Shown: one piece after another, positions 1 through 64,000 of the stretch | How positions within the stretch are numbered: position 1 is the first letter of the stretch | How the letters are laid out: the number at the start of each line of letters is the position of its first letter | Assembly (NCBI GenBank): GCA_964450385.1 | Contig: CAYVEC010000006.1 | Span: forward strand, 8,745 to 72,744 | Direction of reading: 5' to 3' | Length of the DNA stretch: 64,000 nt | Source of the DNA: an uncultured Planctomycetales bacterium | GTDB taxonomy: Bacteria > Omnitrophota > Gorgyraeia > Zapsychrales > JANLHA01 | The notes under the pieces: generated by a model | What the model was told of the DNA's origin: nothing | Seen by the model: the letters and a program-made list of their open reading frames with translations, nothing else | The model's database searches: none | Translations under genes and position numbers: made by a program

Positions 1-2
1 GG

Positions 3-206
3 CTTGAGCATTATATTGCTGAGTGCGCGCGCCTCCTCGCGGCGAATGCGAGCGTGGGGAAAAAGATGGATTTTGTGGCTCAGGAGATGCAGCGCGAGGT
101 CAACACCATGGGGTCAAAGTTCCAGGACCAGGTTGTTTCGAACTGCGTTATTGCCTTAAAAAGCAAAATTGAGAAACTCCGTGAACAGGCGCAGAATGTC
201 GAGTAA
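3..206 (+). CDS. yicC: YicC-family stress-induced protein, C-terminal fragment (5' end outside window)
   Basis: Frame-3 ORF open from window start to TAA 204-206; C-terminus ...QEMQREVNTMGSKFQDQVVSNCVIALKSKIEKLREQAQNVE matches conserved YicC/DUF1732 tail; classic yicC-gmk-rpoZ neighbourhood. Confidence 0.55.
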   Translation, partial: LEHYIAECARLLAANASVGKKMDFVAQEMQREVNTMGSKFQDQVVSNCVIALKSKIEKLREQAQNVE

Positions 207-840
207 ACAAAACATGACACGCGCCCGCGCGTCCTCCCGAAGGCCGCGGGGCCGGGTGATCATCCTGTCGGGGCCGTCAGGCTCGGGCAAAACCACCATA
301 CACGACAGGCTTTTACAGTTTCCTTCGTTAAAAGGCCGCGTGATACGTTCTGTTTCAGCAACGACCCGGCCGCCGCGCGGCGAAGAGCGGCACGGCAGGG
401 AATATTTCTTTCTTTCCCAGAAAATGTTCGCATATAAAAAAAGGAGCGGGCATTTTTTGGAATCCAAAAAGGTCTTTGCCCATTATTATGGCACGCCGGC
501 CAAGCCGGTTCGCGAGGCCCTCAAGGCGGGAAAGAGCGTTCTGCTCTGTATCGATGTGGCCGGGGCCCGGGATGTCATGAGGAAGATCCCGGGCGCGGTG
601 TCGGTTTTTATCATGCCGCCGTCATTGCTAGAGCTTAAAAAGCGCCTTGCCAAGCGCGGGACCGAGACCGACGAGGCGGCTCGGCTGCGGCTTGCGCGGG
701 CCCGTGAGGAAATGCGTTGCGCGCCCGCGTATGATGCGGTGATCGTGAATGATGATTTGGATGAGGCAGCTCGGAAGGTCGCGGCGTTCCTCTTGGGCCG
801 AATCCGAGAAAAAGATTTTGACAATAAAAAAGCAGTGTGA
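196..840 (+). CDS. gmk: guanylate kinase
   Basis: P-loop GPSGSGKTT; Gmk-like length and motifs; ATG 196 overlaps yicC stop (ORF track 169 start is an upstream extension). Confidence 0.9.
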   Translation: MSSKQNMTRARASSRRPRGRVIILSGPSGSGKTTIHDRLLQFPSLKGRVIRSVSATTRPPRGEERHGREYFFLSQKMFAYKKRSGHFLESKKVFAHYYGTPAKPVREALKAGKSVLLCIDVAGARDVMRKIPGAVSVFIMPPSLLELKKRLAKRGTETDEAARLRLARAREEMRCAPAYDAVIVNDDLDEAARKVAAFLLGRIREKDFDNKKAV

Positions 841-926
841 TATATATATTCACTTCATAAATAGTATAAAAAGGCGCTGTGGGTCCGGAAAGCTGTTCCG
901 GCGTATCAGCATAAGGAGCGAGAGAG

Positions 927-1220
927 ATGGGACATCCCCCGATTGAAGAGTTGCTGCCGAAGAGCGGAATGAGCATTTATAAATTGTCGCGATTAGCGGC
1001 AAATCGTGCCACAGAATTGGCTTTAGGCAAGAAACCGTTGGTTGAGGCGTCCGGCATCACGAAGACCGCGACCGTGGCCTTGGAAGAAGTCCGCGCTGGA
1101 ATGGTCGTGTATGCCGGGGTTGCAGATCAATTTGATCGTCCGGCACCTGCTGCAACAGTCTCTCAAGGCGCGGGCGAGGCGGCTGCTGTGGAGGTCACCG
1201 GGAGCGACGACAAGGAATGA
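927..1220 (+). CDS. rpoZ: DNA-directed RNA polymerase subunit omega
   Basis: 97 aa; N-terminal ...IEELLPKSGMSIYKLSRLAANRATELALG resembles RpoZ core helix; position after gmk as in most bacteria. Confidence 0.6.
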   Translation: MGHPPIEELLPKSGMSIYKLSRLAANRATELALGKKPLVEASGITKTATVALEEVRAGMVVYAGVADQFDRPAPAATVSQGAGEAAAVEVTGSDDKE

Positions 1221-1762
1221 CCGTGTCCCAACGACATATTGTTGTGTGTGTGACTGGAAGTATCGCGGCGTACCGGTCCGCAGAGATCGTGCGCCGATTG
1301 AAAAAAGAGAACTATCTCCTTACGGTCGTCCTGACCGAAGAGGCGGAACGGTTTATTACGCCGCTCACGATGGAGACCCTGTCGGGGGGAAAGGTTTGGC
1401 GGTCTTTGTTTGACCGCGAGGCCTGGCAGGGGCCGATCGGGCATATTCAGCTGGCCCAGGCCGACCTGGTCCTCGTGGCCCCGGCCTCGGCGAACATCAT
1501 CGGCAAGGTCGCCTCGGGGATCGCGGACGATCTAACGAGCTGTTTGATTATGGCCACAACCGCGCCGGTTGTTTTTGTGCCGGCCATGAATGAGAAGATG
1601 TATCAAAATTCGATCGTTCAGGAAAATGTGGCGAAGCTGAAACGGCACGGCGCGTTTTTTATCGGGCCGATGACCGGGGAACTCGCCTGCGGCAAAAGCG
1701 GCGCGGGGCATATCGCCGAGACAGAGGACGTGGTCGCGGCGGTCAAAAAGATCGTACCGTAA
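1217..1762 (+). CDS. coaC: phosphopantothenoylcysteine decarboxylase flavoprotein (CoaC domain only, no CoaB fusion)
   Basis: 181 aa flavoprotein fold: [14 protein letters not shown]...PAMNEKMYQ...; start overlaps rpoZ stop (ATGA). Confidence 0.8.
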
Positions 1763-1769
1763 AAGGTTT

Positions 1770-1840
1770 GGCGACGTGGCCGAGTGGTTAGGCAGAGGTC
1801 TGCAAAACCTCGTACAGCGGTTCGACCCCGCTCGTCGCCT
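1770..1840 (+). tRNA. tRNA-Cys(GCA)
   Basis: Hand-folded cloverleaf: acceptor GGCGACG/CGTCGCC, anticodon stem GAGGT/ACCTC, loop CTGCAAA, T-arm AGCGG-TTCGACC-CCGCT; no encoded CCA. Confidence 0.85.
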
Positions 1841-1885
1841 TAGATGTTTTTGGGATTTGGGGTGGGACGACACGGAAGGCTTTGA

Positions 1886-1968
1886 GGGCAAGTGGTGGAA
1901 TGGCATACACGCAGGACTTAAAATCCTGTGGCCGCAAGGCTGTGTGGGTTCGACTCCCACCTTGCCCA
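1886..1968 (+). tRNA. tRNA-Leu(TAA), long variable arm
   Basis: Acceptor GGGCAAG/CTTGCCC, anticodon stem CAGGA/TCCTG, loop CTTAAAA, 15-nt variable stem-loop, T-arm GTGGG-TTCGACT-CCCAC; no encoded CCA. Confidence 0.8.
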
Positions 1969-1993
1969 CAACTATTGTGGCAGGGATCGCAGT

Positions 1994-2070
1994 GGGTGGT
2001 TAGCTCAGTTGGTTAGAGCGTCACGTTGACATCGTGAAGGTCACAAGTTCGAGTCTTGTACCGCCCACCA
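1994..2070 (+). tRNA. tRNA-Val(GAC)
   Basis: Acceptor GGGTGGT/ACCGCCC (one G.T), anticodon stem TCACG/CGTGA, loop TTGACAT, T-arm ACAAG-TTCGAGT-CTTGT; CCA encoded (2068-2070). Confidence 0.85.
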
Positions 2071-2114
2071 TAATTTTAGGCCCGCAAACATAGGGCCGAG
2101 GAAGGACCGCTGGC

Positions 2115-3854
2115 GTGGGAGGGGAAGGAAACAACCATCTTGAGACCGTTCGACACAGCTGCGCCCATATTATGGCGCAGGCCGTGAAATCGATGTGGCC
2201 TGATGTGAAGGTCGCGATCGGTCCGGCGATCGATAATGGGTTTTATTATGATTTTGACAAGGCCGAACCCTTTACCCCAGACGATCTTAAGCGGATCGAG
2301 AAGGAGATGTGGCGGATCATCAATAAAAATCCGCGGTTTGTTCAGCGGATGATGCCGCGCGGTGAGGCGCGGGCGTTCTTTGAGAAACACGGGGAAACGT
2401 ATAAAGTCGAACTGATCGACGGGATCGAGGATCAGGAGGTGTCGATCTATACGACCGGCGACGGTGCTTTTGTGGACCTCTGCCGGGGGCCGCATATTGC
2501 CGAGGCCCGCGAGATCAAGGCTTTTAAACTGGTGTCGGTCGCAGGCGCGTATTGGCGCGGGGACGAAACGCGGCCGATGCTCCAGCGGATCTACGCGGTC
2601 TGTTTTGAGACGCCCGGCGAGCTTGACGGCTATCTCGCGATGATGGCCGAGGCGGAAAAGCGCGACCATCGCAAGCTTGGTCCCCAGCTCGACCTGTTTC
2701 AGATCTATCACGACCAGGCCGGTGCGGGGCTTGTGTTTTATCATCCGCAGGGCGCGCTGCTTAGAAAAATCATCGAGGACTATCTGCGCAACAAACATTT
2801 GGCGAGCGGATACGATCTCGTTCAGACGCCGAACCTGTTAAAGGGAAAACTCTGGGAACAGAGCGGTCACGCCGGATACTATCGGGAGAACATGTATTAT
2901 CTTTCGGTGGATGAGGAAGAATATGCGGTGAAGCCGATGAACTGTCCAGGGCATATGCTCATTTATAAATCGCGGCTTCATTCGTATCGAGAGCTGCCCA
3001 TCCGGTATTTCGAACTCGGCACCGTGTACCGTCAGGAAAAGGCCGGCGTTCTTCATGGCCTGCTTCGCGTCCGCGGGTTCACCCAGGACGATGCCCATAT
3101 TTTTTGCACCCCGGCGCAGCTGCGCGGGGAGGTCGAGGGCGTGATCGATTTTGTTTCTGACACGATGAATGATTTTGGATTTCACGATCTCGACATTGAG
3201 ATCAGCACCCGTCCGGAAAAATTCATCGGGCGCGTCGAGGATTGGGAGACCGCGACGGAAGCCCTGAAGGCGTCGCTTATCGCCAAGGGGATTGCCTTTA
3301 AGATCAATGAAGGCGACGGCGCGTTCTACGGTCCGAAGATCGATATTAAGTTGAAAGACGCGATCGGCCGCGCGTGGCAGTGCGCGACGATCCAATGCGA
3401 TTTTTCACTGCCCGAACGGTTTGATCTTTCCTATATTGATGAGGACGGAACGGCGCATCGGCCGATTATGATCCACCGGGCGGTCTTGGGCAGTGTGGAG
3501 CGTTTTATCGGAACACTTATCGAGCATTACGCGGGAAATTTCCCGCTCTGGCTCTCGCCGACGCAGGCCTTGGTGATCCCGATCAAGACCGAGCACGAGG
3601 CGTACGCAGGCCAGGTCCTGAAGACATTGCAGGCTCGGGGGCTTCGGGTTATAATGGACAGCCGTAACGAGAGCCTGAACCGGCGGGTTCGCGAGGCCGC
3701 CATGAAAAAGACGCCGTATGTTTTGATCATCGGGGACCAGGAGGCACACGACGCGCAGGTTTCGGTCAGGAAGCGCGGCAATGAGGATCTAGGGAAGATG
3801 TCCTGTGATGCGTTTGCTCAGATGTTGGATGACGATATCCGGCATCGGCGATAG
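2115..3854 (+). CDS. thrS: threonyl-tRNA synthetase (lacks N-terminal TGS domain)
   Basis: 579 aa; begins at the conserved RHSCAHIMAQA (N2 domain) then class II catalytic and anticodon-binding domains; GTG start 2115; in-frame TAG at 2091 prevents upstream extension. Confidence 0.9.
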   Translation: MGGEGNNHLETVRHSCAHIMAQAVKSMWPDVKVAIGPAIDNGFYYDFDKAEPFTPDDLKRIEKEMWRIINKNPRFVQRMMPRGEARAFFEKHGETYKVELIDGIEDQEVSIYTTGDGAFVDLCRGPHIAEAREIKAFKLVSVAGAYWRGDETRPMLQRIYAVCFETPGELDGYLAMMAEAEKRDHRKLGPQLDLFQIYHDQAGAGLVFYHPQGALLRKIIEDYLRNKHLASGYDLVQTPNLLKGKLWEQSGHAGYYRENMYYLSVDEEEYAVKPMNCPGHMLIYKSRLHSYRELPIRYFELGTVYRQEKAGVLHGLLRVRGFTQDDAHIFCTPAQLRGEVEGVIDFVSDTMNDFGFHDLDIEISTRPEKFIGRVEDWETATEALKASLIAKGIAFKINEGDGAFYGPKIDIKLKDAIGRAWQCATIQCDFSLPERFDLSYIDEDGTAHRPIMIHRAVLGSVERFIGTLIEHYAGNFPLWLSPTQALVIPIKTEHEAYAGQVLKTLQARGLRVIMDSRNESLNRRVREAAMKKTPYVLIIGDQEAHDAQVSVRKRGNEDLGKMSCDAFAQMLDDDIRHRR

Positions 3855-3884
3855 AGAAGAACAATTGTAACAGGAGGTGCTGTC

Positions 3885-4439
3885 ATTCAAAAATTTGTGA
3901 GGGTCAACGATCGTATCCGGTCACCCGAAGTTCGCGTGATCGGTCCTGAGGCGGAGCAGCTGGGCGTTGTGGTCTTGCGGCGGGCCCTGGAGTTGGCGGA
4001 GGAACACGGACTTGACCTCGTTGAGGTCGCGCCCACGGCCAAACCGCCGGTCTGTCGGATCATGGACTACAGCAAGTATAAATATGACCAGGAAAAAAAA
4101 GAGCGGCGGGTCAAGAAGAATCAAACGGTAACGCATTTGAAACAGATCCGGATCAAGCCGCACATTGACGATAATGACTATCAGGTGAAGCTGAGGCAGA
4201 CGATCTCGTTCTTAGAGAAGCACGACAAGGTCAAGATCAATCTTTTTTTTAGAGGCCGCGAGCTCGCGTTCCGGGATCAGGGCGCCGCGGTGATTAAACG
4301 GTTCATTGAGGATACGAATGAGTATGGACAGGCCGAACGGTCCCCGATCATGGAGGGGAAGGTTATGTCGGTTGTCATTGCGCCAAGATCCGAAAAACTG
4401 AAAACTAAAGATGGTGAGAAATCAGATCCCGCGGAGTAG
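3885..4439 (+). CDS. infC: translation initiation factor IF-3, probable ATT start
   Basis: IF3 N- and C-domains (...PPVCRIMDYSKYKYDQEKK...); strong SD AGGAGG 3872-3877 sits 7 nt before in-frame ATT 3885; ORF-track GTG 3897 has no SD; AUU start is the conserved infC autoregulatory feature. Confidence 0.85.
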   Translation: MQKFVRVNDRIRSPEVRVIGPEAEQLGVVVLRRALELAEEHGLDLVEVAPTAKPPVCRIMDYSKYKYDQEKKERRVKKNQTVTHLKQIRIKPHIDDNDYQVKLRQTISFLEKHDKVKINLFFRGRELAFRDQGAAVIKRFIEDTNEYGQAERSPIMEGKVMSVVIAPRSEKLKTKDGEKSDPAE

Positions 4440-4469
4440 GGCGGGAGGGTGTTACAAAGGGAGTGAATA

Positions 4470-4673
4470 ATGCCTAAGTTAAAGACCAATCGATCGGCCG
4501 CGAAGCGGTTTAAGATCACAAAGACCGGCAAGATTAAGAAGCGCAGCGCCAATCGAGGCCATATTCTTGGGAAGATGGCTCGTAAGCGTAAGCGTCAATT
4601 ACGCAAGAGCGACTATCTTGACAAGGTGGAAGAAAAGAAGATAAGGAGGTTGTTGCCTTATGGTACGAATTAA
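4470..4673 (+). CDS. rpmI: 50S ribosomal protein L35
   Basis: [25 protein letters not shown]... canonical L35; infC-rpmI-rplT order. Confidence 0.9.
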
Positions 4674-5046
4674 AGCATCCGTGGCACGCAGGCAGGGGCG
4701 GAAGCGCGTTTTCAAGGCGACCAAAGGTCAATTTGGACACAGGAAATCCCGTTTTCGTCAGGCGATCCGATCGCTGATCAAGGGCATGTCGTATGCCTAT
4801 CGCGACCGCAAGGTGAAGACTCGGGAGTTCCGAACGCTCTGGATCGTTCGGATCAACGCCGCATGCCGTGCGGCGGGGATTTCGTATAGCCGTTTCATGA
4901 ACGGGCTGACGCGGGTCAACATTGAGATCAATCGAAAGGCCCTGGCCGAGATGGCCGTTAACGATCCCGTGGCGTTTGCCAAGATCGTTGAGATTGTCAA
5001 AGGCGCAGCACCAGAAGCGTCTTCGACGTCAGCAGTGAATGCTTAA
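4660..5046 (+). CDS. rplT: 50S ribosomal protein L20 (short C-terminal extension)
   Basis: [28 protein letters not shown]... canonical L20; start overlaps rpmI end. Confidence 0.9.
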
Positions 5047-5071
5047 AAAAGGCGTGGACAAAGACATCGGC

Positions 5072-5108
5072 GGGCTCTATCTTAGGAAGAGATAGAGCCC
5101 GTTTTGTC
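5072..5108 (+). terminator. rho-independent terminator of thrS-infC-rpmI-rplT operon
   Basis: 11-bp stem GGGCTCTATCT/AGATAGAGCCC, 7-nt loop, followed by GTTTTGT. Confidence 0.7.
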
Positions 5109-5179
5109 GGACGGAGCAGGAGAAGCGCGAGGAAGGGCCCTGCCTCAGGTTCGGGTCTGCGCAACGCGGAGGGAAAGAG

Positions 5180-6532
5180 ATGAGGATTGTGATCGTAGGC
5201 GCCGGGGTGATCGGCTTTAATTTGGCTAAGGATCTGTCTTCGGAGCACGAGATCTTTTTGATTGAAGAGGACGCCGCGACGGCGGAGAAGGCCGCGGAGA
5301 AGCTTGATGTCAAGGTCCTGGTCGGGAATGGCGCCGACCCGTCGGTCTTAACCCAATCGCCGGTCCATTATGCGGATCTGGTCATTGCGGTGACGGCATC
5401 GGATGAGGTGAATGTCGTTGTCTGTGCGCTCGCCGCTGCGTATGGCGCCAAATATCGGGTCGCGCGCGTTCGCAACGCCTCCTTGGCGCGGGCCTTGGAG
5501 CGTTTTCGCGGAGGACAATTTTATATCGATGATGTGATCAATCCCGAGGAACTGGCCGCGAGCGCGATCGTCGCGAGTATCAGCACCCCCGGGGCGCGAG
5601 AGGTCGCGGATTTTGCCGAGGGGCGGATCCTGTTCCGCGTTTTTGATGTCGAAGAGGCCTCTCCGCTCGCGGGGATGCGGCTGTCGGCCTTAAATCAGGA
5701 GGATTTTCCCTGGCCGTTCTTGGTAATCGCGGTGATGCGCCAGGGCAAAGTCTTTTTCCCTAAGGGCGACGCCGAGTTGCATCAGGGCGACCGTATTTAT
5801 GTCCTGTTGCCGAAGAACTCTGTCGGCGAGTTTATCGCCTTTATTTATCCGAATATTCGAAAGTATAAGAAGATCGTTGTCTACGGGGCGACGAAGATTG
5901 GCACCAGCGTTGTCGCGACCCTTCGGAATTCTATTGAGGACGTTGTTCTCATTGAGGAGAACCCTGCCCTGGCTGAGGAGGCCGCAGGCCAATATCAGAA
6001 GGTCCGCGTGATCAATGGGTCGGCCTCGGAGGTGGACATATTAAAGGAAAGCGGGATCGAGGCGGCCGATGCCTATATTGCCGTTTCGTCTGAAGACCAT
6101 GTCAATATCGTGAGCGCGGTCCTGGCGAAAAAGATGGGGGCGGAAACAACGATCATCTCAACAGCGGCCCCTGATTATATGGCGGTGATGGACACGCTTG
6201 ATATTGATACCGTGATCAACGCGAGATTTTTGGCCGTGGACCAGATCTTGAAATATGTCCGGGGCCGCGGGATCAGCGCAATTAGTTCCTTTGCTGAGTG
6301 TGAGGCCGAGGCCCTTGAGCTTGTGCCTGAAGAGGGGTCGCCGATCACGAGGGCGCCGTTGAAAGACCTGTCGTTCCCATCAAACTCGCTCGTCGGCGCG
6401 GTCTGCCGTGGGGATGAGGTTTTGTTGGCGAATGGGAATCTTCAGATCCGGCCCGGGGAGCGTGTGATTGTTTTCTGTCAGCAGGCGGAGGGGCGGCGCC
6501 TGCAAAAACTTTTTATGAAGAAATCATATTGA
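5180..6532 (+). CDS. trkA: Trk potassium uptake protein TrkA (tandem RCK/NAD-binding)
   Basis: Two Rossmann GxGxxG modules (IVIVGAGVIGFNLAK; IVVYGATKIGTSV) plus RCK_C; 450 aa. Confidence 0.85.
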   Translation: MRIVIVGAGVIGFNLAKDLSSEHEIFLIEEDAATAEKAAEKLDVKVLVGNGADPSVLTQSPVHYADLVIAVTASDEVNVVVCALAAAYGAKYRVARVRNASLARALERFRGGQFYIDDVINPEELAASAIVASISTPGAREVADFAEGRILFRVFDVEEASPLAGMRLSALNQEDFPWPFLVIAVMRQGKVFFPKGDAELHQGDRIYVLLPKNSVGEFIAFIYPNIRKYKKIVVYGATKIGTSVVATLRNSIEDVVLIEENPALAEEAAGQYQKVRVINGSASEVDILKESGIEAADAYIAVSSEDHVNIVSAVLAKKMGAETTIISTAAPDYMAVMDTLDIDTVINARFLAVDQILKYVRGRGISAISSFAECEAEALELVPEEGSPITRAPLKDLSFPSNSLVGAVCRGDEVLLANGNLQIRPGERVIVFCQQAEGRRLQKLFMKKSY

Positions 6533-6543
6533 GCTGATGCGCC

Positions 6544-7995
6544 ATGCATAAACGGATCGTTTTTAATTTGATTTCCCGGATGATTCTTTTGGTGAGTCTG
6601 TTCTTGTTGTTGCCCCTGGCTTGGGCGGTCGCGGACCATCCGGACAGCGCGGAGACCCATGCGTTTATTGTCACGATCCTCGCGGGCCTCGCGTTTGCCT
6701 GCGTCGGCAATGGGGTGTTTCGTCTGGAAAAAATCGCCTTGGCGCAGATGGGGACAAAGGACGGACTTGCGATCGTCGGGCTGACCTGGATCACTCTTTC
6801 GGCGTTCGGGGCCTTGCCGTTTTTTTTAAGCGGAGAGATCGCAAGCTATACAGATGCTTTTTTTGAGACGGCGAGCGGGCTTACCACGACCGGAGCGTCG
6901 ATTCTTACCGATGTTGAGGCCTTGTCGAGGGGCCTGCTGTTTTGGAGGAGCCTCACCCATTGGATCGGGGGCATGGGGATCGTCGTTCTTTTTGTGGCGC
7001 TGTTGCCCTCGATCGGAGGAGGGTCTCTTCAGCTCTACCGCGCGGAGGCCTCAGGGGTCACGGTCGATCGGGTCGCGCCGCGCATTCGTGAGAACGCGAA
7101 AATTTTATGGCTGATTTATTTTTTTCTGTCGCTAGCCTGTTTTGGACTGCTTTTTGTGAACGGGATGCCGGTCTTTGACGCTTTGTGCCATGCCTTTGGA
7201 GCGATCGCGACCGGCGGGTTTTCAACGAAGAATGCTGGTGTTGCGGTGTATGGCCCGGCGATTCAGTGGACGCTTACTCTCTTTATGTTTTTAGGCGGGG
7301 TCAATTTTATTTTGTACTATCAGCTTTTTAGGGGCAAACCGAGGGAGCTTATTAAAGATGAAGAGCTCAGAATGTTTGCCTTGATCGTGGTTGGAGTTTC
7401 GCTCGTTTTTGCCTTTCTTTTATGGCCGAGCGGCGTGGCGAGTCCTGTTCGGCATGCGTTTTTTCAGGCAACATCAATCTTGACTACGACGGGGTTTGTC
7501 ACGACGGACTTTGACCGCTGGCCGGATGTTTTACGAGGACTCGTGTTGTTTTTGATGTTTATTGGAGGGAGCGCAGGGTCAACGAGCGGCGGGTTTAAGA
7601 TCGTGCGGACTATCATGTTGGTTAAGAGCATGGTGAAGTCGGTGGTCAAGGCGATCTATCCGAACGCCGTTGTCCCGGCGCGGTTCAATCAAAAGCCCTT
7701 TTCCGAAAAGATCGAGCTCGCGGTCTTAACCTATTTTTCGATCTTTGTGGTTTTGATTGCCGGCGGCACCTTGTTTCTGCTCGTTTCTGATCGCACGGAT
7801 ATTATTACAGCGTTCAGCGCGGCCTTGTCCGCGACGAGCAGTGTCGGCCCTGGTCTTGGCGGTGTTGGCCCGATGCAGAATTTTGGCTGGTTGAGCGATC
7901 CGGGGAAATACGCGCTTGTCTTTTTGATGATCGCCGGCCGCCTGGAGATGTACGCCTTCCTGATCCTCTTTTTTCCGACGACGTGGAAAAAGTAG
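6544..7995 (+). CDS. trkH: Trk/Ktr potassium uptake membrane subunit TrkH
   Basis: Polytopic; repeated selectivity-filter-like TTTG motifs (GLTTTGASIL, ILTTTGFVT, IATGGFST). Confidence 0.85.
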   Translation: MHKRIVFNLISRMILLVSLFLLLPLAWAVADHPDSAETHAFIVTILAGLAFACVGNGVFRLEKIALAQMGTKDGLAIVGLTWITLSAFGALPFFLSGEIASYTDAFFETASGLTTTGASILTDVEALSRGLLFWRSLTHWIGGMGIVVLFVALLPSIGGGSLQLYRAEASGVTVDRVAPRIRENAKILWLIYFFLSLACFGLLFVNGMPVFDALCHAFGAIATGGFSTKNAGVAVYGPAIQWTLTLFMFLGGVNFILYYQLFRGKPRELIKDEELRMFALIVVGVSLVFAFLLWPSGVASPVRHAFFQATSILTTTGFVTTDFDRWPDVLRGLVLFLMFIGGSAGSTSGGFKIVRTIMLVKSMVKSVVKAIYPNAVVPARFNQKPFSEKIELAVLTYFSIFVVLIAGGTLFLLVSDRTDIITAFSAALSATSSVGPGLGGVGPMQNFGWLSDPGKYALVFLMIAGRLEMYAFLILFFPTTWKK

Positions 7996-8061
7996 GGACC
8001 GGGGTGCCGATCGGTGATCCGGCGTGGTATAATGATCGCCGGTTCAGGATGGACGAGAGGA

Positions 8062-9111
8062 ATGATGATGTGGAATTTTGATCAGATACGGAGTGAGGCA
8101 GAGGCAGAGGCGGCCGCGGTCCGTGACGCCGCCGGGCTCGAGGCCTTCCGCTTAAAGTACCTTGGGAAGAAAGGGCTTATTCAGGAGATGTACGCGGCCC
8201 TGCCGTCGGCCTCTCCGGAGGAGAAGCCGCTCTTGGGCAAGGAGGCGAATCTGTTGCGTTCGGCGGTGACCGCCCTTGTTGACGAGAAAAAAAAGCAGAT
8301 TGACGCTGACTCCGCCGCCGGCGGCGGACAGCGGGTTTGCGCGCTTGACGTCACCCTGCCAGGGATCAAACCGGCGCAGGGGCACGCCCATATCCTTCAT
8401 CAGACGATCGATGAGATCTGCGCGATCTTTGAGGGGATGGGGTTTGTCGTGGCCGAGGGGCCGGAGATCGAAACGGAATTCTATAATTTTGACGCCTTGA
8501 ACATTCCGCCGGAACATCCGTCGCGCGACGGGTTTGACACTTTTTATGTCGACATCCCCGATCCCAAAAAGAGGGGGACGCGTCAGCTTCTGCGGAGCCA
8601 GACCTCGCCTGTTCAGGTCCGCGTGATGCAGAAATTCGCGCCGCCGCTTGCGGTTGTGGTCCCGGGGAAGGTTTATCGTCCCGACGCTGTTGACGCGAGC
8701 CATTCGTTCATGTTTCACCAGATCGAGGGCCTGCTCGTGGACCGTGAGGTTCGGTTCTCTGATCTCAAAGGCCTGATCGAGGCGTTTCTTAAAAAACTTT
8801 TTGGCGCGGACATCCGGATGCGGATGAGGCCGCACTTTTTTCCTTTCACGGAGCCGTCGGCCGAGGTGGACATCTCGTGTTATATCTGTAAGGGCAAGGG
8901 GTGTTCGGTGTGTAAGCGCAGCGGATGGCTTGAGATCATGGGCTGCGGGATGGTCCATCCGAAGGTGTTTGAGGCGGTCGGCTATCCGTCGGGGAAATAT
9001 ACCGGACTTGCCTTCGGCCTGGGGGTCGAGCGGCTGACGATGCTGAAGTATGGGATCCGGGACATCCGATTGTTTTATGAAAACGATCTGCGGTTTTTGG
9101 CGCAGTTTTAG
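8062..9111 (+). CDS. pheS: phenylalanyl-tRNA synthetase alpha subunit
   Basis: Class II motifs incl. FPFTEPSAEVD; N-terminal ...FRLKYLGKKG; ORF-track start 8014 trimmed to first ATG cluster 8062-8070. Confidence 0.9.
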   Translation: MMMWNFDQIRSEAEAEAAAVRDAAGLEAFRLKYLGKKGLIQEMYAALPSASPEEKPLLGKEANLLRSAVTALVDEKKKQIDADSAAGGGQRVCALDVTLPGIKPAQGHAHILHQTIDEICAIFEGMGFVVAEGPEIETEFYNFDALNIPPEHPSRDGFDTFYVDIPDPKKRGTRQLLRSQTSPVQVRVMQKFAPPLAVVVPGKVYRPDAVDASHSFMFHQIEGLLVDREVRFSDLKGLIEAFLKKLFGADIRMRMRPHFFPFTEPSAEVDISCYICKGKGCSVCKRSGWLEIMGCGMVHPKVFEAVGYPSGKYTGLAFGLGVERLTMLKYGIRDIRLFYENDLRFLAQF

Positions 9112-9120
9112 GGCTGAGCG

Positions 9121-11154
9121 ATGAAAACAAGTCTTGAGTGGCTTCAACAGTATACAGAGGTGGCTGGTCGCGCGAGTGACGTGGCCCGCAGTCTGACATC
9201 GATCGGGATCGAGGTCGAGCGGATCGAGCGGGTCGGACGCGATACGGTCTTTGAAATGGAGATCACCCCGAACCGTCCTGATTGCCTCAACATCGTCGGG
9301 CTTGCCCGTGAATTGGCCGCGGCGACCGGGGCGAGGTTCTCTGGGCCGAAGATCGGTCCGCGTTCGTCTATCCGCGAGCGGTTTCCGGTCGCGATCGAGG
9401 CCGAGACGGCCTGCGAGCGCTACATCGCGACAGAGATCCGCGGGGTGCGGGTCGCGGCAGCGCCTAAGGAGATCATGCGCCGCCTCGCGTCGGTCGGAAG
9501 CCGGCCGATCAGCAACATTGTGGACATCACCAATTATTGTCTCTTTGAATTGGGTCAGCCGCTCCATGCCTTTGACCGCGATACCCTTCGGGGCGGGCGC
9601 ATTATTGTCCGGTTCGCGCGCGAGGGCGAACGGATCGTGACAATCGACGGCAAAGAACGGGTCCTGAACCCGTCGATCCTTGTTATTGCGGACGCGGAAC
9701 GTCCGGTCGCGATCGCGGGGATCATGGGCGGGGCCGACACTCAGGTGACGGACAAGACGACCAATATTCTTCTTGAGAGTGCCTGGTTCGATCCGGTAAC
9801 GGTTCGGCGGGCCTCACGGGCCTTAGGTCTGGCGAGCGACGCCTCGTATCATTTTGAACGGGGCGTTGCGTATGACACGGTGCTCACGGGATCGGTTCGG
9901 GCAACGGAGATGATCATGGCCCATGCCGGAGGAGAGGTCTCGGCGTATCATGATCTAAAAATCCGCCGGGCCGTCCGACGGCGAGGCGGCACCATCGTGA
10001 TCGATCGGGCGCGGATGAACCGATTTTTGGGGACAGTGGTGGGGACGGCTGAGATCGGCCGGTTATTTAAGGCCCTTGGGTTTGATGCGCGCACGACAAA
10101 GACTGGCTGGAGCCTTGTGCCGCCGGCAGAGCGCGGCGACCTTCACCGGCCCGAGGACATCTATGAAGAGGTCGCGCGGATGATCGGGTATGACGCGATT
10201 CCATCGTCGTTGCCGCTCGTTGCAGTGACCGGCATGCCGGTGAACCCGCGGCGGCAGATGCGACGCCGGATCGCGGCGTCTCTTGTGGCGCAGGGGTGTG
10301 ACGAGACGATCACCTATGCGATGGTCAGCCGCGAGGTGTTGGAACGGTGCCTGATGGCGGCGGAGAGTTCGGTTGCCGTTGTGAATCCCTTGTCTGCTGA
10401 GCAGGAGCGGATGCGGCCGTCCCTGCTGCCGAGCATGATCAAAACAGCGCAGTTTAATGCGAATCACGGCCGTCGAGATATAAAGATTTTTGAAACGGGT
10501 AAGGCCTATTTAGCGTCCGGTGAACACGAGCGGGTCGCGGTCCTGATGGCGGGCGAACGGGGCGATGATTGGCGCTCCCGTCGGGAAGCGCGGATCGATT
10601 TTTATGACCTGAAGGGCGTTGTCGAGCGCGCGCTTGAGGGGCTTCGTGTTGATCGCGCCCGGTTCGTGGCCGCTGACACGCGTCCGTTTTACGCGGCAGG
10701 ACAGCAGGCCGAGATCTTTATCGGAGATCGTCTGATCGGTCATCTGGGGCGGCTCAGCCCTGCGGTCGTCGCCGCATGGGGCTTGAAGGACCCGGATGTC
10801 TTTTTTGCTGAACTTGATCTCGAGGCCCTGTTCACGGTCGGCCAGGGGGAGGCTCGATATAATCCTGTCTGCGAGTTTCCGGCAATCAGCCGCGACGCGA
10901 GTCTGGCCTTGGACCAGACGGTGACGTTTACGGAGCTTGAGGCGATCGCTCGCCGGATCGCAGGGACAATGCTTCGCGATTTGCATTTTGTTGAATTATA
11001 TGAGGGGGACAAGCTCCCAGCGGGGAAAAAGGGCTACGTCCTCTCTTTTGTTTATCAGCTTGCTGACCGGACCCTCCGCGATGAGGAGGTTCAGGCCGTG
11101 CATCAGAAGATCTGCGCGGCATATCAGAGCGCCGTGGGGGCAATGATTCGGTAG
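9121..11154 (+). CDS. pheT: phenylalanyl-tRNA synthetase beta subunit (677 aa, lacks N-terminal EMAP/OB tRNA-binding domain)
   Basis: Starts MKTSLEWLQQY like PheT but goes straight into ITPNRPDCLNIVGLAREL (B3/B4) without the ~100-aa OB insert; B5, FDX-ACB C-terminus present. Confidence 0.85.
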   Translation: MKTSLEWLQQYTEVAGRASDVARSLTSIGIEVERIERVGRDTVFEMEITPNRPDCLNIVGLARELAAATGARFSGPKIGPRSSIRERFPVAIEAETACERYIATEIRGVRVAAAPKEIMRRLASVGSRPISNIVDITNYCLFELGQPLHAFDRDTLRGGRIIVRFAREGERIVTIDGKERVLNPSILVIADAERPVAIAGIMGGADTQVTDKTTNILLESAWFDPVTVRRASRALGLASDASYHFERGVAYDTVLTGSVRATEMIMAHAGGEVSAYHDLKIRRAVRRRGGTIVIDRARMNRFLGTVVGTAEIGRLFKALGFDARTTKTGWSLVPPAERGDLHRPEDIYEEVARMIGYDAIPSSLPLVAVTGMPVNPRRQMRRRIAASLVAQGCDETITYAMVSREVLERCLMAAESSVAVVNPLSAEQERMRPSLLPSMIKTAQFNANHGRRDIKIFETGKAYLASGEHERVAVLMAGERGDDWRSRREARIDFYDLKGVVERALEGLRVDRARFVAADTRPFYAAGQQAEIFIGDRLIGHLGRLSPAVVAAWGLKDPDVFFAELDLEALFTVGQGEARYNPVCEFPAISRDASLALDQTVTFTELEAIARRIAGTMLRDLHFVELYEGDKLPAGKKGYVLSFVYQLADRTLRDEEVQAVHQKICAAYQSAVGAMIR

Positions 11155-11174
11155 TCGATAAGTTTTGTGATGAT

Positions 11175-11214
11175 AGAAAAAAGGCCGCGTTCATAACGCG
11201 GCCTTTGATTTTTA
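11175..11214. terminator. bidirectional rho-independent terminator between convergent pheT and PEP-CTERM gene
   Basis: A-run, 9-bp stem AAGGCCGCG/CGCGGCCTT, loop TTCATAA, then TGATTTTTA; works in both orientations. Confidence 0.7.
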
Positions 11215-11227
11215 TCTGCCGGGAGGA

Positions 11228-11995
11228 TTATTTTCGACGGCGTCTGAACCAGAGGAGCCCTGGCGCGGCACTCAAGAGCGCAAGGGTTGACGGCTCAGGC
11301 ACGACCGCAGGATTGCCCGGGACCAGGTCTGTCATGATTACGCTTCCGTATTGGGTCCCGATCCGATAGGATTCAAAGGTGAACCCGCTGATCGCCATTT
11401 CTGAGAGATCAAAAGACATCCATTTGCCCTGTTGTGTCCCGCTCGCATACGGGGCGTTCGTGTCTACGGTATAGCCGCTGTTATAAAAAACCGGGGAATA
11501 AGCAAAGTCAAAGATCGATGAATTTGAGAACGGGGTCAGATATTTGGTCCCGGTCGGGTCCCAGTATCCAAAATTCGAAAACCGTTCTCCGTATTCCGCG
11601 TCTTGCAGGGAAAAATTAATCCCGGTCACGGCATAGGGATTTGTGGTTCCGGTCTCATAAAAGCGGAAGGAGACGATGCTTTTGGGATAGGATGTGGTCG
11701 CGCCTTCGAACCACCAGGCCCATTGATCGGTGGTGCCGGGGTAGAGCCCGCCGCCGTTGGCGTTTTGCCGGGTGATCGACAGCACGATGTCATAACCCTC
11801 GTTGTTGACATTTGTATACGTATAGGGCGTGTTGCTACGATTGGGAATGGCTGTTGGGTCAAGGCGCCCGGTTGTCGGATCAGACCCAGCCGGCCCCCAG
11901 AGAACAGGAAGCACAGCATTGGAAGGTCTTGGCATTATTAAACTTACCGCCAAGATGATCAAAAAGGCCAACAGAAAACGGTTGATAAAGCGCAT
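11228..11995 (-). CDS. PEP-CTERM sorting-domain secreted protein (exosortase substrate)
   Basis: N-terminal signal peptide; C-terminal ...VPEPSTLALLSAAPGLLWFRRRRK = PEP motif + TM helix + Arg-rich tail. Confidence 0.8.
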   Translation of the reverse strand: MRFINRFLLAFLIILAVSLIMPRPSNAVLPVLWGPAGSDPTTGRLDPTAIPNRSNTPYTYTNVNNEGYDIVLSITRQNANGGGLYPGTTDQWAWWFEGATTSYPKSIVSFRFYETGTTNPYAVTGINFSLQDAEYGERFSNFGYWDPTGTKYLTPFSNSSIFDFAYSPVFYNSGYTVDTNAPYASGTQQGKWMSFDLSEMAISGFTFESYRIGTQYGSVIMTDLVPGNPAVVPEPSTLALLSAAPGLLWFRRRRK

Positions 11996-12190
11996 AACAC
12001 CTCCTTTGTGTATTATAAAGAGAGCAAAAAATGTTCCTTTTTGCGAAAAATAGCATAAAATTATTAAAAATTTGCAAAAATTGTATTTAAACCACGAGAA
12101 ATCTGATCAGAATTTAGTAAATGTTTTTAAAATAGCACATTAAAATTTCCTTTTTTTCGAATCAAGAAGTGTTATAATAAAACACCCTGC
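11996..12190. promoter_or_regulatory. AT-rich (about 25% GC) divergent promoter region between PEP-CTERM gene and rarA
   Basis: 195 bp of A/T tracts in a 60% GC genome, immediately upstream of both divergent genes. Confidence 0.4.
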
Positions 12191-12365
12191 GGTGTGCGTT
12201 AGGGCTATCAATAAACGAACCAACACTTGTTTATGGGGAGCTGGATCTCTGAGATGGCCCTTGGGCCATTCAGGACGGCACCCACCTGGAAGCTCGGTTC
12301 GCCTCCAGTATAGCTCGACGGCATTTGCGGGGTATTTTTTATGGGCTGTATTTAAGGAAGTCAGG

Positions 12366-13721
12366 ATGTCCCGCGAGGTGAACGAACAAGATCTTTTTGA
12401 TGAGGATAGGGAGAGGGCCGAGCTCAAAACGACACCGCTCAGTGCTCGGATGCGCCCCCGGTCTCTTGAGGAATATGTGGGACAGTCGCATATCCTCGGG
12501 CCGGGCAAACTTTTGACCCGGGCCATTGAAGCCGACCGGATCACGTCGCTGATCCTGTACGGTCCTCCCGGCACTGGGAAGACGACCCTGGCCTTCTGCA
12601 TCAGCGCCAAGACCAAGGCGGTTTTTGAACGCGTCAACGCCGTGTCCTCAAATGTCGAGGAGCTCCGGAGGGTCATTGCCGGGGCCCAAAACCGGCGCCG
12701 GAATTTTGCTCACAAAACGATCGTCTTTATTGACGAGATCCATCGATTTAATAAAGCGCAACAGGACGTATTCATGCCCGATGTTGAAAATGGCAACATC
12801 GTGTTGATCGGGGCCACGACATTAAACCCTTTTTTTTCCTTAGTAAGTCCTTTATTATCAAGATCTTTGGTTTTTGAGCTCGAGCCGCTTTCGCCTGAGG
12901 AGATCGTTGTTTTGCTTCAAAGGGCGGTCGCGGATCCCGAGCGGGGGCTAGGGGAACTCCGCGTTGACGCGGACCCCGAGGCTTTGCGGTTTTTAGCGGA
13001 GACGAGCGATGGGGACGCCCGCCGGGCCTTGAATGCCCTGGAGATCGGATGCGTGACAACGCCGAAGGGCAAGGACGGCGTCGTTCGGTTTACGCTCGAG
13101 GCCGCTGAGCAGTCAATCCAAAAGAAGCAGGTTCAATATGACCGGAGCGGTGACGGGCATTATGATACGATCTCGGCGTTTATTAAATCGATGCGCGGGT
13201 CTGATCCGGATGCGGCGCTCTACTGGCTGGCCAAAATGCTGTATGCCGGCGAAGACCCACGATTTATTGCCCGACGCCTCGCGATCTGCGCGGCCGAGGA
13301 CGTCGGGAATGCGGACCCACAGGCGCTGGTCCTGGCCATGGCGGCTTTTAACGCTGTTGAAATGATCGGCTTGCCCGAGGCCCGGATCCCTCTTGCGCAG
13401 GCGGTCACCTATGTGGCTTGTGCCCCAAAATCAAATGCGGCTTATTTGGGGATCGCTCAGGCGATGGAGGACGTCACGACCCGTCGGATCCAGGAGGTTC
13501 CGGTCCATTTAAAAGACGCCCATTACCGTGGGGCCCAACAACTTGGCCACGGTGAGGGGTATAAATACGCGCATGATTATAAAGACCACTTTGTCCCGCA
13601 GGAATATATGCCGAAGGATGTTTCGTATTACCATCCCACGGATCAGGGATATGAGGCTAAGATCCAGGAGCGGATAAAGCGGCGAACTGGAGATAAAAAG
13701 CGGGGGACGGATAAAGTTTGA
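12366..13721 (+). CDS. rarA: replication-associated recombination protein A (MgsA/RarA AAA+ ATPase)
   Basis: Walker A GPPGTGKTTLA, Walker B IVFIDEIHRFNK, MgsA C-terminal domains; SD AAGGAAG then ATG 12366 (ORF-track 12192 start is extension). Confidence 0.85.
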   Translation: MSREVNEQDLFDEDRERAELKTTPLSARMRPRSLEEYVGQSHILGPGKLLTRAIEADRITSLILYGPPGTGKTTLAFCISAKTKAVFERVNAVSSNVEELRRVIAGAQNRRRNFAHKTIVFIDEIHRFNKAQQDVFMPDVENGNIVLIGATTLNPFFSLVSPLLSRSLVFELEPLSPEEIVVLLQRAVADPERGLGELRVDADPEALRFLAETSDGDARRALNALEIGCVTTPKGKDGVVRFTLEAAEQSIQKKQVQYDRSGDGHYDTISAFIKSMRGSDPDAALYWLAKMLYAGEDPRFIARRLAICAAEDVGNADPQALVLAMAAFNAVEMIGLPEARIPLAQAVTYVACAPKSNAAYLGIAQAMEDVTTRRIQEVPVHLKDAHYRGAQQLGHGEGYKYAHDYKDHFVPQEYMPKDVSYYHPTDQGYEAKIQERIKRRTGDKKRGTDKV

Positions 13722-13878
13722 TAAAAAGACAAAGTTTATGGTTTTTTGATCATTGGACAGGTGCGAGCACTCGGTGGAAAATAATTTTTTGTTGAGATAA
13801 AAAATGAAACATGGTATTATTATACTCTGTTAAATATAACTGCTTTAGATTGAAAGCCTTTGGTGGCTTCTGAAACTT

Positions 13879-14454
13879 TTGGATGTACAACAGGTGAAAG
13901 AAAACGAAAAAACAGTTATCCGGCAACGAATACGGAGTTTATTAAACAATCAAAAGGAGGAGGATCGGCTGGTCAAGAGCCGCGTGATTGCGGAGCGGTT
14001 TTTTGATCTGCCCGAAGTGTCAGCAGCTCAAACAATCTTGTTTTATGCGTCGTTTGCAGGCGAGGTTGAGACGTTTGAGATGATGAGGAAGGCACAATCA
14101 ATAGGTAAGCGGATCGCGTTACCCTGTGTCAACAAGGAAACAATGGAGTTCCTTCCTAAGGAAGTCAGAGACCTAGATCATGATTTGGAACAAGGACCGT
14201 ATACAATCAGGCAGCCCAAGACACGAACAGCCCGTGACATCGATCTCCAGGAGATTGGTGTGGTTGTTGTGCCTGGGCTTGCTTTTGATGCACTGAATTA
14301 TCGTCTAGGTCGAGGCGCAGGGTATTATGATCGTTTTTTAGCACGCTTATCCCCGAGGACATCCACGGTTGGTCTTGCCTTTGATTTTCAATTGGTATCA
14401 CGTCTGCCTGTTGAGCCGCACGATATTCGGGTGGGTCGCGTTCTGAGTCATTAG
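13879..14454 (+). CDS. 5-formyltetrahydrofolate cyclo-ligase
   Basis: 191 aa; motifs ...VVVPGLAFDALNYRLGRGAGYYDRFL; gene is visibly lower GC than neighbours. Confidence 0.75.
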   Translation: MDVQQVKENEKTVIRQRIRSLLNNQKEEDRLVKSRVIAERFFDLPEVSAAQTILFYASFAGEVETFEMMRKAQSIGKRIALPCVNKETMEFLPKEVRDLDHDLEQGPYTIRQPKTRTARDIDLQEIGVVVVPGLAFDALNYRLGRGAGYYDRFLARLSPRTSTVGLAFDFQLVSRLPVEPHDIRVGRVLSH

Positions 14455-14523
14455 CTTAGGGTTACGGGAGTTTTCATTTTAATAAAGGCAGGAGCCTTTT
14501 TGTCATCATAAAGGGAGCGCAAC

Positions 14524-16098
14524 ATGACGATGGAACCAATGGTTGTGAAGGGGCTAGAGATCACCGTGGCGTTTGTGGTTGGAGGGGGTCTGGGGATCTT
14601 ATGGAGGACCTATTTTGCCAATAAACGCATTCAGGAGGCTGAGGAGAAGGCCCAGAAGTTAAAGGAGTTCGCGGAACGCGAGGCGATGAGCCACCGGAAA
14701 GAGGCGGAGATCGCGAGCAAGGACATGTTGATCAAGCTCCGGCAGGAGTTTGAACGCGAGACCAAGGGGCGCCGTGAGGAGCTGGCCACCCTGGAGAAGC
14801 GGCTGCATCAAAAAGAAGAGAATATCGATAAACGGGTGGACCTTTTAGAGAAAAAGGAAAAGGATATCGAGGCGCGCACGGTCGCGGTTCGGGAGAAAGA
14901 GGACGCCCTGGGGCAGAAAGAGAAAGAGCTCGTGTCGCTCGTTGATGAGGAAAAGCGTCGGCTTCAGGAGATGTCGTCGATGACCTCTGAGCAGGCCAAG
15001 GCCTTGTTATTATCGCGGGTCGATGAGGAGCTCGCCCAGGAGAAGGCCACGCGGATCCGTCAGGCTGAGGACGAGATCAAGGAGCGCAGCGAGAAGACCG
15101 CGCAGCATATTTTGACGACGGCGATCCAGCGGTGCGCTTCGGACCATACGGCCGAGACGACGCTCAGTGTCGTGGCCCTGCCGAGCGACGAGATGAAGGG
15201 GCGGATCATCGGCCGCGAGGGACGGAATATCCGGGCCCTTGAGATGGCGACTGGGGTCGATATTATCATCGATGATACCCCTGAGGCGGTTACGATCTCG
15301 GGGTTTGATATGATGCGCCGGGAGATCGCGCGCATCGCCCTTGAGAAATTGATCGCTGACGGCCGGATCCATCCCGGGCGGATTGAGGAGGTTGTCGAAA
15401 AGGCGAAGAAGGACATTGAACAGAAAATTAAAGAAGAGGGGGATAAGGCTGCTTTTGAACTTGGCATCCATCGCATGCATCCCGAGCTGTTGAAGCTTGT
15501 TGGGCGGCTTAAGTACCGAACGAGCTTCGGACAGAATGCTCTCATTCACACGAAAGAGGTTGCCCAGCTGATGGGGTTGATGTCGACTCAGCTTGGTTTT
15601 GATCCGAAGGTCGCGGTGCGTGTCGGACTGCTCCATGACATCGGTAAGATCGTGGCCCAGGAAGTTGAGGAAGGGACGCACGCGATCGTTGGGGCTAATC
15701 TTGCGAAGAAATACGGCGAAAGCGAGCTTGTGGTCAATGCCATTGCCGCCCATCATGAGGAGGTCGAAAGCACCTCGCTTTATGGGGTCCTGCTTTGTGC
15801 AGCCGACGCTGTGAGCGCGGCGCGGCCGGGCGCGCGCGCCGAGACGCTTGAAATTTATGTGAAGCGTCTCGAGAGTCTCGAGAAGATCGCGAATGCGTTT
15901 AAGGGCGTGGATAAGGCGTATGCCCTTCAGGCCGGGCGCGAAGTCCGGATCATGGTCTGCCCGGAAAAGGTCAACGATGATGAGGCGATCGTCATGGCCC
16001 GCGACATCCGCAAGCGTGTTGAGCAGGAGCTTGAGTATCCCGGCCAGATCAAGGTGATCGTGGTTCGAGAGACGCGCGCGGTTGAATACGCCAAGTAA
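14524..16098 (+). CDS. rny: ribonuclease Y
   Basis: N-terminal TM anchor, coiled-coil, KH domain ([12 protein letters not shown]) and HD domain (LLHDIGK). Confidence 0.9.
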
Positions 16099-16122
16099 CG
16101 GGACCGAGGAAAGGGACTGTTC

Positions 16123-16926
16123 ATGAATATTCTCTGTGTCGGCGATGTGGTCGGGAAGCCGGGACGCGAGGTGCTTGAAGAACAGGTGCCGCTGCTCCGC
16201 GATGAATTTCATCTCGACTGTGTGATCGTCAACGCAGAGAACGCGGCGGGCGGGTCCGGACTCACCGAACGTCTCGCGAAACAGTTCTTTCGGGTCGGCT
16301 GTGACGTTCTCACTCTTGGGGATCATGCCTGGGACAGGGAGGACGAAATTGATTTTTTTAAAACCGAGCCCCGCGTTGTCCGTCCGGCGAATTTTCCTGA
16401 CGGGGCCCCCGGGATCGGGTGGACGGTTGTTCAGGCGGGCCAGGGGCATAAGGTCGGGGTGATTAGTCTTCTGGGGCGGGTGTTCGTGAAGTATTATACC
16501 GACTGTCCGTTCCGCGCTGCGTCGGCGATCATTGAGCAGATCAGGCGCGAGACCCCCGTGATCGTTGTGGATTTTCATGCCGAGGCCACGAGTGAAAAGA
16601 TCGCCCTCGGCTGGTATTTAGACGGCCTGGTCTCGGCCGTGGTCGGGACCCACACGCATATCCAGACGGCGGATGAAAAGGTCCTGCCCAAGGGGACGGC
16701 GTATATCACGGACCTCGGCATGACAGGGCCGTATGATTCGGTGATCGGGCAGAAGAAAGAAAAGATCATCCGAAAATTTTTAACGGGACTGCCGACACGG
16801 TTTGAGGTCGCTAAGGATGACGCCGTTCTTCATGGTGTTGTTTGCCAGATCAATGATGAGACCGGCCTTGCCACGAATGTGACACGTATACAAAGGAGGC
16901 TGCAATGTCCCCATGGGAAGGATTGA
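16123..16926 (+). CDS. ymdB: YmdB-family metallophosphoesterase (2',3'-cyclic-nucleotide phosphodiesterase)
   Basis: MNILCVGDVVGKPGRE... TIGR00282-like; conserved rny-ymdB pairing. Confidence 0.85.
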   Translation: MNILCVGDVVGKPGREVLEEQVPLLRDEFHLDCVIVNAENAAGGSGLTERLAKQFFRVGCDVLTLGDHAWDREDEIDFFKTEPRVVRPANFPDGAPGIGWTVVQAGQGHKVGVISLLGRVFVKYYTDCPFRAASAIIEQIRRETPVIVVDFHAEATSEKIALGWYLDGLVSAVVGTHTHIQTADEKVLPKGTAYITDLGMTGPYDSVIGQKKEKIIRKFLTGLPTRFEVAKDDAVLHGVVCQINDETGLATNVTRIQRRLQCPHGKD

Positions 16927-17273
16927 ACCGACGCAGATTTCCACGTGTGAATTATCCGTGCATGGTCACGGTCTGGCAGGCCGACGACAACTCGAAGGTG
17001 TTCCTGACCCATACAGAAAATCTTGGGGTTGGTGGGATCTGTGTCGTTTTTAATTGGCGGGTGGAGCTCTTCACGCCGGTCACCCTCGAGATCGATCTCA
17101 TGGATATGGACGACCATGTGCGCTGTAAGGGCAAGGTTGTCTGGAGCGTTCAGCACAAAGAGCCGGATTCGCGGAAGCCGGTGTCGTTCGATGTCGGGGT
17201 TGAATTTGTTGATCTGCGGGATGAGGATCGGACTCGGATCGAAACGATTATAAAGAAACTGACGAAATACTGA
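16905..17273 (+). CDS. PilZ-domain c-di-GMP-binding protein
   Basis: RxxxR (NRRRFPRV) and D/NxSxxG (ENLGVGG) PilZ motifs; strong SD AAGGAGG 16893-16899 inside ymdB 3' end, 22-nt overlap. Confidence 0.7.
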   Translation: MSPWEGLNRRRFPRVNYPCMVTVWQADDNSKVFLTHTENLGVGGICVVFNWRVELFTPVTLEIDLMDMDDHVRCKGKVVWSVQHKEPDSRKPVSFDVGVEFVDLRDEDRTRIETIIKKLTKY

Positions 17274-17275
17274 CG

Positions 17276-18547
17276 ATGATTAAAACGCGTTTTGCCCCAA
17301 GTCCGACGGGAATGCTTCATATTGGTGGTGCGCGCACCGCGTTGTTTAATTGGATGTACGCGCGGTCGCAGGGCGGTGTCTTTGTCCTTCGGATCGAGGA
17401 CACGGACCTCCAGCGGTCCCGGAAAGAATATCTTGATGAGATCTTGACCAGCATGCGTTGGCTTGGGCTGGACTGGGATGAATTTTATCAGCAGGGCGAG
17501 CGCTTTGAGTTATACAGGTCCTATGCCCGGACGCTTGTTGAGGGCGGCCTTGCTTATGAGGACGGGAGCGCTGTGATTCTGCGGATGCCCGATGAGGACA
17601 TCACGTTCTTTGATATCATTCGGGGAGAGGTTCGGTTCGAGGCCGGGACTATGAACGACCAGGTCCTCATGAAATCTGACGGGACCCCGACGTATAGTTT
17701 TGCCTGTGTGATCGATGACGCCCTCATGGAGATCTCGCACGTCATCCGCGGCGAGGATCACATTTCCAACACACCGAAACAGATCGCGATGTATCGCGCT
17801 TTGGGGTTTAAGGCCCCTAAATTCGCCCATCTCCCTCTCATTATGGATGAAGAGGGGGGGCGGATGTCGAAACGCAGTGGAGCAACGGCGGTGAGCGAAT
17901 ATCGCGCGCAGGGATTTTTGGCGTCGGCCTTGGTTAACTATCTGATGCTTCTCGGGTGGTCGCCGGGCAACAATCAGGAGATTGTGGACCTTTCCGCCGC
18001 CGTCAAACAATTCTCGGTGAAGAAGATCAATAAGGCCGCAGCGGCTTTCTCGATGGACAAGCTCCGTTGGGTGAACGGGCAGTATATCAAAAAGATGAGC
18101 CCGGCTGCGCTCGTCGATGTTGTGGCCCCGTTTTTGATCAGCCGGGGATGGATCACAGAGGATTATGATAGAAAAAGGCTTCAAAAGATTGTAGAATTAT
18201 ACCAATCGCGCATGACGGATATTGAGGAGTTTGTGGCGAGGACGGCCTATATTTTTCAAGATGAGATGGTGATCGATGATGACCTGCGGGCTCAGCACCT
18301 GACCGCCCCGACGCGACGCTTATGCGAAGGGCTGGCGGAGCGGCTTGCTGGTGTTGAGTGTTTTGTTTCCCAGGAGATCGAGGCCGCGATCCGCGCCTTT
18401 GCCGAAGAGCAGGGGATCGGGATGTCGGAGATCGTTCATCCGGTCCGCGTTGTTCTAACTGGAAGCGTCGTCGGTCCAGGACTGTTTGAGATGATCGAGG
18501 TGTTGGGGAAGGAACGCACGATCGGGCGGTTGCGGGCGGTAGCCTAA
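17276..18547 (+). CDS. gltX: glutamyl-tRNA synthetase (compact, 423 aa)
   Basis: HIGH (PTGMLHIGGAR) and KMSKS (RMSKRS) class I motifs; GluRS catalytic core; shortened anticodon-binding end. Confidence 0.9.
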   Translation: MIKTRFAPSPTGMLHIGGARTALFNWMYARSQGGVFVLRIEDTDLQRSRKEYLDEILTSMRWLGLDWDEFYQQGERFELYRSYARTLVEGGLAYEDGSAVILRMPDEDITFFDIIRGEVRFEAGTMNDQVLMKSDGTPTYSFACVIDDALMEISHVIRGEDHISNTPKQIAMYRALGFKAPKFAHLPLIMDEEGGRMSKRSGATAVSEYRAQGFLASALVNYLMLLGWSPGNNQEIVDLSAAVKQFSVKKINKAAAAFSMDKLRWVNGQYIKKMSPAALVDVVAPFLISRGWITEDYDRKRLQKIVELYQSRMTDIEEFVARTAYIFQDEMVIDDDLRAQHLTAPTRRLCEGLAERLAGVECFVSQEIEAAIRAFAEEQGIGMSEIVHPVRVVLTGSVVGPGLFEMIEVLGKERTIGRLRAVA

Positions 18548-18559
18548 CAGGGGGGAAAT

Positions 18560-18718
18560 ATGGGACGATGCCGTGTGGTGTTGATGGTGTTGTTGGTATG
18601 GGGGGCGGGGATGGTCGCCGGGTGTACGGCAAGCTCGCACGGAACAGAGAGTGTCGTGGATAAGACGCTTAATGCGATTGACCGGACTGATCAGTGGATT
18701 AGGGAGAATTTGTGGTAG
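18560..18718 (+). CDS. putative 52-aa small lipoprotein
   Basis: MGRCRVVLMVLLVWGAGMVAGC|TASS...: n-region, hydrophobic core, lipobox VAGC; ATG 11 nt after gltX stop with G-rich SD; below ORF-track length cutoff. Confidence 0.35.
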   Translation: MGRCRVVLMVLLVWGAGMVAGCTASSHGTESVVDKTLNAIDRTDQWIRENLW

Positions 18719-18750
18719 GACGCGCTTAGGCGCTGAGGAAAAGATAGCAT

Positions 18751-18824
18751 TGCTCCGTGGTGTAACGGTAACACACTTGACTCTGGATCAAGCGTTTCTG
18801 GTTCGAATCCAGACGGGGCAGCCA
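18751..18824 (+). tRNA. tRNA-Gln(CTG)
   Basis: Acceptor TGCTCCG/CGGGGCA (one T.G), D-stem GTGT/ACAC, anticodon stem CTTGA/TCAAG loop CTCTGGA, T-arm TCTGG-TTCGAAT-CCAGA, discriminator G, CCA encoded. Confidence 0.85.
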
Positions 18825-18869
18825 AATTTTATCAGGGTCGGCTCCTGAGGGCAGGGCGGATGTGGCGAG

Positions 18870-20573
18870 GTGTGTATGAGCGAGGGACAAGGCGACCGTT
18901 CGCTAGACGTGATCCGGCAGGTGGTGGCCGACGATGTCGCGAGCGGCAAGAATAACGGGCGGGTCGTGACGCGCTTTCCGCCGGAGCCGAACGGGTATCT
19001 TCACATCGGTCACGCAAAATCCATTTGTCTGAATTTCGGTATTGCCCGTGAGTTCGGCGGGCGGTGCCACCTGCGTTTCGACGACACAAATCCCGCAAAA
19101 GAAGAACAGGAATATATCGATTCGATCAAGCACGATGTCTCGTGGCTCGGTTTTGATTGGGGGGTCCACGAGTATTACGCGTCGGACTATTTTGGACAGC
19201 TCTACGATTGGGCGGTCCTGCTCATCAAAAAAGGGAGGGCCTATGTTGACGACCTTTCCATGGACGAGATCCGGGCCTATCGGGGGACGCTCACCGAGCC
19301 GGGGCGCGAAAGCCCGCACCGGAACCGTTCGATTGAGGAGAATCTTGATCTCTTTGAGCGCATGAAACGCGGGGAATTCCCTGACGGGGCCAAGGTCCTT
19401 CGGGCGAAGATCGATATGGCCTCGCCGAACATCAATCTGCGCGATCCGGTTATGTACCGGATCCTTCACGCCGCGCATCCCCGCACGGGGGACGCCTGGT
19501 GCATCTATCCCATGTATGATTTTGCCCACGGGCAATCCGACTCGATCGAGGGGATCACCCATTCGATCTGCACACTTGAGTTCGAGAATCACCGGCCCTT
19601 GTATCACTGGTTCATTCAAGAGCTCGGGATCTTTCCGTCACAGCAATATGAATTCGCTCGGCTGAATTTAACATATACGGTTCTGAGCAAGCGAAAACTG
19701 CTCGAGCTCGTGACGGTCGGAGCGGTCTCGGGCTGGGATGATCCGAGGATGCCGACGCTTTCCGGGATCCGGCGCCGCGGATACACTGCGGAGGCCATCC
19801 GGGAGTTTTGCCGTCGCATTGGTGTTGCCCGCGTGGATGGAGTTGTGGACGTGGCCCTCCTGGAACACTGTCTTCGTGAGGACCTCAACCGACGCGCCCT
19901 CAGGGTCATGGGGGTGCTTCGGCCGCTTAAGGTCGTGATCACGAATTATCCTGAGGGCATGAGCGAAGACGTCGAGGCGGTTAACAATCCTGAGGATGAG
20001 GCGACTGGAACACGGCGGGTGCCGTTCTCTCGGGAGCTCTACATTGAACACGATGATTTTATGGAGGATCCCCCTCGGCAGTTTCATCGTCTCGCGCCGG
20101 GGCGTGAGGTCCGATTGCGGTATGCCTACTTCATCACGTGTCAGGAGGCGGTTAAGGACGCCGCGGGAAAGATCGTTGAGCTCCGCTGTACATATGATCC
20201 GGCGACTCGAGGGGGCGACGCCCCGGATGGCCGGAAGGTGAAAGGGACGATCCACTGGGTATCGGTCCCCCACGCCATCAAGGTCGAAGCGCGGCTGTAC
20301 GATCGGCTTTTTTCCGTTGAGGACCCGAACCAGGTTCCGGCAGGTCGTGATTTTAAAGAATTCCTGAACCCCCTCTCAGTCGAGACGGTCCCGTCGTGTT
20401 ATGTCGAGCCGTCGTTGGCACATGCGGCGCTGGGGGTTCCCTATCAGTTTGAACGCAAGGGGTATTTCTGTCTTGACGGACAGGATTCGTCCCCGGGGCG
20501 GCTGGTGTTTAATCGCACGGTGACTTTGAAGGATTCCTGGGAAAAGATTGTCCAGCGGCAGCAGCCATCGTAG
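18870..20573 (+). CDS. glnS: glutaminyl-tRNA synthetase
   Basis: HIGH motif [14 protein letters not shown], GlnRS catalytic and beta-barrel anticodon-binding domains; 567 aa. Confidence 0.9.
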
Positions 20574-20641
20574 ACAGGGGCCGGTCCGGCCGAGGCAGGA
20601 GTTTCGATCGGCGAGTCTTTGTCGGCGGATGAGGAACAGGC

Positions 20642-21262
20642 ATGAGGAAGTTTCCGCAGAAAACGATTTCCCGCGCGTTTGTCTATCTTCGGGCCCTCGA
20701 CACCTTAATTTATGAGGGCGTTGCCCATATCTCGTCGCATCAACTCGGCATGATGACGGGATTCTCGGACGCGCAGATCCGTAAGGACATTTCGATCTTC
20801 GGGCGGGTGGGACGGCCTCGGATTGGCTACGACACGCAGACCCTCAAGAAACTCCTTGAAGACTTTATCGCGCAGCATGTGGTCCATGTCGTGCTTTTTG
20901 GCGTCGGGAACCTTGGGTCCGCGATCCTTCAGTATCCGGGTTTCCACGAGGACAAGGTCAAGATCGTCGCGGCCTTTGACCGGGACGAAAAAAAGACCGG
21001 CGCTGCGATTAATCGGATCATGGTCTATGCCGTGGACAAGGCGCCGGAGGTCATACCCAAAAAGCACATTGAGATCGGCGTGATCGCGACGCCCAAACAG
21101 GCGAGCCAGCAGACTGCGGACCTTCTTGTGGCGTGCGGGGTCAAGGGGATCATTAATTTTTCTCCGACGACGGTGACGGTCCCGAAGGATGTCTGCGTGA
21201 AGAACATTGATCTGGCCGTTGAGTTCTTATCGCTGTTTTATGACATGAAGACCGGACGGTGA
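20642..21262 (+). CDS. rex: redox-sensing transcriptional repressor Rex
   Basis: Winged-helix N-domain (ISSHQLGMMTGFSDAQIRKD) + Rossmann GVGNLGSAIL; 206 aa. Confidence 0.85.
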   Translation: MRKFPQKTISRAFVYLRALDTLIYEGVAHISSHQLGMMTGFSDAQIRKDISIFGRVGRPRIGYDTQTLKKLLEDFIAQHVVHVVLFGVGNLGSAILQYPGFHEDKVKIVAAFDRDEKKTGAAINRIMVYAVDKAPEVIPKKHIEIGVIATPKQASQQTADLLVACGVKGIINFSPTTVTVPKDVCVKNIDLAVEFLSLFYDMKTGR

Positions 21263-21840
21263 GCGTGCCGGCCCGGGCAGAGGGGGAAGGGTCCATGGGG
21301 AGACGGTTTCTGCTAATGATGGTGTGCCTGGTCATCGTGACATCCTCGGGATGTGACCGGATCTATCGTTGGCTCCAGAAATCTGGGGCGGAGGAGCGGG
21401 ACCTGATCGGTGAGATCGTGCCCTATGAGGCAAACGCGGGGGTCCTGGCCGTTCAGCAGCGGCTTAAGATTTTCGGGTATGCGATCGGGAACCCCGACGG
21501 GATTCTCGGCGTTAATACCCGGAACGCCCTGGAGGCGTTTCAGGAGGATCAGGGGATCGAGGCGACGCGATTTATTGACCGAGTGACCTGGGATCGGCTC
21601 ATGGAGTTTGACCGATATGGTCTGATCCATGCTGGCGAGGTAAATGTTGCCGCAGTTCAGGTGGCTCTTAAGGCGGCGGGCTTGAATGTCGGGTCCGCGG
21701 ACGGAAAGATGGGGCGGAAGACCCAGGAGGCCCTTGAGGCCTTTCAGCAGCGCGAGGGGCTTAAGCCCGACGGGAAAATCGGTTTTAAAACGCTCTCGGC
21801 CCTTAAACGGTATCTGATGCCGCTCGAGGCCGCGCCATGA
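21259..21840 (+). CDS. lipoprotein with two peptidoglycan-binding (PG_binding_1) domains
   Basis: Signal/lipobox ...VTSSGC; two repeats of the L-x-x-x-G-Y-x-x-G-x-x-D-G-x-x-G-x-x-T-x-x-A-L-x-x-F-Q PG-binding motif. Confidence 0.7.
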   Translation: MSVPARAEGEGSMGRRFLLMMVCLVIVTSSGCDRIYRWLQKSGAEERDLIGEIVPYEANAGVLAVQQRLKIFGYAIGNPDGILGVNTRNALEAFQEDQGIEATRFIDRVTWDRLMEFDRYGLIHAGEVNVAAVQVALKAAGLNVGSADGKMGRKTQEALEAFQQREGLKPDGKIGFKTLSALKRYLMPLEAAP

Positions 21841-22958
21841 ACGAGAACACGGGGAACGCCATGAAACATTTTAAGAACGTCTATATCTCTTCGATCTATC
21901 AGAACGCGGGGAAGACAACGGTCGCGCTCGGCCTGTATCGTTTATTTCAGGAACACAAGATGCAACCCGCCTTTTTGAAGCCCGTGGGGCAGCAGACGGT
22001 CTACATCGGAGGGCTCGACGTCGATAAGGATTCGTATCTCATAGGTTCGGTCTATCGGTGCCGCACGGCCCTTAAGATGATGAGCCCGGTCACGATCGGG
22101 TCCGGATACACGGAACAATACATCTTTAATCCGAAGCCTGAGATGCTCCGGAGCAAGATCCTTCGGGCCTTTCAGAAATTGACCAAGGGAAAAAATTCCA
22201 TCATTATCGAAGGCACGGGCCATGCCGGCGTCGGATCGGTCGTTGATGTCTCTAACGCGGAAGTGGCGAAACTCCTGAATTCGAAGGTCCTTATTGTCTC
22301 AGAGGGCGGGATCGGCCGGAGCATCGATGAGATCATGCTCAATAAGGCACTCTTTGATATGAAGGGGGTCGAGGTCATCGGCGTCATCATCAACAAGGTC
22401 CTGCCCGACAAATACGATCGGGTCAAGGCCGCTGTTACTCAGGGGCTTCAGAACAAAGGGCTCCGGGTTCTTGGGGTGATCCCGATGGAGCCTCTCCTCC
22501 GTGACCCGACGGTCGAGCAGCTGAACGGCCAGCTCAAGCTGAAATTACTCTGCGGCAAAGAGAATCTGCACAAGCGGGTTCGGAACACGATCGTCGCCGC
22601 GATGGAGCCGGCCAACATGGTCGAACACATCGATTCGGGGACCCTTGTCTTGACCTCGGGGGACCGGATCGATAATATTATGGTCGCGGTCAGTTCTCAC
22701 TTGATCGTTCAGCGGCGGCACCGCCAGGTCGTTGGCATTATTTTGACCGGCGGGCTTGTTCCCGATGCCAAGATCATGCGTCTTTTGAAGCGCAGCGGGA
22801 TCCCCGTCATGGTCACAAACGAAGAGACCTACACCGTCGCCGGGAAGATCGATAATTATGTCTGCAAGATCCAGGCCAATGACAAAGAAAAGATCATGGA
22901 GGCGAAGCGGCTGGTCGAAAAATATGTCGATGTGCATCAGCTGCTGGAATTGTTATGA
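21837..22958 (+). CDS. Pta N-terminal-domain-like protein (BioD-like P-loop NTPase + DRTGG domain), no phosphotransacetylase catalytic domain
   Basis: P-loop SSIYQNAGKTT; DRTGG-like LVLTSGDRIDNI; resembles regulatory N-terminal half of long Pta proteins. Confidence 0.55.
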   Translation: MNENTGNAMKHFKNVYISSIYQNAGKTTVALGLYRLFQEHKMQPAFLKPVGQQTVYIGGLDVDKDSYLIGSVYRCRTALKMMSPVTIGSGYTEQYIFNPKPEMLRSKILRAFQKLTKGKNSIIIEGTGHAGVGSVVDVSNAEVAKLLNSKVLIVSEGGIGRSIDEIMLNKALFDMKGVEVIGVIINKVLPDKYDRVKAAVTQGLQNKGLRVLGVIPMEPLLRDPTVEQLNGQLKLKLLCGKENLHKRVRNTIVAAMEPANMVEHIDSGTLVLTSGDRIDNIMVAVSSHLIVQRRHRQVVGIILTGGLVPDAKIMRLLKRSGIPVMVTNEETYTVAGKIDNYVCKIQANDKEKIMEAKRLVEKYVDVHQLLELL

Positions 22959-24145
22959 ACGTGTCTGTTAAATCGAAAACCGATGTTGTGATCGTTGACG
23001 CGGTTCGGACCCCGATGGCGCGCGCCTTTGCTGCCCTTCAGGAGTGCGATGTTTCTCTGTTGGCTCGGCATGTGTTGGCGGAGTTGGCTGGACGGCATCA
23101 TTTGACCGATGGGGGCGTCGCAAGCGTCATCATGGGCAGCGCGGTCCTTGCCGGGGCGGGGCAGAATTTTTTGCGCCGGGCCGTGGTCGACGCAGGGCTG
23201 CCGGTGACGACGCCGACATATATTATCAGCAATGTCTGCGGGTCGGGTCTTCAGGCCGTGATCGCCGGAACCCAGCTTATTCGGGCCGGCGACGGCGAGT
23301 GCGTGATCACCGGCGGTGTGGAGAGTGCGTCACATTCACCCGAGCTTGTCTTTAAGCGGGCGCACGAGGAAAAGACCCGGAGGGCACTTCAGGAAAGCCT
23401 CGTTCATGACGGGCTGTGGTGTTCGTTAACGGACAAGCATATGGGATTGTTATGCGAGGGGCTTGTCCATGAGCACCAGATCACCCGGATCGAACAGGAT
23501 GATTATGCCTTTGTGAGTTATCAGCGGGCCCTTGCTGCCCAGGTCGCAAAACGATTTGAGGCCGAGATCGTTCCGATCCAAACGCCATCCGGAAAAAGGG
23601 TCGTGGTTGACGAGACGATCCGGCGGAATATCCAGCGTGCCGTGTTCAATCAATTCCCGCCGGCTTTTATGAAGAAGACCGGCACGGTGACCGCGGGCAA
23701 TTCGTCTGTTCCGTGTGATGGTGCCGCTGCCGTGGTCTTGGCATCCGCCGCTGAGGCGCGTCGCCGAGGATGGCGGCCCCTGGCGAAGGTCTTGGGCCAT
23801 GCGGTGATCGCGGGGAATCCGCATGAGGTCTTTGCCCTGGCCGCCGACGCGGTTGAACAATGTCTCGAGCGGTGCGGCCTATCTGTAGCCGATGTTGATC
23901 TTGTGGAACTTAGCGAGGCCTTTGCCGCGCAGGCGGTACTTCTTCAGCGTCGGCTCGGATTTCCGCTTGAGAGGATGAATATTTATGGGGGGGACCTTGC
24001 GCTCGGGCATCCCTTAGGCGCGGCTGGGGCGCGCGTGGTCGTGACGCTCACGCACGCGCTTCATTCAGCATCAAAAAAAGTCGGGGTCTGTGTCGTTTGC
24101 CTCGGCGGAGGCGGGGCCTTGGCCATGGCCCTGGAACGGGCATAG
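22955..24145 (+). CDS. thiolase (acetyl-CoA C-acetyltransferase family)
   Basis: Active-site NVCGSGLQAV and C-terminal GGGGALAMALE thiolase signatures; 396 aa. Confidence 0.85.
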   Translation: MNVSVKSKTDVVIVDAVRTPMARAFAALQECDVSLLARHVLAELAGRHHLTDGGVASVIMGSAVLAGAGQNFLRRAVVDAGLPVTTPTYIISNVCGSGLQAVIAGTQLIRAGDGECVITGGVESASHSPELVFKRAHEEKTRRALQESLVHDGLWCSLTDKHMGLLCEGLVHEHQITRIEQDDYAFVSYQRALAAQVAKRFEAEIVPIQTPSGKRVVVDETIRRNIQRAVFNQFPPAFMKKTGTVTAGNSSVPCDGAAAVVLASAAEARRRGWRPLAKVLGHAVIAGNPHEVFALAADAVEQCLERCGLSVADVDLVELSEAFAAQAVLLQRRLGFPLERMNIYGGDLALGHPLGAAGARVVVTLTHALHSASKKVGVCVVCLGGGGALAMALERA

Positions 24146-24168
24146 AGAGATATGGTGAGGCGGGATCC

Positions 24169-25518
24169 ATGGATATGATTCGGGTGAGACAGGGACGGAA
24201 TATTCGAATGGTCGGCGCGGCCGAGAGGGTCCTCGTTGATCTGCCGGTGCCGGCTCGCGTTGTGGTGTGTTCGGAAGACCTCTATGGATTTCGGCCGCGT
24301 CTCACGATCGCTGTCGGGAATCGGGTGTGCGTGGGTTCGGTCCTGGCGGAGGATCAAGGGGACCCCCGCCGTCGTCTTGTGTCGCCTGCGAGTGGGACTA
24401 TTACGGAAATTCGCCGCGGCGCGCGTCGGGCGATCTCTGGGATCGTGATCACCTGTGACGGCCGTCAGGAAACGGTTCCGATCACAAAATACGCGGCCTC
24501 CTCAATCTCGGGTCTGACGCGCGAGCGGATTGTCCAGCATCTTCTTGAGAGCGGGGCGTGGATTTTTTTTCGCGAGCGACCGTTTGATCGGATCGTGGAT
24601 CCGGACCGCCTCCCCAAAGCGATCTTTGTTCCGGCGGTATCGACGGGGCCCTTGGCTCCGGACCCGGGGTTCTTTTTGAAAGGGAGGGAGGATCTTTTTC
24701 AATACGGGCTAGAGATCCTCACGCGATTGACTGATGGGTGCGTGCATGTCTGTGTTGGGCCAAAGGCTGCGGAGCCTTCCGCGTCGGCCGATGGACGGAT
24801 TCGCATTCATCGGGTCGTCGGGCCTCATCCGGCGGGAAACGTCGGAACCCATATCCATTATCTTGATCCCTTAGAGCGCGGGGAGAGGGTCTGGTATGCC
24901 GATGTCCAGGGGGTGGTCGCGATCGCGCGGAGCTTTATTGACGGAGGGTTTTGTCCTGAACGGATCATTGCGGTGACCGGCGCGCGGGCGCCGGAGCGGG
25001 TCTATAAGAGAACGATCCTCGGGGCCGAGGCTGGATTTATCGCGGGACCGAACCTTCCAGCGGACGCCTGCGTGATTTTCGGCGGGGTCTTGACCGGGCG
25101 TGAGGTCGGCGCGGATGGCGCGGTCGGGTTGTATGACGCGGAGGTTGCTGTGATCCCACGGGGAGGGCTCCGGGTCGTTTTGGGCTGGATGATGCCGGGA
25201 TGGCATGCGTACAGTTTTACCCGGACGATGCTGTCCTCATGGGACCCGTTGCGGAGCGTTTCATTAACAACGGATCGTTTCGGTTCCCATCGCCCGATCG
25301 TTCTGAATGATGTGTATGACCGGTACGTGGCCCTTGATGTCCCGACATTCTTTTTGATCAAGGCGATTCTATCAGAGAACATTGACGAGATGGAACGGCT
25401 CGGGATCTTGGAATGTTCGCCTGAAGATTTTGCCCTGGCGGCATTTGCCTGCCCGTCGAAAACGGATGTCTGCGGCATCATCCGCAAAGGGCTCAGCATG
25501 ATGGAGGCCGAAGGGTGA
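24169..25518 (+). CDS. nqrA: Na+-translocating NADH:quinone oxidoreductase subunit A
   Basis: 450 aa NqrA-like; first ATG 24169 after thiolase stop (ORF-track 24097 overlaps thiolase); followed by nqrBCDEF. Confidence 0.8.
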   Translation: MDMIRVRQGRNIRMVGAAERVLVDLPVPARVVVCSEDLYGFRPRLTIAVGNRVCVGSVLAEDQGDPRRRLVSPASGTITEIRRGARRAISGIVITCDGRQETVPITKYAASSISGLTRERIVQHLLESGAWIFFRERPFDRIVDPDRLPKAIFVPAVSTGPLAPDPGFFLKGREDLFQYGLEILTRLTDGCVHVCVGPKAAEPSASADGRIRIHRVVGPHPAGNVGTHIHYLDPLERGERVWYADVQGVVAIARSFIDGGFCPERIIAVTGARAPERVYKRTILGAEAGFIAGPNLPADACVIFGGVLTGREVGADGAVGLYDAEVAVIPRGGLRVVLGWMMPGWHAYSFTRTMLSSWDPLRSVSLTTDRFGSHRPIVLNDVYDRYVALDVPTFFLIKAILSENIDEMERLGILECSPEDFALAAFACPSKTDVCGIIRKGLSMMEAEG

Positions 25519-26723
25519 GGGAGATCCTTGAGAAAATTTTTCAGCGGTTGCGGGGATGGTCAGCCACGGGCGGCCGGCTTCATGCCGCGGCTCCGCTTGT
25601 CGAGGCCATTGAATCGTTTCTGTTGACGCCGGGAGAGACGGCCGCAGCGGCCCCGTTTGTCCGCGACGCGGTTGACCTGAAGCGCGTGATGGTCCTGGTT
25701 GTGGTCGCGGTCCTCCCCTGTTTTTTCATTGGAACGTATAACGTCGGGCATCAGGCCCTTCTATCACAGGGGCTGAGCGGCAGCATTTCTCAAGAATGGT
25801 GGCTTGGGCTCAAGACGGTCATGCCGCTCCTGCTTGTGGTCTACACGGTCGGAGGCTTCTGGGAGGTCCTTTTTGCGGTTGTCCGGCGGCGTGAGATTAC
25901 CGAGGGATTTTTAGTCACTGGGATCCTTTTTACGCTCACGCTGCCCCCGACGATGCCGTTGTGGCAGGCCGCGGTGAGCATTTCATTCGGCGTGGTCATT
26001 GGAAAAGAGATCTTTGGCGGGACAGGGTTTAATCTCGTGAACCCTGCTCTTGCGGCGAGGGCTTTTGCCTTTTTTGCCTATCCGGCCCAGATGTCGGGGG
26101 ACGCGGTCTGGGTCGCGGTTGACGGGCTCACGAAGGCCACTCCGTTGGCCGTGGTTGCTCAGGCCCCGTCGGGTGCCGTGGCCATTGATGCCTTGGCTCA
26201 AGCGGGATATTCCTTCTCGAACATGATGTGGGGGTTTGTGCCGGGGAGTATCGGCGAGACATCGGCGGTGGCATGTGTGATTGGACTTGTGGTGCTCCTC
26301 GCGACGGGTGTCGCGAACTGGCGGATCGTCGCGGGATGCTGTCTGGGGATGACCGCGACCGTGGCGTTTGTGATGCTCGGCCAGGCGGTGCCGGCCCCGG
26401 CCATTACGACACTGCCGTTCTCCTGGCACTTCGTGATGGGCGGGTTTGCCTTCGGCGCTGTTTTTATGGCGACGGACCCGGTCTCTTCATCGGCGACCGA
26501 GGCCGGGAGGTGGATCTATGGGGCATTGATCGGAGCGATGGTCGCGGTGATTCGGATCTTTAATCCGGCGTATCCGGAAGGCGTGATGCTCGCCATCCTG
26601 CTCATGAACATTTTTGCGCCGTTGATCGATCATGGCGTGCTTGAGGTCCAGATCATTCAGCGCCGGCGCCGGAACGACCGCGCCCGAAGACAGTGGCGCC
26701 GGAACGGGGAGGATCATGGATAA
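25515..26723 (+). CDS. nqrB: Na+-NQR subunit B
   Basis: Polytopic membrane protein of NqrB/RnfD family; GTG start overlapping nqrA stop. Confidence 0.8.
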   Translation: MREILEKIFQRLRGWSATGGRLHAAAPLVEAIESFLLTPGETAAAAPFVRDAVDLKRVMVLVVVAVLPCFFIGTYNVGHQALLSQGLSGSISQEWWLGLKTVMPLLLVVYTVGGFWEVLFAVVRRREITEGFLVTGILFTLTLPPTMPLWQAAVSISFGVVIGKEIFGGTGFNLVNPALAARAFAFFAYPAQMSGDAVWVAVDGLTKATPLAVVAQAPSGAVAIDALAQAGYSFSNMMWGFVPGSIGETSAVACVIGLVVLLATGVANWRIVAGCCLGMTATVAFVMLGQAVPAPAITTLPFSWHFVMGGFAFGAVFMATDPVSSSATEAGRWIYGALIGAMVAVIRIFNPAYPEGVMLAILLMNIFAPLIDHGVLEVQIIQRRRRNDRARRQWRRNGEDHG

Positions 26724-27435
26724 ACACTCGCGAACATATACGTTTTTATTTGCTGCCGCCGTCTGCGTGGTCTGCGGCCTGTTGGTCTCGTTCGCGGCCG
26801 GGGCCCTTAGGTCTCGACGGGAAATGAATCAGGAGGTTGATCGGAAACGGCACATCCTGAAGGTCGTTGGGCTGCGTCAGCCGGTCGCGCACGGGGCGCC
26901 TCCCGAAGAGGTGACCCGGATCTTTGATGAGAAGATCGAAGAGGTCGAGGTCGATGCCCGGGGCGGACTCGTTCGTGTCGGCCCCGTCAGGATCCGGCCA
27001 GCGGAGGAGGAGGCCTATCCGCTTTTCCTTTATAAAGAAAGCGGGCAGACGTTGGCCTTTTGTTTTCCGGTTTCGGGGAAGGGGCTCTGGTCAACGATCG
27101 AGGGATATATGGCCCTTGAGGCGGACGGCCGGACCATTCGAGGCGTCACGTTTTATCGGCATGGGGAGACCCCCGGCCTCGGCGGAGAGGTTGCGTCCGA
27201 GGAGTTCCAGGACCGTTTTAAGGGAAAAAAGATCTGGGATCTTCAGACCCGGGCCTTGCGTCCCGTGGCCGTGGTGAAAGGGCGCGTCAAGGACACCGTC
27301 CCGACGGCGGAACAGGCCTTTTATGTCGACGGGATCACCGGCGCGACCATGACCGGAGCGGGGATCACGGCGTTTTTGGACCGATGGATCCGCGTTTATG
27401 GACCCTATCTGATCAAGACGGGAGAGACCAAATGA
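26716..27435 (+). CDS. nqrC: Na+-NQR subunit C (FMN-binding)
   Basis: Single N-terminal TM then FMN-binding domain with ...FYVDGITGATMTGAGI (Thr for covalent FMN); ATG 26716 overlaps nqrB end. Confidence 0.8.
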   Translation: MDKHSRTYTFLFAAAVCVVCGLLVSFAAGALRSRREMNQEVDRKRHILKVVGLRQPVAHGAPPEEVTRIFDEKIEEVEVDARGGLVRVGPVRIRPAEEEAYPLFLYKESGQTLAFCFPVSGKGLWSTIEGYMALEADGRTIRGVTFYRHGETPGLGGEVASEEFQDRFKGKKIWDLQTRALRPVAVVKGRVKDTVPTAEQAFYVDGITGATMTGAGITAFLDRWIRVYGPYLIKTGETK

Positions 27436-28049
27436 GGACTCGGGATAAAAGGATCTTTCGTGACGGGCTTTGGGACGCGAGCCCGGTCACGTTTCAAATC
27501 CTGGGGATCTGCTCGGCCCTTGCGGTCACGCTCCAGACCCGGACGGCTGTTGTGATGGGCGCAGCCCTGACGTTTGTTCTCTGTGTGTCGAACATCACGG
27601 TCTCGATCCTTCGCGACCATATTCCGAGCCGCATCAGGATCATTGTTCAGCTTCTCATCATTTCAACGTTCGTGATCGTTGTGGACCTGTTCCTACAGGC
27701 GTATTTCTACGATATCGCGAAAGAGCTGAGCATCTTTGTGGCCCTCATTATTACGAATTGTATTGTCATGGGCCGGGCCGAGGGGTTTGCGATGAGGCAT
27801 CCGCCTCGTCAGGCGTTCTGGGACGGCCTTGGTAACGGGCTTGGATACAGCGCGGTCCTGATCGTGATTGCCGTCGCGCGCGAGTTTTTGGGTCAGGGGT
27901 CTGTTGCCGGCGTTCCTCTTGTGCCTGAGGCGGCGTATCGCGCTGGATATGTGAATTGTGGAATCATGCTTCTTGCACCTGGGGCGTTCTTTTTGCTTGG
28001 GGCCGTGATCTGGATCCAGCGCGCGATCTCTGGGTATGTTGAAAAATAA
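27432..28049 (+). CDS. nqrD: Na+-NQR subunit D
   Basis: NqrD/RnfE family hydrophobic protein; ATGA overlap with nqrC stop. Confidence 0.8.
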   Translation: MRTRDKRIFRDGLWDASPVTFQILGICSALAVTLQTRTAVVMGAALTFVLCVSNITVSILRDHIPSRIRIIVQLLIISTFVIVVDLFLQAYFYDIAKELSIFVALIITNCIVMGRAEGFAMRHPPRQAFWDGLGNGLGYSAVLIVIAVAREFLGQGSVAGVPLVPEAAYRAGYVNCGIMLLAPGAFFLLGAVIWIQRAISGYVEK

Positions 28050-28052
28050 ACA

Positions 28053-28673
28053 ATGGGGACCGTTATGGGGTATATCGCCTTAGTCCTTGATCAGGTCTTT
28101 GTTCATAATATCCTGCTCGCCCTGTTCTTGGGTATGTGCTCGTTTTTGGCCTGTTCGAAAAGGATGGAGACCGCCCTCGGGCTCGGCCTTGCCGTTGTGG
28201 CGGTCATGACGATCACCGCACCTGTTAACTGGCTGCTCAAACATTTTCTTCTGGATCCGGGCGCGCTCTCGTGGGCCGGGCTGCCCGAGACGGATCTTGG
28301 CTTTCTGACTGTTATTGTTTTTATTGCTGTGATCGCGGCAATGGTCCAGATCGTTGAGATCGTGATCGACCGGGCGAGTCCACGGCTCTACGCCGCGCTC
28401 GGGATCTTTTTGCCGCTTATCGCCGTGAATTGTGCCGTGCTCGGTGGGTCGCTCCTCATGGCGGAGCGGGGGTATTCTTTTGGAGAAACGGTTGTCTTTG
28501 GGTTCAGCGCGGGCACGGGGTGGGCGCTTGCCATTGTGACCATGGCCGCGATTCGGAAAAAACTATGGTATTCGGACATCCCTCGTCCCCTCCGGGGCCT
28601 TGGGATCGCGATGATGATCACGGGCCTGATCTCCCTTGCCTTCATGTGTTTTGCCGGGATCAGCGTGCCCTAG
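28053..28673 (+). CDS. nqrE: Na+-NQR subunit E
   Basis: NqrE/RnfA family, 206 aa, six TM helices. Confidence 0.8.
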
Positions 28674-28690
28674 CGGGAAGGAGTCTGTCG

Positions 28691-29917
28691 GTGTCGTTGG
28701 TGCTGTGGATGACAATCAGTGTCGGGATCTTTTCGACCGTGATTCTGGTCTTGGTCGCGGCCCTTGTCGCGGCCGAGTCGTTTGTGTCATCATCCGAAGA
28801 GGTCGCGGTCACAATCAATGAGGGCCAGCGGACTTTTCGCGTGCTTCCGGGCAGGAGTCTTCTTACGGCGTTATCGGATGAAGAGATCTTTTTGCCGTCG
28901 GCGTGCGGGGGGAAGGGAACGTGCGGCCTATGCACGTGCCGCGTTGCCGCCGGCGGGGGCGAGGTCCTTGCGACGGAGGCGGGGCTGTTGACCCGGCGGC
29001 AGCAGCACGAGGGGTGGCGGCTCGCCTGTCAGGTGAAGGTGCGTCGGGATATGGCCCTCATGATCCCTTCCGGGGTCTTTGAGGTCCGTCGATATGCTTC
29101 ACGGATCCGCGCGGTCCGTCAGATCGCGCCCCTATTGAAGGAAATAACGCTCGATCTGCCCGAGGGATTTGCCGTTGAGCCCGGGGCCTATCTTCAGATT
29201 GAGGTCCCGCCGTATCAGATCCGGTTCCGTGACTTTGAGATCAGTGATCGGTATCGGTCCGTCTGGGAGAGCGAGGGGCTGTTCGGCCTCGAGGTTGACA
29301 GCGATGAGACGGTGGTGCGGGGGTATTCGATCGCGAATCCGCCGGGCGAGGGCCCGGCCTTGATGGTGATCGTGCGGATCGCGCTTCCGCCCGCGGGAAA
29401 AAAATCGGTCCCGCCGGGGGTCGCATCAACGTATCTCTTTTCGCTAAAGCCTGGGGACGAGGTCAGGATCTCTGGCCCGTACGGCAGTCTTCTGATCAAG
29501 GACACGGACCGTGAGATGGTGTATATCGGCGGCGGGGCCGGGATGGCGCCGTTGCGAAGTCATCTGCGGCATCTCCTCCATGCGCTGAAGACCTCACGCC
29601 GCGTCTCATTTTGGTATGGGGCCAGGTCCCGGCAGGAGATCATTTATGAGGAGGAGTTCCGGGCCCTTGAACGCGAATGCCCGAATTTCTCCTTTCATCT
29701 TGCCTTGTCGGCGCCGCTCCCTGAGGATCGGTGGACTGGCGCTACTGGGAATATCCATGAGGTCGTGTATCGCGACTATCTTGCCGGACATCCCGCGCCG
29801 GAGGGGGTGGAATATTATTTATGCGGCCCATCGCCGATGACCGCCGCGGTCCGGGAAATGCTTGACGGTCTTGGGGTGGCGCCTGAGATGATCGCCTGCG
29901 ATGATTTTGGCGCCTGA
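28691..29917 (+). CDS. nqrF: Na+-NQR subunit F (2Fe-2S ferredoxin + FAD/NADH domains)
   Basis: N-terminal TM, CGGKGTCGLC 2Fe-2S motif, RGYS FAD motif, NAD-binding GGGAGMAP; GTG 28691 after SD GGGAAGGAG (ORF-track 28430 start lies inside nqrE). Confidence 0.85.
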   Translation: MSLVLWMTISVGIFSTVILVLVAALVAAESFVSSSEEVAVTINEGQRTFRVLPGRSLLTALSDEEIFLPSACGGKGTCGLCTCRVAAGGGEVLATEAGLLTRRQQHEGWRLACQVKVRRDMALMIPSGVFEVRRYASRIRAVRQIAPLLKEITLDLPEGFAVEPGAYLQIEVPPYQIRFRDFEISDRYRSVWESEGLFGLEVDSDETVVRGYSIANPPGEGPALMVIVRIALPPAGKKSVPPGVASTYLFSLKPGDEVRISGPYGSLLIKDTDREMVYIGGGAGMAPLRSHLRHLLHALKTSRRVSFWYGARSRQEIIYEEEFRALERECPNFSFHLALSAPLPEDRWTGATGNIHEVVYRDYLAGHPAPEGVEYYLCGPSPMTAAVREMLDGLGVAPEMIACDDFGA

Positions 29918-29948
29918 GAGGACGTCGGCGTAAGGGAGACGGGGATCC

Positions 29949-30143
29949 ATGGAAACGGTTTTTCTGGCGATCGCGATCTTTGCCGGGTGCCTGCTGATCA
30001 TGGCCGTTGGGGTGTTGTGCCGCCGGGCGCCGCTCAAGAAACAGTGCGATGCCGATCCGCAACGCTCCTGTAGCTGCGGGGCTGACGGCGACGCCTGCGG
30101 CCGGGAGGGGGGCTTGCGCCAGCCGGAAAAAGGAGTATCATAA
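29949..30143 (+). CDS. NqrM-like small membrane Cys-rich protein (putative Nqr maturation factor)
   Basis: 64 aa: one TM helix (VFLAIAIFAGCLLIMAVGVL) then Cys cluster C-x9-C-x8-C-x-C-x6-C; sits directly after nqrF where NqrM (DUF539) is found. Confidence 0.4.
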   Translation: METVFLAIAIFAGCLLIMAVGVLCRRAPLKKQCDADPQRSCSCGADGDACGREGGLRQPEKGVS

Positions 30144-30168
30144 GGGATCTTTTAACCAGGGAAACGCC

Positions 30169-31395
30169 ATGCCAAATACCAAGGTCCATATTTCTCAAGA
30201 ACAAGAACTCGAGGTCCTCAGAAAAATTCTCAGCATCACCTCATCCGCTGTTGATCTCGACAAGACGCTTCAGGAGACGGTGAAGATCGTGACGGCTTTT
30301 ACGGGCGCGGACTCGGTCTTTGTGTATCTCCTTGATAAGGCGCATCGTACTCTGGTCCTCCGGGCCTCTAAGATCCCGCACAAAAAGGAACTAGGCGTCG
30401 TGCACATCGGACTCGGCGAGGGGATCACCGGATGGGTGGCCCAGCAGAACAAGCCGGTTGCGATTGCTGAGAACGCGTATCAGGATAAGCGGTTTAAGGC
30501 GTTTGACGTTCTGCCTGAGGACCAGTATGAGGCCTTTTTGTCCGTGCCGCTTATTTATAAGGACAAGGTCAGCGGGGTCATCAATGTTCAGCATCGCGAG
30601 CCGCATGAGTACAGCCGTGAAACCGTGAACCTGATCCACATGATCGCCTCTCAGATCAGCGGGGTCATTGAGCACGCGCGGCTTTTTGAGGAGACGAAGG
30701 TCAAAGCGGGTCAGTTCGACCGGCTCGTCAAGGTCAGCGAATCGATCACCTCGCAGGCGTACCTCGATGAGATCTTAAATCTGATCGTGGTCGTGACCGC
30801 GGAGATGCTTAATTCAAAGATCTGTTCGATCATGCTGCTCGAGGACAAAAAAGGCGAAGAGCTCGTCATCCGCGCCACCCAGAGCCTGAGCGAGGAATAC
30901 AAGAAGAAGCCGAATCTCAAAGTCCGTCACAGTCTTCTCGGCGACGTGATCCGGACCCGCCAGCCCATTACGGTTGAGGATGTGCGCGCCGACGCGCGTT
31001 ATGCCCACCGCGCCCTGGCCATCCGTGAGGAGCTGACATCGATGGTGGCGGTCCCGATGATCGTTAAGAACAAGGTGATCGGGGTGATCAATGTCTATAC
31101 CAAGGAACCGCATCAGTTCGTCCAGGAGGAGATCAACGTTCTTCAGATGGTCGCGAATCAGGCAGCCGTGGCCGTGGAGAACACGAATCTGGTCTCTGAG
31201 GCGGTGAAGGCGAAGGAGGCCCTGGAGACCCGGAAATTCGTCGACCGGGCCAAAGGGATCCTGATGCGCCTGCATTCGCTGGATGAGGATACTGCCTACC
31301 GCATGATCCATAAAAAAAGCATGGATGCGTGCAAAACCATGAAAGAGGTCGCGGAATCGATCATTTTATTTGATGATCTGGGCCGCAAGGAATGA
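30169..31395 (+). CDS. GAF-GAF-ANTAR RNA-binding antitermination regulator
   Basis: Two GAF domains then C-terminal ANTAR helix bundle (...ETRKFVDRAKGILMRLHSLDEDTAYRMIHKKSMD...); first ATG 30169. Confidence 0.75.
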   Translation: MPNTKVHISQEQELEVLRKILSITSSAVDLDKTLQETVKIVTAFTGADSVFVYLLDKAHRTLVLRASKIPHKKELGVVHIGLGEGITGWVAQQNKPVAIAENAYQDKRFKAFDVLPEDQYEAFLSVPLIYKDKVSGVINVQHREPHEYSRETVNLIHMIASQISGVIEHARLFEETKVKAGQFDRLVKVSESITSQAYLDEILNLIVVVTAEMLNSKICSIMLLEDKKGEELVIRATQSLSEEYKKKPNLKVRHSLLGDVIRTRQPITVEDVRADARYAHRALAIREELTSMVAVPMIVKNKVIGVINVYTKEPHQFVQEEINVLQMVANQAAVAVENTNLVSEAVKAKEALETRKFVDRAKGILMRLHSLDEDTAYRMIHKKSMDACKTMKEVAESIILFDDLGRKE

Positions 31396-31535
31396 AGCGG
31401 GCATGGGTTCATTAGGGCGCTTGACAGAGCGGGATTGTTGGAGTATTCTTAAATTGTCAGGGTTAGACAGTTGAAGGACTGACATGGCAGATAAGCCCCG
31501 GAAGTAAAGAAATGCTTACCGGGGCTTTGCCATGT

Positions 31536-31562
31536 CCGGGGGGCGGATCCGCCGGGTTTTTT
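31536..31562 (+). terminator. GC-rich imperfect hairpin + T6 (terminator of ANTAR gene / candidate ANTAR-controlled structure)
   Basis: CCGGGGGGCGGATCCGCCGGG (palindromic core GGCGGATCCGCC) then TTTTTT; preceded by 8-bp hairpin AGCCCCGG...CCGGGGCT (31494-31526) that shares CCCCGG/CCGGGG arms. Confidence 0.4.
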
Positions 31563-31574
31563 GAAGTTTCACTC

Positions 31575-31603
31575 TTGACACAAAAAACATCGCGAGGTAT
31601 AGT
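31575..31603 (+). promoter_or_regulatory. consensus sigma70-type promoter for the nfn-gdhA unit
   Basis: TTGACA (31575-31580), 17-nt spacer, TATAGT (31598-31603); leaves about 150-nt leader before nfnA ATG. Confidence 0.6.
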
Positions 31604-31758
31604 ATCTTACCGCTTGAGGCATTGAGGTCTCGGGCGACCTTTTATTAAGGTAGGCAGCGTTGCCGTCACGATTGAAGTTGTGCCTATTGACCCCTTAACA
31701 ATCCCAAAGGACATGTGAGGGGATTTTTCTTTTTATTGACCCCCTGGGGAGGGTTGTC

Positions 31759-32613
31759 ATGAACGCTATTCTTAAGAAAAAACAGCTTTCTGACGAGGTT
31801 TTCCGTTTGACGGTGAGCGCTCCGCTCATTGCCGAGGAGTGTCTGCCGGGTCAATTCATCTTGCTTCAGATCCGTGATGAAGGCGAGCGGATCCCGCTCA
31901 CGATCGCGGACTCGGACAAGGCCGCAGGCACGATCACCCTTATTTTTCAGGCCGTTGGGAAGACGACCCATTTGCTTGCTGAGCTGAATGAAGGGGACGC
32001 GATCGAGAATCTGGTCGGGCCCCTCGGCCGGCCCACGCACATTGAGCGCGTTGGGACCGTTGTCTGCGTCGGGGGTGGCATCGGGGTGGCGCCTCTGTAC
32101 CCGATCGCGAAGGCGATGAAGGCGGCCGGTAACCGGCTCATTGTGATCATTGGCGCCCGGCAAAAAGACCTTGTGATCCTTGAGTCTGAGATGCGGGCGA
32201 TCGCTGATGAGCTTGTTGTCTGCACCGACGACGGGTCCTATGGCCGCAAGGCCTTGGTCACAGTGCCGCTCAAAGAGCTCTGCGAGCGCGCGGCGCCTCC
32301 GGACCTTGCGGTCGCAATCGGGCCGCCGGTGATGATGAAATTTTGTGCCGAGACGACGCGGCCCTTTAAGGTGCCGACGGTTGTTTCTCTCAACACGATC
32401 ATGATCGATGGGACCGGGATGTGCGGCGGATGCCGGGTCACGGTCGGCGGTAAGACCCAGTTTGTCTGTGTCGACGGACCGGAATTCGACGGGCATCAGG
32501 TTGATTTTGACAACATGATGAAGCGTCTTCGGGCGTATAAAGGCCATGAGGACACGGCCCACGCTCAGTGTCATTTGGAGATCGAGGCAAAAAAGAAGGC
32601 TGGGGAACGATGA
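31759..32613 (+). CDS. nfnA: NfnA/SudB-like FAD + 2Fe-2S electron-transfer subunit (PyrK family)
   Basis: 284 aa; FAD/NAD-binding fold and C-terminal CGGCRV...C cluster motif; paired and ATGA-coupled with GltD-like partner. Confidence 0.65.
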   Translation: MNAILKKKQLSDEVFRLTVSAPLIAEECLPGQFILLQIRDEGERIPLTIADSDKAAGTITLIFQAVGKTTHLLAELNEGDAIENLVGPLGRPTHIERVGTVVCVGGGIGVAPLYPIAKAMKAAGNRLIVIIGARQKDLVILESEMRAIADELVVCTDDGSYGRKALVTVPLKELCERAAPPDLAVAIGPPVMMKFCAETTRPFKVPTVVSLNTIMIDGTGMCGGCRVTVGGKTQFVCVDGPEFDGHQVDFDNMMKRLRAYKGHEDTAHAQCHLEIEAKKKAGER

Positions 32614-34106
32614 ACGACGCGCAGAAAAAGGGATCGCCCGACGAGGCGGGATGGCTGAAGGAGGTTGTGGCGCGGCACGCCGCGCTCACGCCGAAAGAGC
32701 GTCTCCTGATCCCGGCCCAGGAGATGCCGTCGCAGGACCCGGCTGTCCGTCGGAAAAATATGCAGGAGGTTGCACTCGGATATACCGCGGAGCAGGCGCG
32801 GATCGAGGCGGCTCGATGCCTTCAATGCAAAAACGCGCCCTGTGTGACCGGGTGCCCGGTCCAGATCAATATTCCAGAGTTTATCAAGGCGATCGCTGAC
32901 GCGGATTTTCAGCAGGCGATCGGGGTCATTAAGACGAGCAGCCTTCTTCCGTCGGTGTGCGGACGGGTCTGTCCGCAGGAGACGCAGTGCCAGGCCCCGT
33001 GCACGGTCGGGAAGGCCCTTAAAGATGTCAATCGGGCCGTGTCCATCGGCCGGCTCGAGCGGTTTGTCGCGGATTGGGAGCGCGAGCACGGCCATATGTC
33101 ACCGCCCGAGGTAAAGCCCGAGACCGGGAAAAAGGTCGCGGTGATTGGGACGGGTCCGGCGAGCATTACCGTAGCCGCCGACGTGCGGCGCGAGGGTCAT
33201 GCCGTGACGATGTTTGAGGCCTTTCATAAGGCCGGCGGGGTCATGGTGTACGGGATCCCGGAGTTCCGTTTGCCCAAGAAAATCGTTCAGCTTGAGATCG
33301 ATACCCTGACAGCCATGGGGGTTGAGGTGAAGATGAATTATGTGGTCGGCCGGACCCGGAAACTGACGGACTTGATTACGAAGGACGGGTTTGATGCCGC
33401 CTTTATCGGGACCGGCGCTGGGCTGCCGAAGTTTATGAATATCGACGGCGAAAACCTGATCGGCGTGTTTTCCGCGAACGAATACCTGACCCGAACGAAC
33501 CTCATGAAGGCGTATGATTTTAAGCATGCCGACACCCCGATCTTCCGGTCCCGCAAGGTCGCGGTGCTCGGCGGCGGCAATGTCGCCATGGATGCCGCGC
33601 GGACTGCGGTCCGGCTCGGCGCCGATGAGGTTCATCTCATCTACCGTCGGACCGAGGCCGAGATGCCGGCACGTGTTGAGGAGGTCCACCACGCCAAGGA
33701 AGAGGGCGTTATCTTTCACATGCTTGAGAACGCGAAGCGTATTTTAGGAAATGACGAGGGATGCGTGACGTCGATCGAGTGTCTTCGTTATGAGCTCGGC
33801 GCCCCGGATGACTCCGGGCGGCGCCGGCCGGTGGAGATCAAGGGGAGCGAATTTATTTTTGAGGTCGATACCGTGATCGTGGCGATCGGGAACGAATCGA
33901 ATCCATTGATCAAACAGACGACCCCGGGGCTAGAGACAACGCGGTGGGGGAATATCGTCGTTGATGATCAGTGCCGGACGTCGTTTGAGGGGGTGTACGC
34001 CGGGGGGGACATCGTGCTCGGGGCAGCGACGGTGATCCTCGCGATGGGCCAGGGGCGCACTGCGGCCCGGTCTATTAATGAGTATCTGGCGGCCAAAAAG
34101 GCATGA
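32610..34106 (+). CDS. nfnB: NfnB/SudA-like subunit (glutamate synthase small-chain family: 2x[4Fe-4S] + FAD + NAD(P)H)
   Basis: CLQCKNAPCVTGCP and CGRVCPQETQCQAPC cluster motifs, then GTGPAS and LGGGNVAMD dinucleotide folds; ATG 32610 overlaps nfnA stop. Confidence 0.7.
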   Translation: MNDAQKKGSPDEAGWLKEVVARHAALTPKERLLIPAQEMPSQDPAVRRKNMQEVALGYTAEQARIEAARCLQCKNAPCVTGCPVQINIPEFIKAIADADFQQAIGVIKTSSLLPSVCGRVCPQETQCQAPCTVGKALKDVNRAVSIGRLERFVADWEREHGHMSPPEVKPETGKKVAVIGTGPASITVAADVRREGHAVTMFEAFHKAGGVMVYGIPEFRLPKKIVQLEIDTLTAMGVEVKMNYVVGRTRKLTDLITKDGFDAAFIGTGAGLPKFMNIDGENLIGVFSANEYLTRTNLMKAYDFKHADTPIFRSRKVAVLGGGNVAMDAARTAVRLGADEVHLIYRRTEAEMPARVEEVHHAKEEGVIFHMLENAKRILGNDEGCVTSIECLRYELGAPDDSGRRRPVEIKGSEFIFEVDTVIVAIGNESNPLIKQTTPGLETTRWGNIVVDDQCRTSFEGVYAGGDIVLGAATVILAMGQGRTAARSINEYLAAKKA

Positions 34107-34137
34107 TTCTCCGGGGATCCGCCCCGGAAGAGTATAA

Positions 34138-35511
<1,374 letters not shown>

Positions 35512-35642
35512 GGGGAGCCCTGTGGGGTAGGCCTATTTATGGCCGCACTGATCAGGGATAGTGTTCTATTAAAGGTAGGGAAGATCGCAAGGTCGTAGAT
35601 GTGATAGTTTAATAAAAGTTTTAAAAAAATTGAAGGTAAAAA

Positions 35643-35675
35643 GGCCATATATTAACAAATATATGGCCTTTTTAA
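35643..35675 (+). terminator. strong rho-independent terminator after gdhA
   Basis: 10-bp stem GGCCATATAT/ATATATGGCC, loop TAACAA, then TTTTT; in AT-rich spacer. Confidence 0.75.
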
Positions 35676-35786
35676 TATAAATTTATCATTTTTTAAGTAT
35701 ATTGCCGCTTAAAAGAAAGCGTTTTTTTAAGATGCCCCAAAAGCATTGTTTTCAGCATTTATATACTATATATTTAGGTATATGAA

Positions 35787-36665
35787 ATGGTCTATTACAA
35801 AAACCACAATTTTATCAAAAACAATGCGTTTTTTGATTATTTTCTGCTTTTTAGGGCAATCAATAGCCCCTTCCTTTGTTTATGCGCAGATCTTTCCGGT
35901 TGCCGGCTTGCCGGCTCCAGGCGCGGCCATTTCCCTGACGTAGCCGTTTTTCCCGACTGCCTTAAGGGTATGCAGATCAATCCGCATAATCCATTTCAAT
36001 TTAATTTTATCCTGGATGCCGGTGATGAACAGCTCGATCCTGAAGATCGGAACGATCAGGTCGTAAGGCTGGCCAAGTATTTTTTGGCTGGCCTGACGAT
36101 CCCTGAGGAGGATCTGTGGGTGAACCTGTCTCCGTATGAAAAGGATCGTATTATTGCCGGTGATTTTGCCCGGACCGAGATGGGGCGCGATGTCCTTGCC
36201 CAGGATTATATGTTGAAGCAGCTGACCGCGTCGTTGATGGACCCGCGTCAGGAGCTGGGGAGTCATTTTTGGCAGCGCTTAAAAAAGCGGGCAAAAGATG
36301 AATACGGGGTGGCGGATATCACGGCCGACACCATTCATAAGGTCTGGATCGTGCCTGAGCGGGCCGAGGTGACCGTGGGCGAGAATGGTGTCTTTTTGGG
36401 CGACCTGCGGCTCCAGGTGATGCTGGAGGAAGACTATTTAGCTAGGGCGCAAGAAAGATTTATTGTTAGAACGCCCCGGCCGAATACGAACACGGCTTTG
36501 TCGACGGAGCTGATGCGTGAGCTCATCATTCCGGCGATCGAAGAGGAGGTCAATCAGGGCCGCACCTTCGCGACCCTGCGCCAGATCTACGGGGCCATGG
36601 TCCTCTCGGTGTGGTTTAAGAATCATTTAAAAGAGAGCCTTCTCACCCGCGGGTATGCAGATTAG
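35787..36665 (+). CDS. hypothetical protein, N-terminal segment of a giant low-GC ORFan; ends at in-frame TAG 36663-36665
   Basis: ATG 35787 with AGGT 7 nt upstream; no recognisable domains; same frame as 36825 ORF with no other stop between; an alternative +1-frame signal peptide (35782-35943) overlaps the 5' end. Confidence 0.4.
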   Translation: MVYYKNHNFIKNNAFFDYFLLFRAINSPFLCLCADLSGCRLAGSRRGHFPDVAVFPDCLKGMQINPHNPFQFNFILDAGDEQLDPEDRNDQVVRLAKYFLAGLTIPEEDLWVNLSPYEKDRIIAGDFARTEMGRDVLAQDYMLKQLTASLMDPRQELGSHFWQRLKKRAKDEYGVADITADTIHKVWIVPERAEVTVGENGVFLGDLRLQVMLEEDYLARAQERFIVRTPRPNTNTALSTELMRELIIPAIEEEVNQGRTFATLRQIYGAMVLSVWFKNHLKESLLTRGYAD

Positions 36666-36824
36666 CAGAAGACCGAAGGCCTTCATCCCGACGATCCGGA
36701 TATCCAGCAGAAGATCTATGAACAGTATCTCGCCGCGCTTAAGAAAGGCGTCGCGAATTTTATTCAGGAAGAGGCGGACCCGCTGACCGGGACGGTTATT
36801 CCAAGGAAATATTTTACCGGCGGG

Positions 36825-39371
36825 GTGGACGGGGCCATGATCAGCGCGCGGACCGTAGAGGTCCCGGCAACGCCTGCGACAATGGACCGGTGGAAGAGCA
36901 CGTTTGAAAATGGACTTGTAGCCAGCTTGTATTTGGTTGATCCGAAGGCAGCAACAGGAGAGCCTGTTGATATCAGCGGTGCGTCCGAGGACTCGGCCAT
37001 GCTGAGCGAGGCGGAGGCGAAGGATTTTTATGAAAGCGACCTTCAAGGAGTTGGGAGAGTTCAATGGCAGAATCTTTCTATAAAGTCGAGAGCGGTGCTT
37101 CAAGAGATCGGCAGGGATCCGAGGCTACTGGAGCTTGGGAAAGCCGCCGGGGCGAATGCGCGGAACTTGTTTTATGATGGTTTGCCGGCAGTGAAGGCGC
37201 TGTTTGGTGACGAGTTTGGTAAGTATTGGCCGGGCTTAGTCGAGTTGGGAAAAGCCGCGGGTGAAAATGCTGGGTATTTGTTTCAACATGGATTGAAGAT
37301 GGTCTACCCTTTTGTTGATCCGGCTCACGGCTGGGACGAGTGGATCAACAGGTGGCGCCAATTGGCCCGGGTCACGAATGAACACAATCTGCAAAGAATC
37401 ATTGATTTAATGAGATGGACATCGATCCTCACTTATGTCAAAGACCAGGGAGGCAGCGTTGATCAGCACTTTGATTTTTATGTTGAGCTGAGCAAAGAGA
37501 ATAAGCGTCTTGCCCTGCAAGTTTTAGAGGGGGTCTTTGACGGTTTTAAAGAAGGGAGCCTTTCTGTTGAATTAACCGACGAGGCGCGAGGCGAGATCAG
37601 GGGCTTTATTAGAAAAACGAATGGTTTTAACCTGGCCGTGTATCGTGTTTATCAACAGGAGGGCGAGGCCGGGCTGGTGAGGTTGCGGGCGTTTGCAGCA
37701 AACGCGTTGAATGACCAGGTGGGCAAGACAGAGGTCCAAGAGTTTTTAGCGGACAACCGATCCCGAGGATACGATGCCGAGTCGCTGCTTCTTGGGACAG
37801 CGCAGATGTTTGTTCCGGCCAGCGGCGCCTCGTTTGTGAATAAGGAAGAGATCTTGGGGCTGTTGAAGGAATTTATCGAGGCCGGTGACCGGCGCGGGGA
37901 TGTGCCGGAGGCGCTCCGGGGGTCGAGCTTTGGTGGTGGGGATATTGAGGTGGTGGAGTGGCGGTTAAAACAAGGGGAAACGGTTGATCCTGACGGGAGG
38001 CTGAATAGACTCGTCTCGCAGTTGAGGAACGGAGACCAGGGCCGATCAGCAGACGAGGTTGCGAAGGCTCAAGCCCAAGACCGGGCGGAGTTGGTTGCCG
38101 CGGTCAAAGAATATTTAAAGGGCCGCGGCCAGGAGACACGAGACCGGGCTGTAGAGGCCTTTTTAAGATATGTGAGCCACAATGATCTATTAAAAGAGAA
38201 GATCGATCGGATCGACGGATATGATTATGTGAATATTGAGCTGTTGGATCAGTTGTTCCGGGATAAAGACCAGCTTTTTATTCTGTTGAGGGAGATCATT
38301 GAGAAAGATATTGAAGAAGAGCTGCTGATTGTGGAAGGTGACGAGGGCGCGCCTGTTCGCGATGTTGAGGGGCTGGTCAATCGGGTCGAGGGCGTGTGGA
38401 GATCAGAGCGGCTGGGCCGTGATCAACGGCGTCAGGTTGTGGGAAACATGCTGCGGGGGTTTTCAGGGGCAGAGGTTCGGTCAAAGATTGTCCCTCGGCT
38501 TGAGGGAGAGGCCCGCGAGGCGGTCGAGGAGATTTTGAATGATCACTCGGTTCGGTGGAAGATGGATGTGGCGCAGGTGATCAATGATCTTTTGAGCGGC
38601 CCGGCCCAGGTCATCGCGCGTGAGAAGGCGCGGTTTGAGGCGGTCACGGGAGGACAGCGGATCCAGTTGAGGTTCCGGGCGGTGAAGGGTCCGTTGTATG
38701 GCCTATGGGGGCTGAATGCGGGCGTGTGTATCGCGACGGATGTTGAGTTATGGAAGGACGGGAATTTTTATCTTCTGGCTATGGTTGATGAGACGATCGG
38801 TCAGGCGGTGGGATTTATTCATCTCTACGCGCAGACGATGGATGGGCGGCGGGTCGTGGTTGTTCCGGGGATCGAGCCGAGCGTGGAATTTTTGGGGCAG
38901 GTTAAGGTGAGTGACATTTATCCGATGATCGAGGCGGCGTTACGTGAGGTGGCGGTGCGGGCGGGGTATGAGGCGGTGTATCTGCCAACGAATGAAAATA
39001 TTTTGAGCAACCGGGGGGATATTCAGAAGCTGGTGACGAGGGCGGGGTACAAGATCTCGGATAAATTCAAGGGGCCGGTCCGCTGGAATCATGTGCCCGG
39101 GCCCGCTCTTATTCATCAGGTGTATGACGTGCCGGTCACCAAGGCGAAAACTGACTCGGCCATGCTGAGCGAGGCGGCGTCTGAGCCGGCACAGATCGGC
39201 CGCGATCAGGTGGGCGGCATTGACCTCGCCGGGATCAATATTGATATGGTGATCCGCGGTGAGATGCCGTTTCAGATGCCGGCCATCACAGAGGAGGCCC
39301 TGATCATGGATGCGGATTTCAGCGGGCTGGTGCCCGTGGTACATTTTGTGGTGCCGGTGGCTGTGAAATGA
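36825..39371 (+). CDS. hypothetical large protein (848-aa segment; frame continuous with 35787-36665 across a single TAG; possibly one 1.19-kaa protein or a pseudogene)
   Basis: Uninterrupted 2.5-kb ORF, lower GC than flanks, no known motifs recognised; internal 30-aa tandem repeat (ELGKAAGxNAxxLF) and 25-bp perfect direct DNA repeats at 36990 and 39153. Confidence 0.5.
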   Translation: MDGAMISARTVEVPATPATMDRWKSTFENGLVASLYLVDPKAATGEPVDISGASEDSAMLSEAEAKDFYESDLQGVGRVQWQNLSIKSRAVLQEIGRDPRLLELGKAAGANARNLFYDGLPAVKALFGDEFGKYWPGLVELGKAAGENAGYLFQHGLKMVYPFVDPAHGWDEWINRWRQLARVTNEHNLQRIIDLMRWTSILTYVKDQGGSVDQHFDFYVELSKENKRLALQVLEGVFDGFKEGSLSVELTDEARGEIRGFIRKTNGFNLAVYRVYQQEGEAGLVRLRAFAANALNDQVGKTEVQEFLADNRSRGYDAESLLLGTAQMFVPASGASFVNKEEILGLLKEFIEAGDRRGDVPEALRGSSFGGGDIEVVEWRLKQGETVDPDGRLNRLVSQLRNGDQGRSADEVAKAQAQDRAELVAAVKEYLKGRGQETRDRAVEAFLRYVSHNDLLKEKIDRIDGYDYVNIELLDQLFRDKDQLFILLREIIEKDIEEELLIVEGDEGAPVRDVEGLVNRVEGVWRSERLGRDQRRQVVGNMLRGFSGAEVRSKIVPRLEGEAREAVEEILNDHSVRWKMDVAQVINDLLSGPAQVIAREKARFEAVTGGQRIQLRFRAVKGPLYGLWGLNAGVCIATDVELWKDGNFYLLAMVDETIGQAVGFIHLYAQTMDGRRVVVVPGIEPSVEFLGQVKVSDIYPMIEAALREVAVRAGYEAVYLPTNENILSNRGDIQKLVTRAGYKISDKFKGPVRWNHVPGPALIHQVYDVPVTKAKTDSAMLSEAASEPAQIGRDQVGGIDLAGINIDMVIRGEMPFQMPAITEEALIMDADFSGLVPVVHFVVPVAVK

Positions 39372-39411
39372 CAGAACGATTGATCATTTTTCAGGGCATA
39401 AAAAAACGGGC

Positions 39412-39440
39412 TTGACAATCCCAATCTCATCGTGTATATT
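39412..39440 (+). promoter_or_regulatory. consensus sigma70-type promoter of amt-glnK unit
   Basis: TTGACA (39412-39417), 17-nt spacer, TATATT (39435-39440); about 200-nt structured leader follows. Confidence 0.6.
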
Positions 39441-39640
39441 TTAACCAACTGAAGGCGCTGGGGTCTTCAGGAAAAAGATGGACGCGACAGTGAAGTCCTC
39501 AACGGTCAGGCGATGATGCCTCCGACGAGGATTTTTTTGTTGGTCCATGAGTTGGGGCAGAGACGTCCTTAAAGGGCTTAAGACCGGAAAAGCCTTTTAG
39601 GGATTTTTTGTTTTCTGCGCCACACCACAAGGAGAAAAAA

Positions 39641-40984
39641 ATGAAAACGGTATCGAAGGTTGGCGTGGTGGTATCGGCGATGGCTGCCGGCGCCCTCCTG
39701 ACCCCAGCGGTGTCATTAGCCTCGGAGGAGACGTTGTCCTTGGCGCGGGAGGCGATGTTCACGGTGAACAATGTCTGGATGATGGTGGCGACGTTTTTGG
39801 TCTTTACGATGCATCTTGGATTCGCGACGCTTGAGAGCGGGTTGACGCGGGCCAAGAACACATCGAATATCCTGTTCAAGAACGTGATCATTGTGGCCAT
39901 CGGGCTGTTGACCTATGTGGTCCTCGGATTTAATCTGATGTATCCCGGCGAGGCCTGGATCTTTGGAAAGTGGTTCGGGTTCGGCGGATTCGGGATCGCG
40001 AGTCCTGAAGGCGCGGCCGGATTGATCGATTATGCGAACGGCCACTATACGTATTGGACGGACTTTTTATTTCAGGGGATGTTCGCGGCCACGGCAGCAA
40101 CGATCGTGTCGGGCGCTGTCGCTGAGCGCGTCCGGCTGAACAGCTTTTTATGGTTTTCCCTGTTCTTTGTCGGTCTGGTGTATCCCTTCTTAGGGAGCTG
40201 GAAGTGGGGCGGCGGGTGGTTGAACGACCTCGGGTTTTATGACTTTGCCGGGTCAACCCTTGTCCATTCCGTCGGGGGATGGGGCGCCCTTGCCGGGGTT
40301 CTGCTCTTGGGCCCGCGGATCGGGAAATACACAAAGTCCGGATCCAAGGCGATCCCGGGACACAGTATGCCGTTCGCCACGATGGGGGCGTTCATGCTGT
40401 GGCTGGGGTGGTTCGGGTTCAACGGCGGCTCGGTGCTGAGCGCTGATCCCGGGGCGGTCTCGTATGTCCTGGTGACAACGACCCTGGCCGCTGCCGCGGG
40501 AATGGTGAGCGCGATGTTCGTCTCAGCCATGGTGCAGACCAAGCCGGACCTCTCGATGGTTTTGAACGGGACCCTGGCGGGCTTGGTGGGAATCACGGCC
40601 GGCGCGGATGTCGTCTCGATCATGGGCGCGATCGCGATCGGGCTGATCTCTGGGGCCCTGGTCGTGTTGGCGGTCATCTTTATTGACACACGCCTTAAAC
40701 TCGATGACCCTGTCGGGGCGCTCTCGGTGCACTTGGTCTGCGGGGTCTGGGGGACGCTGGCGGTCGGGATCTTCAGCACGAATCCGGCGCATACCCTGTG
40801 GATCCAGCTTGTGGGCGTGGCTTCTTATGCGGTTGTGGCGTTCCCCGCGGCCTTTGCCATTATGTGGGTGGTCAAGAAGACCTGCGGGATTCGGGTTTCT
40901 GAAGAAGAGGAGATCAAGGGACTCGACATCTCGGAACACGGCATGGAGGCCTATGGCGGGTTCCAGATCTTTGCCAACGATTAA
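39641..40984 (+). CDS. amt: ammonium transporter (Amt family) with signal peptide
   Basis: 11 TM Amt/MEP fold, twin-His pore region; SD AAGGAG then ATG 39641 (ORF-track TTG 39608 extension). Confidence 0.9.
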   Translation: MKTVSKVGVVVSAMAAGALLTPAVSLASEETLSLAREAMFTVNNVWMMVATFLVFTMHLGFATLESGLTRAKNTSNILFKNVIIVAIGLLTYVVLGFNLMYPGEAWIFGKWFGFGGFGIASPEGAAGLIDYANGHYTYWTDFLFQGMFAATAATIVSGAVAERVRLNSFLWFSLFFVGLVYPFLGSWKWGGGWLNDLGFYDFAGSTLVHSVGGWGALAGVLLLGPRIGKYTKSGSKAIPGHSMPFATMGAFMLWLGWFGFNGGSVLSADPGAVSYVLVTTTLAAAAGMVSAMFVSAMVQTKPDLSMVLNGTLAGLVGITAGADVVSIMGAIAIGLISGALVVLAVIFIDTRLKLDDPVGALSVHLVCGVWGTLAVGIFSTNPAHTLWIQLVGVASYAVVAFPAAFAIMWVVKKTCGIRVSEEEEIKGLDISEHGMEAYGGFQIFAND

Positions 40985-41041
40985 CGACCGATACGGACAA
41001 GAATCTCTCAGCCGTATCCGGCTGGGGATGAGGAGGATACC

Positions 41042-41383
41042 ATGAAATTAATTATTGCGATGATTCAGCCGCACAAACTTCCGGACGTTAAAAAGGAGCT
41101 TTTTGACGCGGAGGTCCATAAAATGACAGTTACTAATGTGCTAGGATGTGGGCAGCAGAAAGGGTATAATGAGACCTATCGCGGGGTCGTTCATGAGATC
41201 AATCTGCTGAAAAAGATCCGTTTGGAGATTGCCGTGAACGATGAATTCGTGGAGCCGACGATCAGGGCGATCATCAAAGGGGCCAAGAGCGGGAAGATCG
41301 GGGACGGCAAGATCTTTGTCCTGCCGCTCAGCGAATGCATTCGTATCCGTACCGGAGAGCGCGGGGGCGAGGCGATCGGTTAG
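41042..41383 (+). CDS. glnK: nitrogen regulatory protein P-II (GlnK type, amt-linked)
   Basis: 112 aa, [10 protein letters not shown]..., T-loop [12 protein letters not shown] with conserved Tyr. Confidence 0.9.
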
Positions 41384-41412
41384 GCCAAGAGGGACCATAA
41401 GGAGGAAATACC

Positions 41413-41547
41413 ATGGCATACGTCATGTTGATATCAGGGTGTTTGGTCGGGGCGGGTGTCGCGAGCGTGGTGTTGCGCCGCACGATCTATTCGCGGCATG
41501 AGCTCGCGGACAGCCTGCGTGAGACGTTTGATACCAACGAAGAATAA
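41413..41547 (+). CDS. 44-aa hydrophobic micro-protein between glnK and glnN
   Basis: Strong SD AAGGAGG 9 nt before ATG 41413; [44 protein letters not shown]: one TM helix + charged tail; below ORF-track cutoff. Confidence 0.35.
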
Positions 41548-41593
41548 CAACCCGCGCGGGGAGAACCCGGTTAGGGGAAACAATGGGGGTGGC

Positions 41594-43690
41594 ATGATGG
41601 ACGAGATGTTGGAAAAAGAGGTGCAGCAAGTTCCGGAGTATTACGGAAAAAATGTCTTCAGCCTCAAGGTCATGCGTAATTATCTCTCGGAAAAGGGATT
41701 CAAGTCGCTTGAGAAGACCATTACCGAGGGCGGCAAGCTTGATCCGAAGATCGCTGATGAGGTCGCGGATGCGATGAAGACCTGGGCCTTGGCCAAGGGG
41801 GCGACGCACTATACCCATTGGTTCCAGCCGCTCACGGGCCTGACCGCGGAGAAGCATGATTCCTTTATTTCGCCTGACGGTGAGGGCGGCGCGATCATGA
41901 AGTTTTCAGGAAAGGAATTGATCCAGGGTGAACCTGACGCCTCGAGTTTCCCGTCGGGAGGTCTGCGTCCGACGTTCGAGGCCCGCGGGTATACCGGCTG
42001 GGATCCGACGAGTCCGGCCTTTATCAAGGAAGGCCCGAACGGGGCCACGCTCTGTATCCCGACGTATTTTGTCGGGTATCATGGGGAGGCGCTCGACAAG
42101 AAAACGCCGCTGCTCCGTTCGATCGATGTCTTGGCTGTTCAGCTCAACCGCCTCGGGGAACTGTTCGGCGTGAGCATGAAACAACGGCCGTATGCGACGC
42201 TCGGAGCCGAGCAGGAGTATTTTTTGATCGACCGTGATTTCTATGAGGCGCGGCTCGATCTGATGCAGACGGGACGGACGCTCTTTGGCCGTCCGCCGGC
42301 GAAGCATCAGCAGATGGCCGACCATTATTTCGGCGCGATCAAGAGCCGGGTCATCGGGTTTATGGAGGACCTGGACCGGGAGATGTGGAAACTCGGGACG
42401 CCGGTGAAGACCCGGCATAACGAGGTCGCCCCGGGCCAATACGAGATCGCCCCGGTCTTTGAGACGTTGAATCTCACGATCGACCACAACATGCTCTTGA
42501 TGGAGGTCATGCAAAAAGTCGCGGAAAAACACGGGCTTGCGTGCCTCCTTCATGAAAAACCGTTTGCCGGGGTTAACGGGAGCGGGAAGCATAATAACTG
42601 GTCCGTGGTCGGGCCCGACGGAAAGAACTGGCTCTCTCCGGGGGATAACCCGCATGAGAATGCCAAATTCTTGGTGATGCTCTGCGCAGTGATCAAGGCG
42701 GTTGACACGTGGGCCCCGGCCCTTCGGGCGTCGATCGCGAGCGCGAGCAACGATCATCGTCTTGGGTCTCATGAGGCCCCGCCGGCGATCCTCTCGATCT
42801 TTTTGGGTGATCAGCTTACTGACATTATTGAGCAGATCGAAAATGGCGGCGCGAAGAGTTCTAAAAAAGGCGGGGTGCTGAAGGTCGGGGTCGATTCTCT
42901 GCCCGAGCTGCCGCGAGACGCGACGGACCGGAACAGGACGTCTCCGTTCGCCTTTACCGGCGCCAAGTTTGAGTTCCGCGCGCCGGGCTCGAGTCAGAAC
43001 CTCGCGGGTCCGAATCTGATCCTCAACACCATCGTGGCTGAGGCTTTGGACGAGATGTGTACTGAGCTTGAAAAGGCCGATAAAAAAAGATTCAATGAGG
43101 CCGTGAGCGCCCTCTTGCAGAAGACGATCAAGAGGCATAAGCGGATCCTGTTTAATGGGGACAATTATACCGAGGCCTGGGTTAAAGAGGCCGAGCGGCG
43201 CGGGCTGCCGAACCTTAAGACAACGCCCGAGGCCCTTGAGTTCATGCGGTCTCCGTCGGTCGTCGAGCTGTTTGAGCGGCGCGGGATTTTGACGAAGGTC
43301 GAGATGTTGAGCCGGTATGAGGTCTATAGCGAGACCTACGCGACGATTATTGCGTATGAGGGAGCCCTGGCGGCGGACATGGTGAAGACCATGTATCTTC
43401 CGGCGGTGATCGGGTATCAGGAGGAGCTTGCGTCATCTATCAAGTCGGCGGAGGCGATCAGTAAGACGACCCTGACTCAGCAGCGCAAACTTTTGGCGAG
43501 CGTCAGCCGGGGCGTTGAGGCCGCCTTGGAGTGTGTCCGCAGGCTTGATGCGGCGATCGAAAAAAATGATGCCGTGAAAATCAAGGCGCTCATGGGCAGT
43601 CTGCGTTTGCCCATCGACGAGCTTGAGGGATTGGTGCCGAAAGAGTTCTGGCCGGTCCCGACGTACGCTGAGATGCTGTTTATGTATTAG
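41594..43690 (+). CDS. glnN: glutamine synthetase type III (GlnN)
   Basis: About 700 aa; N-terminal ...[74 protein letters not shown]... is the hallmark GSIII N-domain; ATG 41594 (ORF-track 41456 extension). Confidence 0.85.
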
Positions 43691-43795
43691 AGGGGTGGCG
43701 TGTGGGATGCCTCCCTTGGTGGGGTGGGCCCCCCAGCGGCCCACCTCCACCCCCTAATGGAGACGCTGGGGATCCGGGACGACGAAGGAGGCGGC

Positions 43796-44515
43796 ATGAT
43801 CTTATATGTGCGACATGTCGCGATTGAAGGTTCCGGAACTTTGGGTAGCTTTTTGGCTCGTGAGGGATGTCCGTCACGGACGGTCGCGCTTGACGCGGGA
43901 GAGCCGGTGCCGTCGAGCCTCGAGGGGATCGACCTTGTCGTGATCCTCGGCGGGCCTATGAACGTGTATCAGGAACGCGAGTATCCTTTTTTAAGAGATG
44001 AACTCGTGTTCATTGAACGGGCGATGAAGGCGGAGGTGCCGACGATCGGTCTCTGTCTTGGGGCGCAGCTGATCGCGCGGGCGGCCGGGGCGAAGGTATA
44101 TCGGGCGCCGGAACCGGAGATCGGATTTTATTCGTTGGCCGTGACGCCGGAGGGACGGCGGGACCCGGTGATCGCGGGGATCCCCAACCCGGTCGAGCTT
44201 TTTGAATGGCATGAGGACACCTTTGATCTGCCCCGCGGGGCGGTCCTGCTGCTTCGCGGCGCCTCCTGTGCGCATCAGGCCTTTCGTCTGGGCCGGGCGG
44301 TGTATGGATTTCAATGCCACATGGAGACAACGCGGGCCATGGCCCGGCAATGGGTCGACGAGTATTTGGTCCATGATCGTGCGCGTCAGATGAGTCTCCG
44401 CGATCGATTGGAAGGAGAGTTTTCTGAACGCGAAGAACATCTTCGTCTGGTGAATCAAAGGCTGTATGGGAATTTGTTGACGATGATGGGCGTGGGGACA
44501 GGGAGGAGTCATTAG
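43796..44515 (+). CDS. class I glutamine amidotransferase-like protein
   Basis: Catalytic-triad context TIGLCLGAQL ... GFQCHME; SD GAAGGAGG before ATG 43796. Confidence 0.7.
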   Translation: MILYVRHVAIEGSGTLGSFLAREGCPSRTVALDAGEPVPSSLEGIDLVVILGGPMNVYQEREYPFLRDELVFIERAMKAEVPTIGLCLGAQLIARAAGAKVYRAPEPEIGFYSLAVTPEGRRDPVIAGIPNPVELFEWHEDTFDLPRGAVLLLRGASCAHQAFRLGRAVYGFQCHMETTRAMARQWVDEYLVHDRARQMSLRDRLEGEFSEREEHLRLVNQRLYGNLLTMMGVGTGRSH

Positions 44516-46195
44516 ATGCGGGTCGCATTGGCACAGATCAATCCGACGGTGGGTGACTTGGCCGGCAACACGGCCAAGATCATCGCACGGACCGCTGAGG
44601 CGCGAAAGGCCGGGGCTGAGGTCGTCGTGTTCCCTGAACTTTCCATTTGCGGGTATCCGCCGGAAGACCTGCTTCATAAGCCGCATTTCATTGCTGATAA
44701 TATTCAGGCCCTGCGGTCCTTGCGCAAGCATGCTCGGGGGATCGTCCTTATTGTCGGGTGTCTGGACCGCGACGCCGAGGGGCGTCTTTTTAACGCGGCG
44801 GCGGTGATCTCGGACGGCGAGATTCGCGCGATGTGCCATAAGGAGCATCTTCCGAATTACGGTGTCTTTGACGAAAAAAGATATTTTGTCCCCGGAGAGA
44901 CCGCCTGCCTTGTTGATATCAACGGGGTCCGGTTCGGGGTGAATATCTGTGAGGATATCTGGCTTGAGGGGGTGTATGAGGCGCAGTCGCGTGCCGGGGC
45001 CCGGGTCCTCGTGAACCTTTCGTCGTCGCCGTATGATGTCGGCAAACTCGCCCTGCGCCAGCGGCTGATTGCCCAACGGGCGCGAGAGACCGGAGCCTTT
45101 GTTTGTTATACGAACGCGGTCGGCGGTCAGGATGAACTGATCTTTGATGGATCAAGCTGTATTTATGATCCCCGTGGCCGATGCGCCGCGATGGCGCTCG
45201 CGTTTGATGAAGACCTTCTCGTCGCGGACATTGCTCCCCTGGCGAAAAAACAGCCCCGGCGTTCTGCAAAAATCGTAGCGCTTCACGTCGTGCCAGAGGT
45301 GACGAGCGGGCCTCTGCCCCCTCGGCGCGCGGAGCCTGGGACCGAGATCGAACGGATTTATAAGGCGCTCATTACCGGGACGCGGGACTATATTCATAAA
45401 AATGGATTTCAAAAAGCGGTCATCGGCCTGAGCGGAGGCATCGATTCCACGATGGTGGCGGCCGTGGCCGTGGCCGCGCTCGGTCGTGACCATGTCATTG
45501 GGGTCTCGATGTCGTCGGTCTTTACGAGCGCCGAGACGCGGACGGATGCCCGTCGGGTCGCGGAGCATTTGGGGATCGCCTTTGAGGAGATCCCGATCGC
45601 CGGAGTCCATGAGGCGTATCTGAAAAGCCTGGCCGGGAATTTTAGCGGGCGGCCCGCGGACGTGACCGAGGAGAATATTCAGGCCCGGATCCGGGGGAAT
45701 ATCCTGATGGCTCTGTCAAACAAGCATGGGTGGCTCGTGCTCACGACGGGGAACAAGAGCGAAATGGCGGTCGGGTACTGCACGCTCTATGGCGACATGT
45801 CCGGCGGGTACGCGGTCTTGAAGGATCTCTACAAGACGCGGGTCTACGAGCTCGCGCGGTTTTGTAATCAGCAGGCCGGGCGGGAGGTGATCCCGGTGTC
45901 GGTCATTGAGAGGGCTCCGTCGGCCGAGTTGCGGCCGAACCAGAAGGATCAGGATTCGCTGCCGGCGTATGATCTCTTGGACCAGATTTTGATCGAATAT
46001 ATCGAACGGCGGCGTTCCCGGGCGCAGATCATCCGGAAGATCGGGCACGCCGCTGAGGTTGATCAGGTGATCCGCTTGGTCGACACGAGCGAATATAAAC
46101 GGCGGCAGGCCCCTCCTGGCGTGAAGGTCACGGCGCGGGCGTTTGGCAAGGATTGGCGCCTGCCGATCACGAATCAGTATCGAGAGTATTGTTAA
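44516..46195 (+). CDS. nadE: glutamine-dependent NAD+ synthetase (nitrilase domain + NAD synthase domain)
   Basis: N-terminal CN-hydrolase (VVFPELSICGY) and C-terminal PP-loop SGGIDS; 559 aa. Confidence 0.85.
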   Translation: MRVALAQINPTVGDLAGNTAKIIARTAEARKAGAEVVVFPELSICGYPPEDLLHKPHFIADNIQALRSLRKHARGIVLIVGCLDRDAEGRLFNAAAVISDGEIRAMCHKEHLPNYGVFDEKRYFVPGETACLVDINGVRFGVNICEDIWLEGVYEAQSRAGARVLVNLSSSPYDVGKLALRQRLIAQRARETGAFVCYTNAVGGQDELIFDGSSCIYDPRGRCAAMALAFDEDLLVADIAPLAKKQPRRSAKIVALHVVPEVTSGPLPPRRAEPGTEIERIYKALITGTRDYIHKNGFQKAVIGLSGGIDSTMVAAVAVAALGRDHVIGVSMSSVFTSAETRTDARRVAEHLGIAFEEIPIAGVHEAYLKSLAGNFSGRPADVTEENIQARIRGNILMALSNKHGWLVLTTGNKSEMAVGYCTLYGDMSGGYAVLKDLYKTRVYELARFCNQQAGREVIPVSVIERAPSAELRPNQKDQDSLPAYDLLDQILIEYIERRRSRAQIIRKIGHAAEVDQVIRLVDTSEYKRRQAPPGVKVTARAFGKDWRLPITNQYREYC

Positions 46196-46283
46196 CGGCC
46201 GTGATGATGTCAGGCTGGGGCATGACAGACAGGGCGACAAGCCCCTCCTCGCATTCGCACTCCATGAAGAACAGTAAGGATGG

Positions 46284-49200
46284 TTGATGAACCAGTATCC
46301 TCCACGACAGGGATTGTATGAGCCGTTTTATGAACACGACAGCTGCGGGGTCGGGTTCCTGTGTCATATCAAGGGCCAGGCCTCTCACCGGATCGTTCGC
46401 GACGGCATCAAGATCCTGGAGAATCTGAATCACCGCGGGGCCACCGGGTCGGATCCGCTGACCGGGGACGGGGCTGGGATCCTGGTCCAGATGCCGGACC
46501 GGTTTTTCCGGCAGGCCTGCCGGCGGCAGAATATCGATCTCCCGCCGATGGGGGATTATGGCGTCGGGATGACATTCTTTCCACGGAACCTCGAGTCGCG
46601 GAACACGATCCAGGAATGGATCGAACGCGCCGTGCGGCAGGAGGGACAGGAGTTCCTCGGCTGGCGGGATGTCCCGATCCATCCGGAGTGCATCGGTCCG
46701 GTCGCGCTCTCTGGAATGCCGATCTTTCGCCAGCTCTTTATCGGTCGCGGACGGCATACGGGGCCCGAGGAGTTTGAGCGGCGGCTGTATCTTATCCGAA
46801 AGCATCTGTTCAATAAGGTCGAGGCCTCGATCCTTCGCGAAAAGCGGTCGTTTTATTTTTGCAGTCTCTCGTCGAGAACGATCGTCTATAAGGGTCAGCT
46901 GCTGGCCTCGCAGGTCGACAGCTTTTTTCCGGACCTCGCGGACGCGTCCTTTGAGAGCGCGATGGCTATGGTGCATTCGCGGTACAGCACGAACACATTC
47001 CCGACGTGGGGCCTGGCCCATCCGTTCCGGATGATCGCCCACAACGGCGAGATCAACACCCTGCGCGGCAATTTCAACTGGATGCGTGCCCGGGAGAAGA
47101 ATTTTACATCGACGATCTACAGCGATGCCGAGCTTCAGAAGATGCTGCCGGTCGTCGTCCCTCATGTGAGCGACTCGGCAACCTTTGATAATGCCCTTGA
47201 GTTCCTCGTCTTGTCTGGCCGGAGCCTGCCGGAGGCTATCATGATGATGATCCCGGAGGCCTGGAGCGGCGATCCATCGATGGATCCGGTGAAGCGAGAT
47301 TTTTATGAATATCAGTCGTGCCTTATGGAACCGTGGGACGGCCCGGCCTCGATCACGTTCACCGACGGGCGGTATATCGGCGCGATCCTCGACCGGAACG
47401 GTCTTCGGCCTTCACGGATCACGGTGACACGGGACGATCTTGTGATCATGGCCTCGGAGACCGGGGTCCTCCCGATTGCGCCGGAAGACGTTGTTCTCAA
47501 AACACGTCTTCAGCCCGGCAAGATCTTCCTGATCGACATGGCCGAGGGACGGATCATTGATGACGCGGAGATCAAAACCCGGAGCGCCTCGGCCCAGCCG
47601 TATGGTGCGTGGCTTCGGGAGAACGTCGTCAATCTTGACCGTCTGCCTCAGCCTAAGGCGGGGGTGCCGCTCAGCGAGCGCGAGCTCCTTGCCGTTCAAC
47701 GGGCCTTTGGATATACGCTCGAGGATATGAAGATCGTTCTCTGGCCGATGATCACTCAGGGCGAAGAGGCGACAGGGTCTATGGGTGCGGATTCATCGCT
47801 CGCGGTCCTGTCCTCTCGGCCGCAGCTTATCTATAATTATTTTCATCAGCTCTTTGCCCAGGTCACGAATCCGCCGATTGATCCCATCCGTGAGGAGAAT
47901 GTCATGTCGGAGCAGGTCTGGCTCGGCGCGGAGGGGAATCTCCTTGAGGAGGGGCCTGGTCACGCGCGCCGGATCCGGCTCAAACGGCCGCTCCTTTTGA
48001 ATGCGGAGCTCGAGAAGATCCGAGGGAATAAGATCAAGGATTTTAAAGTCCGCACCTTGTCTATGATTTTTTCCGTCGACGAAGGGTCCAGCGGTCTCGC
48101 GCCGGCCCTCGAGCGCTTGTTTCACGAGGCGGACCGGGCGATCGATGAGGGCTGTTCGGTGCTTATTCTCTCGGACCGTGCAATGGGGGAGAAGAGCGTT
48201 CCTATTCCGGCGCTCCTTGCGTGCGCAGGTCTTCACCATCATTTGGTCCGGCGACAGACGCGGACGCGCGTCAGCCTGATCGTTGAGACCGGCGAGGCAC
48301 GGGAGATGCATCATTTTGCCCTGCTCATCGGATACGGGTGTAACGCGATCAATCCGTATCTCATTGAAGAGATCATCCTTGATCAGCTCCGCCGGGGCCG
48401 GTTGCCTGAGGGGGTCACGTATGATATCGCGGTGAAGAATTTCCTGAAGAGTACGCGCAAGGGCCTGTTCAAGATCATTTCGAAAATGGGGATATCAACG
48501 GTCCAGTCGTATTGCGGGGCCCAGATCTTTGAGGCCGTGGGTTTAGGTGAAGACCTGATCGAAAAATATTTTACCGCTACGGTGTCGCGGATCGGGGGGA
48601 TCGGGATCGAGGACGTTGCCCGTGAGGCCCTGATGCGTCATGAGGCCGCCTATCCATCGGAGGAGAGGCCGGAATTCGGTCTTCTCGATAACGGGGGGTT
48701 CTATCATTGGCGCCAGGATGGCGAGGCGCATCAGATCAACCCGCAGACGATCCAGAAGCTCCAGTATGCCGTTCGCGCGAATAATGAGCGGGCCTATCAG
48801 GAGTTCGCAGAGTATCTGAACGGTCAGGCCATGAATCTGACAACGATTCGCGGATTGTTAAAATTTAAAAAGCGGGAGCCGGTCCCGATCGAGGAGGTTG
48901 AGCCGGTCGCCCAGATCGTGAGGCGTTTTGCTACCGGCGGGATGTCGTACGGTTCGATCTCGCGTGAGGCGCACGAATGCCTGGCGATCGCGATGAACCG
49001 CCTCGGCGGATTTTCGAATACCGGCGAAGGCGGTGAGGACCCCGTGCGGTTTCAGTCGGATCCGAATGGGGACCGGCGGCGGAGCCGGATCAAACAGGTG
49101 GCCCAGGGCCGGTTTGGCGTCACGATCGAATACCTTGTCAATGCCGATCAGATGCAGATCAAGATGGCCCAGGGCGCGAAACCCGGCGAGGGCGGGCAGC

Positions 49201-50822
49201 TGCCCGGGCACAAGGTGAGCGCCCAGATCGCGAAGACACGGCTCACGACGCCCGGGGTCGGATTGATCTCGCCGCCTCCGCATCATGATATTTATTCGAT
49301 CGAGGATCTGGCCCAGCTCATCCATGATCTCAAGAACGCGAATCCCGAGGCGGATGTGAGCGTGAAGCTCGTCTCCGAGGTCGGTGTCGGGACCGTTGCC
49401 GCCGGGGTCTCGAAGGGCAAGGCCGATCATCTGGTGATCAGCGGGTATGAGGGCGGGACCGGCGCCTCGCCGCAGACCTCGATCAAGCACGCGGGGCTCC
49501 CGATGGAGCTGGGGCTTGCCGAGGCCCAGCAGGTCTTGGTGATGAACGACCTTCGGGGCCGCATCCGGATCCAGGCCGACGGGATGATCCGCACGGGGCG
49601 CGACGTCGTGATCGCCGCCATGCTCGGGGCCGATGAATTCGGCTTTGGCACGATCGCGCTCGTGGCCTTAGGGTGCATGATGCTCCGCAAGTGCCATTTG
49701 AACGCCTGTTCGGTCGGGATCGCGACCCAGGACCCGGAGCTCAGGAAGAAATTTCAAGGCGATCCGCAGCACGTCGTCAATTATTTTCTCTTCGTGGCCC
49801 AGGAGGTCCGGCAGATCATGGCCTCGCTCGGTTTCCGGACCTTCCAGGAGATGATCGGGCGCGTTGATCTTCTTGAGACTCGGGAGGCCGTGGACCACTG
49901 GAAGGCGCGCGGCATTGATCTGACCTATGTCCTCCATCGCCCGGATGTGCCCGACGAGATCGCCCGGTGCCATCGCGAGCGGCAGGACCATGGTCTCGGC
50001 CGGGCCCTTGATCATGAACTGATCAAATACTGCAAACGCGCGATCGAGACGCACCGGCCGGTGAGTTTTGATGTCGAGATCCGCAATGAGAACCGCACCG
50101 TGGGCACGATGCTCAGTTCCTATATTGCCCGCCGGTACGGCATGACCGGCGTGCCGGAGGACACGATCAATATCCATTTTACGGGGTCCGCGGGCCAGAG
50201 TTTCGGCGCGTTTTTGTCGCGCGGGGTGACGTTCGTCCTTGAGGGAGACGCGAATGATTATCTCGGCAAGGGGCTCTCGGGCGGCAAGATCATTGTCTAT
50301 CCGCCGAAACAGGCCGATCTTGCCGCGGAGCAGAACATCCTCGTCGGGAATGTCCTGCTGTACGGCGCGATCTGCGGGGAGGCCTATTTCCGCGGGGTGG
50401 CCGGCGAGCGTTTCTGCGTCCGGAACAGCGGGGCCTATGCCGTGGTCGAGGGTGCCGGGGACCATTGCTGCGAATATATGACCGGCGGCCGGGTGGTGGT
50501 CCTGGGCCCGACGGGAAAGAATTTCGGGGCCGGGATGAGCGGCGGGATCGCCTACGTCCTGGACCGGGACGGCACCTTTGCCCAGCGGTTCAACGATGGG
50601 ATGGCGGATCTGTGCCCTGTCGATGACCCCAAGGATGCCGCGGAACTGTTGGCCATGGTGAGGAATCATTATCGCTATACCTCAAGCGCCCTGGCGCGGG
50701 GGGTCCTGGATCATTGGGAGGAGACGCTCCCGCATTTTGTGAAGGTCTATCCGCGGGATTATCGTCGGGTCCTTGAGGCCGAGGCACGGATCGATGAGAG
50801 GGATGAATCAGCTAACGAATGA
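46284..50822 (+). CDS. gltB: glutamate synthase large subunit
   Basis: 1512 aa; N-terminal Ntn amidotransferase start ...CGVGF, FMN/3Fe-4S central domain, C-terminal GXGXG beta-helix. Confidence 0.95.
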   Translation: MMNQYPPRQGLYEPFYEHDSCGVGFLCHIKGQASHRIVRDGIKILENLNHRGATGSDPLTGDGAGILVQMPDRFFRQACRRQNIDLPPMGDYGVGMTFFPRNLESRNTIQEWIERAVRQEGQEFLGWRDVPIHPECIGPVALSGMPIFRQLFIGRGRHTGPEEFERRLYLIRKHLFNKVEASILREKRSFYFCSLSSRTIVYKGQLLASQVDSFFPDLADASFESAMAMVHSRYSTNTFPTWGLAHPFRMIAHNGEINTLRGNFNWMRAREKNFTSTIYSDAELQKMLPVVVPHVSDSATFDNALEFLVLSGRSLPEAIMMMIPEAWSGDPSMDPVKRDFYEYQSCLMEPWDGPASITFTDGRYIGAILDRNGLRPSRITVTRDDLVIMASETGVLPIAPEDVVLKTRLQPGKIFLIDMAEGRIIDDAEIKTRSASAQPYGAWLRENVVNLDRLPQPKAGVPLSERELLAVQRAFGYTLEDMKIVLWPMITQGEEATGSMGADSSLAVLSSRPQLIYNYFHQLFAQVTNPPIDPIREENVMSEQVWLGAEGNLLEEGPGHARRIRLKRPLLLNAELEKIRGNKIKDFKVRTLSMIFSVDEGSSGLAPALERLFHEADRAIDEGCSVLILSDRAMGEKSVPIPALLACAGLHHHLVRRQTRTRVSLIVETGEAREMHHFALLIGYGCNAINPYLIEEIILDQLRRGRLPEGVTYDIAVKNFLKSTRKGLFKIISKMGISTVQSYCGAQIFEAVGLGEDLIEKYFTATVSRIGGIGIEDVAREALMRHEAAYPSEERPEFGLLDNGGFYHWRQDGEAHQINPQTIQKLQYAVRANNERAYQEFAEYLNGQAMNLTTIRGLLKFKKREPVPIEEVEPVAQIVRRFATGGMSYGSISREAHECLAIAMNRLGGFSNTGEGGEDPVRFQSDPNGDRRRSRIKQVAQGRFGVTIEYLVNADQMQIKMAQGAKPGEGGQLPGHKVSAQIAKTRLTTPGVGLISPPPHHDIYSIEDLAQLIHDLKNANPEADVSVKLVSEVGVGTVAAGVSKGKADHLVISGYEGGTGASPQTSIKHAGLPMELGLAEAQQVLVMNDLRGRIRIQADGMIRTGRDVVIAAMLGADEFGFGTIALVALGCMMLRKCHLNACSVGIATQDPELRKKFQGDPQHVVNYFLFVAQEVRQIMASLGFRTFQEMIGRVDLLETREAVDHWKARGIDLTYVLHRPDVPDEIARCHRERQDHGLGRALDHELIKYCKRAIETHRPVSFDVEIRNENRTVGTMLSSYIARRYGMTGVPEDTINIHFTGSAGQSFGAFLSRGVTFVLEGDANDYLGKGLSGGKIIVYPPKQADLAAEQNILVGNVLLYGAICGEAYFRGVAGERFCVRNSGAYAVVEGAGDHCCEYMTGGRVVVLGPTGKNFGAGMSGGIAYVLDRDGTFAQRFNDGMADLCPVDDPKDAAELLAMVRNHYRYTSSALARGVLDHWEETLPHFVKVYPRDYRRVLEAEARIDERDESANE

Positions 50823-50857
50823 ACCGGACGAGTCGGCCGGGGTGAAAGGCGCGGGGC

Positions 50858-52285
50858 ATGGGAGAGGTGAAGGGGTTTTTAAAGATCGATCGACAGGAAT
50901 ATCGTAAGGAAAGCGTCGAGCAGCGGCTCCGGCACTGGCGCGAGTTCATTGCGCTGTTGAGTGATGAGGAGCTCGCCGCGCAGGGGTCGCGGTGCATGGA
51001 CTGCGGGGTGCCGTTCTGCCATTCCGGATGCCCGATCCACAATCTGATTCCGGACTGGAATGACCTTGTGTTTCAGGGGCGCTGGCAGGAGGCGGCGGAA
51101 CGGCTCTACCGGACGAATAATTTTCCGGAATTCACGGGGCGCGTCTGTCCGGCCCCGTGTGAGAACGCCTGCGTCCTCGGATACAATTATCCGGCGGTGA
51201 CGATCAAGCATATCGAGCTCGCGATCATCGAGAAGGCGTATGCCGAGGGATGGATGTCGCCCCGTCCGCCCCGCCGCCGAACCGGGAAGACCGTTGCGGT
51301 GGTCGGGTCCGGCCCGGCGGGTCTCGCCTGCGCGGACCAACTTAATAAATGGGGGCATCGCGTGACGGTTTTTGAAAAAAACGAGCGCCCCGGTGGGCTG
51401 CTTCGCTTTGGCATCCCTGATTTTAAACTCCAAAAGGACATTGTGGACCGTCGGCTTGACGTGATGAAAAAAGAGGGCGTTGAATTTAAGACCGGGATTT
51501 GTGTGGGCCGCGATATTCGCCTGTCCGATCTCCAGAAAAAATATCACGCTGTTGTTTTAAGCGGCGGGGCTGAGGCGCCCCGCGATCTTGCGGTCGAAGG
51601 ACGGGATCTTAAGGGCGTCTATTTCGCGATGGAATTCCTGGCTCAGCAGAACCGCGTCAACAGCGGGATCAAATTTCAGAACGACCGGATCGATGTGAAC
51701 GGCAAACGGGTCGTTGTCCTTGGCGGCGGGGACACAGGGAGCGACTGCGTCGGGACGTCGCGGCGCCAGGGGGCGGCGAGCGTTGTCCAGATTGAGCTCC
51801 TGCCGCGGCCGCCAAAGGAGCGGGCCCCGGACAATCCCTGGCCCCAGTGGGCCCTGGTCGAGCGGACGTCAACGTCCCATGAAGAGGGTGTCGTGCGCGA
51901 GTACGCGGTCCTCACGAAGCGGTTGAGCGGCGAGAACGGCGTTCTTCACAAACTTCACGCGGCGCGGGTCGAGTTCGGTCCGAAGGACCCTGCGACCGGG
52001 CGTCAGCCCATGACCGAGGTCCCTGGTTCTGGATTTGAGATCGAGTGTGACTATGTGTTCTTGGCGATGGGTTTTCTGGGTCCGGTGACGTCCGGGATGA
52101 TCGACGAGGCCGGCATCGCGCTCGACCCTCGGGGGAATATTCAGACGGACAGTTCCTACATGACGAGCCTCTCCGGGGTCTTTGCCGCCGGAGATATGCG
52201 GCGGGGGCAGTCGCTCGTGGTCTGGGCGATCGAGGAGGGCCGGGCAGCCGCTGAGGGAGCGCATCGCTTTCTCTCTCAGGCCTGA
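50858..52285 (+). CDS. gltD: glutamate synthase small subunit
   Basis: Two Cys clusters ([14 protein letters not shown]; [10 protein letters not shown]) + FAD/NADPH folds [15 protein letters not shown]. Confidence 0.9.
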
Positions 52286-52312
52286 GGGCTGTGACCGCGG
52301 ATGTGTTTTTTG

Positions 52313-52337
52313 GGGCGCCTTGTTAGGCGCCCTTTTT
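52313..52337 (+). terminator. rho-independent terminator after gltD, shared with convergent transporter gene
   Basis: Stem GGGCGCC/GGCGCCC, loop TTGTTA, then TTTTTATTT; stop codon of minus-strand SSS gene lies in the loop. Confidence 0.7.
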
Positions 52338-53630
52338 ATTTGTCCGGGGGCTCGACGGGCCGAACAGGATAACGGCGTTCATGAGGAAGCCGGCCAGGAT
52401 AACGGCATTCCCTCCCGGGACTGACGTGAGGACGAGGATCTTTCCGGCGAGCGCGGTGAGGCCTCCCGCGGCGCAGGCGGTCATGGCCCGTGAGGCGGTG
52501 GTCTTAAAACCGCAGAGCCCCGCGAGGACCGGGATCGTGAAGGCCCCGGAGAAAAAACTGAACGCCAGGAGCAGGGATTGAATGATGTTCGCGACCATGA
52601 GCGCGATCATGAGGCTCACGGCGCCGATGAGAAGAATAAGCCGCTGGGTGAGGCGGATCGAGGGCGGTTGTTTTAGATCGATAAAAAATTCACTGGAGAT
52701 CGAGGCCGCGGTGAGCAGGGTCGTGTCCGCGGACGAGATCACCGCCGAGAGCAGGGCGATCCCGATGATCGGCGAGAGGAGAGGGCCGGAGAGAAAGCCG
52801 AAGCCGTGCCGATGCCCGGTCGTCGCGATCAGGACGAGCGCGGCCGAGACCGGGACGAGGAGCAGGACCGTGACCAGGACCGAACGCCGGGCGGTCTGTT
52901 CATCCCGCGCGCAGAAGAGGCGTGAATAGACGTCTGGTCCGACGAGGAATGTCGTTGCGTAGGTCATGCCAAGGACCGCGAGGTCCAGGGAGGTGAAGGA
53001 GGGGTTAAAGGGAAAGGTGGCATGGATCTGATTCCACGACGGGATCCCGGCCGCCTTGATCGCCGCGGCGGCGGAAGATCCAAGGCCGACCAGCATGAGG
53101 AGCAATTGCCAGAGGTCTGTCCGGATGATCGAGCGCTGTCCGCCGAGTGCGGTGTAGAGGGCCAAGACAAGGGCCGTGAGCGCGGCGCCCCAGGGATAGG
53201 ACAGAGGGGTGAGGGCCGCGATGATTTTACCGGCGCCGATGATCTGTGCCGCGACGACGCCGGTCCAGGCGAGCGGGATCATGGCGCAGGCGAGCCGTTT
53301 GACGCCTGTCCCATAAAAATGTTCGAGGAGATCCGGCAGGGTGAATTGAGCCTGTCGGCGCACGCGCTCTGCGAGCGGGATCAAGGCGAGAAGCCCGAGG
53401 CCTCCGGACCAGAGGAGCCAGACCGCGGCCCAGCCCGTTTTTTGTGCCAGCGACACGGTCCCCAGGATCGCGGAACTGCCGAGGATCGTGGCGAGGAGGC
53501 TCGCGGTGGTAGCGGTGGTTGCGTTCGCCTGTCCGGCCAGATAAAAGTCCTGCGGCTTATGGGCTCTGCGCGCGTAGATGAGCCCGATGCCGAGCGAGAA
53601 GGCAAAAAAGACAAGCATTAGAAGGGTCAT
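52323..53630 (-). CDS. sodium:solute symporter (SSS) family transporter
   Basis: 435 aa, about 12 TM; SSS-like N-terminus ...FYLAGQANATTA... and Gly-rich helices. Confidence 0.8.
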   Translation of the reverse strand: MTLLMLVFFAFSLGIGLIYARRAHKPQDFYLAGQANATTATTASLLATILGSSAILGTVSLAQKTGWAAVWLLWSGGLGLLALIPLAERVRRQAQFTLPDLLEHFYGTGVKRLACAMIPLAWTGVVAAQIIGAGKIIAALTPLSYPWGAALTALVLALYTALGGQRSIIRTDLWQLLLMLVGLGSSAAAAIKAAGIPSWNQIHATFPFNPSFTSLDLAVLGMTYATTFLVGPDVYSRLFCARDEQTARRSVLVTVLLLVPVSAALVLIATTGHRHGFGFLSGPLLSPIIGIALLSAVISSADTTLLTAASISSEFFIDLKQPPSIRLTQRLILLIGAVSLMIALMVANIIQSLLLAFSFFSGAFTIPVLAGLCGFKTTASRAMTACAAGGLTALAGKILVLTSVPGGNAVILAGFLMNAVILFGPSSPRTNKKGA

Positions 53631-54146
53631 GGAGATACTTTACTTAAAAAGGCAGGGCAAGGCAACTGGAAATATTAAGGAAAACGTTACGCTGCGGCGG
53701 TGATGATGGGCTATGATTGGCCTGGAAATCGTCTGGACGTGGTCTGATCGCTTTGGCGTGTCGCAGGAGGCGGCCGGGGGCGCTGATCATGGAATGCTTG
53801 CGACGGACGCCTCGTTAAAGCGCGGCCCCGAGGGCGGGATCGATTTCAAAAATATTTTTGTCACGGAGAGCGGCGCCGCTGCCGGAGCGGCCGCTCAGGG
53901 TCTCGAGGTGCAGTCCATCCAGATCCTTAGGGATGAGATCGTCGGGCTGTATCCTGTGATCACCGGGGTCGACCTTGGGGTGAATGCCATGAATTTTTAA
54001 TCCCACCGCCTTCGCGGTCAGGGGTTTTCCTGCCGAAACGCCTCAGGAATTTCAATTGCGTCCGATATATCTTATAGTATAATAAAACAGTTTTTGCGGG
54101 GGGTATCTTTTATTAAAACAGGTTTGATCCTCAGGGGGGAAAAGAC

Positions 54147-54608
54147 ATGAAACGCGCGATTCTCGTATTCGCAGCCATGCTGCTCATCACGGGGTGCGGC
54201 AAGCCGGCTCAGACCGGGGCGCCGGATAGCGCCGGAGAGAGTCCGGAGGCCAAGTATATCAATGAGGCGGTCGCGTTTTTGCAGAACAGACAGCCCACGG
54301 AGGCGATCCTGTCCTTAGAGAAGGCGATTCGGACGAACCCGAAGGAGCTTCAGTCCTATATGTTGATGGGGCAGACATATATGCATATGAATGATTTTGT
54401 CAATGCCACGGAGACCTATCGAGCGGCCCTGCGCGTGGCGCCGGACCGGGGGGAATTATATTATCTCTTGGCCATGACGTATGCCTTTCAGGGGAACAAG
54501 CCGGAGGCGATTAATAATGCTGAAAAGAGCCTCTTGATCTTCCAGAAGGAGCGCGATGAGGAGAATTTTAAGCGCGCCCTTTCCATGCTTCAGGGATTGT
54601 CACAGTAG
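54147..54608 (+). CDS. TPR-repeat lipoprotein
   Basis: Lipobox LITGC; three TPR-like helical repeats; 153 aa. Confidence 0.65.
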   Translation: MKRAILVFAAMLLITGCGKPAQTGAPDSAGESPEAKYINEAVAFLQNRQPTEAILSLEKAIRTNPKELQSYMLMGQTYMHMNDFVNATETYRAALRVAPDRGELYYLLAMTYAFQGNKPEAINNAEKSLLIFQKERDEENFKRALSMLQGLSQ

Positions 54609-54648
54609 GTGCAGCGCGCTGATTGTTAGGGGCTTTCTCGACGGAGAG

Positions 54649-54703
54649 TGTCAAGGATTGGCCGGTGAAAGTCCTTGACATTGGCGGGTGATAACGGTAT
54701 AGT
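54649..54703 (+). promoter_or_regulatory. carA promoter with overlapping 9-bp inverted-repeat operator
   Basis: IR TGTCAAGGA-N14-TCCTTGACA; right arm contains -35 TTGACA (54675-54680), 17-nt spacer, -10 TATAGT (54698-54703). Confidence 0.55.
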
Positions 54704-54724
54704 AAACTATGTTTTAGGGCATTG

Positions 54725-54764
54725 AAGTCCTCAAAATTGTGGTTAATTTTGAGGACTTTTTTTG
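54725..54764 (+). terminator. leader hairpin + T7 in carA 5' UTR (candidate transcription attenuator)
   Basis: Near-perfect 14-bp stem AAGTCCTCAAAATT/AATTTTGAGGACTT, loop GTGGTT, then TTTTTTTG, located between promoter -10 and carA ATG. Confidence 0.55.
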
Positions 54765-54805
54765 TGAAAAAATCAAGTTCGGCGTATTTTCAAGCTGGGG
54801 AATCC

Positions 54806-55936
54806 ATGAAACGGGCGGTTATTTATTTAGAAGACGGGGTGATGTTTTACGGCCGGTCCCTTGATGTCACGGGTGAGTCCGAGGGCGAGGTTGTCTTTAA
54901 CACCTCGATGACCGGTTATCAGGAGATCCTGACGGACCCGAGTTATGCCGGTCAGATCGTGACCATGACGTATCCGCTTATTGGAAATTATGGGGTCAAC
55001 GGCGATGATGTTGAGTCGGACCGCGTCCATGTGAAGGGTTTTGTCGTCAAGGAATTCTGCCGCCGCCATTCGAATTTCCGCGCCACCGAAAGCCTGATCG
55101 ATTATCTAAAGCGTTATCAGATCCTCGCGGTTGAGGGGGTGGACACCCGGGCACTCACACGTCATCTTCGCGAGCATGGGTCGATGCGCGCGATCTTGTC
55201 GACCGAGGACATGGACCCGGCCTCGCTGGCTAAAAAAATGACACGGGTCCCGTCGATGGACGGGGCGGATTGGGTGAGCGCGGTCACGGCCCGTGAGCCG
55301 TATGTCTGGCCGGCGGAGGGGGCGTATCAAGACCGTCCGAGGTTTCGCGTCGCGGTCATTGACTGCGGGGTCAAGTGGACGATCCTGCGTATCTTTGCCC
55401 GGCTTGGGTGCGAGTGCCATGTCTTTCCGGCCGGGACGGCGCTCGAGGCGATGCTTGCTATTCGGCCGGATGGGCTCTTTATTTCAAACGGTCCCGGGGA
55501 CCCGGCGGCCGTGACCTCTGTTATCGCCGAGACGCGCAAGGCGATCGGCCGGCTGCCGATCTTTGGGATCTGCCTCGGCAATCAGATCTTGGGGCTAGCC
55601 CTGGGCGGACGGACCTATAAATTAAAGTTTGGACATCACGGGGCGAATCACCCGGTCCTGGATACGAGCCATGCCCGGATCGGGATCACATCGCAGAACC
55701 ACGGATTTTGTGTGGACCTTAATTCACTTGATCGGAAGGATATCGAGATCATCAACCTGAATCTGAACGATCAGACGGTCGAGGGAATTCGGCATAAACG
55801 ATATCCGATCTATGCGGTGCAGCATCATCCCGAGGCCGCGCCGGGGCCGCACGATGCCAGGTATTTGTTTGAAGATTTTATCCGGATGATGAATGAGAAT
55901 GCAACAGGGGTCGGGCGGCCAGCGGGCCGTCGCTAG
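54806..55936 (+). CDS. carA: carbamoyl-phosphate synthase small (glutaminase) subunit
   Basis: MKRAVIYLEDGVMFYGRSLD... CarA N-domain + class I GATase triad (GICLGNQ, HH); ATG 54806 (ORF-track TTG 54722 runs through leader hairpin). Confidence 0.9.
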   Translation: MKRAVIYLEDGVMFYGRSLDVTGESEGEVVFNTSMTGYQEILTDPSYAGQIVTMTYPLIGNYGVNGDDVESDRVHVKGFVVKEFCRRHSNFRATESLIDYLKRYQILAVEGVDTRALTRHLREHGSMRAILSTEDMDPASLAKKMTRVPSMDGADWVSAVTAREPYVWPAEGAYQDRPRFRVAVIDCGVKWTILRIFARLGCECHVFPAGTALEAMLAIRPDGLFISNGPGDPAAVTSVIAETRKAIGRLPIFGICLGNQILGLALGGRTYKLKFGHHGANHPVLDTSHARIGITSQNHGFCVDLNSLDRKDIEIINLNLNDQTVEGIRHKRYPIYAVQHHPEAAPGPHDARYLFEDFIRMMNENATGVGRPAGRR

Positions 55937-55945
55937 GGACAGAGT

Positions 55946-58900
55946 ATGCCGAAACGCAGCGATATCCATAAAATTTTATTGATCGGGTCCGGGCCGATTG
56001 TGATCGGCCAGGCCTGTGAATTTGACTATTCCGGCACTCAGGCCTGTAAGGCCTTGCGGGAGGAGGGCTATGAGGTTGTCTTGGTGAATTCCAATCCGGC
56101 GACGATCATGACCGACCCCGAGACCGCGGATGCAACCTATATTGAGCCGCTCACCGTTGAGTTCGTCGAGAAGATCATTGAGAAGGAACGGCCTGACGCG
56201 GTGCTTCCGACCCTCGGGGGCCAGACGGGGCTGAACCTCGCGATCGCGCTTTATGAGGCGGGAGTTCTTGAGCGTTACGGGGTCAAGATGCTCGGGGCGG
56301 CCTATGAGGTGATCAAGAAGGCCGAGGACCGGGAACATTTTAAAAAGGCGGTCGAGAGCATCGGGCTCGATCTGCCCCGGAGTGCGTTCGCCCGGACCAT
56401 GGACGAGGCCTGGGCCGCGGCCGAGGAGATCGGGTTCCCGCTGATCATCCGGTCGTCGTTCACCCTCGGCGGGACCGGCGGCGGGATCGTGCGCGACCGC
56501 GCGGATTTTGAACGTATGGCCTCGCTCGGTCTCGACAGCAGTATTATCCGCGAGATCCTCATTGAGGAATCGATCGAAGGGTGGAAGGAATATGAGCTCG
56601 AGGTCATGCGCGACACAAAGGATAACGTCGTCATCGTTTGTTCGATTGAAAACCTTGATCCCATGGGGGTCCATACCGGCGACAGCATTACGGTTGCGCC
56701 GCAGCAGACGCTGACCGATGCCGAGTACCAGGAGATGCGTGATGCCTCGCTCGCCTTGATCCGTGAGATCGGCGTCGAGACCGGCGGATCGAATATCCAG
56801 TTCGCGGTGGATTCCGAGAACGGCCGCATGGTCGTGATCGAGATGAATCCCCGCGTCTCGCGGAGTTCGGCCCTGGCGAGCAAGGCGACGGGGTTCCCGA
56901 TCGCGAAGTTCGCGGCGAAATTGGCGGTGGGGTATTCGCTCGACGAGATCCAGAACGATATTACCCGCGAGACCCCGGCGAGTTTCGAGCCGGCCATTGA
57001 TTACTGCGTGGTCAAGGCCCCGCGTTTTACCTTTGAGAAATTCCCCGAGGCCCAGGACATCCTCGGCGTCCAGATGAAATCCGTCGGTGAGACCATGGCG
57101 ATCGGCCGGACCTTTAAGGAGGCCCTGCAGAAGGCTCTGCGCGGGCTTGAGATCGGCCACGCCGGGCTCGACAACAAGCTCGATTATCGTCAGATCCCGC
57201 CGGAAAAGATCATCCAGCGCCTGAGCGAGCCGAACGCCTCTCGGATCTTTTATATCAAATACGCGTTTCAGGCCGGGATGTGCCTTGAGGAGATCGCGCG
57301 CATCAGCCGGATCGATCCCTGGTTCTTGGCGCAGATCGAGCAGATCCTTGACCTGGAACGCGATCTTGTGGCCGCGGCCGAGGCGAACGCTCTGACCCCC
57401 GAACTTCTCCGGCAGGCCAAGGAATACGGGTTCGGGGATGCCCAGCTCGCCGTGATCTTTAAGACCACGGAGCTCGAGATGAGGGCGCGGCGTAAAGCCC
57501 TGGGGATCACCGCTGTTTTTAAGCAGGTCGACACCTGCGCGGCCGAGTTCGAGGCGTATACCCCGTATTATTATTCGACGTATGAAAAGGAAGACGAGTC
57601 CGGAATCCGGGCCCGTGAGGCCTCCTCGCGGAAAAAGCGGATCATGATCCTCGGCGGCGGGCCGAACCGGATTGGTCAGGGGATCGAATTTGATTACTGC
57701 TGTTGTCATGCCTCCTTTGCCTTAAAAGAGATGGGGTTCGAGACGATCATGGTGAACTCGAATCCCGAGACGGTCTCCACAGATTATGATACCTCGGACC
57801 GCCTATATTTTGAGCCGGTGACCTTTGAGGATGTGATGAACATTGTGGAGGTCGAACGGCCGGACGGCGTTATTGTCCAGTACGGCGGCCAGACCCCGCT
57901 CAATCTTGCCCGGCGGCTTCATGAGGCCGGGGTCCCGATCATCGGGACGTCGGTGGATTCGATCGACCTCGCAGAGAACCGGGAACTCTTTTCCAAATTT
58001 ATCACGGGGCTCGGGATCGAACAGCCGGCCAACGGATCGGCGAATTCCGTCGAGGATGCAGTCGCCGCGGCCTCGGCGATCGGGTATCCCGTCCTGGCGC
58101 GGCCGTCGTATGTCCTGGGCGGGCGCGCGATGCGGATCGTTTATGACCGCGATGAACTGCTCCGTTTTATCGACGCGGCCAAGGAGGTCTCGGCGGGTCA
58201 TCCGATCCTCATCGATAAATTTATTGAGGACGCGATTGAGGTTGACGTTGATGCGATCTCGGACGGCCGGGATGTTGTGGTGGCCGGGATCATGGAGCAC
58301 ATTGAGAATGCCGGGATTCACTCCGGGGATTCGGCCTGTGTGATCCCGCCTCCGACGATCAGCGAGGCGACGCTTGAGCGGATCCGCGAGTGCACGCGCC
58401 AGATGGCGCTCGGCCTTCATGTGGTGGGCCTGATGAATGTCCAGTTCGCGATCAAGGGGAGCCGGGTGATGGTTCTTGAGGTCAATCCGCGCGCCTCGCG
58501 CACGATCCCGTTCGTGGCCAAGGCCACGGGCAATCCGGTCGCGAAGATCGCGGCCCAGATCATGGCCGGGAAACAGCTGGGTGATTTTCAATTGAACCTC
58601 GGCGACCCGGACCATTTTTCGATCAAAGAGTCTGTCCTGCCGTTCTCTCGTTTTTCCGGCGTGGATATTGTCCTAGGACCTGAAATGAAATCGACTGGCG
58701 AGGTTATGGGGATCGCGGCCTCGTATGGGGAGGCCTTCGCGAAATCGCAGATCGCGGCCGGCCAGAGCCTGCCGCGCGAGGGTGCGGTCTTTATCAGCGT
58801 GAACGATGAGGATAAGCGCCAGACGATCTTTGTCGCCAAAAAATTGAGGGATCTCGGATTTGACCTTGTGGCCACGAGGGGAACGGCCAAGGTACTCCGC

Positions 58901-59197
58901 TCGAACGGGGTTCCGGTGGAGGTCGTTGAGAAATGCGGCGAGGGTCAGCAGGACCTGATGAAGCTGGTCCGCGGGGGGCGCATCCGCCTGATTCTAAATA
59001 CACCGTCGGGGTCCCGGAGTCAGTCCGACATGCGGGCGATCCGCGCGGCGGCGATCCTTCACGGGGTGCCGTGTATCACGACACTTCAGGGGGCCTGGGC
59101 CGCGGTCAACGCCCTGGACGTCGCGGGTCAGGCGGGGTGGTCGGTCTGTTCGCTTCAGGATTATTATGCCCGGCGGACTCAGGGCCCGAAAGGCTAG
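55946..59197 (+). CDS. carB: carbamoyl-phosphate synthase large subunit
   Basis: 1083 aa; duplicated ATP-grasp halves, oligomerisation domain, MGS-like C-terminus. Confidence 0.95.
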
Positions 59198-59224
59198 GCA
59201 GGGTCGTGATCGAGAGGGGGACGT

Positions 59225-60598
59225 ATGTGCGGGATCATCGGAATATCGAATCAGCCCGAGGCAAGCAAGGCCATTTATTTGGGGCTCTACGCCCTTCAGC
59301 ACCGCGGTGAGGAGGCGGCCGGGGTGGCCTCGTTCGACGGAGACCGGGTGCATCTGATCAAGAATCCCGGGCTCGTCACGGACGCCTTGAGCCCGCAGGA
59401 CCTTGACAGGCTGAAAGGCCGCGCCGCGATCGGGCACTGCCGGTATTCGACGACCGGATCGAGCAATGTGAAGAACACCCAGCCGTTCCTCGTCCGTCAC
59501 CGCGGGCAGTCGATCGCGATCGCCCACAATGGCAATTTGACGAACACCGCCGAGCTCCATCACCGCCTCGAAGAGGAGGGATCGCTGTTTCAGACCACGA
59601 TGGATTCGGAGCTCATCGTTCATCTCTTGGCCAAGGAAAAGGCCGGCGACCTTGCGGGGATGTTCACGAACGTCCTCCGCCAGCTCGAGGGCGCCTTCTC
59701 GCTCGTCTTTCTCGTTGGAGACACGATTGTCGGGGCCCGGGACCCCAAGGGCTTTCGGCCCCTGTGCCTGGGGAAGGCCGCTGAGGGGTATGTCCTTGCG
59801 AGTGAGACATGTGCCTTTGACCTGATCGGCGCTGAGCACGTCCGGGAGATCGAGCCTGGTGAACTGGTCATTATCAAGAAAGACATCTTGGAGACGTATC
59901 GTTATGCGCAGACATCAGGGGCTTCGGCCCAGTGTATTTTTGAGAATATCTATTTTTCTCGTCCAGACAGCCGTATTTTTGGTGACAATGTATATTTGAC
60001 ACGCAAACGCTTGGGCGCGCAGCTCGCCAAGGAACACCCGAAGCGAGACGCGGATTTTGTGATGGCGATCCCAGATTCGGGAAATTACGCGGCCCTGGGG
60101 TATGCGCAGGAGATCGGTCTGCCGTTCGAGACCGGGATGATCCGGAACCACTATATCGGTCGGACGTTTATCCAGCCCACGCAGTTCATCCGCGAGGCTC
60201 GGGTCCGGGTCAAGCTGAATCCGATTCGGGAGGTTCTGGCCGGCAAGAGCGTTGTCGTTGTCGAGGACTCGATCGTGCGCGGGACTACGAGCCGGAGCCG
60301 GATCGAGGCGATCCGGAAGGCCGGGGCGCGCGAGATCCACATGCGGATCAGCTGTCCGCCGATCCAGTGGCCGTGTTTTTACGGGATCGATTTTCCTAAT
60401 AAAAAAGAATTGATCGCTTCGAATCAGACGGTCGAGGAGATCGCCCGTTTTATCGGGGTGGATTCGCTCGGGTATCTGAGCCGGGAGGGGATGCTTTCGG
60501 CGATGGCGACGAAGGGGACGTTCTGTCACGCGTGTTTTTCAGGGACGTATCCAGTGGCGGTCCCGGGCGGGCAGGGGAAATATCTGCTTGAAGCATGA
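59225..60598 (+). CDS. purF: amidophosphoribosyltransferase
   Basis: N-terminal MCGIIGI (Ntn Cys after Met removal), PRT-type domain, C-terminal Cys residues for Fe-S cluster. Confidence 0.9.
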   Translation: MCGIIGISNQPEASKAIYLGLYALQHRGEEAAGVASFDGDRVHLIKNPGLVTDALSPQDLDRLKGRAAIGHCRYSTTGSSNVKNTQPFLVRHRGQSIAIAHNGNLTNTAELHHRLEEEGSLFQTTMDSELIVHLLAKEKAGDLAGMFTNVLRQLEGAFSLVFLVGDTIVGARDPKGFRPLCLGKAAEGYVLASETCAFDLIGAEHVREIEPGELVIIKKDILETYRYAQTSGASAQCIFENIYFSRPDSRIFGDNVYLTRKRLGAQLAKEHPKRDADFVMAIPDSGNYAALGYAQEIGLPFETGMIRNHYIGRTFIQPTQFIREARVRVKLNPIREVLAGKSVVVVEDSIVRGTTSRSRIEAIRKAGAREIHMRISCPPIQWPCFYGIDFPNKKELIASNQTVEEIARFIGVDSLGYLSREGMLSAMATKGTFCHACFSGTYPVAVPGGQGKYLLEA

Positions 60599-60649
60599 GG
60601 GTTCAGACCAGAGTCCAGAGATGAGGGCGCATAACGATAGGGGCGGAGG

Positions 60650-62257
60650 ATGAGTAAATTCATTTTTGTCACCGGGGGCGTTGTTTCGAGTCTGGGCAAA
60701 GGGCTGGCGTCGGCCTCGATCGGAAAATTGCTCGAGGAGCGCGGGCTCAAGGTCGCGTTCATCAAATGCGATCCGTATCTGAACGTCGATCCCGGGACGA
60801 TGAGCCCCTTTCAGCATGGCGAGGTTTATGTCACGGATGACGGCGCCGAGACGGACCTCGACCTCGGTCATTATGAACGGTTCACCCATGCTGTCTGCAC
60901 CCGTTCGAGCAATATCACGACGGGCAAGATCTATTATTCGGTGATCACGAAAGAACGCCGGGGGGATTATCTCGGTAAGACGATCCAGATTATCCCGCAT
61001 ATTACGAACGAGATCAAGGACGCGATCCGCCGGGTCCCCAAGGAGCAGGATGTCGATGTCACGATCGTGGAGATCGGCGGCACCGTCGGCGACATCGAGA
61101 GCCTTCCCTTTTTGGAGGCGATCCGTCAGATGCGCTGGGAACTCGGAGAGGGTTACGCGATCAACATCCATGTGACCCTTCTGCCTTATATCAAAGCCGC
61201 GGGGGAGCATAAGACCAAGCCGACCCAGCACAGCGTCGGACGGCTTCGCGAGATCGGGATCCAGCCGGATTTCCTGCTCTGCCGGACTGAAAAACACATG
61301 ACGAAGGATCAGCGGGATAAGATCTCGCTGTTCTGCAATGTCGACCGCGATTCGGTCATTGAGGCGATCGATGTCAAAAGCATCTATGAGGTCCCGCTCT
61401 TTTTTAAGAAACAGCGGCTCGATGACCTGATCCTGCGGAAACTGAATATCCCGCGCGAGGACAGGGAGATGACCTCGTGGGAGGAGGTGGTGGGCCGCGT
61501 CCGCCAGCCTGGGCATGAGGTCCGGATCGCTGTCGTTGGGAAATATATCGCCCTGCCGGACGCGTATAAATCGATCTATGAGGCCCTGACCCACGGCGGG
61601 ATCGCGAATGACACGCGGGTCTGTGTCGAGAAGATCGATTCCGAAGACCTGGAGAAGGGCGGGAACCCGGGCCAGTATCTCGCGACAGCGGACGGGATCC
61701 TGATCCCCGGCGGGTTTGGCGATCGGGGGATCGAGGGAAAGATCACGGCCGTGCGCTACGCCCGCGAACAGGGGGTTCCGTTCTTTGGCATCTGTCTCGG
61801 CATGCAGGTGGCCACGATCGAGTTCGCCCGGAATGTCTGCGGCATGGACGCCGCGAATTCAACGGAATTCAAGGTCGACACCCCGCATCCGGTGATCAGC
61901 CTTCTTGAGGAACAAAAGACGGTCCGGACCAAGGGGGCCACGATGCGCCTCGGATCCTATGAGTGCCGTCTCGCAAAGTCCTCGCGGGCCTACGCGGCCT
62001 ATGGTCAGGAGACGATCCATGAACGGCATCGTCACCGGTATGAATTTAACGGCGCCTACCTCGATGCCCTGACAAAGCATGGGGCTGTTGTCGCCGGGAC
62101 CAATCCCGAGACCGGGCTCGTTGAGATCATTGAGATCCCGGCCCACCCCTGGTTCGTGGCCTGCCAGTTCCATCCGGAATTCAAGTCAAAACCGGACCAG
62201 GCCCATCCCTTATTTCGGCATTTCGTCGCCGCGGCCCTCGCGCGTCAGAAACGCTGA
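60650..62257 (+). CDS. pyrG: CTP synthase
   Basis: N-terminal synthetase domain [19 protein letters not shown]-terminal GATase GICLGMQ; 535 aa. Confidence 0.95.
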
Positions 62258-62321
62258 AATAAAAATAAGTGTATTTTTTGACATTTATCTATATAATGGT
62301 TCTGCCCTAAAGGGTTTGGGG

Positions 62322-62340
62322 AGGCCGGTGAGGCCTTTTT
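62322..62340 (+). terminator. weak terminator-like hairpin after pyrG
   Basis: AGGCC-GGTGA-GGCCT then TTTTT. Confidence 0.35.
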
Positions 62341-62403
62341 CGCGGCGGTGACACCTGTGGCCGGAGGGGCAGATTGACAAGCGATGTTCCTGGTTGGAGT
62401 TTC

Positions 62404-62485
<82 letters not shown>

Positions 62486-62632
62486 TAAATTTTTCATATG
62501 TATTTTGTGTACGTATTAAAAAGTCGGATCCGGAAATATTCGTATGTAGGGTGAACGAATAATATTGATCGGCGGGTTCGCGAGCATCAGGAGGGGCGAA
62601 GCCGGAGCACTCGGGCGTATCGGCCTTTTGAT

Positions 62633-62815
62633 GTGGTTTCTGTGGAAGAGTTTGAGACTCGGGGAGAGGCTCGGCTCCGTGAGAAGTGGCTGAAGAGCGG
62701 CTGTGGACGGGAGATGAGGAAGAAGGAGGGTTCTCAAGCGCGTCGATGCCTCCTAATGGCAGACAGACAGGAGGGGCGTGTGGAGCAATCCCTGCCCGCC
62801 GGCAGGCGGGCATGA
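62633..62815 (+). pseudogene. remnant of GIY-YIG (YhbQ/UPF0213-type) endonuclease gene, C-terminal third only
   Basis: Translation VSVEEFETRGEARLREKWLKSG matches the conserved C-terminal block of YhbQ-like GIY-YIG proteins; an EHSG-like piece of the middle motif appears in another frame upstream; no intact GIY-YIG N-terminus. Confidence 0.45.
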
Positions 62816-62838
62816 GGGTTCGATTCCCTCCTCGCGCA
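62738..62838 (+). repeat. degenerate second copy of tRNA-Leu(GAG): 3' half identical, 5' half decayed, 20-nt palindromic insertion in variable arm
   Basis: 62771-62791 and 62812-62849 are identical to the anticodon-loop-to-3'-flank part of the upstream tRNA, including 9 nt past the acceptor end (TAAATTTTT); inserted CTGCCCGCCGGCAGGCGGGC forms a 7-bp hairpin; acceptor 5' strand and anticodon stem no longer pair. Confidence 0.5.
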
Positions 62839-62850
62839 TAAATTTTTTCG

Positions 62851-63591
62851 TTGTCGGATCCCATCATGAAGGGGCGTATGTCCAAGGACATTCAGGTTAG
62901 CGTTAGCATTCTCTGCGCCGACTTTACGCGGTTGGCCGAGGAGGTCCGGCGGATCGAGGCGAGCGGTGCTGACCGCATTCACGTGGATGTGATGGACGGC
63001 CATTTTGTCGCGCCCATTACCATGGGCGATCTCATCGTCAAAGCCGTGAGGCCGCTCACGCGGCTCATCATTGAGGCGCACTTGATGATCGATCATCCGG
63101 CCTCTCAGATCGAAAATTTTGCCCGCGCCGGCGCGGACGTGATCTCGGTCCACGCTGAGTGCTACGGTCCGCGGAGCGCGGCATCTGCCGGATTCGGCCG
63201 TTTCCCTAAAGAGATCGTCCATTTTGACCGTGAGGCGGCGCGCCGCGATTTGAGCGCGATCCGCGCCTTGGGGAAAAAGGCGGTCCTTGTCTTTAATCCC
63301 GCGACCCCGGTGACGATCGATGGTCTTATTGACGTGATCGATGGGGTTTTGATCATGTCGGTCAATCCCGGTTTTGCGCACCAGAAATTCATGCCGGCCG
63401 CGCTCGGGAAGGTCGATCAGGCCGCGCGCCTCGTTGACGAGGTGGCGATCGACGGAGGGATTAACGACGTGACCGGAGCGGAGGCGGTGAAGGCCGGGGC
63501 CACGGTCCTTGCGACGGCGAGTTATTTTTTTGCCTCGAAAGACCCTCAGCGGCTCGTCAAGGGGCTCAAGGCCTTAGGCGATTCCCACTAA
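62851..63591 (+). CDS. rpe: ribulose-phosphate 3-epimerase
   Basis: ...IQVSVSILCADFTRLAEEVRRIEASGADRIHVDVMDGHFV... canonical Rpe barrel; true start probably internal ATG 62866 or 62878. Confidence 0.85.
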   Translation: MSDPIMKGRMSKDIQVSVSILCADFTRLAEEVRRIEASGADRIHVDVMDGHFVAPITMGDLIVKAVRPLTRLIIEAHLMIDHPASQIENFARAGADVISVHAECYGPRSAASAGFGRFPKEIVHFDREAARRDLSAIRALGKKAVLVFNPATPVTIDGLIDVIDGVLIMSVNPGFAHQKFMPAALGKVDQAARLVDEVAIDGGINDVTGAEAVKAGATVLATASYFFASKDPQRLVKGLKALGDSH

Positions 63592-63659
63592 AGGGGATGG
63601 TAAAGCCGGCGAAGATTTGATATACTTTGAGTGATTCATGATGAATGTCTAGGTGAGGA

Positions 63660-63881
63660 TTGACTATGAACAACCTGCGTTCTCACGGAGCACAGACGGC
63701 GATTGAGTACATCATCCTTTTAACGATGGTGATGGTGGTTGTTCTTTTGTCGTTTCATCCCGAACGGGGACTGCTCATTAAGGCCAAGGATCGTGCTGAG
63801 GAGTTCTATAACCATATCGTGAAGAACGCGGTCGGCACCAATGCCGATAGGGTGATTGGCAAGAACGGCCCGTTTTTTTAG
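63660..63881 (+). CDS. Flp/Tad-type pilin precursor
   Basis: 73 aa; class III signal motif ...HGAQTAIEYIILLTMVMVVV (G/xxxxEY followed by hydrophobic helix) typical of Flp family prepilins. Confidence 0.55.
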   Translation: MTMNNLRSHGAQTAIEYIILLTMVMVVVLLSFHPERGLLIKAKDRAEEFYNHIVKNAVGTNADRVIGKNGPFF

Positions 63882-63892
63882 TCTGCAGAAAT

Positions 63893-64000
63893 TAATTCTT
63901 CCGCTTGTCCCGAACCACAATACTTTTATCGAATGATTTGGCGTAACGCTTGAGCTCGGCCCCGATCTCTGCGATCTGGGCGACGTGGGTGAGGTTTGCC
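63893..64000 (-). CDS. 3' end of unidentified minus-strand gene (continues beyond window)
   Basis: Open minus-strand frame from window edge ending ...AQIAEIGAELKRYAKSFDKSIVVRDKRKN with TAA stop (plus-strand TTA 63893-63895). Confidence 0.3.

Follow-up and report, generated by a model that had tools for sequence, protein, structure and literature searches.

The window, by which we mean the whole 64-kb stretch of DNA analysed here, comes from a host belonging to Candidatus Omnitrophota. The initial annotation described a block at 30169-62257 dominated by glutamine/glutamate nitrogen genes and headed by a GAF-GAF-ANTAR regulator. Based on a count of gene calls, ~15 of the 20 genes in this region are indeed involved in producing, consuming, or regulating glutamine/glutamate nitrogen, the others being an ORFan pair, a 44-aa micro-ORF, a symporter, and a TPR gene. 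Searches of Pfam and NCBIfam reproduced every gene identity originally named, from the regulator to pyrG, and the reported gltX, tRNA-Gln, and glnS were all located upstream of the block. The genes and operons are as follows:

17276-18547, GluRS gene, upstream of the block
18751-18824, tRNA-Gln(CTG), upstream of the block
18870-20573, GlnRS gene, upstream of the block
30169-31395, plus strand, one-component regulator gene (408-aa product)
31759-35511, plus strand, nfnA-nfnB-gdhA operon (NADPH supply and NADP-type glutamate dehydrogenase)
31759-32613 and 32568-34106, plus strand, NfnA/NfnB-type genes (PRK06222 family; 'gltA' TIGR01316 family)
34150-35511, plus strand, gdhA
35638-35673, bidirectional terminator closing the nfnA-nfnB-gdhA operon
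39641-52285, plus strand, amt-glnK-(micro-ORF)-glnN(GSIII)-GATase-nadE-gltB-gltD operon
52312-52341, terminator closing the amt operon
54806-62257, plus strand, carA-carB-purF-pyrG operon (glutamine amidotransferase pathways)

The regulator gene is directly preceded by nqrF, the last gene of an nqrA-F operon. Two ORFs at 35787-39371 had no match in Pfam or NCBIfam. The products of the amt operon include a P-II protein (glnK), a type III glutamine synthetase (glnN), a class-I GATase, and a NadE of the glutamine-dependent type, with CN_hydrolase and NAD_synthase domains. Between gltD and carA lie an SSF symporter gene, on the minus strand, and a gene for a TPR protein. The start codons of amt and carA were corrected to the ATGs at 39641 and 54806, respectively, and glnN probably starts near 41594, rather than at the GTG at 41456.

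Orthologs of the regulator, with 53-78% protein identity, were found at 29 related loci, where amt-glnK and/or glnN-GATase-nadE-gltB usually come after the regulator gene. The comparison of synteny proposed in the initial annotation places the gene beside nitrogen-assimilation genes across the Omnitrophota, with amt/glnK/glnN downstream of it at 22 of the 29 loci. Four close relatives (L031-L034) also keep the order gltB-gltD-(SSF symporter, minus strand)-TPR-carA-carB-purF-pyrG. We conclude that this nitrogen-assimilation cluster is conserved in the Omnitrophota, and not a one-off.

The GAF-GAF-ANTAR regulator

The regulator scores 153 bits with Pfam GAF_2 and 70.9 bits with Pfam ANTAR, for which the cutoff is 27.3 bits. 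Its domains are arranged as follows:

~aa 11-172, GAF1, PtsP/EI-Ntr-like
~aa 182-356, GAF2, NifA-like
~aa 337-402 of 408, C-terminal ANTAR domain

The best NCBIfam models are PtsP for GAF1 (NF008283, 1.9e-38) and NifA for GAF2 (TIGR01817, 2.1e-28). In a comparison with the PDB, the full length of GAF1 could be aligned to 3CI6, the GAF structure of PtsP (E 1e-22), whilst the ANTAR domain matched Rv1626, EutV, and NasR. Aligned to EutV, the regulator keeps R142, K143, K149, E160, Y164, and M172, the residues that contact G4 and position the hexaloop (PMC8934654). More than 7000 homologs exist, named "GAF and ANTAR domain-containing" or "GAF and PtsI domain", and the reviews list no characterised GAF-ANTAR protein.

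Thus, GAF1 resembles the GAF domain of PtsP (EI-Ntr) and GAF2 the N-terminal GAF domain of NifA, but here they are joined to an RNA-binding ANTAR domain as the output, in place of a PEP-phosphotransferase or AAA+ sigma-54 activator. The GAF domain of NifA responds to 2-oxoglutarate. That of PtsP binds glutamine (PMC4848567), and PtsP responds to glutamine/2-oxoglutarate (PMC4848567 and Lee 2013 cited there). The regulator is therefore probably a glutamine/2-oxoglutarate sensor of an uncharacterised kind, an assignment that rests on likeness to PtsP and NifA, as GAF ligands are not readable from sequence.

Promoters, hairpins, and terminators in the leaders

The leaders of nfnA, amt, and carA that had been singled out in the initial annotation proved to be real, each with an 11/12 promoter and hairpin-plus-T-run elements:

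31421-31566, plus strand, unit resembling an sRNA or a leader, with a separate 10/12 promoter, three hairpins, and a terminator
31575-31603, plus strand, nfnA promoter TTGACA-17-TATAGT (11/12 sigma-70 match)
31611-31636, plus strand, hexaloop hairpin CGCUUGAGGC-AUUGAG-GUCUCGGGCG with A1 and G4, 14 nt past the -10 box
31691-31737, plus strand, terminator-like hairpin and U-run, 22 nt before the nfnA start
39412-39440, plus strand, amt promoter TTGACA-17-TATATT (11/12 sigma-70 match)
39449-39470, plus strand, P1 hairpin CUGAAGGC-GCUGGG-GUCUUCAG, hexaloop with G4, -10.6 kcal/mol
39486-39497, plus strand, P2a hairpin GAC-AGUGAA-GUC with A1 and G4
39495-39538, plus strand, intrinsic terminator 1, GUCCUC...GAGGAU and U7, -17.8 kcal/mol
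39554-39569, plus strand, putative second antiterminator hairpin GGGGC-AGAGAC-GUCCU with A1 and G4
39565-39614, plus strand, intrinsic terminator 2, GUCCUUAAAGGGC...GCCUUUUAGGGAU and U-run, -18.8 kcal/mol
54675-54703, plus strand, carA promoter TTGACA-17-TATAGT (11/12 sigma-70 match)
54716-54731, plus strand, hexaloop hairpin AGGGC-AUUGAA-GUCCU, of the family consensus, 14 nt past the -10 box
54727-54763, plus strand, intrinsic terminator with a 13-bp stem, its 5′ arm GUCCUC overlapping the 3′ arm of the hairpin

All of the gene-strand 11/12 and 10/12 promoter matches in the region are intergenic, the one exception being at 48837 within gltB (10/12), and all three leader promoters are followed, 13-14 nt past the -10 box, by a GGC-NNNGNN-GUC hexaloop hairpin. 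The unit at 31421-31566 (-35 at 31421, -10 at 31444; fold z = -4.8) is kept in L001, L002, and L030, where its AGUAAAGAAAUGCU apex is invariant, and had no match in Rfam; its membership in the regulator system is uncertain.

The strongest site is that of carA. It scores 29.6 bits (E 5e-5) with a CM whose scores and invariant columns are partly circular, since the motif seeds were chosen by regular expression. With a leave-out PWM, built only from the sites of other genomes and no window sequences, it tops the 64-kb window at 30.7 bits vs 14.5 bits for the next site. The terminator is the more stable structure (-15.6 vs -5.5 kcal/mol for the hairpin). An equivalent hairpin and terminator precede carA in relatives L031 (GGGC-AAUGGC-GCCC) and L033, and the motif is absent from the carA leaders of L032 and L034, in the latter case even though the contig seems to encode the regulator. 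The carA leader holds a single hairpin and no P1/P2 pair, which counts against an ANTAR mechanism, given that antitermination by EutV in vitro needed two hexaloops (PMC8934654).

The amt leader comprises two tandem attenuators, the first of which has a P1+P2 pair. P1 sits 15 nt upstream of P2, and terminator 1 begins with the 3′ arm of P2. The layout is the same in the closest relative, L002, and P1-type hairpins occur in both L002 (loop GUUGCG) and L009 (loop AGCGAC). P2a is weak with CM R1 (8.1 bits); the second hairpin reaches 17.2 bits (E 0.05) with the same model, whose seed includes this very sequence, and 9.0 bits with the leave-out PWM (rank 6 in the window).

The nfnA hairpin (10 bp, -14.3 kcal/mol) scores only 8.8 bits and, like P2a at ~8 bits, has an E of 6-10 with CM R1. 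It stays clear of the terminator that follows, and in L002 the nfnA leader is not conserved and lacks the motif. We regard it as a weak candidate for an ANTAR site, and control of nfnAB-gdhA through it as doubtful. The suggestion that all three leaders are plausible ANTAR targets can be kept for amt and carA, where a hexaloop hairpin overlaps the terminator. A candidate ANTAR-type substrate, which the initial annotation had proposed to look for, was found in both; the paired hairpins it had envisaged are seen at amt only.

A hexaloop motif shared among relatives

Across the 29 loci and the window, we counted 51 gene-strand copies of the motif G[GA][GA]C-ANNGNN-G[UC][UC]C vs 4 on the opposite strand, whilst first-order Markov simulations gave 5.0 ± 2.4 occurrences (maximum 11). 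With strict criteria for terminator overlap, the counts are 17 vs 0. Another A1/G4 hexaloop hairpin, whose stem has 5 bp or more, lies 3-50 nt upstream of 39% of the sites vs 3.6% of random positions. The A1 and G4 of the motif sites agree with the published ANTAR consensus (PMC3369931, PMC8934654). In the relatives, the motif is found in the leaders of amt-glnK, glnN-GATase-nadE-gltB, glnA, nirB, and nitrate-transport genes that come right after the regulator gene, and a 17-nt core, AGGGCAUUGAAGUCCUC, is identical at carA in the window and at glnN in L022, which points to one trans-factor with a nitrogen theme.

We consider it quite improbable that the leaders are run by other means, such as a PyrR-like protein (at carA), a riboswitch, or constitutive partial termination, with the likeness of the loops being coincidental. 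Pyrimidine operons are classically attenuated by PyrR, and the hairpins are short and information-poor; moreover, the carA leader has weak Rfam matches to PyrR (16.4 bits) and NsiR1 (19.7 bits). However, these fall far below the gathering thresholds of 54 and 39, respectively, a hairpin of 4-5 bp is too small for a ligand pocket, and both the shared core and the strand and position bias of 51 vs 4 speak against such an explanation. There was no Rfam match to a glutamine riboswitch at E ≤ 10.

The clustering might also reflect conserved gene order alone, i.e., a metabolic "supra-operon" kept by co-inheritance, with independent promoters and no shared regulator. Gene order is indeed kept in L032 and L034 as well, whose carA leaders are without the motif, and the ORFan island, symporter, and TPR gene break up the cluster. 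Nevertheless, the three near-identical promoter/hairpin designs, the terminators placed between promoters and first genes, and a motif family common to the relatives make this explanation very improbable.

Proposed control and comparison with known systems

The closest precedent is the GnfK/GnfR system of Geobacter sulfurreducens (Ueki & Lovley 2010, PMC2995071). GnfR relieves premature termination in the leaders of nitrogen genes, amtB and glnK among them, and its conserved site upstream of these two, CAGGCAANGGCGCC, forms a GGC-AANGGC-GCC hexaloop hairpin that precedes the terminator and overlaps it. The site belongs to the same hairpin class as GGGC-AAUGGC-GCCC of L031 and GGGC-AUUGAA-GUCC of the window. 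However, GnfR is a phosphorylated response regulator in a sigma-54 cascade, whereas here we find a one-component GAF-GAF protein and sigma-70-like promoters, and the regulon would lack nif genes and include GSIII, GOGAT, nadE, and carAB-purF-pyrG.

The likeness to the site of a REC-ANTAR protein raises the possibility that the leaders are real ANTAR substrates served by another ANTAR protein encoded elsewhere in the genome, e.g., a REC-ANTAR response regulator like GnfR or NasT, with the GAF-GAF-ANTAR protein having other targets or a modulatory role. ANTAR domains are thought to be unspecialised for particular RNAs (PMC7496416), and the part of the genome covered is the 64-kb window. Yet the regulator gene, at 53-78% identity, lies directly upstream of a motif leader in most of the 29 loci, the motif even precedes the regulator gene itself in L029, and there is no second ANTAR gene within the window or the examined flanks. 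We therefore think this arrangement unlikely.

As in EutV and other dual-hexaloop ANTAR targets (Ramesh 2012, PMC3369931; Walshe 2022, PMC8934654), the hexaloops carry A1 and G4, the hairpin overlaps an intrinsic terminator, and the amt leader has a P1-linker-P2 layout; the G4-contacting R, K, E, and Y and the Met plug are conserved as well. The sensor of EutV, in contrast, is a REC domain with the EutW kinase. Furthermore, several sites here (e.g., carA) are single hairpins ~10 nt from the predicted transcription start, stems are fixed as GGGC/GUCC, and loop positions 5-6 favor A-A/U. NasR (NIT-ANTAR) is likewise a one-component ligand sensor fused to ANTAR, and NasR/NasT act by leader antitermination of nitrogen-assimilation genes; in the relatives the motif precedes nirB and nitrate-transport genes. 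The NIT domain, however, senses nitrate/nitrite and is pathway-specific, whereas the tandem GAF domains apparently report general nitrogen status and control central GS-GOGAT.

Taken together, the 32-kb block is probably an RNA-antitermination regulon of the neighboring GAF-GAF-ANTAR protein, and we believe it likely that at least two units, amt...gltBD and carAB-purF-pyrG, are under ANTAR antitermination served by this adjacent regulator. As judged from the sequence, strong sigma-70-type promoters would fire, and the leader RNA would meet terminators of -15 to -19 kcal/mol, one at carA and two at amt, that win by default. Just 5′ of each terminator lies a 3-5-bp R-N-N-G-N-N hexaloop hairpin (~-5 kcal/mol) that shares its GUCCUC 5′ arm. 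By homology with EutV, NasR, and GnfR, a regulator dimer would grip the hexaloops, with G4 flipped onto the conserved Tyr, and, with the shared arm held, no terminator would form and RNA polymerase would read through. The two GAF domains, whose prototypes PtsP/EI-Ntr and NifA report glutamine and/or 2-oxoglutarate, would set this activity. The likeliest logic is that low glutamine/high 2-oxoglutarate would lead to RNA binding and read-through, with direction and ligand being the weakest step. Placing producers and consumers of glutamine under one sign of control is physiologically unintuitive, which counts against the scheme.

Control of nitrogen genes by ANTAR proteins has precedents in Geobacter GnfR and in Ramesh 2012, where P-II, amt, GS, and GOGAT genes were predicted to have ANTAR sites upstream (PMC3369931). 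What would be new in the Omnitrophota system is the type of sensor, attenuators built on a single hairpin, and a regulon that takes in carAB-purF-pyrG.

A conserved nitrogen gene cluster and its probable regulator

The initial annotation described 32 kb of nitrogen genes headed by a GAF-GAF-ANTAR regulator, and ORF listing together with profile searches confirmed its gene list. Downstream of the regulator gene lie nfnA/nfnB-type genes, gdhA and two ORFs without a family match; then amt, glnK, and genes for a type III glutamine synthetase (glnN) and a class-I amidotransferase, with glutamine-dependent nadE, gltB and gltD; and, after a symporter gene and a TPR protein gene, carA, carB, purF and pyrG. 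GluRS, tRNA-Gln and GlnRS are encoded ~10 kb upstream of the cluster. We revised the start codons of amt (ATG at 39641) and carA (ATG at 54806), and glnN probably starts near ~41594.

Features in and around the cluster
12181-12337: 6S RNA gene (Rfam RF00013, 71 bits)
24097-29917: Na+-NQR operon nqrA-F, ending directly upstream of the regulator gene
29949-30143: Cys-rich membrane ORF of 64 aa, between nqrF and the regulator gene
30169-31395, plus strand: GAF-GAF-ANTAR regulator of 408 aa (ORF listing and profile searches)
31421-31566: sRNA-like unit between the regulator gene and the nfnA promoter, with a 10/12 sigma-70 promoter at 31421, three hairpins and a terminator
35638-35673: bidirectional terminator after gdhA, a perfect 16-bp AT-rich palindrome with A- and T-runs at its sides
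35787-39371: ORFan pair, with no Pfam or NCBIfam match
41413-41547: hydrophobic micro-ORF of 44 aa between glnK and glnN, with a strong AAGGAGG ribosome-binding site
52323-53630, minus strand: sodium:solute symporter, followed by the TPR protein gene

Scanning genomes with the regulator protein retrieved 29 loci (53-78% identity), nearly all from Candidatus Omnitrophota MAGs. The amt-glnK and/or glnN-GATase-nadE-gltB genes follow the regulator gene on the same strand in ~22 of these 29 loci, and the order gltB-gltD-symporter (minus strand)-TPR-carA-carB-purF-pyrG is kept in four relatives that were retrieved via carA homologs. We therefore regard the cluster as a conserved trait of this clade. 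The co-localization of nitrogen genes that had been pointed out at the outset is thus borne out, since both the adjacency to the regulator gene and the gene order recur in relatives. Several carA and regulator homologs are on contigs with equal recorded lengths, and so appear to be contig neighbours. In each of the four carA-anchored relatives, the symporter gene likewise separates gltD from the TPR gene and points the other way; the symporter may be nitrogen-related. On the other side of the regulator gene, the adjacent gene is nqrF, the last of the nqr operon, and an nqrF homolog occupies this place in ~11 of the 29 related loci. The Cys-rich ORF, which we take to be possibly NqrM-like, has homologs at the equivalent position in relatives, on the reverse strand.

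PF03861 recognized the ANTAR domain of the regulator at aa 402-453 of a 462-aa ORF (70.9 bits; cutoff, 27.3), and phmmer matched it to Rv1626 (1S8N), EutV (6WSH) and NasR (4AKK). Its alignment with EutV is ungapped, and the EutV residues R142, K143, K149, E160, Y164 and M172, which recognize the flipped-out G4 and position the hexaloop (PMC8934654), are all identical in the regulator. E146 and K147 of EutV are conservatively substituted by D and R; R168 (H in the regulator), N173 (D), R175 and R177 are not kept, and the loop containing the R168-R177 positions is variable in Rv1626 and NasR too.

The first GAF domain (GAF1, aa 11-171) matched the PtsP GAF structure 3CI6 (E = 9.8e-23) and positions 3-159 of the PtsP profile NF008283 (E = 1.9e-38), and the top NCBIfam models were PtsP for GAF1 and NifA for GAF2. 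No PEP-utilizer (PtsI catalytic) Pfam domain was found in the regulator, and the PtsP model scored 132 bits against a full-length cutoff of 583; the sensor module alone is common to the regulator and PtsP/EI-Ntr. The regulator has more than 7000 homologs, whose names are all generic ("GAF and ANTAR domain-containing protein" or "signal transduction protein with GAF and PtsI domain", for instance); "GAF and PtsI domain" protein is a JGI name for homologs. 2-Oxoglutarate is the signal to which the NifA GAF domain responds. The GAF domain of PtsP is needed for glutamine binding, and the autophosphorylation of EI-Ntr is inhibited by glutamine (PMC4848567), where glutamine and 2-oxoglutarate are described as having reciprocal effects (Lee et al., 2013, as cited in PMC4848567). 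We infer from these domain matches that the regulator responds to glutamine/2-oxoglutarate, and likewise the sign of that response.

Hairpins and terminators in the amt, carA and nfnA leaders

The amt, carA and nfnA leaders had been proposed as targets at which the ANTAR protein would bind paired hairpins. In these leaders we located the following elements.

Leader elements (P1 and P2, tandem hexaloop hairpins)
39412: amt promoter, 11/12 match to the sigma-70 consensus
39449-39470: amt P1 hairpin, CUGAAGGC-GCUGGG-GUCUUCAG, whose loop has G4 only and no A1
39486-39497: amt P2a hairpin, GAC-AGUGAA-GUC, separated from P1 by a 15-nt linker
39495-39538: amt terminator 1 (-17.8 kcal/mol), overlapping P2a through a common GUCCUC arm (39495-39500)
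39554-39569: amt second hairpin, GGGGC-AGAGAC-GUCCU
39565-39614: amt terminator 2 (-18.8 kcal/mol), overlapping the second hairpin through a common arm (39565-39569)
54675: carA promoter, 11/12 sigma-70 match
54716-54731: carA hairpin, AGGGC-AUUGAA-GUCCU (-5.5 kcal/mol)
54727-54763: carA terminator, 13-bp stem and U-run (-15.6 kcal/mol), its 5′ arm being the 3′ arm of the hairpin (common GUCCUC, 54727-54732)
31575: nfnA promoter, 11/12 sigma-70 match
31611-31636: nfnA hairpin of 10 bp, loop AUUGAG
31691-31737: nfnA terminator-like element

At all three promoters, a GGC-NNNGNN-GUC hairpin starts 13-14 nt past the -10 hexamer, and hexaloops with both A1 and G4 are present in the carA (AUUGAA), amt (AGUGAA and AGAGAC) and nfnA (AUUGAG) leaders. 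Each leader has one copy of the 10-mer CAKTGARGTC, which is found nowhere else in the 64 kb; these three occurrences compare with an expected 0.46.

The amt leader comprises two tandem attenuators, a layout shared with L002, the closest relative, in which loop position 1 is G. A tandem hexaloop pair with a short linker was found in the amt leader and in the related loci L002, L009, L011, L012, L022 and L026. The carA leader has one hexaloop hairpin, starting ~10 nt from the predicted transcription start, and no tandem partner; its architecture is kept in two of the carA-anchored relatives, L031 (GGGC-AAUGGC-GCCC and terminator) and L033, and the carA leaders of the other two, L032 and L034, are without it. 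Pairing of hairpins, as originally suggested, therefore applies to amt (P1 and P2), but not to the single hairpin of carA. The nfnA hairpin does not overlap the terminator-like element, so that the two would not be mutually exclusive; the region upstream of nfnA in L002 has no such motif, and the contig of another relative, L001, stops within nfnA. As predicted ANTAR targets, the amt and carA leaders are supported, whereas the nfnA leader is a weak candidate.

The hexaloop hairpins at the amt and carA terminators have folding energies of ~-5 kcal/mol, compared with -15.6 to -18.8 kcal/mol for the terminators. Because such weak hairpins alone cannot outcompete the terminators, termination would win by default and read-through would depend on a protein, as in EutV, NasR and GnfR. 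The conserved adjacency of the regulator gene, the kept RNA-contact residues and the loop consensus point to the regulator as the binder.

Known RNA families offered other explanations for the leaders. Rfam 15 at gathering thresholds found 6S RNA and tRNAs only in the whole window and no family in the three leaders, and at E ≤ 10 each leader gave sub-threshold noise only, on which basis a glutamine riboswitch was rejected. A PyrR attenuator (RF00515) in the carA leader (16.4 bits against a gathering threshold of 54, E = 5) was likewise rejected, and NsiR1 was among the sub-threshold matches (19.7 against 39).

L001, L002 and L030 keep the sRNA-like unit, and the stretch at its apex, AGUAAAGAAAUGCU, is invariant, with a hexaloop, AAGAAA, without G4. 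Neither an Rfam match nor a significant antisense target within the window was found for it, and a metagenome scan with its core recovered a second copy of the L002 sequence only. Downstream of the unit in L001 come a GAC-AAAGAC-GUC hairpin and a terminator, and since there is no new promoter before the amt-operon attenuator, the unit may be a leader domain there. By analogy with EutX/Rli55, it might, speculatively, modulate the regulator.

The hexaloop/terminator motif in related loci

A loose hairpin and terminator scan was dropped as too noisy (196 matches vs 61), and scanning the window for GRC-N6-GYC brought up numerous matches in coding regions; significance therefore rests on a stricter motif and on position. 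Across the 29 loci and the window, the pattern G[GA][GA]C-ANNGNN-G[TC][TC]C with a paired stem had 51 occurrences on the strand of the regulator gene and 4 on the opposite one, compared with 5.0 ± 2.4 (maximum 11) in first-order Markov simulations. With an obligatory overlapping terminator, the count was 17 against 0. A matrix built from 41 non-window sites scored the carA site at 30.7 bits (runner-up window position, 14.5; training median, 27.8), the amt site at 39549 at 9.0 (rank 6), and left the nfnA site unranked. The covariance model of the motif gave useful scores in the window for its own two seeds only (29.6 and 17.2 bits), and the nfnA site (8.8 bits) and amt P2a (8.1 bits) were not significant on score alone. 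Across the family, A1 is fixed by the search pattern and G4 is invariant; because the seeds were picked by regular expression, some of the conservation in the alignment is a product of that choice.

Another A1/G4 hexaloop hairpin, with 5 bp or more in its stem, was present 3-50 nt upstream of 39% of sites, compared with 3.6% of random positions, and the family is therefore a mix of dual and single arrangements. A hexaloop at the terminator apex was considered as P2 and dropped; it is present in some leaders (L007, L011, L022 and L026) and missing from others.

In relatives, sites lie 5′ of amt-glnK and glnN-GATase-nadE-gltB, and also 5′ of genes for an MFS transporter, an NrtA-like nitrate-binding protein and a type I glutamine synthetase. 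Three loci have nirB with an upstream site directly past the regulator gene, and in L029 the site is 5′ of the regulator gene itself.

Leaders in related loci
L003 3033-4902; L015 8102-13889; L028 11275-15758; L018 13343-14887: hexaloop/terminator leaders of nirB, NrtA-like, MFS and type I glutamine synthetase genes

From these leaders, we conclude that the predicted regulon of the family reaches nitrate/nitrite assimilation.

Outside Omnitrophota, a MAG labelled Clostridia (L026, 3600-3730) encodes a regulator that is 53% identical. After its gene comes a dual hexaloop of textbook form (GGGC-AUAGAA-GUCC and CCGGC-AGUGAA-GCUGG) whose second hairpin is the terminator apex, with amt and glnK downstream.

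The ORFan pair was rejected as a regulon member, having no motif upstream and homologs in differing contexts: one precedes the regulator gene in L014 (46-48% identity), and a remnant is found at 4490-4803 of L031. The pair is probably one ~1190-aa gene in which a stop codon marks a pseudogene or stems from a sequencing error, because the frame of the second ORF runs upstream to a TAG at 36663. The AT-rich flank at 35540-35790 suggests insertion, and we treated the pair as such. The micro-ORF overlaps the annotated GTG start of glnN, and had no significant homolog in the retrieved related loci.

Known and proposed ANTAR control of nitrogen metabolism

ANTAR sites were previously predicted, in a range of bacteria, 5′ of the genes for P-II, ammonium transporters, glutamine synthetase and glutamate synthase (Ramesh et al., 2012; PMC3369931), and GnfR-dependent antitermination was described at nif, glnK and amtB leaders (Ueki & Lovley, 2010; PMC2995071). 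The principle of ANTAR control of nitrogen genes is therefore known, and the GnfR site, CAGGCAANGGCGCC, is of a hairpin class that matches the sites here. GnfR has a REC domain and a cognate histidine kinase, GnfK, whereas the regulator described here had no Response_reg (REC) match, its N-terminus being GAF-GAF, and no kinase gene adjoins its own. The minimal ANTAR site has since been redefined as one hexaloop (Walshe et al., 2022; PMC8934654).

What is new is a sensor made of PtsP- and NifA-type GAF domains in tandem, attenuators with a single hairpin close to the promoter, a predicted regulon that takes in carAB-purF-pyrG and nadE, and the phylum. We found no characterized GAF-ANTAR protein in the ANTAR literature and, to our knowledge, the characterized ANTAR members all sense via a receiver domain, a partner protein, NIT or LOV.

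We tentatively raise the possibility, which we consider rather unlikely, that the PtsP-like/NifA-like GAF-GAF-ANTAR protein is a master regulator of nitrogen status in Omnitrophota, which would sense glutamine and/or 2-oxoglutarate directly, with no kinase or P-II relay, and act through minimal, often single, promoter-proximal hexaloops. It would thereby co-regulate nitrogen acquisition (amt, nirB and nitrate transport), GS-GOGAT and the main glutamine-spending pathways to NAD, carbamoyl phosphate, purines and CTP. If true, the large GAF-ANTAR class would gain its first assigned function, and single-hexaloop antitermination would have a natural example.

ANTAR antitermination has already been tied to nitrogen metabolism, and the GAF-ANTAR architecture is very common. 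This locus, from an uncultured phylum, offers a concrete predicted regulon that is kept across the sampled relatives, a defined putative RNA site and, from PtsP and NifA GAF homology, a ligand hypothesis (glutamine/2-oxoglutarate). Its single-hexaloop attenuators are natural material for the "successive binding" model proposed for EutV, and the gene content suggests that one attenuation regulon can cover both glutamine synthesis and the nucleotide and NAD pathways that consume glutamine.

Follow-up and report, generated by a model that had tools for sequence, protein, structure and literature searches.

Polymorphic toxin and effector systems of the Rhs, CdiA and MafB types join a constant N-terminal delivery part to a variable C-terminal payload. 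The proteins described here are organized along similar lines, with a conserved N-terminal module followed by highly variable downstream modules and with many paralogues per genome, often in tandem. However, they have no sequence or fold relationship to polymorphic toxins. Their payloads are not nucleases or deaminases but enzymes of metabolism and signalling, each payload is followed by a conserved C-terminal tail, and no immunity gene was found at their loci. Within the Omnitrophota themselves, Archaeovorins are giant genes of more than 90 kb, with products of tens of kaa, that encode many transmembrane helices, SecA-like domains and many enzyme domains (West-Roberts et al. 2023, bioRxiv 10.1101/2023.11.21.568195); the N-domain and the GGIDL tail that define our family are not described in that paper. 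Both groups are from Omnitrophota, for both an exported or extracellular location is predicted, and both contain a similar set of unexpected domains of cytoplasmic type (HEAT repeats, GNAT, NUDIX, HATPase_c and glycolytic enzymes such as TPI, FBPase and PGM). The cargo module of our gene is also found inside proteins of up to 6.7 kaa. An Archaeovorin-type giant protein was considered for our gene and rejected on account of its length of about 1,196 codons and its single cargo.

The gene lies at 35782-39371 of the window, by which we mean the whole 64,000-nucleotide stretch analysed, taken from an Omnitrophota metagenome-assembled genome (MAG). The threonyl-tRNA synthetase encoded in the window is 100% identical to an NCBI protein, and its next-best matches, at 75%, are from Omnitrophota. 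The first-pass annotation had called the gene a giant ORFan without any recognisable domain or family. It is in fact one gene of a phylum-wide, multi-copy Omnitrophota family: N-domain homologues number more than 2,700, and the cargo module has 309 cluster representatives. In the N-domain, the window gene is 47-54% identical to homologues. The family, found in Omnitrophota only and counting thousands of members, is unnamed, and its proteins are listed as "hypothetical protein" (for example P0003, P0006, which is HQL24_05090, and P0012, which is AB1650_07125) or, in the case of P0047, as "LysM ... protein". No Pfam or NCBIfam model covers it, the N-domain has no relative in Pfam, NCBIfam or PDB and no recognisable fold, and no description of the family was found in the literature that could be searched.

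Family members consist of four parts. A putative Sec-type signal peptide comes first and is followed by an N-domain of about 310 aa, then by a variable cargo, and lastly by the GGIDL tail at the C terminus. Each homologue is a single ORF, 400-2,334 aa long, with this layout, and paralogues are about 50% identical in protein sequence. The cargoes observed include GAPDH, PGK, TPI, PEPCK, FBPase, kinases, PP2C, response regulators and GNATs. The tail follows the pattern D.AM ... GGIDL ... GF.PvI..I.P, some 50-140 aa from the end (GGIDL is about 70 aa from the end in 94 of 120 homologues). The window copy shows a signal-peptide-like segment ending in A-Q, the N-domain signature LPxPG...WVNLSPYE...LRQIY...PRKYFSGG, a cargo in the variable place and a fitting tail. 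It differs from the rest in being broken by two TAG codons and a frameshift. Its parts, together with the hairpins upstream, are as follows.

35637..35674, no strand assigned: terminator-like hairpin after gdhA, a palindrome of 17 pairs with an A-run and a T-run at its sides
35706-35728: second, smaller hairpin with a T-run
35782..35940, plus strand: original 5′ end in frame 1 (coordinate mod 3 = 1), with ATG, signal peptide MKWSITKTTILSKTMRFLIIFCFLGQSIAPSFVYAQ and N-domain start (..GLPAPGAAISLT)
35908..36830, plus strand: N-domain shared by the family, about 310 aa and conserved (LPAPG ... PRKYFTGG), interrupted by all three lesions
35941..35943, plus strand: first in-frame TAG, in a variable column (P/A/S/E) with invariant S/T and F/Y columns on either side
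35949..35967, plus strand: interval of the 1-nt deletion, frame 1 to frame 0, placed by register and residue matches where the HMM pieces overlap (positions 56-61)
36663..36665, plus strand: second in-frame TAG, in a column where 114 of the 117 homologues have Q (75), K (29) or R (10)
36990..37014, plus strand: linker motif DSAMLSEA before the cargo, first copy of a perfect 25-nt direct repeat
37080..37388, plus strand: two helical repeats of about 37 aa (..YWPGLVELGKAAGxNAxxLF..GLP.VK.LF)
37320..38633, plus strand: all-helical part (about 435 aa) of a recurrent cargo module of about 600 aa
38634..39131, plus strand: alpha/beta domain with a GNAT fold, also part of the cargo module; its conserved motifs are FR.VKG, GVC.A.D..LW, PGIEPS and SNR
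39153..39177, plus strand: the 25-nt direct repeat again, this copy downstream of the cargo and likewise encoding DSAMLSEA
39213..39371, plus strand: C-terminal GGIDL tail, short variant as in P0003, then TGA stop

The reading frames were compared with a family HMM built from 117 homologues with the window sequence left out. As had been noted earlier, the ORFs at 35787..36665 and 36825..39371 share a frame, with the TAG at 36663-36665 as the only stop between them, and the 53 open codons from 36666 to 36824 are real coding sequence. Indeed, they encode the last, conserved part of the N-domain (KIYEQY..KKGV.NFI.E..DP.T..IPRKYF.GG), and they look protein-like because the TAG falls inside a strongly conserved domain. 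The HMM matches frame 0 over 35949-36869 (positions 56-368, 469 bits, E 2e-144), straight through this TAG, and it adds another 20 bits in frame 1 over 35794-35967 (positions 5-61), through the TAG at 35941; the frame 1 match to the 35782..35940 segment has an E-value of 3.9e-8. The switch of the match from frame 1 to frame 0 therefore places a 1-nt frameshift within 35949-35967. Our best guess for the site is GCC(C)TT at 35958-35962, with the T5 and C3 runs at 35947-35954 as alternatives. Downstream of the second TAG, 901 codons are free of stops, against 18-58 in the other five frames.

Some details of the first-pass annotation change as a result. The start is not the ATG at 35787; the true one is ATG 35782, in the other frame, which opens the sequence for the signal peptide of the family and for its LPAPG motif. 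The codon at 36825, which had been read as ATG, is GTG, and the first ATG is at 36837. The hydrophobic segment MKWSITKTTILSKTMRFLIIFCFLGQSIAPSFVYAQ that begins at ATG 35782 is probably a cleaved signal peptide. Its end is conserved, with A present in 109 of 117 homologues and Q in 102, and so is the LPxPG motif. In the window copy it is out of frame with the body of the gene.

Thus the gene carries three lesions where a single interruption had been described. The first is a nonsense TAG at codon 54 (35941), the second a 1-nt deletion about six codons further on, and the third a nonsense TAG at codon 295 (36663), which a single change from CAG would give most simply. The first two uncouple the signal peptide from the body of the protein, and the third truncates the conserved N-domain. 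With three lesions no full-length exported product is possible, and the window copy is therefore probably a young pseudogene, inactivated recently. The earlier proposal of a recent nonsense mutation in one huge gene was essentially right, except that there are three lesions and not one. That this was one large gene is borne out by the family architecture, which spans the whole of 35782-39371, and by the homologues, which are single uninterrupted genes across the position of TAG 36663. About 95 N-domain copies from 80 loci in other MAGs contain no internal stop, in contrast to the window copy, which is not one uninterrupted ORF. The other 45 ORFs, which lie close together in the window, are intact. 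The mild decay of the sequence is also as expected of a young pseudogene: the window copy deviates at seven of 96 highly conserved N-domain columns (the family mean being 2.9% and the maximum 9.4%) and at three of 57 conserved columns of the cargo.

The rest of the gene, with its 901 open codons, is very well kept. The same picture would also be expected from an intact gene with consensus errors or from continued use of the cargo ORF. The frameshift adjoins short homopolymers (T5 and C3), which are typical sites of sequencing errors.

The gene could be intact in the organism, with the two TAGs and the missing base being errors or minority alleles fixed in the MAG consensus. We regard this as improbable, even though the contig is metagenome-assembled, the frameshift interval includes T5 and C3 runs and the gene looks fully constrained outside the three lesions. 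Three lesions would have to have gathered in one gene of 3.6 kb with none in the 45 other ORFs, which amount to about 57 kb of coding sequence, and consensus assemblies seldom contain substitution errors that produce two stop codons. A collapse of paralogues is unlikely because they share only about 50% protein identity. The lesions are thus more probably biological than products of the assembly.

It is likewise rather improbable that the locus now has a second product of its own, an 844-aa ORF from ATG 36837 (or from GTG 36825) that would encode a cytoplasmic helical and GNAT protein, with the upstream part as a remnant. The 844-aa product exists as a protein entry (P0390), and a weak GGTGGA lies 8 nt upstream of ATG 36837. 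The cargo module of about 600 aa occurs mostly without the N-domain (the WVNLS motif is present in only four of 146 representatives) and retains 54 of its 57 conserved columns in the window copy. However, the codons directly upstream of the start are conserved N-domain codons, and the G-rich "Shine-Dalgarno" is simply the coding sequence of the conserved Y-F-x-G-G. No promoter-like site was found within the gene on the plus strand. Such a product would, moreover, keep the family linker and the GGIDL tail, which are sensible only in an exported architecture.

Programmed recoding would have both UAGs read by the near-cognate tRNA-Gln(CUG) or a suppressor and a -1 shift at G_TTT_TTC (35946-35952), giving a full-length protein at low level. 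The window does contain a tRNA-Gln(CTG) gene, slipping back by one nucleotide at TTT_TTC restores the family register, and both internal TAGs are followed by C, a weak termination context shared by one of the 16 genuine TAG stops; this context has a likelihood of about 5% by chance and lends little weight. On the other hand, TAG was correctly identified as a genuine stop in the window, where it ends 16 other genes, each with the next gene close behind. The five tRNAs encoded there include none with the CUA anticodon of an amber suppressor. No in-frame stop occurs at the same place in the homologues (117 proteins and about 95 DNA copies), in which the column of TAG 36663 is nearly always Q, K or R (114 of the 117 proteins). 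Neither does any relative need a frameshift, nor do the roughly 95 other family copies contain one. Since the heptamer, the sole candidate, is not a canonical X_XXY_YYZ, since the second TAG and the frameshift that cuts off the signal peptide must be explained as well, and since three independent events of low efficiency multiply to a negligible yield, we consider recoding, including the readthrough or suppression envisaged in the first-pass annotation, very unlikely indeed.

The cargo of the window copy consists of the two helical repeats, a helical domain of about 435 aa and a GNAT-fold domain. This type is rare in the family, only P0121, P0001, P0122 and P0002 sharing parts of it, and scans of genome and metagenome contig collections gave no close relative. 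P0001 and P0121 have many more copies of the 37-aa helical repeat. The C-terminal domain of the cargo has the GNAT alpha/beta fold and is presumably an acyltransferase. It has 7-17% sequence identity to members of the GNAT superfamily such as NatD/Naa40 (PDB 4u9w), and no Pfam or NCBIfam GNAT model matched the window protein at E <= 1, apart from an ArsN2 match (E 0.2, at noise level) elsewhere in the protein. Unlike the superfamily reference, it is fused to the 435-aa helical domain. Where GNATs usually have the acetyl-CoA loop Q/RxxGxG/A, it has a family-specific PGIEPS..F segment; this canonical pyrophosphate-binding motif was absent from the conserved cargo columns inspected, and PGIEPS and SNR were present instead. 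The tail that follows reads DSAML..VGGIDLAG...FSGLVPVVHFVVPV, measures 52 aa from GGIDL to its last residue, and is the short variant without the nLPllLG end.

The locus is flanked by gdhA, amt, glnK, a glutamine synthetase-like gene and a GATase gene. The strong terminator reported near 35643-35675 corresponds to the hairpin at 35637-35674, and the promoter reported for amt (TTGACA-17-TATATT) is indeed present at 39412-39440. The impression of a low-GC island, by contrast, does not hold: the gene body has a GC content of 0.536-0.549 against 0.572 +/- 0.031 for the window genes (GC3 of 0.63-0.65 against 0.685 +/- 0.061), and the only AT-rich stretches are the 275-bp spacer and the signal-peptide region. 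Composition thus gives no sign of a foreign insert in the nitrogen-assimilation block. A horizontally acquired genomic island was rejected, the GC and GC3 of the gene being within about one standard deviation of those of the window genes, the flanks being gdhA and amt, no tRNA lying nearby and the family being native to the phylum to which the host genome belongs. The placement between gdhA and amt-glnK-glnN had also been taken as a hint of a new function. Family members lie among unrelated housekeeping genes, and this position is uninformative on function because the family has no conserved neighbour.

Intact family members are predicted to be exported carrier-cargo proteins, possibly displayed on the surface or delivered to host or prey cells. 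A broader reading, which we offer tentatively and hold to be possible rather than likely, is that the family constitutes an undescribed, Omnitrophota-wide carrier-cargo export system in which the 25-nt repeat is a trace of cassette exchange. The signal peptide and the N-domain, whose fold is unseen in the PDB, would take interchangeable enzymes of cytoplasmic type across the envelope, each cargo being bracketed by D-x-A-M linkers with the GGIDL tail behind it. The exported proteins would end up on the surface of these ultra-small epibionts or inside their host or prey cells. The cargo-flanking 25-nt repeat, along with a 28-aa repeat in P0121, might then have been left by the insertion or exchange of cassettes.

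For the window gene itself, annotation as a pseudogene of a paralogous family is appropriate, its stop being most probably a matter of ordinary gene decay and not of recoding. Interest thus shifts from the stop codon to the family, whose cargo list overlaps that of the Archaeovorins. If intact members are exported, they would provide a gene-sized, tractable route to understanding why host-dependent nanobacteria put glycolytic and signalling enzymes outside the cytoplasm.

The first-pass annotation placed ORF 35787..36665 and ORF 36825..39371, between gdhA and amt, in one frame whose sole intervening stop is the TAG at 36663-36665, and this is what the sequence holds; the codon at 36825, which it gave as ATG, is however GTG, and the first ATG lies at 36837. 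Translated from ATG 35787, the N-terminus reads MVYYKNHNFIKNN..., but we rejected this start, since ATG 35782, one frame over, encodes MKWSITKTTILSKTMRFLIIFCFLGQSIAPSFVYAQIFPVAGLPAPGAAISLT before the frame meets another TAG at 35941-35943. When we aligned 117 homologues, we observed that the hydrophobic leader ends in a conserved A-Q (A in 109 and Q in 102 homologues), that an LPxPG motif is present across the alignment, and that two invariant columns, one S/T and the other F/Y, flank the position of the upstream TAG. The 13-residue register from PG to LKG is preserved only if translation continues past this TAG and then shifts frame. A family HMM, built from the homologues with the window sequence excluded, matched in two pieces, positions 5-61 in frame 1 (35794-35967, E 3.9e-8) and positions 56-368 in frame 0 (35949-36869, 469 bits, E 2e-144), which overlap at HMM positions 56-61. 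The gene therefore carries three lesions:

35941-35943, + strand, in-frame TAG
35949-35967, + strand, interval containing a 1-nt deletion (best-fitting site GCC(C)TT at 35958-35962)
36663-36665, + strand, in-frame TAG

The second TAG falls inside the motif Y-[VA]-D-Q-x-K-x-x-G, in a column where 75 of the 117 homologues have Q, 29 have K and 10 have R, and a single CAG-to-TAG transition is its simplest origin. The 53 codons that follow it had been described as open and protein-like, and they are so because they encode the most conserved tail of the same N-domain, KIYEQY..AFKKGVYNYIKE.YDP.TQ.IPRKYFSGG in the 117 homologues. In all, 901 open codons follow this TAG, and the other five frames hold 18-58 stops.

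The decay pattern fits a very recent inactivation, that is, a young pseudogene. Among the 96 N-domain columns with a conservation of 90% or more, the window copy deviates at 7, each time conservatively (family mean 2.9%, maximum 9.4%), and the cargo retains 54 of the 57 columns whose conservation reaches 80% or more across 64 full-length modules. Two nonsense changes imply, by our estimate, about forty substitutions overall (1-2% divergence), in agreement with the slight excess of deviations. The same preservation pattern would be expected of an intact gene with consensus errors, but we rate this reading lower because all three lesions are confined to this gene, the remainder of the window being clean. 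Recoding, by readthrough of both TAGs combined with a frame shift, is very improbable. Both internal TAGs are followed by C, compared with G (9), A (5), T (1) and C (1) after 16 genuine TAG stops, and a -1 slip at G_TTT_TTC would restore the register; nothing else speaks for recoding. However, this heptamer is non-canonical, the sites are conserved in no relative (117 homologues and about 95 DNA copies), three inefficient events would be required in series, and termination at TAG is widespread in the window. Indeed, as the first-pass annotation had maintained, TAG is a genuine stop here: when the window was mapped into non-overlapping ORFs, 16 of the other 45 ended in TAG, and in most cases another gene begins shortly after. 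A search for an amber-suppressor tRNA(CUA) found no CUA anticodon among the five tRNA genes of the window. Pyrrolysine was dismissed since genuine TAG stops are common here, and phase variation was rejected as the T5 and C3 homopolymers are too short.

The interrupted gene had been regarded as a giant ORFan, but with the joined protein as query, more than 2,700 of the 8,000 candidates scored were significant matches. All organism-named matches were Omnitrophota/Omnitrophica, except three from a "hydrothermal vent metagenome" and two from Nanoarchaeota or Bathyarchaeia. Identity is about 50% over the first 26% of the query, beyond which the matches diverge. Pfam domains precomputed for these divergent regions include metabolic enzymes (PEPCK, GAPDH, TPI, PGK, FBPase, FBP aldolase/phosphatase, NDK, UDPGP and PGM), signalling domains (protein kinases, PP2C, HATPase_c and response regulators), as well as methyltransferases, NUDIX, GNAT, HEAT/TPR, LysM, glycosyl transferases and glycosyl hydrolases. 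At the other end, GGI[DN][LFM] was found about 50-140 aa from the C-terminus in 94 of 120 listed proteins, within a conserved tail (D.AM...GGIDLNP......GF.PvIinItPv.nLPllLG), of which a short variant is common to the window gene and P0003, its closest N-domain relative. The architecture of the family is thus a predicted signal peptide, the N-domain, a variable cargo and the GGIDL tail; it spans exactly 35782-39371, and this interval is therefore one gene. We consider these proteins to be a large, undescribed, phylum-specific family of putative carrier-cargo proteins that are probably exported. Neither window segment nor P0003 had a meaningful match in Pfam, NCBIfam, PADLOC or PHROGs, and the N-domain had none among PDB sequences. 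An AlphaFold2 model of the N-domain segment of P0003, made with 26 aligned sequences (pLDDT 75.5, pTM 0.71), predicts two beta-hairpins, a long beta-hairpin and long helices.

When the N-domain alignment was scanned against one genome per species, at least 561 loci were confirmed, all in Omnitrophota MAGs. Some of them (L002, L004-L006, L008, L010 and others, on contigs CAZ.../CAY...) come from MAGs titled "uncultured Planctomycetales bacterium", and these labels are probably taxonomic errors of an automated pipeline. An Omnitrophota MAG is also the source of the window: its ThrRS is 100% identical to an NCBI protein, and the next-best matches, at 75%, are Omnitrophota. Homologues had been expected to tell whether the gene is normally uninterrupted, and none of about 95 N-domain copies in 80 loci has an in-frame stop. 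Several MAGs supply 5-8 of the best 80 loci. At 13 of the 80, namely L043 (454-8619), L079 (2359-10547) and 11 others, tblastn matched two or three N-domain copies lying within some 10 kb. A second copy, where wholly inside the locus, is always on the same strand and 3-5 kb off, and such multi-copy loci suggest expansion by local duplication. We did not find a conserved partner gene, as every neighbour gene family is confined to 4 or fewer of the 80 loci; that the window copy lies between gdhA and amt is therefore incidental, and its position in a nitrogen-assimilation block is not the clue to function that it had seemed.

A word-indexed search found only four cargo relatives, P0121 (42% over 92%), P0001, P0122 and P0123, and genome and metagenome contig scans gave no orthologues via the cargo. 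An exhaustive HMMER search with window:37320-39149 against 1.84 billion cluster representatives matched 309 proteins at E <= 1e-3, of which 93 reach E <= 1e-30; many of the 309 are 2-6.7 kaa long. Several align to the query in two or three distinct stretches, and in some proteins these may be repeated copies. The family N-domain motif occurs in only 4 of 146 representatives, and the unit of about 600 aa is therefore an independent module captured by the family. Standalone modules have no Pfam match. AlphaFold2 gave a confident model of window:37320-39368 (pLDDT 84.9, pTM 0.75), in which residues 1 to about 435 are helical, bar one beta-hairpin, residues 439-604 form an alpha/beta domain and the GGIDL tail is unstructured. 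The 844-aa product of window:36837-39368 (P0390) is filed in a 90% cluster whose representative, P0391, is an unrelated 34-aa Logan peptide, a clustering artefact, and this misfiling is why its self-match is absent from the representative-based homology search.

The cargo is exactly bracketed by a 25-nt perfect direct repeat, GACTCGGCCATGCTGAGCGAGGCGG, which encodes DSAMLSEA:

36990-37014, first copy
39153-39177, second copy, 2,163 nt away and in frame

The chance expectation of such a repeat is 0. In P0121, the closest cargo homologue, which comes from another organism, an identical 28-aa peptide lies on both sides of the same cargo. A cargo-flanking repeat was not seen in about 267 other proteins, and flanking DNA repeats were rejected as a general feature of the family since none of 60 other family ORFs has them at the linkers. 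The repeat may have been left behind when a cassette was inserted, or by gene conversion between the linkers.

The low-GC island reported at this locus does not extend to the gene, whose GC (0.536-0.549) and GC3 (0.63-0.65) are within one SD of the window genes (0.572 +/- 0.031 and 0.685 +/- 0.061, respectively); AT-richness is limited to the spacer and leader region, 35500-36000. Rfam showed nothing relevant at the locus, and no consensus promoter-like site was found upstream of ATG 35782 on the + strand. The terminator hairpin and amt promoter are present as earlier described, and other features of the window were observed alongside them:

35637-35674, terminator hairpin
39412-39440, amt promoter, TTGACA-17-TATATT
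39445-39610, amt leader, 3' of this promoter
13879-14454, ORF of truly deviant composition (GC 0.477, GC3 0.453)
62307-62891, - strand, ORF of truly deviant composition (GC3 0.523)
12181-12337, 6S RNA (RF00013, 71 bits)

Both deviant ORFs lie far below the window gene in composition. The amt leader has a very stable fold (-74.5 kcal/mol, z = -7.1), which includes one hairpin with U7 directly after it and another that reaches the TTG start; it has no Rfam match and may be an attenuator or riboregulator. The 6S RNA overlaps the first-possible start of ORF 12192..13721, whose true start is probably further downstream.

In the literature on Omnitrophota, OP3 LiM and Velamenicoccus we did not find any paper describing the N-domain, the GGIDL tail or the family. 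The nearest published concept is that of the "Archaeovorin" giant Omnitrophota proteins, for which an extracellular location is predicted and which hold an unexpected abundance of HEAT repeats, GNATs, NUDIX and glycolytic-enzyme domains (bioRxiv 10.1101/2023.11.21.568195). The family shares this domain vocabulary; its members are gene-sized and have a common head and tail, and it falls outside the size-based definition of that class (bioRxiv 10.1101/2023.11.21.568195). The helical-plus-GNAT module was also found in proteins of 3.5-6.7 kaa (P0124, P0125, P0130, P0145 and others), some of them aligning to the query in up to three distinct stretches, and the WVNLS motif of the family N-domain occurs in the cargo-bearing P0125 (4,199 aa) and P0147 (3,495 aa). 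Proteins of this type suggest a continuum from gene-sized family members towards the giant Omnitrophota proteins. The stop codon in the window gene is unremarkable; the interest lies in the family, which merits a study of its own.

Follow-up and report, generated by a model that had tools for sequence, protein, structure and literature searches.

The DNA analysed here, a stretch of 64 kb that we call the window, is a nitrogen-assimilation supercluster with nearly all genes on the plus strand. A gene for a GAF-GAF-ANTAR protein is followed by an nfnAB/gltD-like pair, gdhA, two unknown ORFs, amt, glnK, the type III glutamine synthetase (GSIII) gene glnN, a GATase gene, nadE, gltB and gltD, with carA further on. 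The closest relatives of the Amt protein come from Candidatus Omnitrophota MAGs (79-83% identical). The genes central to this analysis are as follows.

30169 to 31395, plus strand: one-component GAF-GAF-ANTAR regulator gene, about 408 aa (Pfam GAF twice; ANTAR, PF03861, 7e-20)
39629 onward, plus strand: Shine-Dalgarno (SD) sequence of amt, AAGGAG; the regulated stretch is 39629 to 41383
39641 to 40984, plus strand: amt (Pfam Ammonium_transp, 8e-117)
41042 to 41383, plus strand: glnK (Pfam P-II, 1e-28)
about 41594 to 43690, plus strand: glnN (GSIII Pfam domains)

The SD and the ATG at 39641 that the first-pass annotation had assigned to amt are both present in the sequence. In the window no terminator separates glnK from glnN. 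The amt-glnK operon probably reads on into glnN via a 44-aa ORF. A strong SD (AAGGAGG) precedes this ORF (41413-41547), whose N-terminal half is hydrophobic, and a 42-aa gene has been called at the same place in the related locus L121. In three other related loci (L003, L010 and L011) the glnK-glnN gap, which has no terminator in the window, holds an ANTAR module of the kind described below.

The two ORFs 5' of the amt leader (35787-39371; 292 and 848 aa) gave no Pfam or NCBIfam match. The pair resembles the N-terminal region of a protein in another locus (L112, 7481 onward) that exceeds 1900 aa in length and is encoded after an ANTAR-type leader; the window copy may be split or frameshifted. 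The window also contains a 6S RNA (RF00013, 71 bits) at 12181-12337 and tRNA genes at 1770-2067, 18751-18821 and 62404-62485.

The leader of amt consists, from 5' to 3', of a promoter, a first hairpin (P1), a 15-nt linker, a second hairpin (P2), a terminator (T1) with a run of seven U residues, a third hairpin (P2'), a second terminator (T2) with its U-run, and the amt SD. A short reading frame overlaps these structures.

39412 to 39440, plus strand: sigma-70 consensus promoter TTGACA-17-TATATT (11 of 12 positions match)
39449 to 39470, plus strand: P1, the 'recruitment' hairpin, CUGAAGGC-GCUGGG-GUCUUCAG (8 bp, hexaloop, G at loop position 4, closing C-G pair)
39478 to 39516, plus strand: 12-codon upstream ORF (uORF) MDATVKSSTVRR (ATG at 39478, TGA at 39514-39516)
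39486 to 39497, plus strand: P2, antitermination hairpin 1, GAC-AGUGAA-GUC (3 bp, hexaloop with A1 and G4)
39493 to 39538, plus strand: terminator T1, AAGUCCUC (39493-39500) paired with GAGGAUUU (39527-39534), with internal loops; U7 at 39532-39538
39554 to 39569, plus strand: P2', antitermination hairpin 2, GGGGC-AGAGAC-GUCCU (5 bp, hexaloop with A1 and G4)
39565 to 39614, plus strand: terminator T2, a 15-bp stem GUCCUUAAAGGGCUU / AAGCCUUUUAGGGAU (39565-39604), then U6GU4; -18.8 kcal/mol

The promoter is present as first annotated, and transcription is predicted to start at about 39447-39448. Perfect TTGACA-N17-TATNNT sites occur four times in the 64 kb (31421, 31575, 39412 and 54675), against 0.04 expected, and all four lie on the plus strand, in intergenic DNA, 5' of structured RNAs. 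The leader RNA (39447-39645) is far more stable than its shuffled counterparts, folding at -83.8 kcal/mol compared with -55.2 +/- 3.6 kcal/mol (z = -7.9). Neither T1 nor T2 had been picked up by a simple terminator scan, whose limits on loops and bulges excluded them.

Inspection of the fold changed the shape of the hairpins that the first-pass annotation had drawn. The hairpin at 39449-39470, described there as 6 bp long, exists; its stem is 8 bp, closed by the hexaloop GCUGGG, and folds at -10.6 kcal/mol. The first terminator-like element had been placed at 39519-39540 as a local CCTC-CGAC-GAGG hairpin, a pairing that was not upheld: GAGG at 39527-39530 pairs with (AAGU)CCUC at 39493-39500 and not with the adjacent CCTC at 39519-39522, and the pairing that closes T1 in this way covaries in relatives. 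The T7 run assigned to this element is the U7 of T1. T1 is thus a structure of 42 nt (-19.4 kcal/mol) with the apex AGGC-GAUGAU-GCCU (39508-39521). For the second element, read as GGCTT-N10-AAGCC followed by T-runs, the sequence and the U6GU4 tract (39604-39614) are real, and what was wrong was the extent of the hairpin, which is the mere tip of the 15-bp T2 stem.

Each terminator shares bases with a hexaloop hairpin. The loop and 3' arm of P2 sit within the foot of T1, and the first five bases of T2 (39565-39569) are the 3' arm of P2'. P2 alone is weak (-0.7 to -3.6 kcal/mol), with an alternative 5' arm, GGAC at 39480-39483, able to pair with GUCC at 39495-39498; P2' folds at -5.0 kcal/mol. 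When P2 and P2' are both forced, the leader folds at -53.9 kcal/mol instead of the -83.8 kcal/mol of the minimum free energy (MFE) structure, a cost of about 30 kcal/mol. Since P2 and P2' are so weak beside T1 and T2, the default state is predicted to be termination, and read-through would need an outside factor.

ANTAR targets have been described as hexaloop hairpins that carry G at loop position 4 and of which the second excludes a terminator (Ramesh et al. 2012, PMC3369931). The amt leader contains three such stem-loops with six-base loops and stems of 8, 3 and 5 bp, where at least two stem-loops of at least 3 bp each characterize a target, and its folds are mutually exclusive, P2 overlapping T1 and P2' overlapping T2, both terminators having U-runs. 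All three hexaloops carry G at position 4 (GCUGGG, AGUGAA and AGAGAC). A at position 1 is found in P2 and P2', whilst P1 has G, and the P1 hairpins of relatives have A or G about equally. Structural work has shown that G4, which stacks on an ANTAR tyrosine, is the critical contact rather than A1, to which the protein makes no specific contact (Walshe et al. 2022, PMC8934654). The same study proposed a single hexaloop as the minimal ANTAR site, with a model leading from a recruitment hairpin to an antitermination hairpin (PMC8934654). P2' in the amt leader has no nearby P1 of its own.

We also considered the terminator apex loop as a second ANTAR hairpin. This idea was largely dropped. The feature is not conserved among the closest relatives, and among MFE-defined loops an [A/G]NNGNN hexaloop forms the apex of only 5 of 39 module terminators and of 24 of 975 other terminator-like hairpins (P = 0.004); T1 of the window (GAUGAU) and the terminator of L011 (AGUGAA) have apices of this type, and the effect is weak.

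To compare leaders, related amt loci were reached through homologues of the window Amt protein, and the 340-420 nt 5' of amt were read in each. The layout is shared by 13 Omnitrophota amt leaders. Five of them (L001, L120, L121, L123 and L125) keep the order promoter-P1-P2-T1-P2'-T2 and align with the window over the full length; the eight more distant ones (L002, L003, L005, L007, L009, L010, L011 and L122) contain one to three modules in quite different sequences. The promoter is as in the window, and at an equal distance from P1, in the same five loci and in L122. An RNAalifold consensus of the window and its closest leaders contains P1, T1 and T2, with compensatory changes in 14 of 35 pairs, mostly within the terminators; the T1 and T2 stems thus covary. 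The P hairpins of the closest leaders are nearly invariant, with AAGGC...GUCUU in P1 and GGRC-AnnGAn-GYCC in P2 and P2'. P2, which in the first module has 3 bp in the window versus 4 bp in relatives, aligns column for column with their GGGC/GGAC-AnnGAn-GUCC, and GGGC...G.CC of P2' is invariant in six aligned leaders. Near-invariant P hairpins beside covarying terminators fit protein-recognition sites next to purely structural terminators.

Among close relatives the P-hairpin stems are too uniform for covariation to serve as proof of them. P1 is the first structure of the transcript in eight of the nine leaders first examined. Across eight leaders, seven of the eight P1 pairs have changed on both sides and 94% of cells are paired, counts that are biased by selection through the hairpin scan. 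Free of this bias are the invariant closing C-G pair of P1, its invariant G4 and its first position in the transcript. G4 is invariant in both P1 and P2 of ten relatives, and the P1-P2 linker, 15 nt in the window, measures about 13-20 nt in most relatives.

The P1-linker-P2 segments of ten relatives, without the window, were then made into a covariance model (model R1), a home-made one whose E-values are rough. Searched with filters off, its top match in the 64 kb is 39446-39504 (43.5 bits, E = 2e-8), with the carA leader second (E = 0.07). When 883 kb of sequence from 80 amt loci of many phyla was searched, matches were obtained only in the Omnitrophota group that has the GAF-GAF-ANTAR regulator. 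In 39 loci fetched via the regulator protein, model R1 gave 24 matches at E < 1, every one of them co-oriented with the regulator gene and most of them shortly 3' of it. Hairpins with an [A/G]NNGNN hexaloop are 7-13 times denser in nine leaders than in a background of about 1.9 Mb, counting both strands of the first 80 loci and the window (P ~1e-16). Among GGRC-N6-GYCC sites, A1/G4 loops account for 44% of those with a T-run in the next 60 nt and for 10% of the remainder. A permissive version of our module scanner was swamped by coding-region noise, and requiring at least seven outer pairs isolated the family.

The candidate regulator is encoded 8 kb 5' of the amt leader in the window. Its orthologues (60-68% identical) lie directly 5' of the amt leader in L003, L005, L009, L010 and L011, and the contexts regulator-leader-amt or regulator-leader-glnN also occur in metagenome loci. 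The ANTAR domain aligns with those of EutV (6wsh), Rv1626 and NasR, and it keeps the EutV residues K143, Y164 and M172, with K147 replaced by R; the numbers and roles of these RNA-contact residues are those given in PMC8934654. GAF1 is closest to the GAF domain of PtsP/EI-Ntr (3ci6, 1e-22; NF008283, 2e-38) and GAF2 to that of NifA (TIGR01817, 2e-28). The EI-Ntr GAF domain is documented to bind glutamine (PMC4848567), which makes glutamine or 2-oxoglutarate a reasonable candidate signal for the regulator. Thus, the GAF domains may sense one of these metabolites, and the operon may be on under nitrogen limitation, a suggestion that we make weakly from domain homology. As of 2020, NasR (NIT) and PAL (PAS/LOV) were the only one-component ANTAR regulators with a reported characterization, and no GAF-ANTAR protein was included (PMC7496416). 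ANTAR modules (GGGC-GAAGAN-GUCC followed by a terminator) stand directly 5' of the GAF-GAF-ANTAR gene in L099 (5898), L106 (93) and L108 (4270-4308), which suggests autoregulation in some lineages. The window shows no module 5' of the regulator gene; the genes before it there are nqrF and an nqrM-like ORF. The window covers 64 kb of the genome, and other ANTAR proteins may be encoded elsewhere.

The first-pass annotation had taken the arrangement as a sign of transcription attenuation, controlled either by a translating ribosome or by a protein, the neighboring ANTAR protein or PII. Attenuation is borne out by two strong, conserved terminators, each overlapped by an ANTAR-type hexaloop hairpin, and the presence of hairpins of this type across both terminators points to the ANTAR protein as the controller. 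For PII acting directly on the RNA, no support was found. We therefore consider it likely that the amt-glnK leader is the target of an ANTAR-type antiterminator and that the operon is regulated by ANTAR-dependent antitermination. The computed leader structures exclude one another, are conserved and go together with an ANTAR gene; from this we infer that the GAF-GAF-ANTAR protein binds the leader and that binding causes read-through. Some features of the window count against this view: the G that opens the P1 loop, the P2 stem of just 3 bp, the linker of 15 nt, the lack of a P1 close to P2', and the distance of 8 kb to the regulator gene.

Three other explanations were weighed against this one. 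Under ribosome-mediated attenuation, translation of the uORF would decide whether T1 forms, as in the leaders of amino-acid operons. A reading frame from ATG to TGA does exist, with AGGA 6 nt 5' of its ATG, and it overlaps the 5' half of T1; that it encodes a functional leader peptide, as first proposed, is contradicted by several observations. None of the 13 related leaders has an equivalent uORF, either by position or by peptide: their ATGs fall at varying places, often arising from GAUGUCC of P2, and the peptides are unrelated. An ATG ORF of at least 12 codons appears in 66% of leader shuffles, and one with an SD-like site in 16%, so the window uORF is within chance. Half of its proposed SD is paired in the P1 stem, its peptide has no run of nitrogen-related codons, and its translation would leave T2 unexplained. 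We judge the uORF to be a chance by-product of the P2/T1 sequence, and we hold ribosome-mediated attenuation to be highly improbable. Genome annotation should leave the 12-codon uORF out.

A metabolite-binding riboswitch, for example for glutamine, or another RNA-only sensor could also control the terminators, and the unusual stability of the leader (z = -7.9) and the glutamine riboswitches known 5' of nitrogen genes in other phyla would agree with this. Rfam, however, gave no family at gathering score relevant to the leader in a search of the whole window; within the leader, no glnA or glutamine-riboswitch match was obtained, and a cut-off of E = 10 let in no more than two noise matches (E ~7). 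What is conserved is confined to the small hexaloop hairpins and the terminator feet, the rest being free in sequence and length, which leaves no candidate ligand pocket, and the modular repetition in one to three units fits a protein site rather than an aptamer. A riboswitch is therefore very unlikely. The hexaloops might instead be bound by a factor other than an ANTAR protein, or the terminators might be constitutive dampers or makers of short, stable leader RNAs, without conditional read-through. That binding of the hairpins by an ANTAR protein is deduced from sequence, that the regulator gene lies 8 kb away in the window, and that short leader transcripts ending at the terminators would contain hexaloops and might be functional in their own right, all leave some room for such a role. 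Yet the hairpins are a close fit to the definition of an ANTAR target, they co-occur and are co-oriented with an ANTAR gene, and the ANTAR domain of the regulator keeps its RNA-contact residues; moreover, to place two terminators of about -19 kcal/mol, both with long U-runs, before genes essential for nitrogen uptake would make little sense without an override. We regard this explanation as unlikely.

In the ANTAR-dependent mechanism that we propose, transcription would start from a strong, probably constitutive promoter and would by default be stopped by T1 or T2, which lie in series and would multiply the stringency of the off state. Under nitrogen scarcity the GAF-GAF-ANTAR protein, most likely the product of 30169-31395, would become competent for RNA binding and would dock on P1 as it emerges, at about +2 to +24. 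It would then stabilize the weak P2 and subsequently P2'. Both of these hairpins use GUCC(U) of the next terminator foot, so that the terminator could not close beside its U-run, and RNA polymerase would continue into amt and glnK, and probably as far as glnN. This course of events is that of the model of Walshe et al. (2022), except that a single P1 seems to be shared by two terminators, and by three in some relatives.

To get a broader picture of the candidate regulon, we compiled the genes preceded by modules in the window and in related loci. They include genes for both Amt types, glnN for GSIII, carA, a nirB-like gene, porin-like genes and the regulator gene itself (three loci). A module also precedes the gene for a protein related to window ORF 35787-36665. 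In the window, the carA leader is predicted to be a second member of the regulon.

54675 to 54763, plus strand: carA leader, with promoter TTGACA-17-TATAGT, P2 GGGC-AUUGAA-GUCC (54717-54730) and a terminator (54727-54756) followed by U7

In this leader (54675-54806) a single hairpin overlaps a terminator of 13 bp, and the terminator apex is a GUGGUU hexaloop. No P1 was found after its predicted start.

Two further structured units lie near the regulator gene. The leader of the nfnAB/gltD-like operon (31575-31760), with gdhA next, has a consensus promoter, a P1-like hairpin CGCUUGAGGC-AUUGAG-GUCUCGGGCG, a GGC-AGCGUU-GCC hairpin 16 nt after it, and a terminator CCCCUUA...UGAGGGG with a U-run. 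As an ANTAR switch, this leader (31605-31760) was set aside: no hairpin overlaps the terminator foot and no convincing switch could be derived. Neither L001 nor L120 conserves this leader. Directly 3' of the regulator gene, a small-RNA-like unit (31421-31566) has a perfect TTGACA-17-TATTCT promoter and would give a transcript of about 115 nt (31450-31566; -54.7 kcal/mol, z = -5.8) ending in a GC hairpin with U6. The unit recurs after the regulator orthologue in L081 (~7307-7487), where the next gene is convergent, and the core conserved between the window and L081 is GGCA..AAGCCCC..GUAAAGAAAUGCU..CGGGGCUUUGCC. Rfam returned nothing relevant over 31390-31770 at E up to 10. A role as a decoy like EutX/Rli55 is so far unsupported, with no clear G4 hexaloop in the RNA; the small RNA (31450-31566) might be part of the GAF-GAF-ANTAR circuit.

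The proposed switch resembles characterized ANTAR systems in its essentials. As in EutV/eut of Enterococcus faecalis, NasR/nasF and AmiR/amiE, the hexaloops have G4, the downstream hairpin shares the 5' arm of the terminator, the upstream P1 is a recruitment hairpin, the ANTAR protein is encoded nearby and the targets belong to nitrogen metabolism. The regulator differs, being a one-component GAF-GAF-ANTAR protein, whereas EutV is a response regulator, NasR has a NIT domain and AmiR a pseudo-receiver. In contrast to eut-type targets, the P1 loop of the window starts with G, one P1 is followed by two to three terminator modules of which the later ones have a lone hexaloop, and the P stems have conserved sequences specific to this lineage (GGRC/GYCC, and AAGGC/GUCUU in P1). 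The linker of 13-20 nt between P1 and P2 is also longer than in eut: for EutV, linkers of 5-12 nt work and those of 3 or 14 nt are impaired. The search model of 2012 allowed a variable linker (PMC3369931). That search predicted ANTAR RNA matches 5' of P-II, ammonium-transporter and glutamate/glutamine synthase genes across bacteria (PMC3369931).

A parallel by target is found in Geobacter sulfurreducens, where GnfK/GnfR act on the leader terminators of several nitrogen genes, glnK-amtB among them (Ueki and Lovley 2010, PMC2995071), and GnfR is needed for read-through, as shown for nifH (PMC2995071). A conserved CAGGCAANGGCGCC, which forms a GGC-AANGGC-GCC hexaloop hairpin with A1 and G4, overlaps the GnfR terminators, an arrangement similar to that in the amt leader though different in hairpin sequence. 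GnfR combines a receiver with ANTAR, as a response regulator paired with a kinase, whereas the window protein has GAF sensors. The promoters upstream of the GnfR terminators depend on RpoN (sigma-54) and are activated by GnfM, whereas the amt leader has a sigma-70 consensus promoter.

The classical NtrC/sigma-54 scheme controls amtB-glnK at the initiation of transcription. The amt leader of the window concerns the same operon and presumably serves the same purpose, induction under nitrogen limitation; here, in contrast, the promoter looks constitutive and control would be exerted at elongation. Within Omnitrophota, three loci have sigma-54 promoters (TGGCAC-N5-TTGCA) 5' of amt where the window has sigma-70: L013 (~5850, TTGGCACGGTCATTGCA), L038 (~5945, TTGGCACGGCGATTGCA) and L070 (~5900, TTGGCATGCCCCATGCA). 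No ANTAR modules were found in the amt leaders of these three loci. Judging from these sequences, control of the amt operon appears to be rewired within the phylum.

A wider reading joins these observations. In it, the lineage would run its nitrogen assimilation at elongation, instead of through NtrC/sigma-54, by a relay of a one-component antiterminator whose PtsP-like and NifA-like GAF domains would read glutamine and/or 2-oxoglutarate directly. The regulon would comprise amt-glnK-glnN and carA, and in relatives the nirB-like, porin-like and regulator genes, and the protein would be loaded once on P1 and handed along two to three serial single-hexaloop antiterminators. We offer this joint reading tentatively, as a possibility that we doubt somewhat more than we believe.

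Our literature search for ANTAR in Omnitrophota found no relevant paper. The leader belongs to an already known kind of nitrogen control, placed here in an uncultured Omnitrophota-like bacterium; the fresh elements are only the uncharacterized one-component GAF sensor and the serial single-hexaloop modules. Taken at this strength, the analysis proposes a concrete regulatory circuit for nitrogen uptake in an uncultured phylum and puts forward a set of natural RNA targets for a GAF-ANTAR protein. The serial layout, with one P1 and two to three lone antitermination hairpins, provides a natural experiment for the single-hexaloop and successive-binding proposal of 2022. If true, the joint reading would amount to a 'relay' variant of ANTAR control.

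What the first reader, a model, noticed from the sequence alone, without database searches (positions are those of the whole stretch)
54649..54805. carA leader: inverted-repeat operator over the -35 box plus a near-perfect 14-bp hairpin-T7 attenuator
TGTCAAGGA-N14-TCCTTGACA overlaps the -35 box of a TTGACA-17-TATAGT promoter, which points to a dimeric repressor site. About 20 nt after the likely TSS the transcript forms AAGTCCTCAAAATT-GTGGTT-AATTTTGAGGACTT followed by TTTTTTTG, a strong intrinsic terminator placed 40 nt upstream of the carA ATG. The ORF-track start, TTG 54722, runs straight through it. The 5' arm (AAGTCCTCAAAA) resembles the operator arm (AAGTCCTTGACA). The carAB-purF-pyrG unit therefore looks controlled at both initiation and attenuation. 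The mechanism could be PyrR-like, UTP-sensitive, or ANTAR-mediated, and the sequence does not distinguish these.
Basis: seen in the sequence. Interest (0 to 1): 0.55.

Follow-up and report, generated by a model that had tools for sequence, protein, structure and literature searches.

The report
ANTAR-type attenuator before carAB-purF-pyrG operon
The short leader in front of the carbamoyl-phosphate synthase operon of this Omnitrophota bacterium is a real transcription stop signal that competes with a tiny upstream hairpin, and that hairpin has the loop signature bound by ANTAR RNA-binding regulators, one of which is encoded 23 kb upstream; so the operon is most likely switched on by nitrogen status, not by a repressor at the promoter.

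Summary

The "operator" repeat is absent from every orthologous promoter and fits chance. The attenuator is conserved in 7 distinct Omnitrophota carA leaders, with two different upstream genes.

Its 3' strand is the base of the terminator's 5' arm, and P1 strand, shared strand and terminator 3' arm covary three ways. The hexaloop carries the ANTAR signature: A1 in 6/7 and G4 in 6/7 orthologues.

The window encodes a GAF-GAF-ANTAR protein (30169-31395) at the head of a nitrogen gene island. The island's two other strong promoters, before an NADPH-glutamate synthase/GDH unit and before amt-glnB-GSIII-nadE-gltBD, are followed by the same GGC-hexaloop-GUC hairpins. The amt leader holds two terminators of the same overlapping design.

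Best explanation: ANTAR-mediated antitermination, with termination as the default. No PyrR site was found. The GUUUU start may add UTP-sensitive reiterative transcription, on weak evidence. I file it as a new single-hexaloop variant of a known mechanism, in an unstudied phylum.

The parts
54675..54703 (+). Sigma-70-type promoter of the carA operon: TTGACA, 17-nt spacer, TATAGT. The predicted start is G54711, the 8th nt after the -10 box (inferred, not mapped).
   Evidence: A near-consensus promoter sits at the same place in about 30 orthologous carA leaders.
54711..54715 (+). Initially transcribed G-UUUU tract. It is a candidate site for UTP-sensitive reiterative transcription. In this window it can also extend P1 by pairing with A54733-36 across a bulged C.
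   Evidence: [AG]TTTT lies exactly at the 8th nt after the -10 box in 8 of 49 carA promoters, against 1 of 42 other strong promoter matches (Fisher p=0.035, post hoc). The folded nascent 5' part is -6.6 kcal/mol. For comparison, E. coli carAB P1 starts GUUUGC (PMC6245113).
54716..54731 (+). P1 antiterminator mini-hairpin. 5' strand AGGGC 54716-20, hexaloop AUUGAA 54721-26 (A1 = 54721, G4 = 54724), 3' strand GUCCU 54727-31.
   Evidence: 98% of cells are paired and two pairs show compensatory change. Loop A1 is kept in 9/10 and G4 in 9/10 across 7 carA orthologues plus 3 sister hairpins of the window. It is the best hit of model R1, at 28.2 bits.
54725..54763 (+). Intrinsic terminator (the attenuator). 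5' arm 54725-38, loop GUGGUU 54739-44, 3' arm 54745-58, U-run 54757-63. The 5' arm shares 54725-31 with P1.
   Evidence: The terminator fold is -19.9 kcal/mol, against -10.2 for the fold with P1 enforced.
54806..62257 (+). The regulated operon: carA 54806-55936, carB 55946-59197, purF 59225-60598, pyrG 60650-62257. The operon-end terminator is at 62321-62341.
   Evidence: NCBIfam equivalog hits above the curated cut-offs. The terminator was read.
30169..31395 (+). Candidate trans-acting factor: a 408-aa GAF-GAF-ANTAR protein.
   Evidence: Pfam ANTAR PF03861 E=7e-20. The ANTAR region matches Rv1626 1s8n, EutV 6wsh/6ww6 and NasR 4akk. GAF1 matches the PtsP (EI-Ntr) GAF domain (3ci6 E=1e-22; NF008283 2e-38) and GAF2 matches the NifA GAF domain (2e-28). 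Homologues at 65-78% identity are found throughout Omnitrophota, some on contigs whose lengths match those carrying carA homologues.
31575..31758 (+). Sister leader 1, before the NADPH-glutamate synthase (31759-34106) and GDH (34150-35511) unit. It has a TTGACA-17-TATAGT promoter, a 5'-terminal hairpin CGCUUGAGGC-AUUGAG-GUCUCGGGCG (31611-36), three further AUUGA motifs, and a terminator-like hairpin with U-run at about 31691-31735.
   Evidence: The exact pattern GGCATTGARGTC occurs only here and in the carA leader, and in both it starts 15 nt after the -10 box. ATTGA occurs 4 times in 150 nt (Poisson p=8e-5).
39413..39640 (+). Sister leader 2, before amt-glnB-GSIII-GATase-nadE-gltB-gltD.
- Promoter: TTGACA, 17-nt spacer, TATATT.
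- 5'-terminal hairpin 39449-70 with hexaloop GCUGGG.
- Attenuator 1: GAC-AGUGAA-GUC 39486-97 overlapping terminator 39493-39540.
- Attenuator 2: GGGGC-AGAGAC-GUCCU 39554-69 overlapping terminator 39565-39611.
   Evidence: The 12-mer TGAAGTCCTCAA is shared exactly with the carA leader. The 5'-terminal hairpin is the best hit of model R1 outside its training set, at 17.6 bits.
54636..54645 (+). Conserved upstream DNA motif TTCTCGACGG, 31 nt upstream of the -35 box. Its function is unknown.
   Evidence: The same motif lies at the same distance (30-31 nt) in WIN, L001, L161, L169, L166, L170, L163 and L172, and in variant form (TCGTCG) in L164 and L173. It is present whatever the leader type. It is not enriched elsewhere in the window.
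54649..54680 (+). It is judged incidental.

Best explanation
The carA leader is a protein-dependent transcription attenuator of the ANTAR type.

Proposed sequence of events:
1. RNA polymerase starts at about G54711, from the consensus promoter at 54675-54703.
2. Nucleotides +6 to +21 of the transcript fold into a 5-bp hairpin, P1 (AGGGC-AUUGAA-GUCCU). Its hexaloop has A at position 1 and G at position 4.
3. The 3' strand of P1 is also the G+C-rich base of the 5' arm of a 14-bp intrinsic terminator (54725-54763). Left alone, the terminator wins by about 10 kcal/mol, so most transcripts should end at about +53. The default state is off.
4. When the GAF-GAF-ANTAR protein encoded at 30169-31395 is in its active state, it binds the P1 hexaloop and holds P1 closed.
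5. The five base pairs next to the U-run then cannot form. Only the A/U-rich upper hairpin remains, separated from the U-run, and polymerase reads on into carA-carB-purF-pyrG.
6. The same protein would act on the amt...gltBD leader and the glutamate synthase/GDH leader. The glutamine-consuming first steps of pyrimidine, arginine and purine synthesis would then be tied to nitrogen status.

What is shown:
- The promoter, P1, the terminator and their overlap.
- Their conservation and covariation.
- The ANTAR loop signature.
- The ANTAR gene, and two sister leaders with the same motif in the same gene island.

What is inferred:
- The transcription start.
- That this particular protein binds P1.
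- The ligand. Glutamine and/or 2-oxoglutarate is suggested only by the resemblance of the GAF domains to those of PtsP and NifA.
- The direction of the response.

A second and weaker layer is possible. The GUUUU start may reduce productive initiation at high UTP through reiterative transcription, as at E. coli carAB P1.
For: 1. P1 and the terminator are mutually exclusive. They share 54725-31.

2. There is three-way covariation in 7 orthologous leaders. At the fifth position of the shared strand, the P1 partner, the shared base and the terminator partner are A/U/A in four leaders, G/U/G in one and G/C/G in two. At the second position, U-A changes to C-G in the terminator while P1 keeps G.U or G-C.

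3. Across 10 hairpins, P1 is 98% paired and two pairs show compensatory change. Only 8-9 of 500 shuffles do as well, and slid registers give only 40-64% pairing.

4. The hexaloop has A1 in 6/7 and G4 in 6/7 carA orthologues, and 9/10 each when the window's sister hairpins are added. This is the published ANTAR signature: A and G at loop positions 1 and 4, and a hairpin that overlaps the terminator (PMC3369931, PMC8934654).

5. An ANTAR-domain protein is encoded in the window, and it has EutV, NasR and Rv1626 as solved relatives.

6. The exact pattern GGCATTGARGTC occurs only twice in 128 kb of both strands, where 0.015 is expected. In both cases it starts 15 nt after the -10 box of the window's only two TTGACA-17-TATAGT promoters.

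7. TGAAGTCCTCAA is shared exactly with the amt leader.

8. All three promoter-proximal terminators that the scan detected in the window carry an overlapping A1/G4 hexaloop hairpin. None of the gene-end terminators does.

9. The best hit of model R1 outside its training set is the amt 5' hairpin.

10. The regulated genes are all ammonium or glutamine enzymes. This fits the known bias of ANTAR regulons towards nitrogen metabolism, including glutamate, glutamine and arginine synthesis.

11. The attenuator stays with carA even where the upstream gene differs.
Against: - The canonical ANTAR target has two tandem hexaloop hairpins, and EutV binds one hairpin less well than two (PMC3369931). The carA leader has room for only one, because just 3-7 nt precede P1. 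The terminator's own apical loop, GUGGUU, has G4 but not A1, and it is not conserved in the orthologues.
- Two orthologues each deviate at one signature position: GUUGAU in L023 and AAUACG in L164.
- The covariation rests on few independent events among 7 related sequences.
- The transcription start is only predicted.
- No binding, termination or expression data exist.
- Co-regulating ammonium uptake and glutamine-consuming biosynthesis in the same direction is not obviously logical.
- Many sister lineages with a similar ANTAR gene have quite different carA leaders (classes B and C).
Confidence: 0.62

Rival explanations
1. UTP-sensitive control without a protein. The GUUUU start causes reiterative (stuttering) transcription at high UTP, which reduces productive initiation as at E. 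coli carAB P1 and pyrBI. Alternatively, added 5' U residues pair with the A-tract of the terminator's 5' arm, in the manner of B. subtilis pyrG. This could be the main mechanism or a second layer.
For: - G followed by TTTT lies at the 8th nt after the -10 box in WIN, L001, L161, L012 and L014, and A followed by TTTT in L009, L015 and L033. That is 8 of 49 carA promoters against 1 of 42 other strong promoter matches (p=0.035).
- The two non-pyrimidine sister leaders (amt, GDH) lack the T-tract.
- E. coli carAB P1 starts GUUUGC and is regulated in this way (PMC6245113).
- In WIN and L161 the UUUU can pair with AAAA across a bulged C, which extends P1.
Against: - The enrichment is post hoc and weak. 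With a looser definition it disappears (17/49 against 9/42, p=0.24).
- Three attenuator-bearing orthologues lack a run of 3 or more T at that place: L164 has AGTTCG, L169 has TATTAA, and in L086 the tract lies upstream of the predicted start.
- The U/A extension of P1 is not conserved (L001, L164).
- Pairing of a poly-U tail with the A-tract would raise expression at high UTP, which is the wrong sign.
- The mechanism does not explain the conserved A1/G4 loop, nor the same hairpin in the amt and GDH leaders.
Confidence: 0.15
2. Ribosome-coupled attenuation of the pyrBI type. A leader peptide starts at the UUG/AUG in the P1 loop (TTG 54722) and is translated through the terminator. When UTP is low, polymerase pauses in the U-rich arm and the closely following ribosome prevents the hairpin from forming.
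For: - NUG occupies loop positions 2-4 in 5 of 7 orthologues.
- The reading frame from that position stays open through the whole terminator and U-run in 6 of 7. It ends either in frame with carA (WIN, L169) or at a UGA that overlaps the carA ATG (L161, L023, L164). These frames were read from the sequences.
- The mechanism would give the right regulatory sign for a pyrimidine operon.
Against: - There is no usable Shine-Dalgarno sequence. AGGG ends 2 nt before the start codon and is itself paired in P1.
- The start codon is AAG in L086 and AUA in L164.
- The open frame largely follows from the conserved 35-nt distance between the loop and the U-run in five leaders, so it is not independent evidence.
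- The same hairpin motif occurs in the amt and GDH leaders, where no such ORF is needed.
Confidence: 0.06
3. PyrR-type attenuation. A PyrR protein loaded with UMP or UTP binds the leader and favours the terminator.
For: carA leaders carry PyrR sites in many Gram-positive bacteria (background knowledge). The leader contains a GUCC...GAGGAC element.
Against: - The Rfam PyrR model scores 16.4 bits against a gathering score of 54 (E=5.2), and the match spans the untranscribed promoter.
- No Rfam family reaches threshold in the window or in 20 related loci.
- Only about 50 nt lie between the start and the end of the terminator, which leaves no room for the three-structure PyrR switch.
- No pyrR gene was seen among the window's genes.
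Confidence: 0.02
4. Repression at initiation by a dimeric DNA-binding protein at the inverted repeat TGTCAAGGA-N14-TCCTTGACA over the -35 box.
For: The repeat is perfect and overlaps the -35 box.
Against: - The left arm is absent from all orthologous promoters.
- The right arm is the conserved -35 context.
- Repeats of this size occur at the chance rate in the window.
- The conserved upstream element is instead TTCTCGACGG, 31 nt upstream of the -35 box.
Confidence: 0.04
5. An unregulated leaky terminator, or a short stable RNA. The hairpin merely damps output from a consensus promoter, or it defines a roughly 53-nt small RNA with a function of its own, for example a decoy for the ANTAR protein like EutX.
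For: The terminator is strong and lies close to a consensus promoter. Terminated transcripts would carry an ANTAR-type loop only transiently. Decoy RNAs are known for EutV (PMC8934654).
Against: - The three-way covariation shows selection for the alternative pairing, not only for the terminator.
- In the terminated fold the hexaloop is buried in the stem, so it would be a poor decoy.
- The design recurs twice in tandem before amt, which is typical of regulated attenuators.
Confidence: 0.08

Closest known systems
ANTAR antitermination systems: EutV/eutP in Enterococcus faecalis, NasR/nasF in Klebsiella oxytoca, AmiR/amiE in Pseudomonas aeruginosa
   Same: - A short-stem hairpin with a hexaloop, A at position 1 and G at position 4.
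- The hairpin is mutually exclusive with an intrinsic terminator in a 5' leader.
- An ANTAR-domain protein is encoded nearby.
- The target genes deal with nitrogen metabolism.
- Several leaders form one regulon (PMC3369931, PMC8934654).
   Different: - The carA leader has a single hexaloop hairpin at the extreme 5' end of the transcript. That hairpin itself overlaps the terminator. In the canonical motif a free P1 is followed by a P2 buried in the terminator arm. The amt leader of the same window does have the two-hairpin layout.
- The sensor is GAF-GAF, an architecture for which I found no characterised example. The known systems use a receiver, NIT or AmiC-controlled domain.
- The targets include carAB, purF and pyrG.
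BglG/SacY/LicT antiterminators with their RAT element
   Same: One protein-stabilised hairpin whose 3' side overlaps the 5' arm of the terminator, with termination as the default (description in PMC3369931).
   Different: RAT is a hairpin of about 29 nt with internal loops and its own consensus, bound by CAT/PRD proteins and used for sugar operons. No such protein or sequence was seen here.
E. coli carAB P1 and pyrBI: UTP-sensitive reiterative transcription
   Same: The same gene (carA), and an initially transcribed G followed by a T-run placed 7-8 nt after the -10 box (PMC6245113).
   Different: E. coli carAB has no leader terminator and relies on many DNA-binding factors. Here the T-run is not conserved in all attenuator-bearing orthologues, and its role is untested.
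B. subtilis pyrG attenuator: CTP-sensitive reiterative transcription with a 5' poly-G antiterminator (from my own knowledge: Meng, Turnbough and Switzer 2004)
   Same: The 5' end of the transcript pairs with a pyrimidine-rich 5' arm of a leader terminator. A GGGC motif is present, and pyrG belongs to the operon.
   Different: GGGC lies at +7 to +10, not at +1, so G-reiteration at initiation is not possible. The pairing is templated and closes a conserved hexaloop.
PyrR binding site (Rfam RF00515)
   Same: A leader terminator in front of a pyrimidine gene.
   Different: The sequence and structure model is not matched (16.4 bits against 54), and the leader is too short for the antiterminator/anti-antiterminator scheme.

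Membership tests
ANTAR target RNA | [quoted passage not shown] | tested here: met
   P1 is 5 bp (54716-20 with 54727-31) and has the 6-nt loop AUUGAA. All 7 orthologues also have a 6-nt loop.
ANTAR target RNA | A at loop position 1 and G at loop position 4 | tested here: met
   Window: A54721 and G54724. Orthologues: A1 in 6/7 and G4 in 6/7. With the three sister hairpins of the window: 9/10 and 9/10. The definition is taken from PMC3369931 and PMC8934654.
ANTAR target RNA | Two tandem hexaloop hairpins (P1 and P2) joined by a short linker | tested here: not met
   - Only 5 nt precede P1 in the window, and 3-7 nt in the orthologues, so no second upstream hairpin is possible.
- The upper part of the terminator forms a hairpin next to P1. 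Its loop, GUGGUU, lacks A1 and is not conserved.
- The amt leader of the same window does have two such hairpins, at 39449-70 and 39486-97.
- Walshe et al. 2022 argue that a single hexaloop is the minimal binding unit.
ANTAR target RNA | The hairpin overlaps an intrinsic terminator, so the two are mutually exclusive | tested here: met
   P1 and the terminator's 5' arm share 54725-31. The terminator fold is -19.9 kcal/mol and the P1-enforced fold is -10.2. Three-way covariation supports both pairings.
ANTAR target RNA | An ANTAR-domain protein is encoded in the same genome | tested here: met
   Window 30169-31395 matches PF03861 with E=7e-20. Its ANTAR region matches EutV, NasR and Rv1626.
ANTAR target RNA | The ANTAR protein binds the RNA and raises read-through in response to a signal | not testable with these tools
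   This needs gel-shift assays and in vitro transcription, or a reporter in a surrogate host.
PyrR binding site (RF00515) | A match to the covariance model at the gathering score | tested here: not met
   16.4 bits against 54, E=5.2, and the match includes the promoter.
UTP-sensitive reiterative transcription promoter (carAB P1 / pyrBI type) | A run of at least 3 T directly after a purine start, 7-8 nt downstream of the -10 box | tested here: met
   G54711 followed by TTTT 54712-15, with G the 8th nt after TATAGT. The definition is taken from PMC6245113.
UTP-sensitive reiterative transcription promoter (carAB P1 / pyrBI type) | The T-run is conserved in orthologues and specific to pyrimidine promoters | tested here: inconclusive
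   8 of 49 against 1 of 42 (p=0.035, post hoc). The run is absent or shifted in L164, L169 and L086.
UTP-sensitive reiterative transcription promoter (carAB P1 / pyrBI type) | UTP-dependent production of poly-U transcripts | not testable with these tools
   This needs in vitro transcription at varied UTP.
Leader-peptide (pyrBI-type) attenuator | A conserved leader ORF with a ribosome-binding site, starting upstream of the terminator and running through it | tested here: inconclusive
   An open frame runs through the terminator in 6 of 7 leaders. However, there is no usable Shine-Dalgarno sequence, the start codon is missing in 2 of 7, and the frame follows from the conserved hairpin length (sequences).

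The most novel reading that the evidence does not exclude
A previously uncharacterised class of ANTAR regulator (GAF-GAF-ANTAR, with GAF domains like those of PtsP and NifA) is the master nitrogen regulator of Omnitrophota. It would sense glutamine and/or 2-oxoglutarate directly. It would work through 5'-terminal single-hexaloop antiterminators placed at a fixed distance from consensus promoters. Its reach would extend beyond ammonium assimilation (amt, glnB, GS-III, GOGAT, GDH) to the glutamine-dependent entry steps of pyrimidine, arginine, purine and CTP synthesis (carAB, purF, pyrG). The carA leader would then show that a single hexaloop overlapping the terminator is enough for ANTAR antitermination in vivo.
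Probability: 0.35. Interest if true: 0.7.

Novelty: new variant of a known kind. Interest (0 to 1): 0.55.

Why it matters
If this is right, three consequences follow.
- It gives the first predicted target set for a GAF-ANTAR regulator. This domain architecture is listed as abundant, but I found no characterised example of it.
- It provides a natural test of the recent structural claim that one hexaloop is the minimal functional ANTAR site.
- It shows that nucleotide-precursor synthesis (carAB, purF, pyrG) can be wired into a nitrogen-status RNA regulon, instead of the usual pyrimidine, arginine or purine repressors.

It also offers the first concrete regulatory circuit for Omnitrophota, a phylum without cultured free-living representatives. 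The circuit is small enough, at about 55 nt of RNA and one protein, to be rebuilt in vitro.

Tried and rejected
- **Known RNA families.** I ran Rfam at gathering threshold on the whole window and on 20 related loci. I also ran permissive Rfam scans on the carA, amt and GDH leaders. No relevant family appeared.
- **Plasmid collection.** A near-identity search found no match.
- **Inverted-repeat operator.** Rejected for lack of conservation and on chance statistics.
- **Leader peptide.** Considered in detail and set aside. The start codon is not conserved, there is no Shine-Dalgarno sequence, and the frame conservation is explained by the conserved hairpin length.
- **Poly-U 5' extension pairing with the A-tract (pyrG-like).** Rejected as the main mechanism. 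The pairing is not conserved and the regulatory sign is wrong.
- **A second hexaloop in the apical part of the terminator.** Not conserved.
- **More instances of the composite motif.** I searched for GGGC-N6-GYCCYC...TTTTTT in the 174 loci then held. Only the carA leaders matched.
- **Model R1 on 42 related loci.** Only the sequences it was trained on matched.
- **GDH-operon leader in a relative.** I tried to reach it through the ANTAR protein P0124. There the operon converges on the ANTAR gene and its leader lies beyond the fetched 6-kb flank.
- **TCTCGACG elsewhere in the window.** Not enriched.
Full report
**1. The observation**

- The inverted repeat is TGTCAAGGA (54649-57) and TCCTTGACA (54672-80), 9 bp perfect with a 14-nt gap.
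- The promoter is TTGACA (54675-80), a 17-nt spacer and TATAGT (54698-703).
- The hairpin is a perfect 14-bp stem (54725-38 with 54745-58) with loop GUGGUU.
- The U-run is at 54757-63, and the carA ATG is at 54806.

The TTG at 54722 that the ORF track uses lies in frame upstream of the real start. All CarA orthologues begin at the position of M54806, with MK.A(I/V).YLEDG.

Downstream lie carA, carB, purF and pyrG, all matching NCBIfam equivalogs above their cut-offs. A terminator at 62321-41 ends the operon. A TPR gene (54147-54608) lies upstream.

The closest CarA relatives are all from Candidatus Omnitrophota, with 78% identity at best.

**2. The 'operator'**

I aligned about 30 orthologous carA promoters on their -35 boxes.
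- Nearly all have a near-consensus TTGACA-16/17-TATA(G/T)T promoter 50-120 nt before carA.
- The left arm occurs in the window alone.

Perfect 9-bp inverted repeats with short gaps occur 9 times in the window, against 5.2 expected. Those that are not terminators equal the chance number. I conclude that the repeat is incidental.

What is conserved upstream is a different element. TTCTCGACGG (54636-45) lies 31 nt before the -35 box in the whole TPR-carA clade, whatever the leader type. It is a better candidate for a protein site, and its function is unknown.

**3. The attenuator is real and belongs to carA**

The composite pattern GGGC-N6-GYCCYC...TTTTTT occurs in the 174 loci then held only in carA leaders. 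Six distinct orthologues carry it: L001, L161 (= L162), L164 (= L165), L169, L023 and L086. With the window that makes seven.

In L023 and L086 the upstream gene is an inositol monophosphatase, not TPR. The order promoter, hairpin, carA is the same in all.

**4.

Directly after the predicted start lies a 5-bp hairpin, P1: AGGGC (54716-20), AUUGAA (54721-26), GUCCU (54727-31). Its 3' strand is the first part of the terminator's 5' arm.

Folding gives -19.9 kcal/mol for the terminator and -10.2 for the state with P1 enforced. In the P1 state the upper, A/U-rich part of the terminator survives as a hairpin that no longer abuts the U-run. The same holds in all seven leaders.

The pairings covary three ways.
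- At the fifth shared position, the P1 partner, the shared base and the terminator partner are A/U/A in four leaders, G/U/G in one and G/C/G in two.
- At the second shared position, U-A changes to C-G in the terminator while P1 keeps G.U or G-C.

On ten hairpins (seven carA leaders plus three from elsewhere in this window), P1 is 98% paired and two pairs show compensatory change. Only 8-9 of 500 shuffles reach this, and slid registers give 40-64% pairing.

The loop is always six nucleotides. A is at position 1 in 6 of 7 carA leaders, and G is at position 4 in 6 of 7.

**5. What reads the loop**

A hexaloop with A1 and G4, on a short stem that competes with a terminator, is the published recognition element of ANTAR antiterminator proteins (Ramesh et al. 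2012, PMC3369931; Walshe et al. 2022, PMC8934654).

I surveyed the window's larger ORFs with Pfam and NCBIfam. The survey found a GAF-GAF-ANTAR protein at 30169-31395.
- Its ANTAR domain scores E=7e-20.
- Its ANTAR region matches EutV, NasR and Rv1626.
- Its first GAF domain matches the GAF domain of PtsP (EI-Ntr), and its second matches that of NifA.

The gene heads a 32-kb island made almost entirely of ammonium and glutamine genes:
- NADPH-glutamate synthase and GDH
- amt, glnB and type III glutamine synthetase
- a GATase and glutamine-dependent NAD synthase
- gltB and gltD
- carA, carB, purF and pyrG.

Homologues of the regulator at 65-78% identity are common in Omnitrophota. Several sit on contigs whose lengths equal those of contigs carrying carA homologues. 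In one relative the gene again neighbours the glutamate synthase/GDH genes.

**6. Sister leaders**

A scan for near-consensus sigma-70 promoters finds four in the window. Three of them head the island's three transcription units: 31575, 39413 and 54675.

*The leader at 31575.*
- It opens with CGCUUGAGGC-AUUGAG-GUCUCGGGCG.
- The exact pattern GGCATTGARGTC occurs only there and in the carA leader. In both it starts 15 nt after the -10 box, and 0.015 occurrences are expected.
- The leader holds four AUUGA motifs (p=8e-5) and a terminator-like hairpin.

*The amt leader.*
- It has a 5'-terminal GGC-GCUGGG-GUC hairpin.
- Next comes GAC-AGUGAA-GUC overlapping a terminator. This is the canonical two-hairpin layout.
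- Next comes GGGGC-AGAGAC-GUCCU overlapping a second, 14-bp terminator.
- The 12-mer TGAAGTCCTCAA is shared exactly with the carA leader.

*Scans of the whole window.*
- A terminator scan gave 68 terminator-like hits, three of them promoter-proximal. All three carry an overlapping A1/G4 hexaloop hairpin, and the gene-end terminators do not.
- A covariance model of the hairpin finds, as its best hit outside the training set in 128 kb, the amt 5' hairpin at 17.6 bits. The next hit scores 13.4.

**7. Mechanism**

I conclude that the leader works by ANTAR-type antitermination. Termination at about +53 is the default, and binding of the GAF-ANTAR protein to the P1 loop lets polymerase read through.

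Still inferred are the start site, the identity of the binding protein, the ligand and the sign of the response. Glutamine or 2-oxoglutarate is only suggested, by the GAF relatives.

One defining feature of the family, two tandem hexaloops, is not met in the carA leader. There is room for one hairpin only. I therefore file it as a single-hexaloop variant and not as a canonical member. Walshe et al. argue that one hexaloop is the minimal unit, whereas Ramesh et al. measured weaker binding to one hairpin.

**8. Rivals**

- *PyrR* is excluded as far as sequence can tell: 16.4 bits against 54, and a leader too short for the switch.
- *UTP-sensitive reiterative transcription* remains possible as a second layer. 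The start reads G-UUUU, as at E. coli carAB P1 (PMC6245113). [AG]TTTT at that exact place is more common in carA promoters than in other strong promoter matches (8/49 against 1/42, p=0.035). The test is post hoc, a looser test is not significant, and three attenuator-bearing orthologues lack the tract at that place.
- *A pyrBI-like leader peptide* is suggested by an open frame through the terminator in 6 of 7 leaders. It lacks a ribosome-binding site and a conserved start, and the frame follows from the conserved hairpin length.
- *A constitutive leaky terminator* does not explain the covariation of P1.

**9. Novelty**

ANTAR regulons for nitrogen metabolism are known, including predicted sites before arginine, glutamate and glutamine synthesis genes. 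I found none of the following described:
- a GAF-ANTAR regulator with defined targets
- an ANTAR site before carAB-purF-pyrG
- the 5'-terminal single-hairpin layout
- any such circuit in Omnitrophota.

I therefore rate it a new variant of a known kind, of moderate interest.

Noticed in passing
window 39413-39640: The amt (ammonium transporter) leader carries a 5'-terminal hexaloop hairpin followed by two tandem attenuators. Each attenuator is an A1/G4 hexaloop mini-hairpin overlapping an intrinsic terminator. The whole leader folds with a z-score of -6.25. The unit it controls appears to run from amt to gltD and to end at the terminator at 52312-52339.
   Followed up: partly
window 31575-31758: The leader of the NADPH-glutamate synthase/GDH unit has a 10-bp 5'-terminal hairpin with hexaloop AUUGAG. 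It also contains the direct repeat UAUUGACCCC, once just before the terminator's 5' arm and once just before a hairpin that sequesters the Shine-Dalgarno sequence. UUAAGG (31645-50) can pair with either ACCUU or CCUUAA, which suggests a more elaborate switch.
   Followed up: partly
window 31421-31566: Between the ANTAR gene and the next promoter lie a promoter-like site (TTGACA-17-TATTCT), a strongly structured element of about 110 nt (z = -5.85) and a terminator. This could be a small RNA. A decoy RNA for the regulator (like EutX for EutV) is conceivable, but I saw no clear A1/G4 hexaloop in it.
   Followed up: partly
window 54636-54645; the same place in L001, L161, L163, L166, L169, L170, L172: The DNA motif T(T/G)TCGACG(G) is conserved 30-31 nt upstream of the carA -35 box across the TPR-carA clade, independent of leader type. 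It is a candidate transcription-factor site of unknown identity.
   Followed up: partly
L004, L006, L008, L013, L082, L087, L089, L091, L174 (carA leaders, about 60-70 nt before the ATG): A second, different conserved carA leader occurs in sister Omnitrophota lineages. It begins CAG|GC at the predicted start, continues with a hairpin of variable sequence, and ends (U)CCYRCC. It has no terminator and no Rfam match. It may be a separate structured RNA motif.
   Followed up: no
L017, L021, L024, L038, L047, L068, L123, L144 (before carA); L074 at 1303 (upstream of the gene preceding carA): A third conserved leader occurs in more distant Omnitrophota. It is a long terminator hairpin that starts 2-3 nt after the predicted start: ACAAAGGCGUUUAG-..GCCG-loop-CGGCACUAAACGCCUUUUUUU. 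The stems are highly conserved in sequence and there is no room for an upstream antiterminator. It has no Rfam match. In several other loci (L020, L034, L036) pyrG lies directly upstream of carA.
   Followed up: no
window 12181-12337: A 6S RNA (Rfam RF00013, 71 bits) overlaps the start of the mechanical ORF 12192-13721 (an MgsA-type AAA+ ATPase), so the true start of that gene must lie further downstream. The window also has five tRNA genes, including a cluster of three at 1770-2067.
   Followed up: no
window 30007-62257: About 32 kb of the window is an almost uninterrupted island of ammonium and glutamine genes: the ANTAR regulator, two kinds of glutamate synthase, GDH, amt, PII, GS-III, a GATase, NadE, and CarAB, PurF and PyrG. 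It is interrupted by two ORFs with no family match (35787-36665 and 36825-39371), an oppositely oriented sodium/solute symporter (52323-53630), a short ORF with no family match (53713-54000) and the TPR gene.
   Followed up: partly
window 35637-35674: A perfect 17-bp palindromic hairpin flanked by A-runs and T-runs (AAAAAGGCCATATAT...ATATATGGCCTTTTT) follows GDH. It would act as a bidirectional terminator.
   Followed up: no
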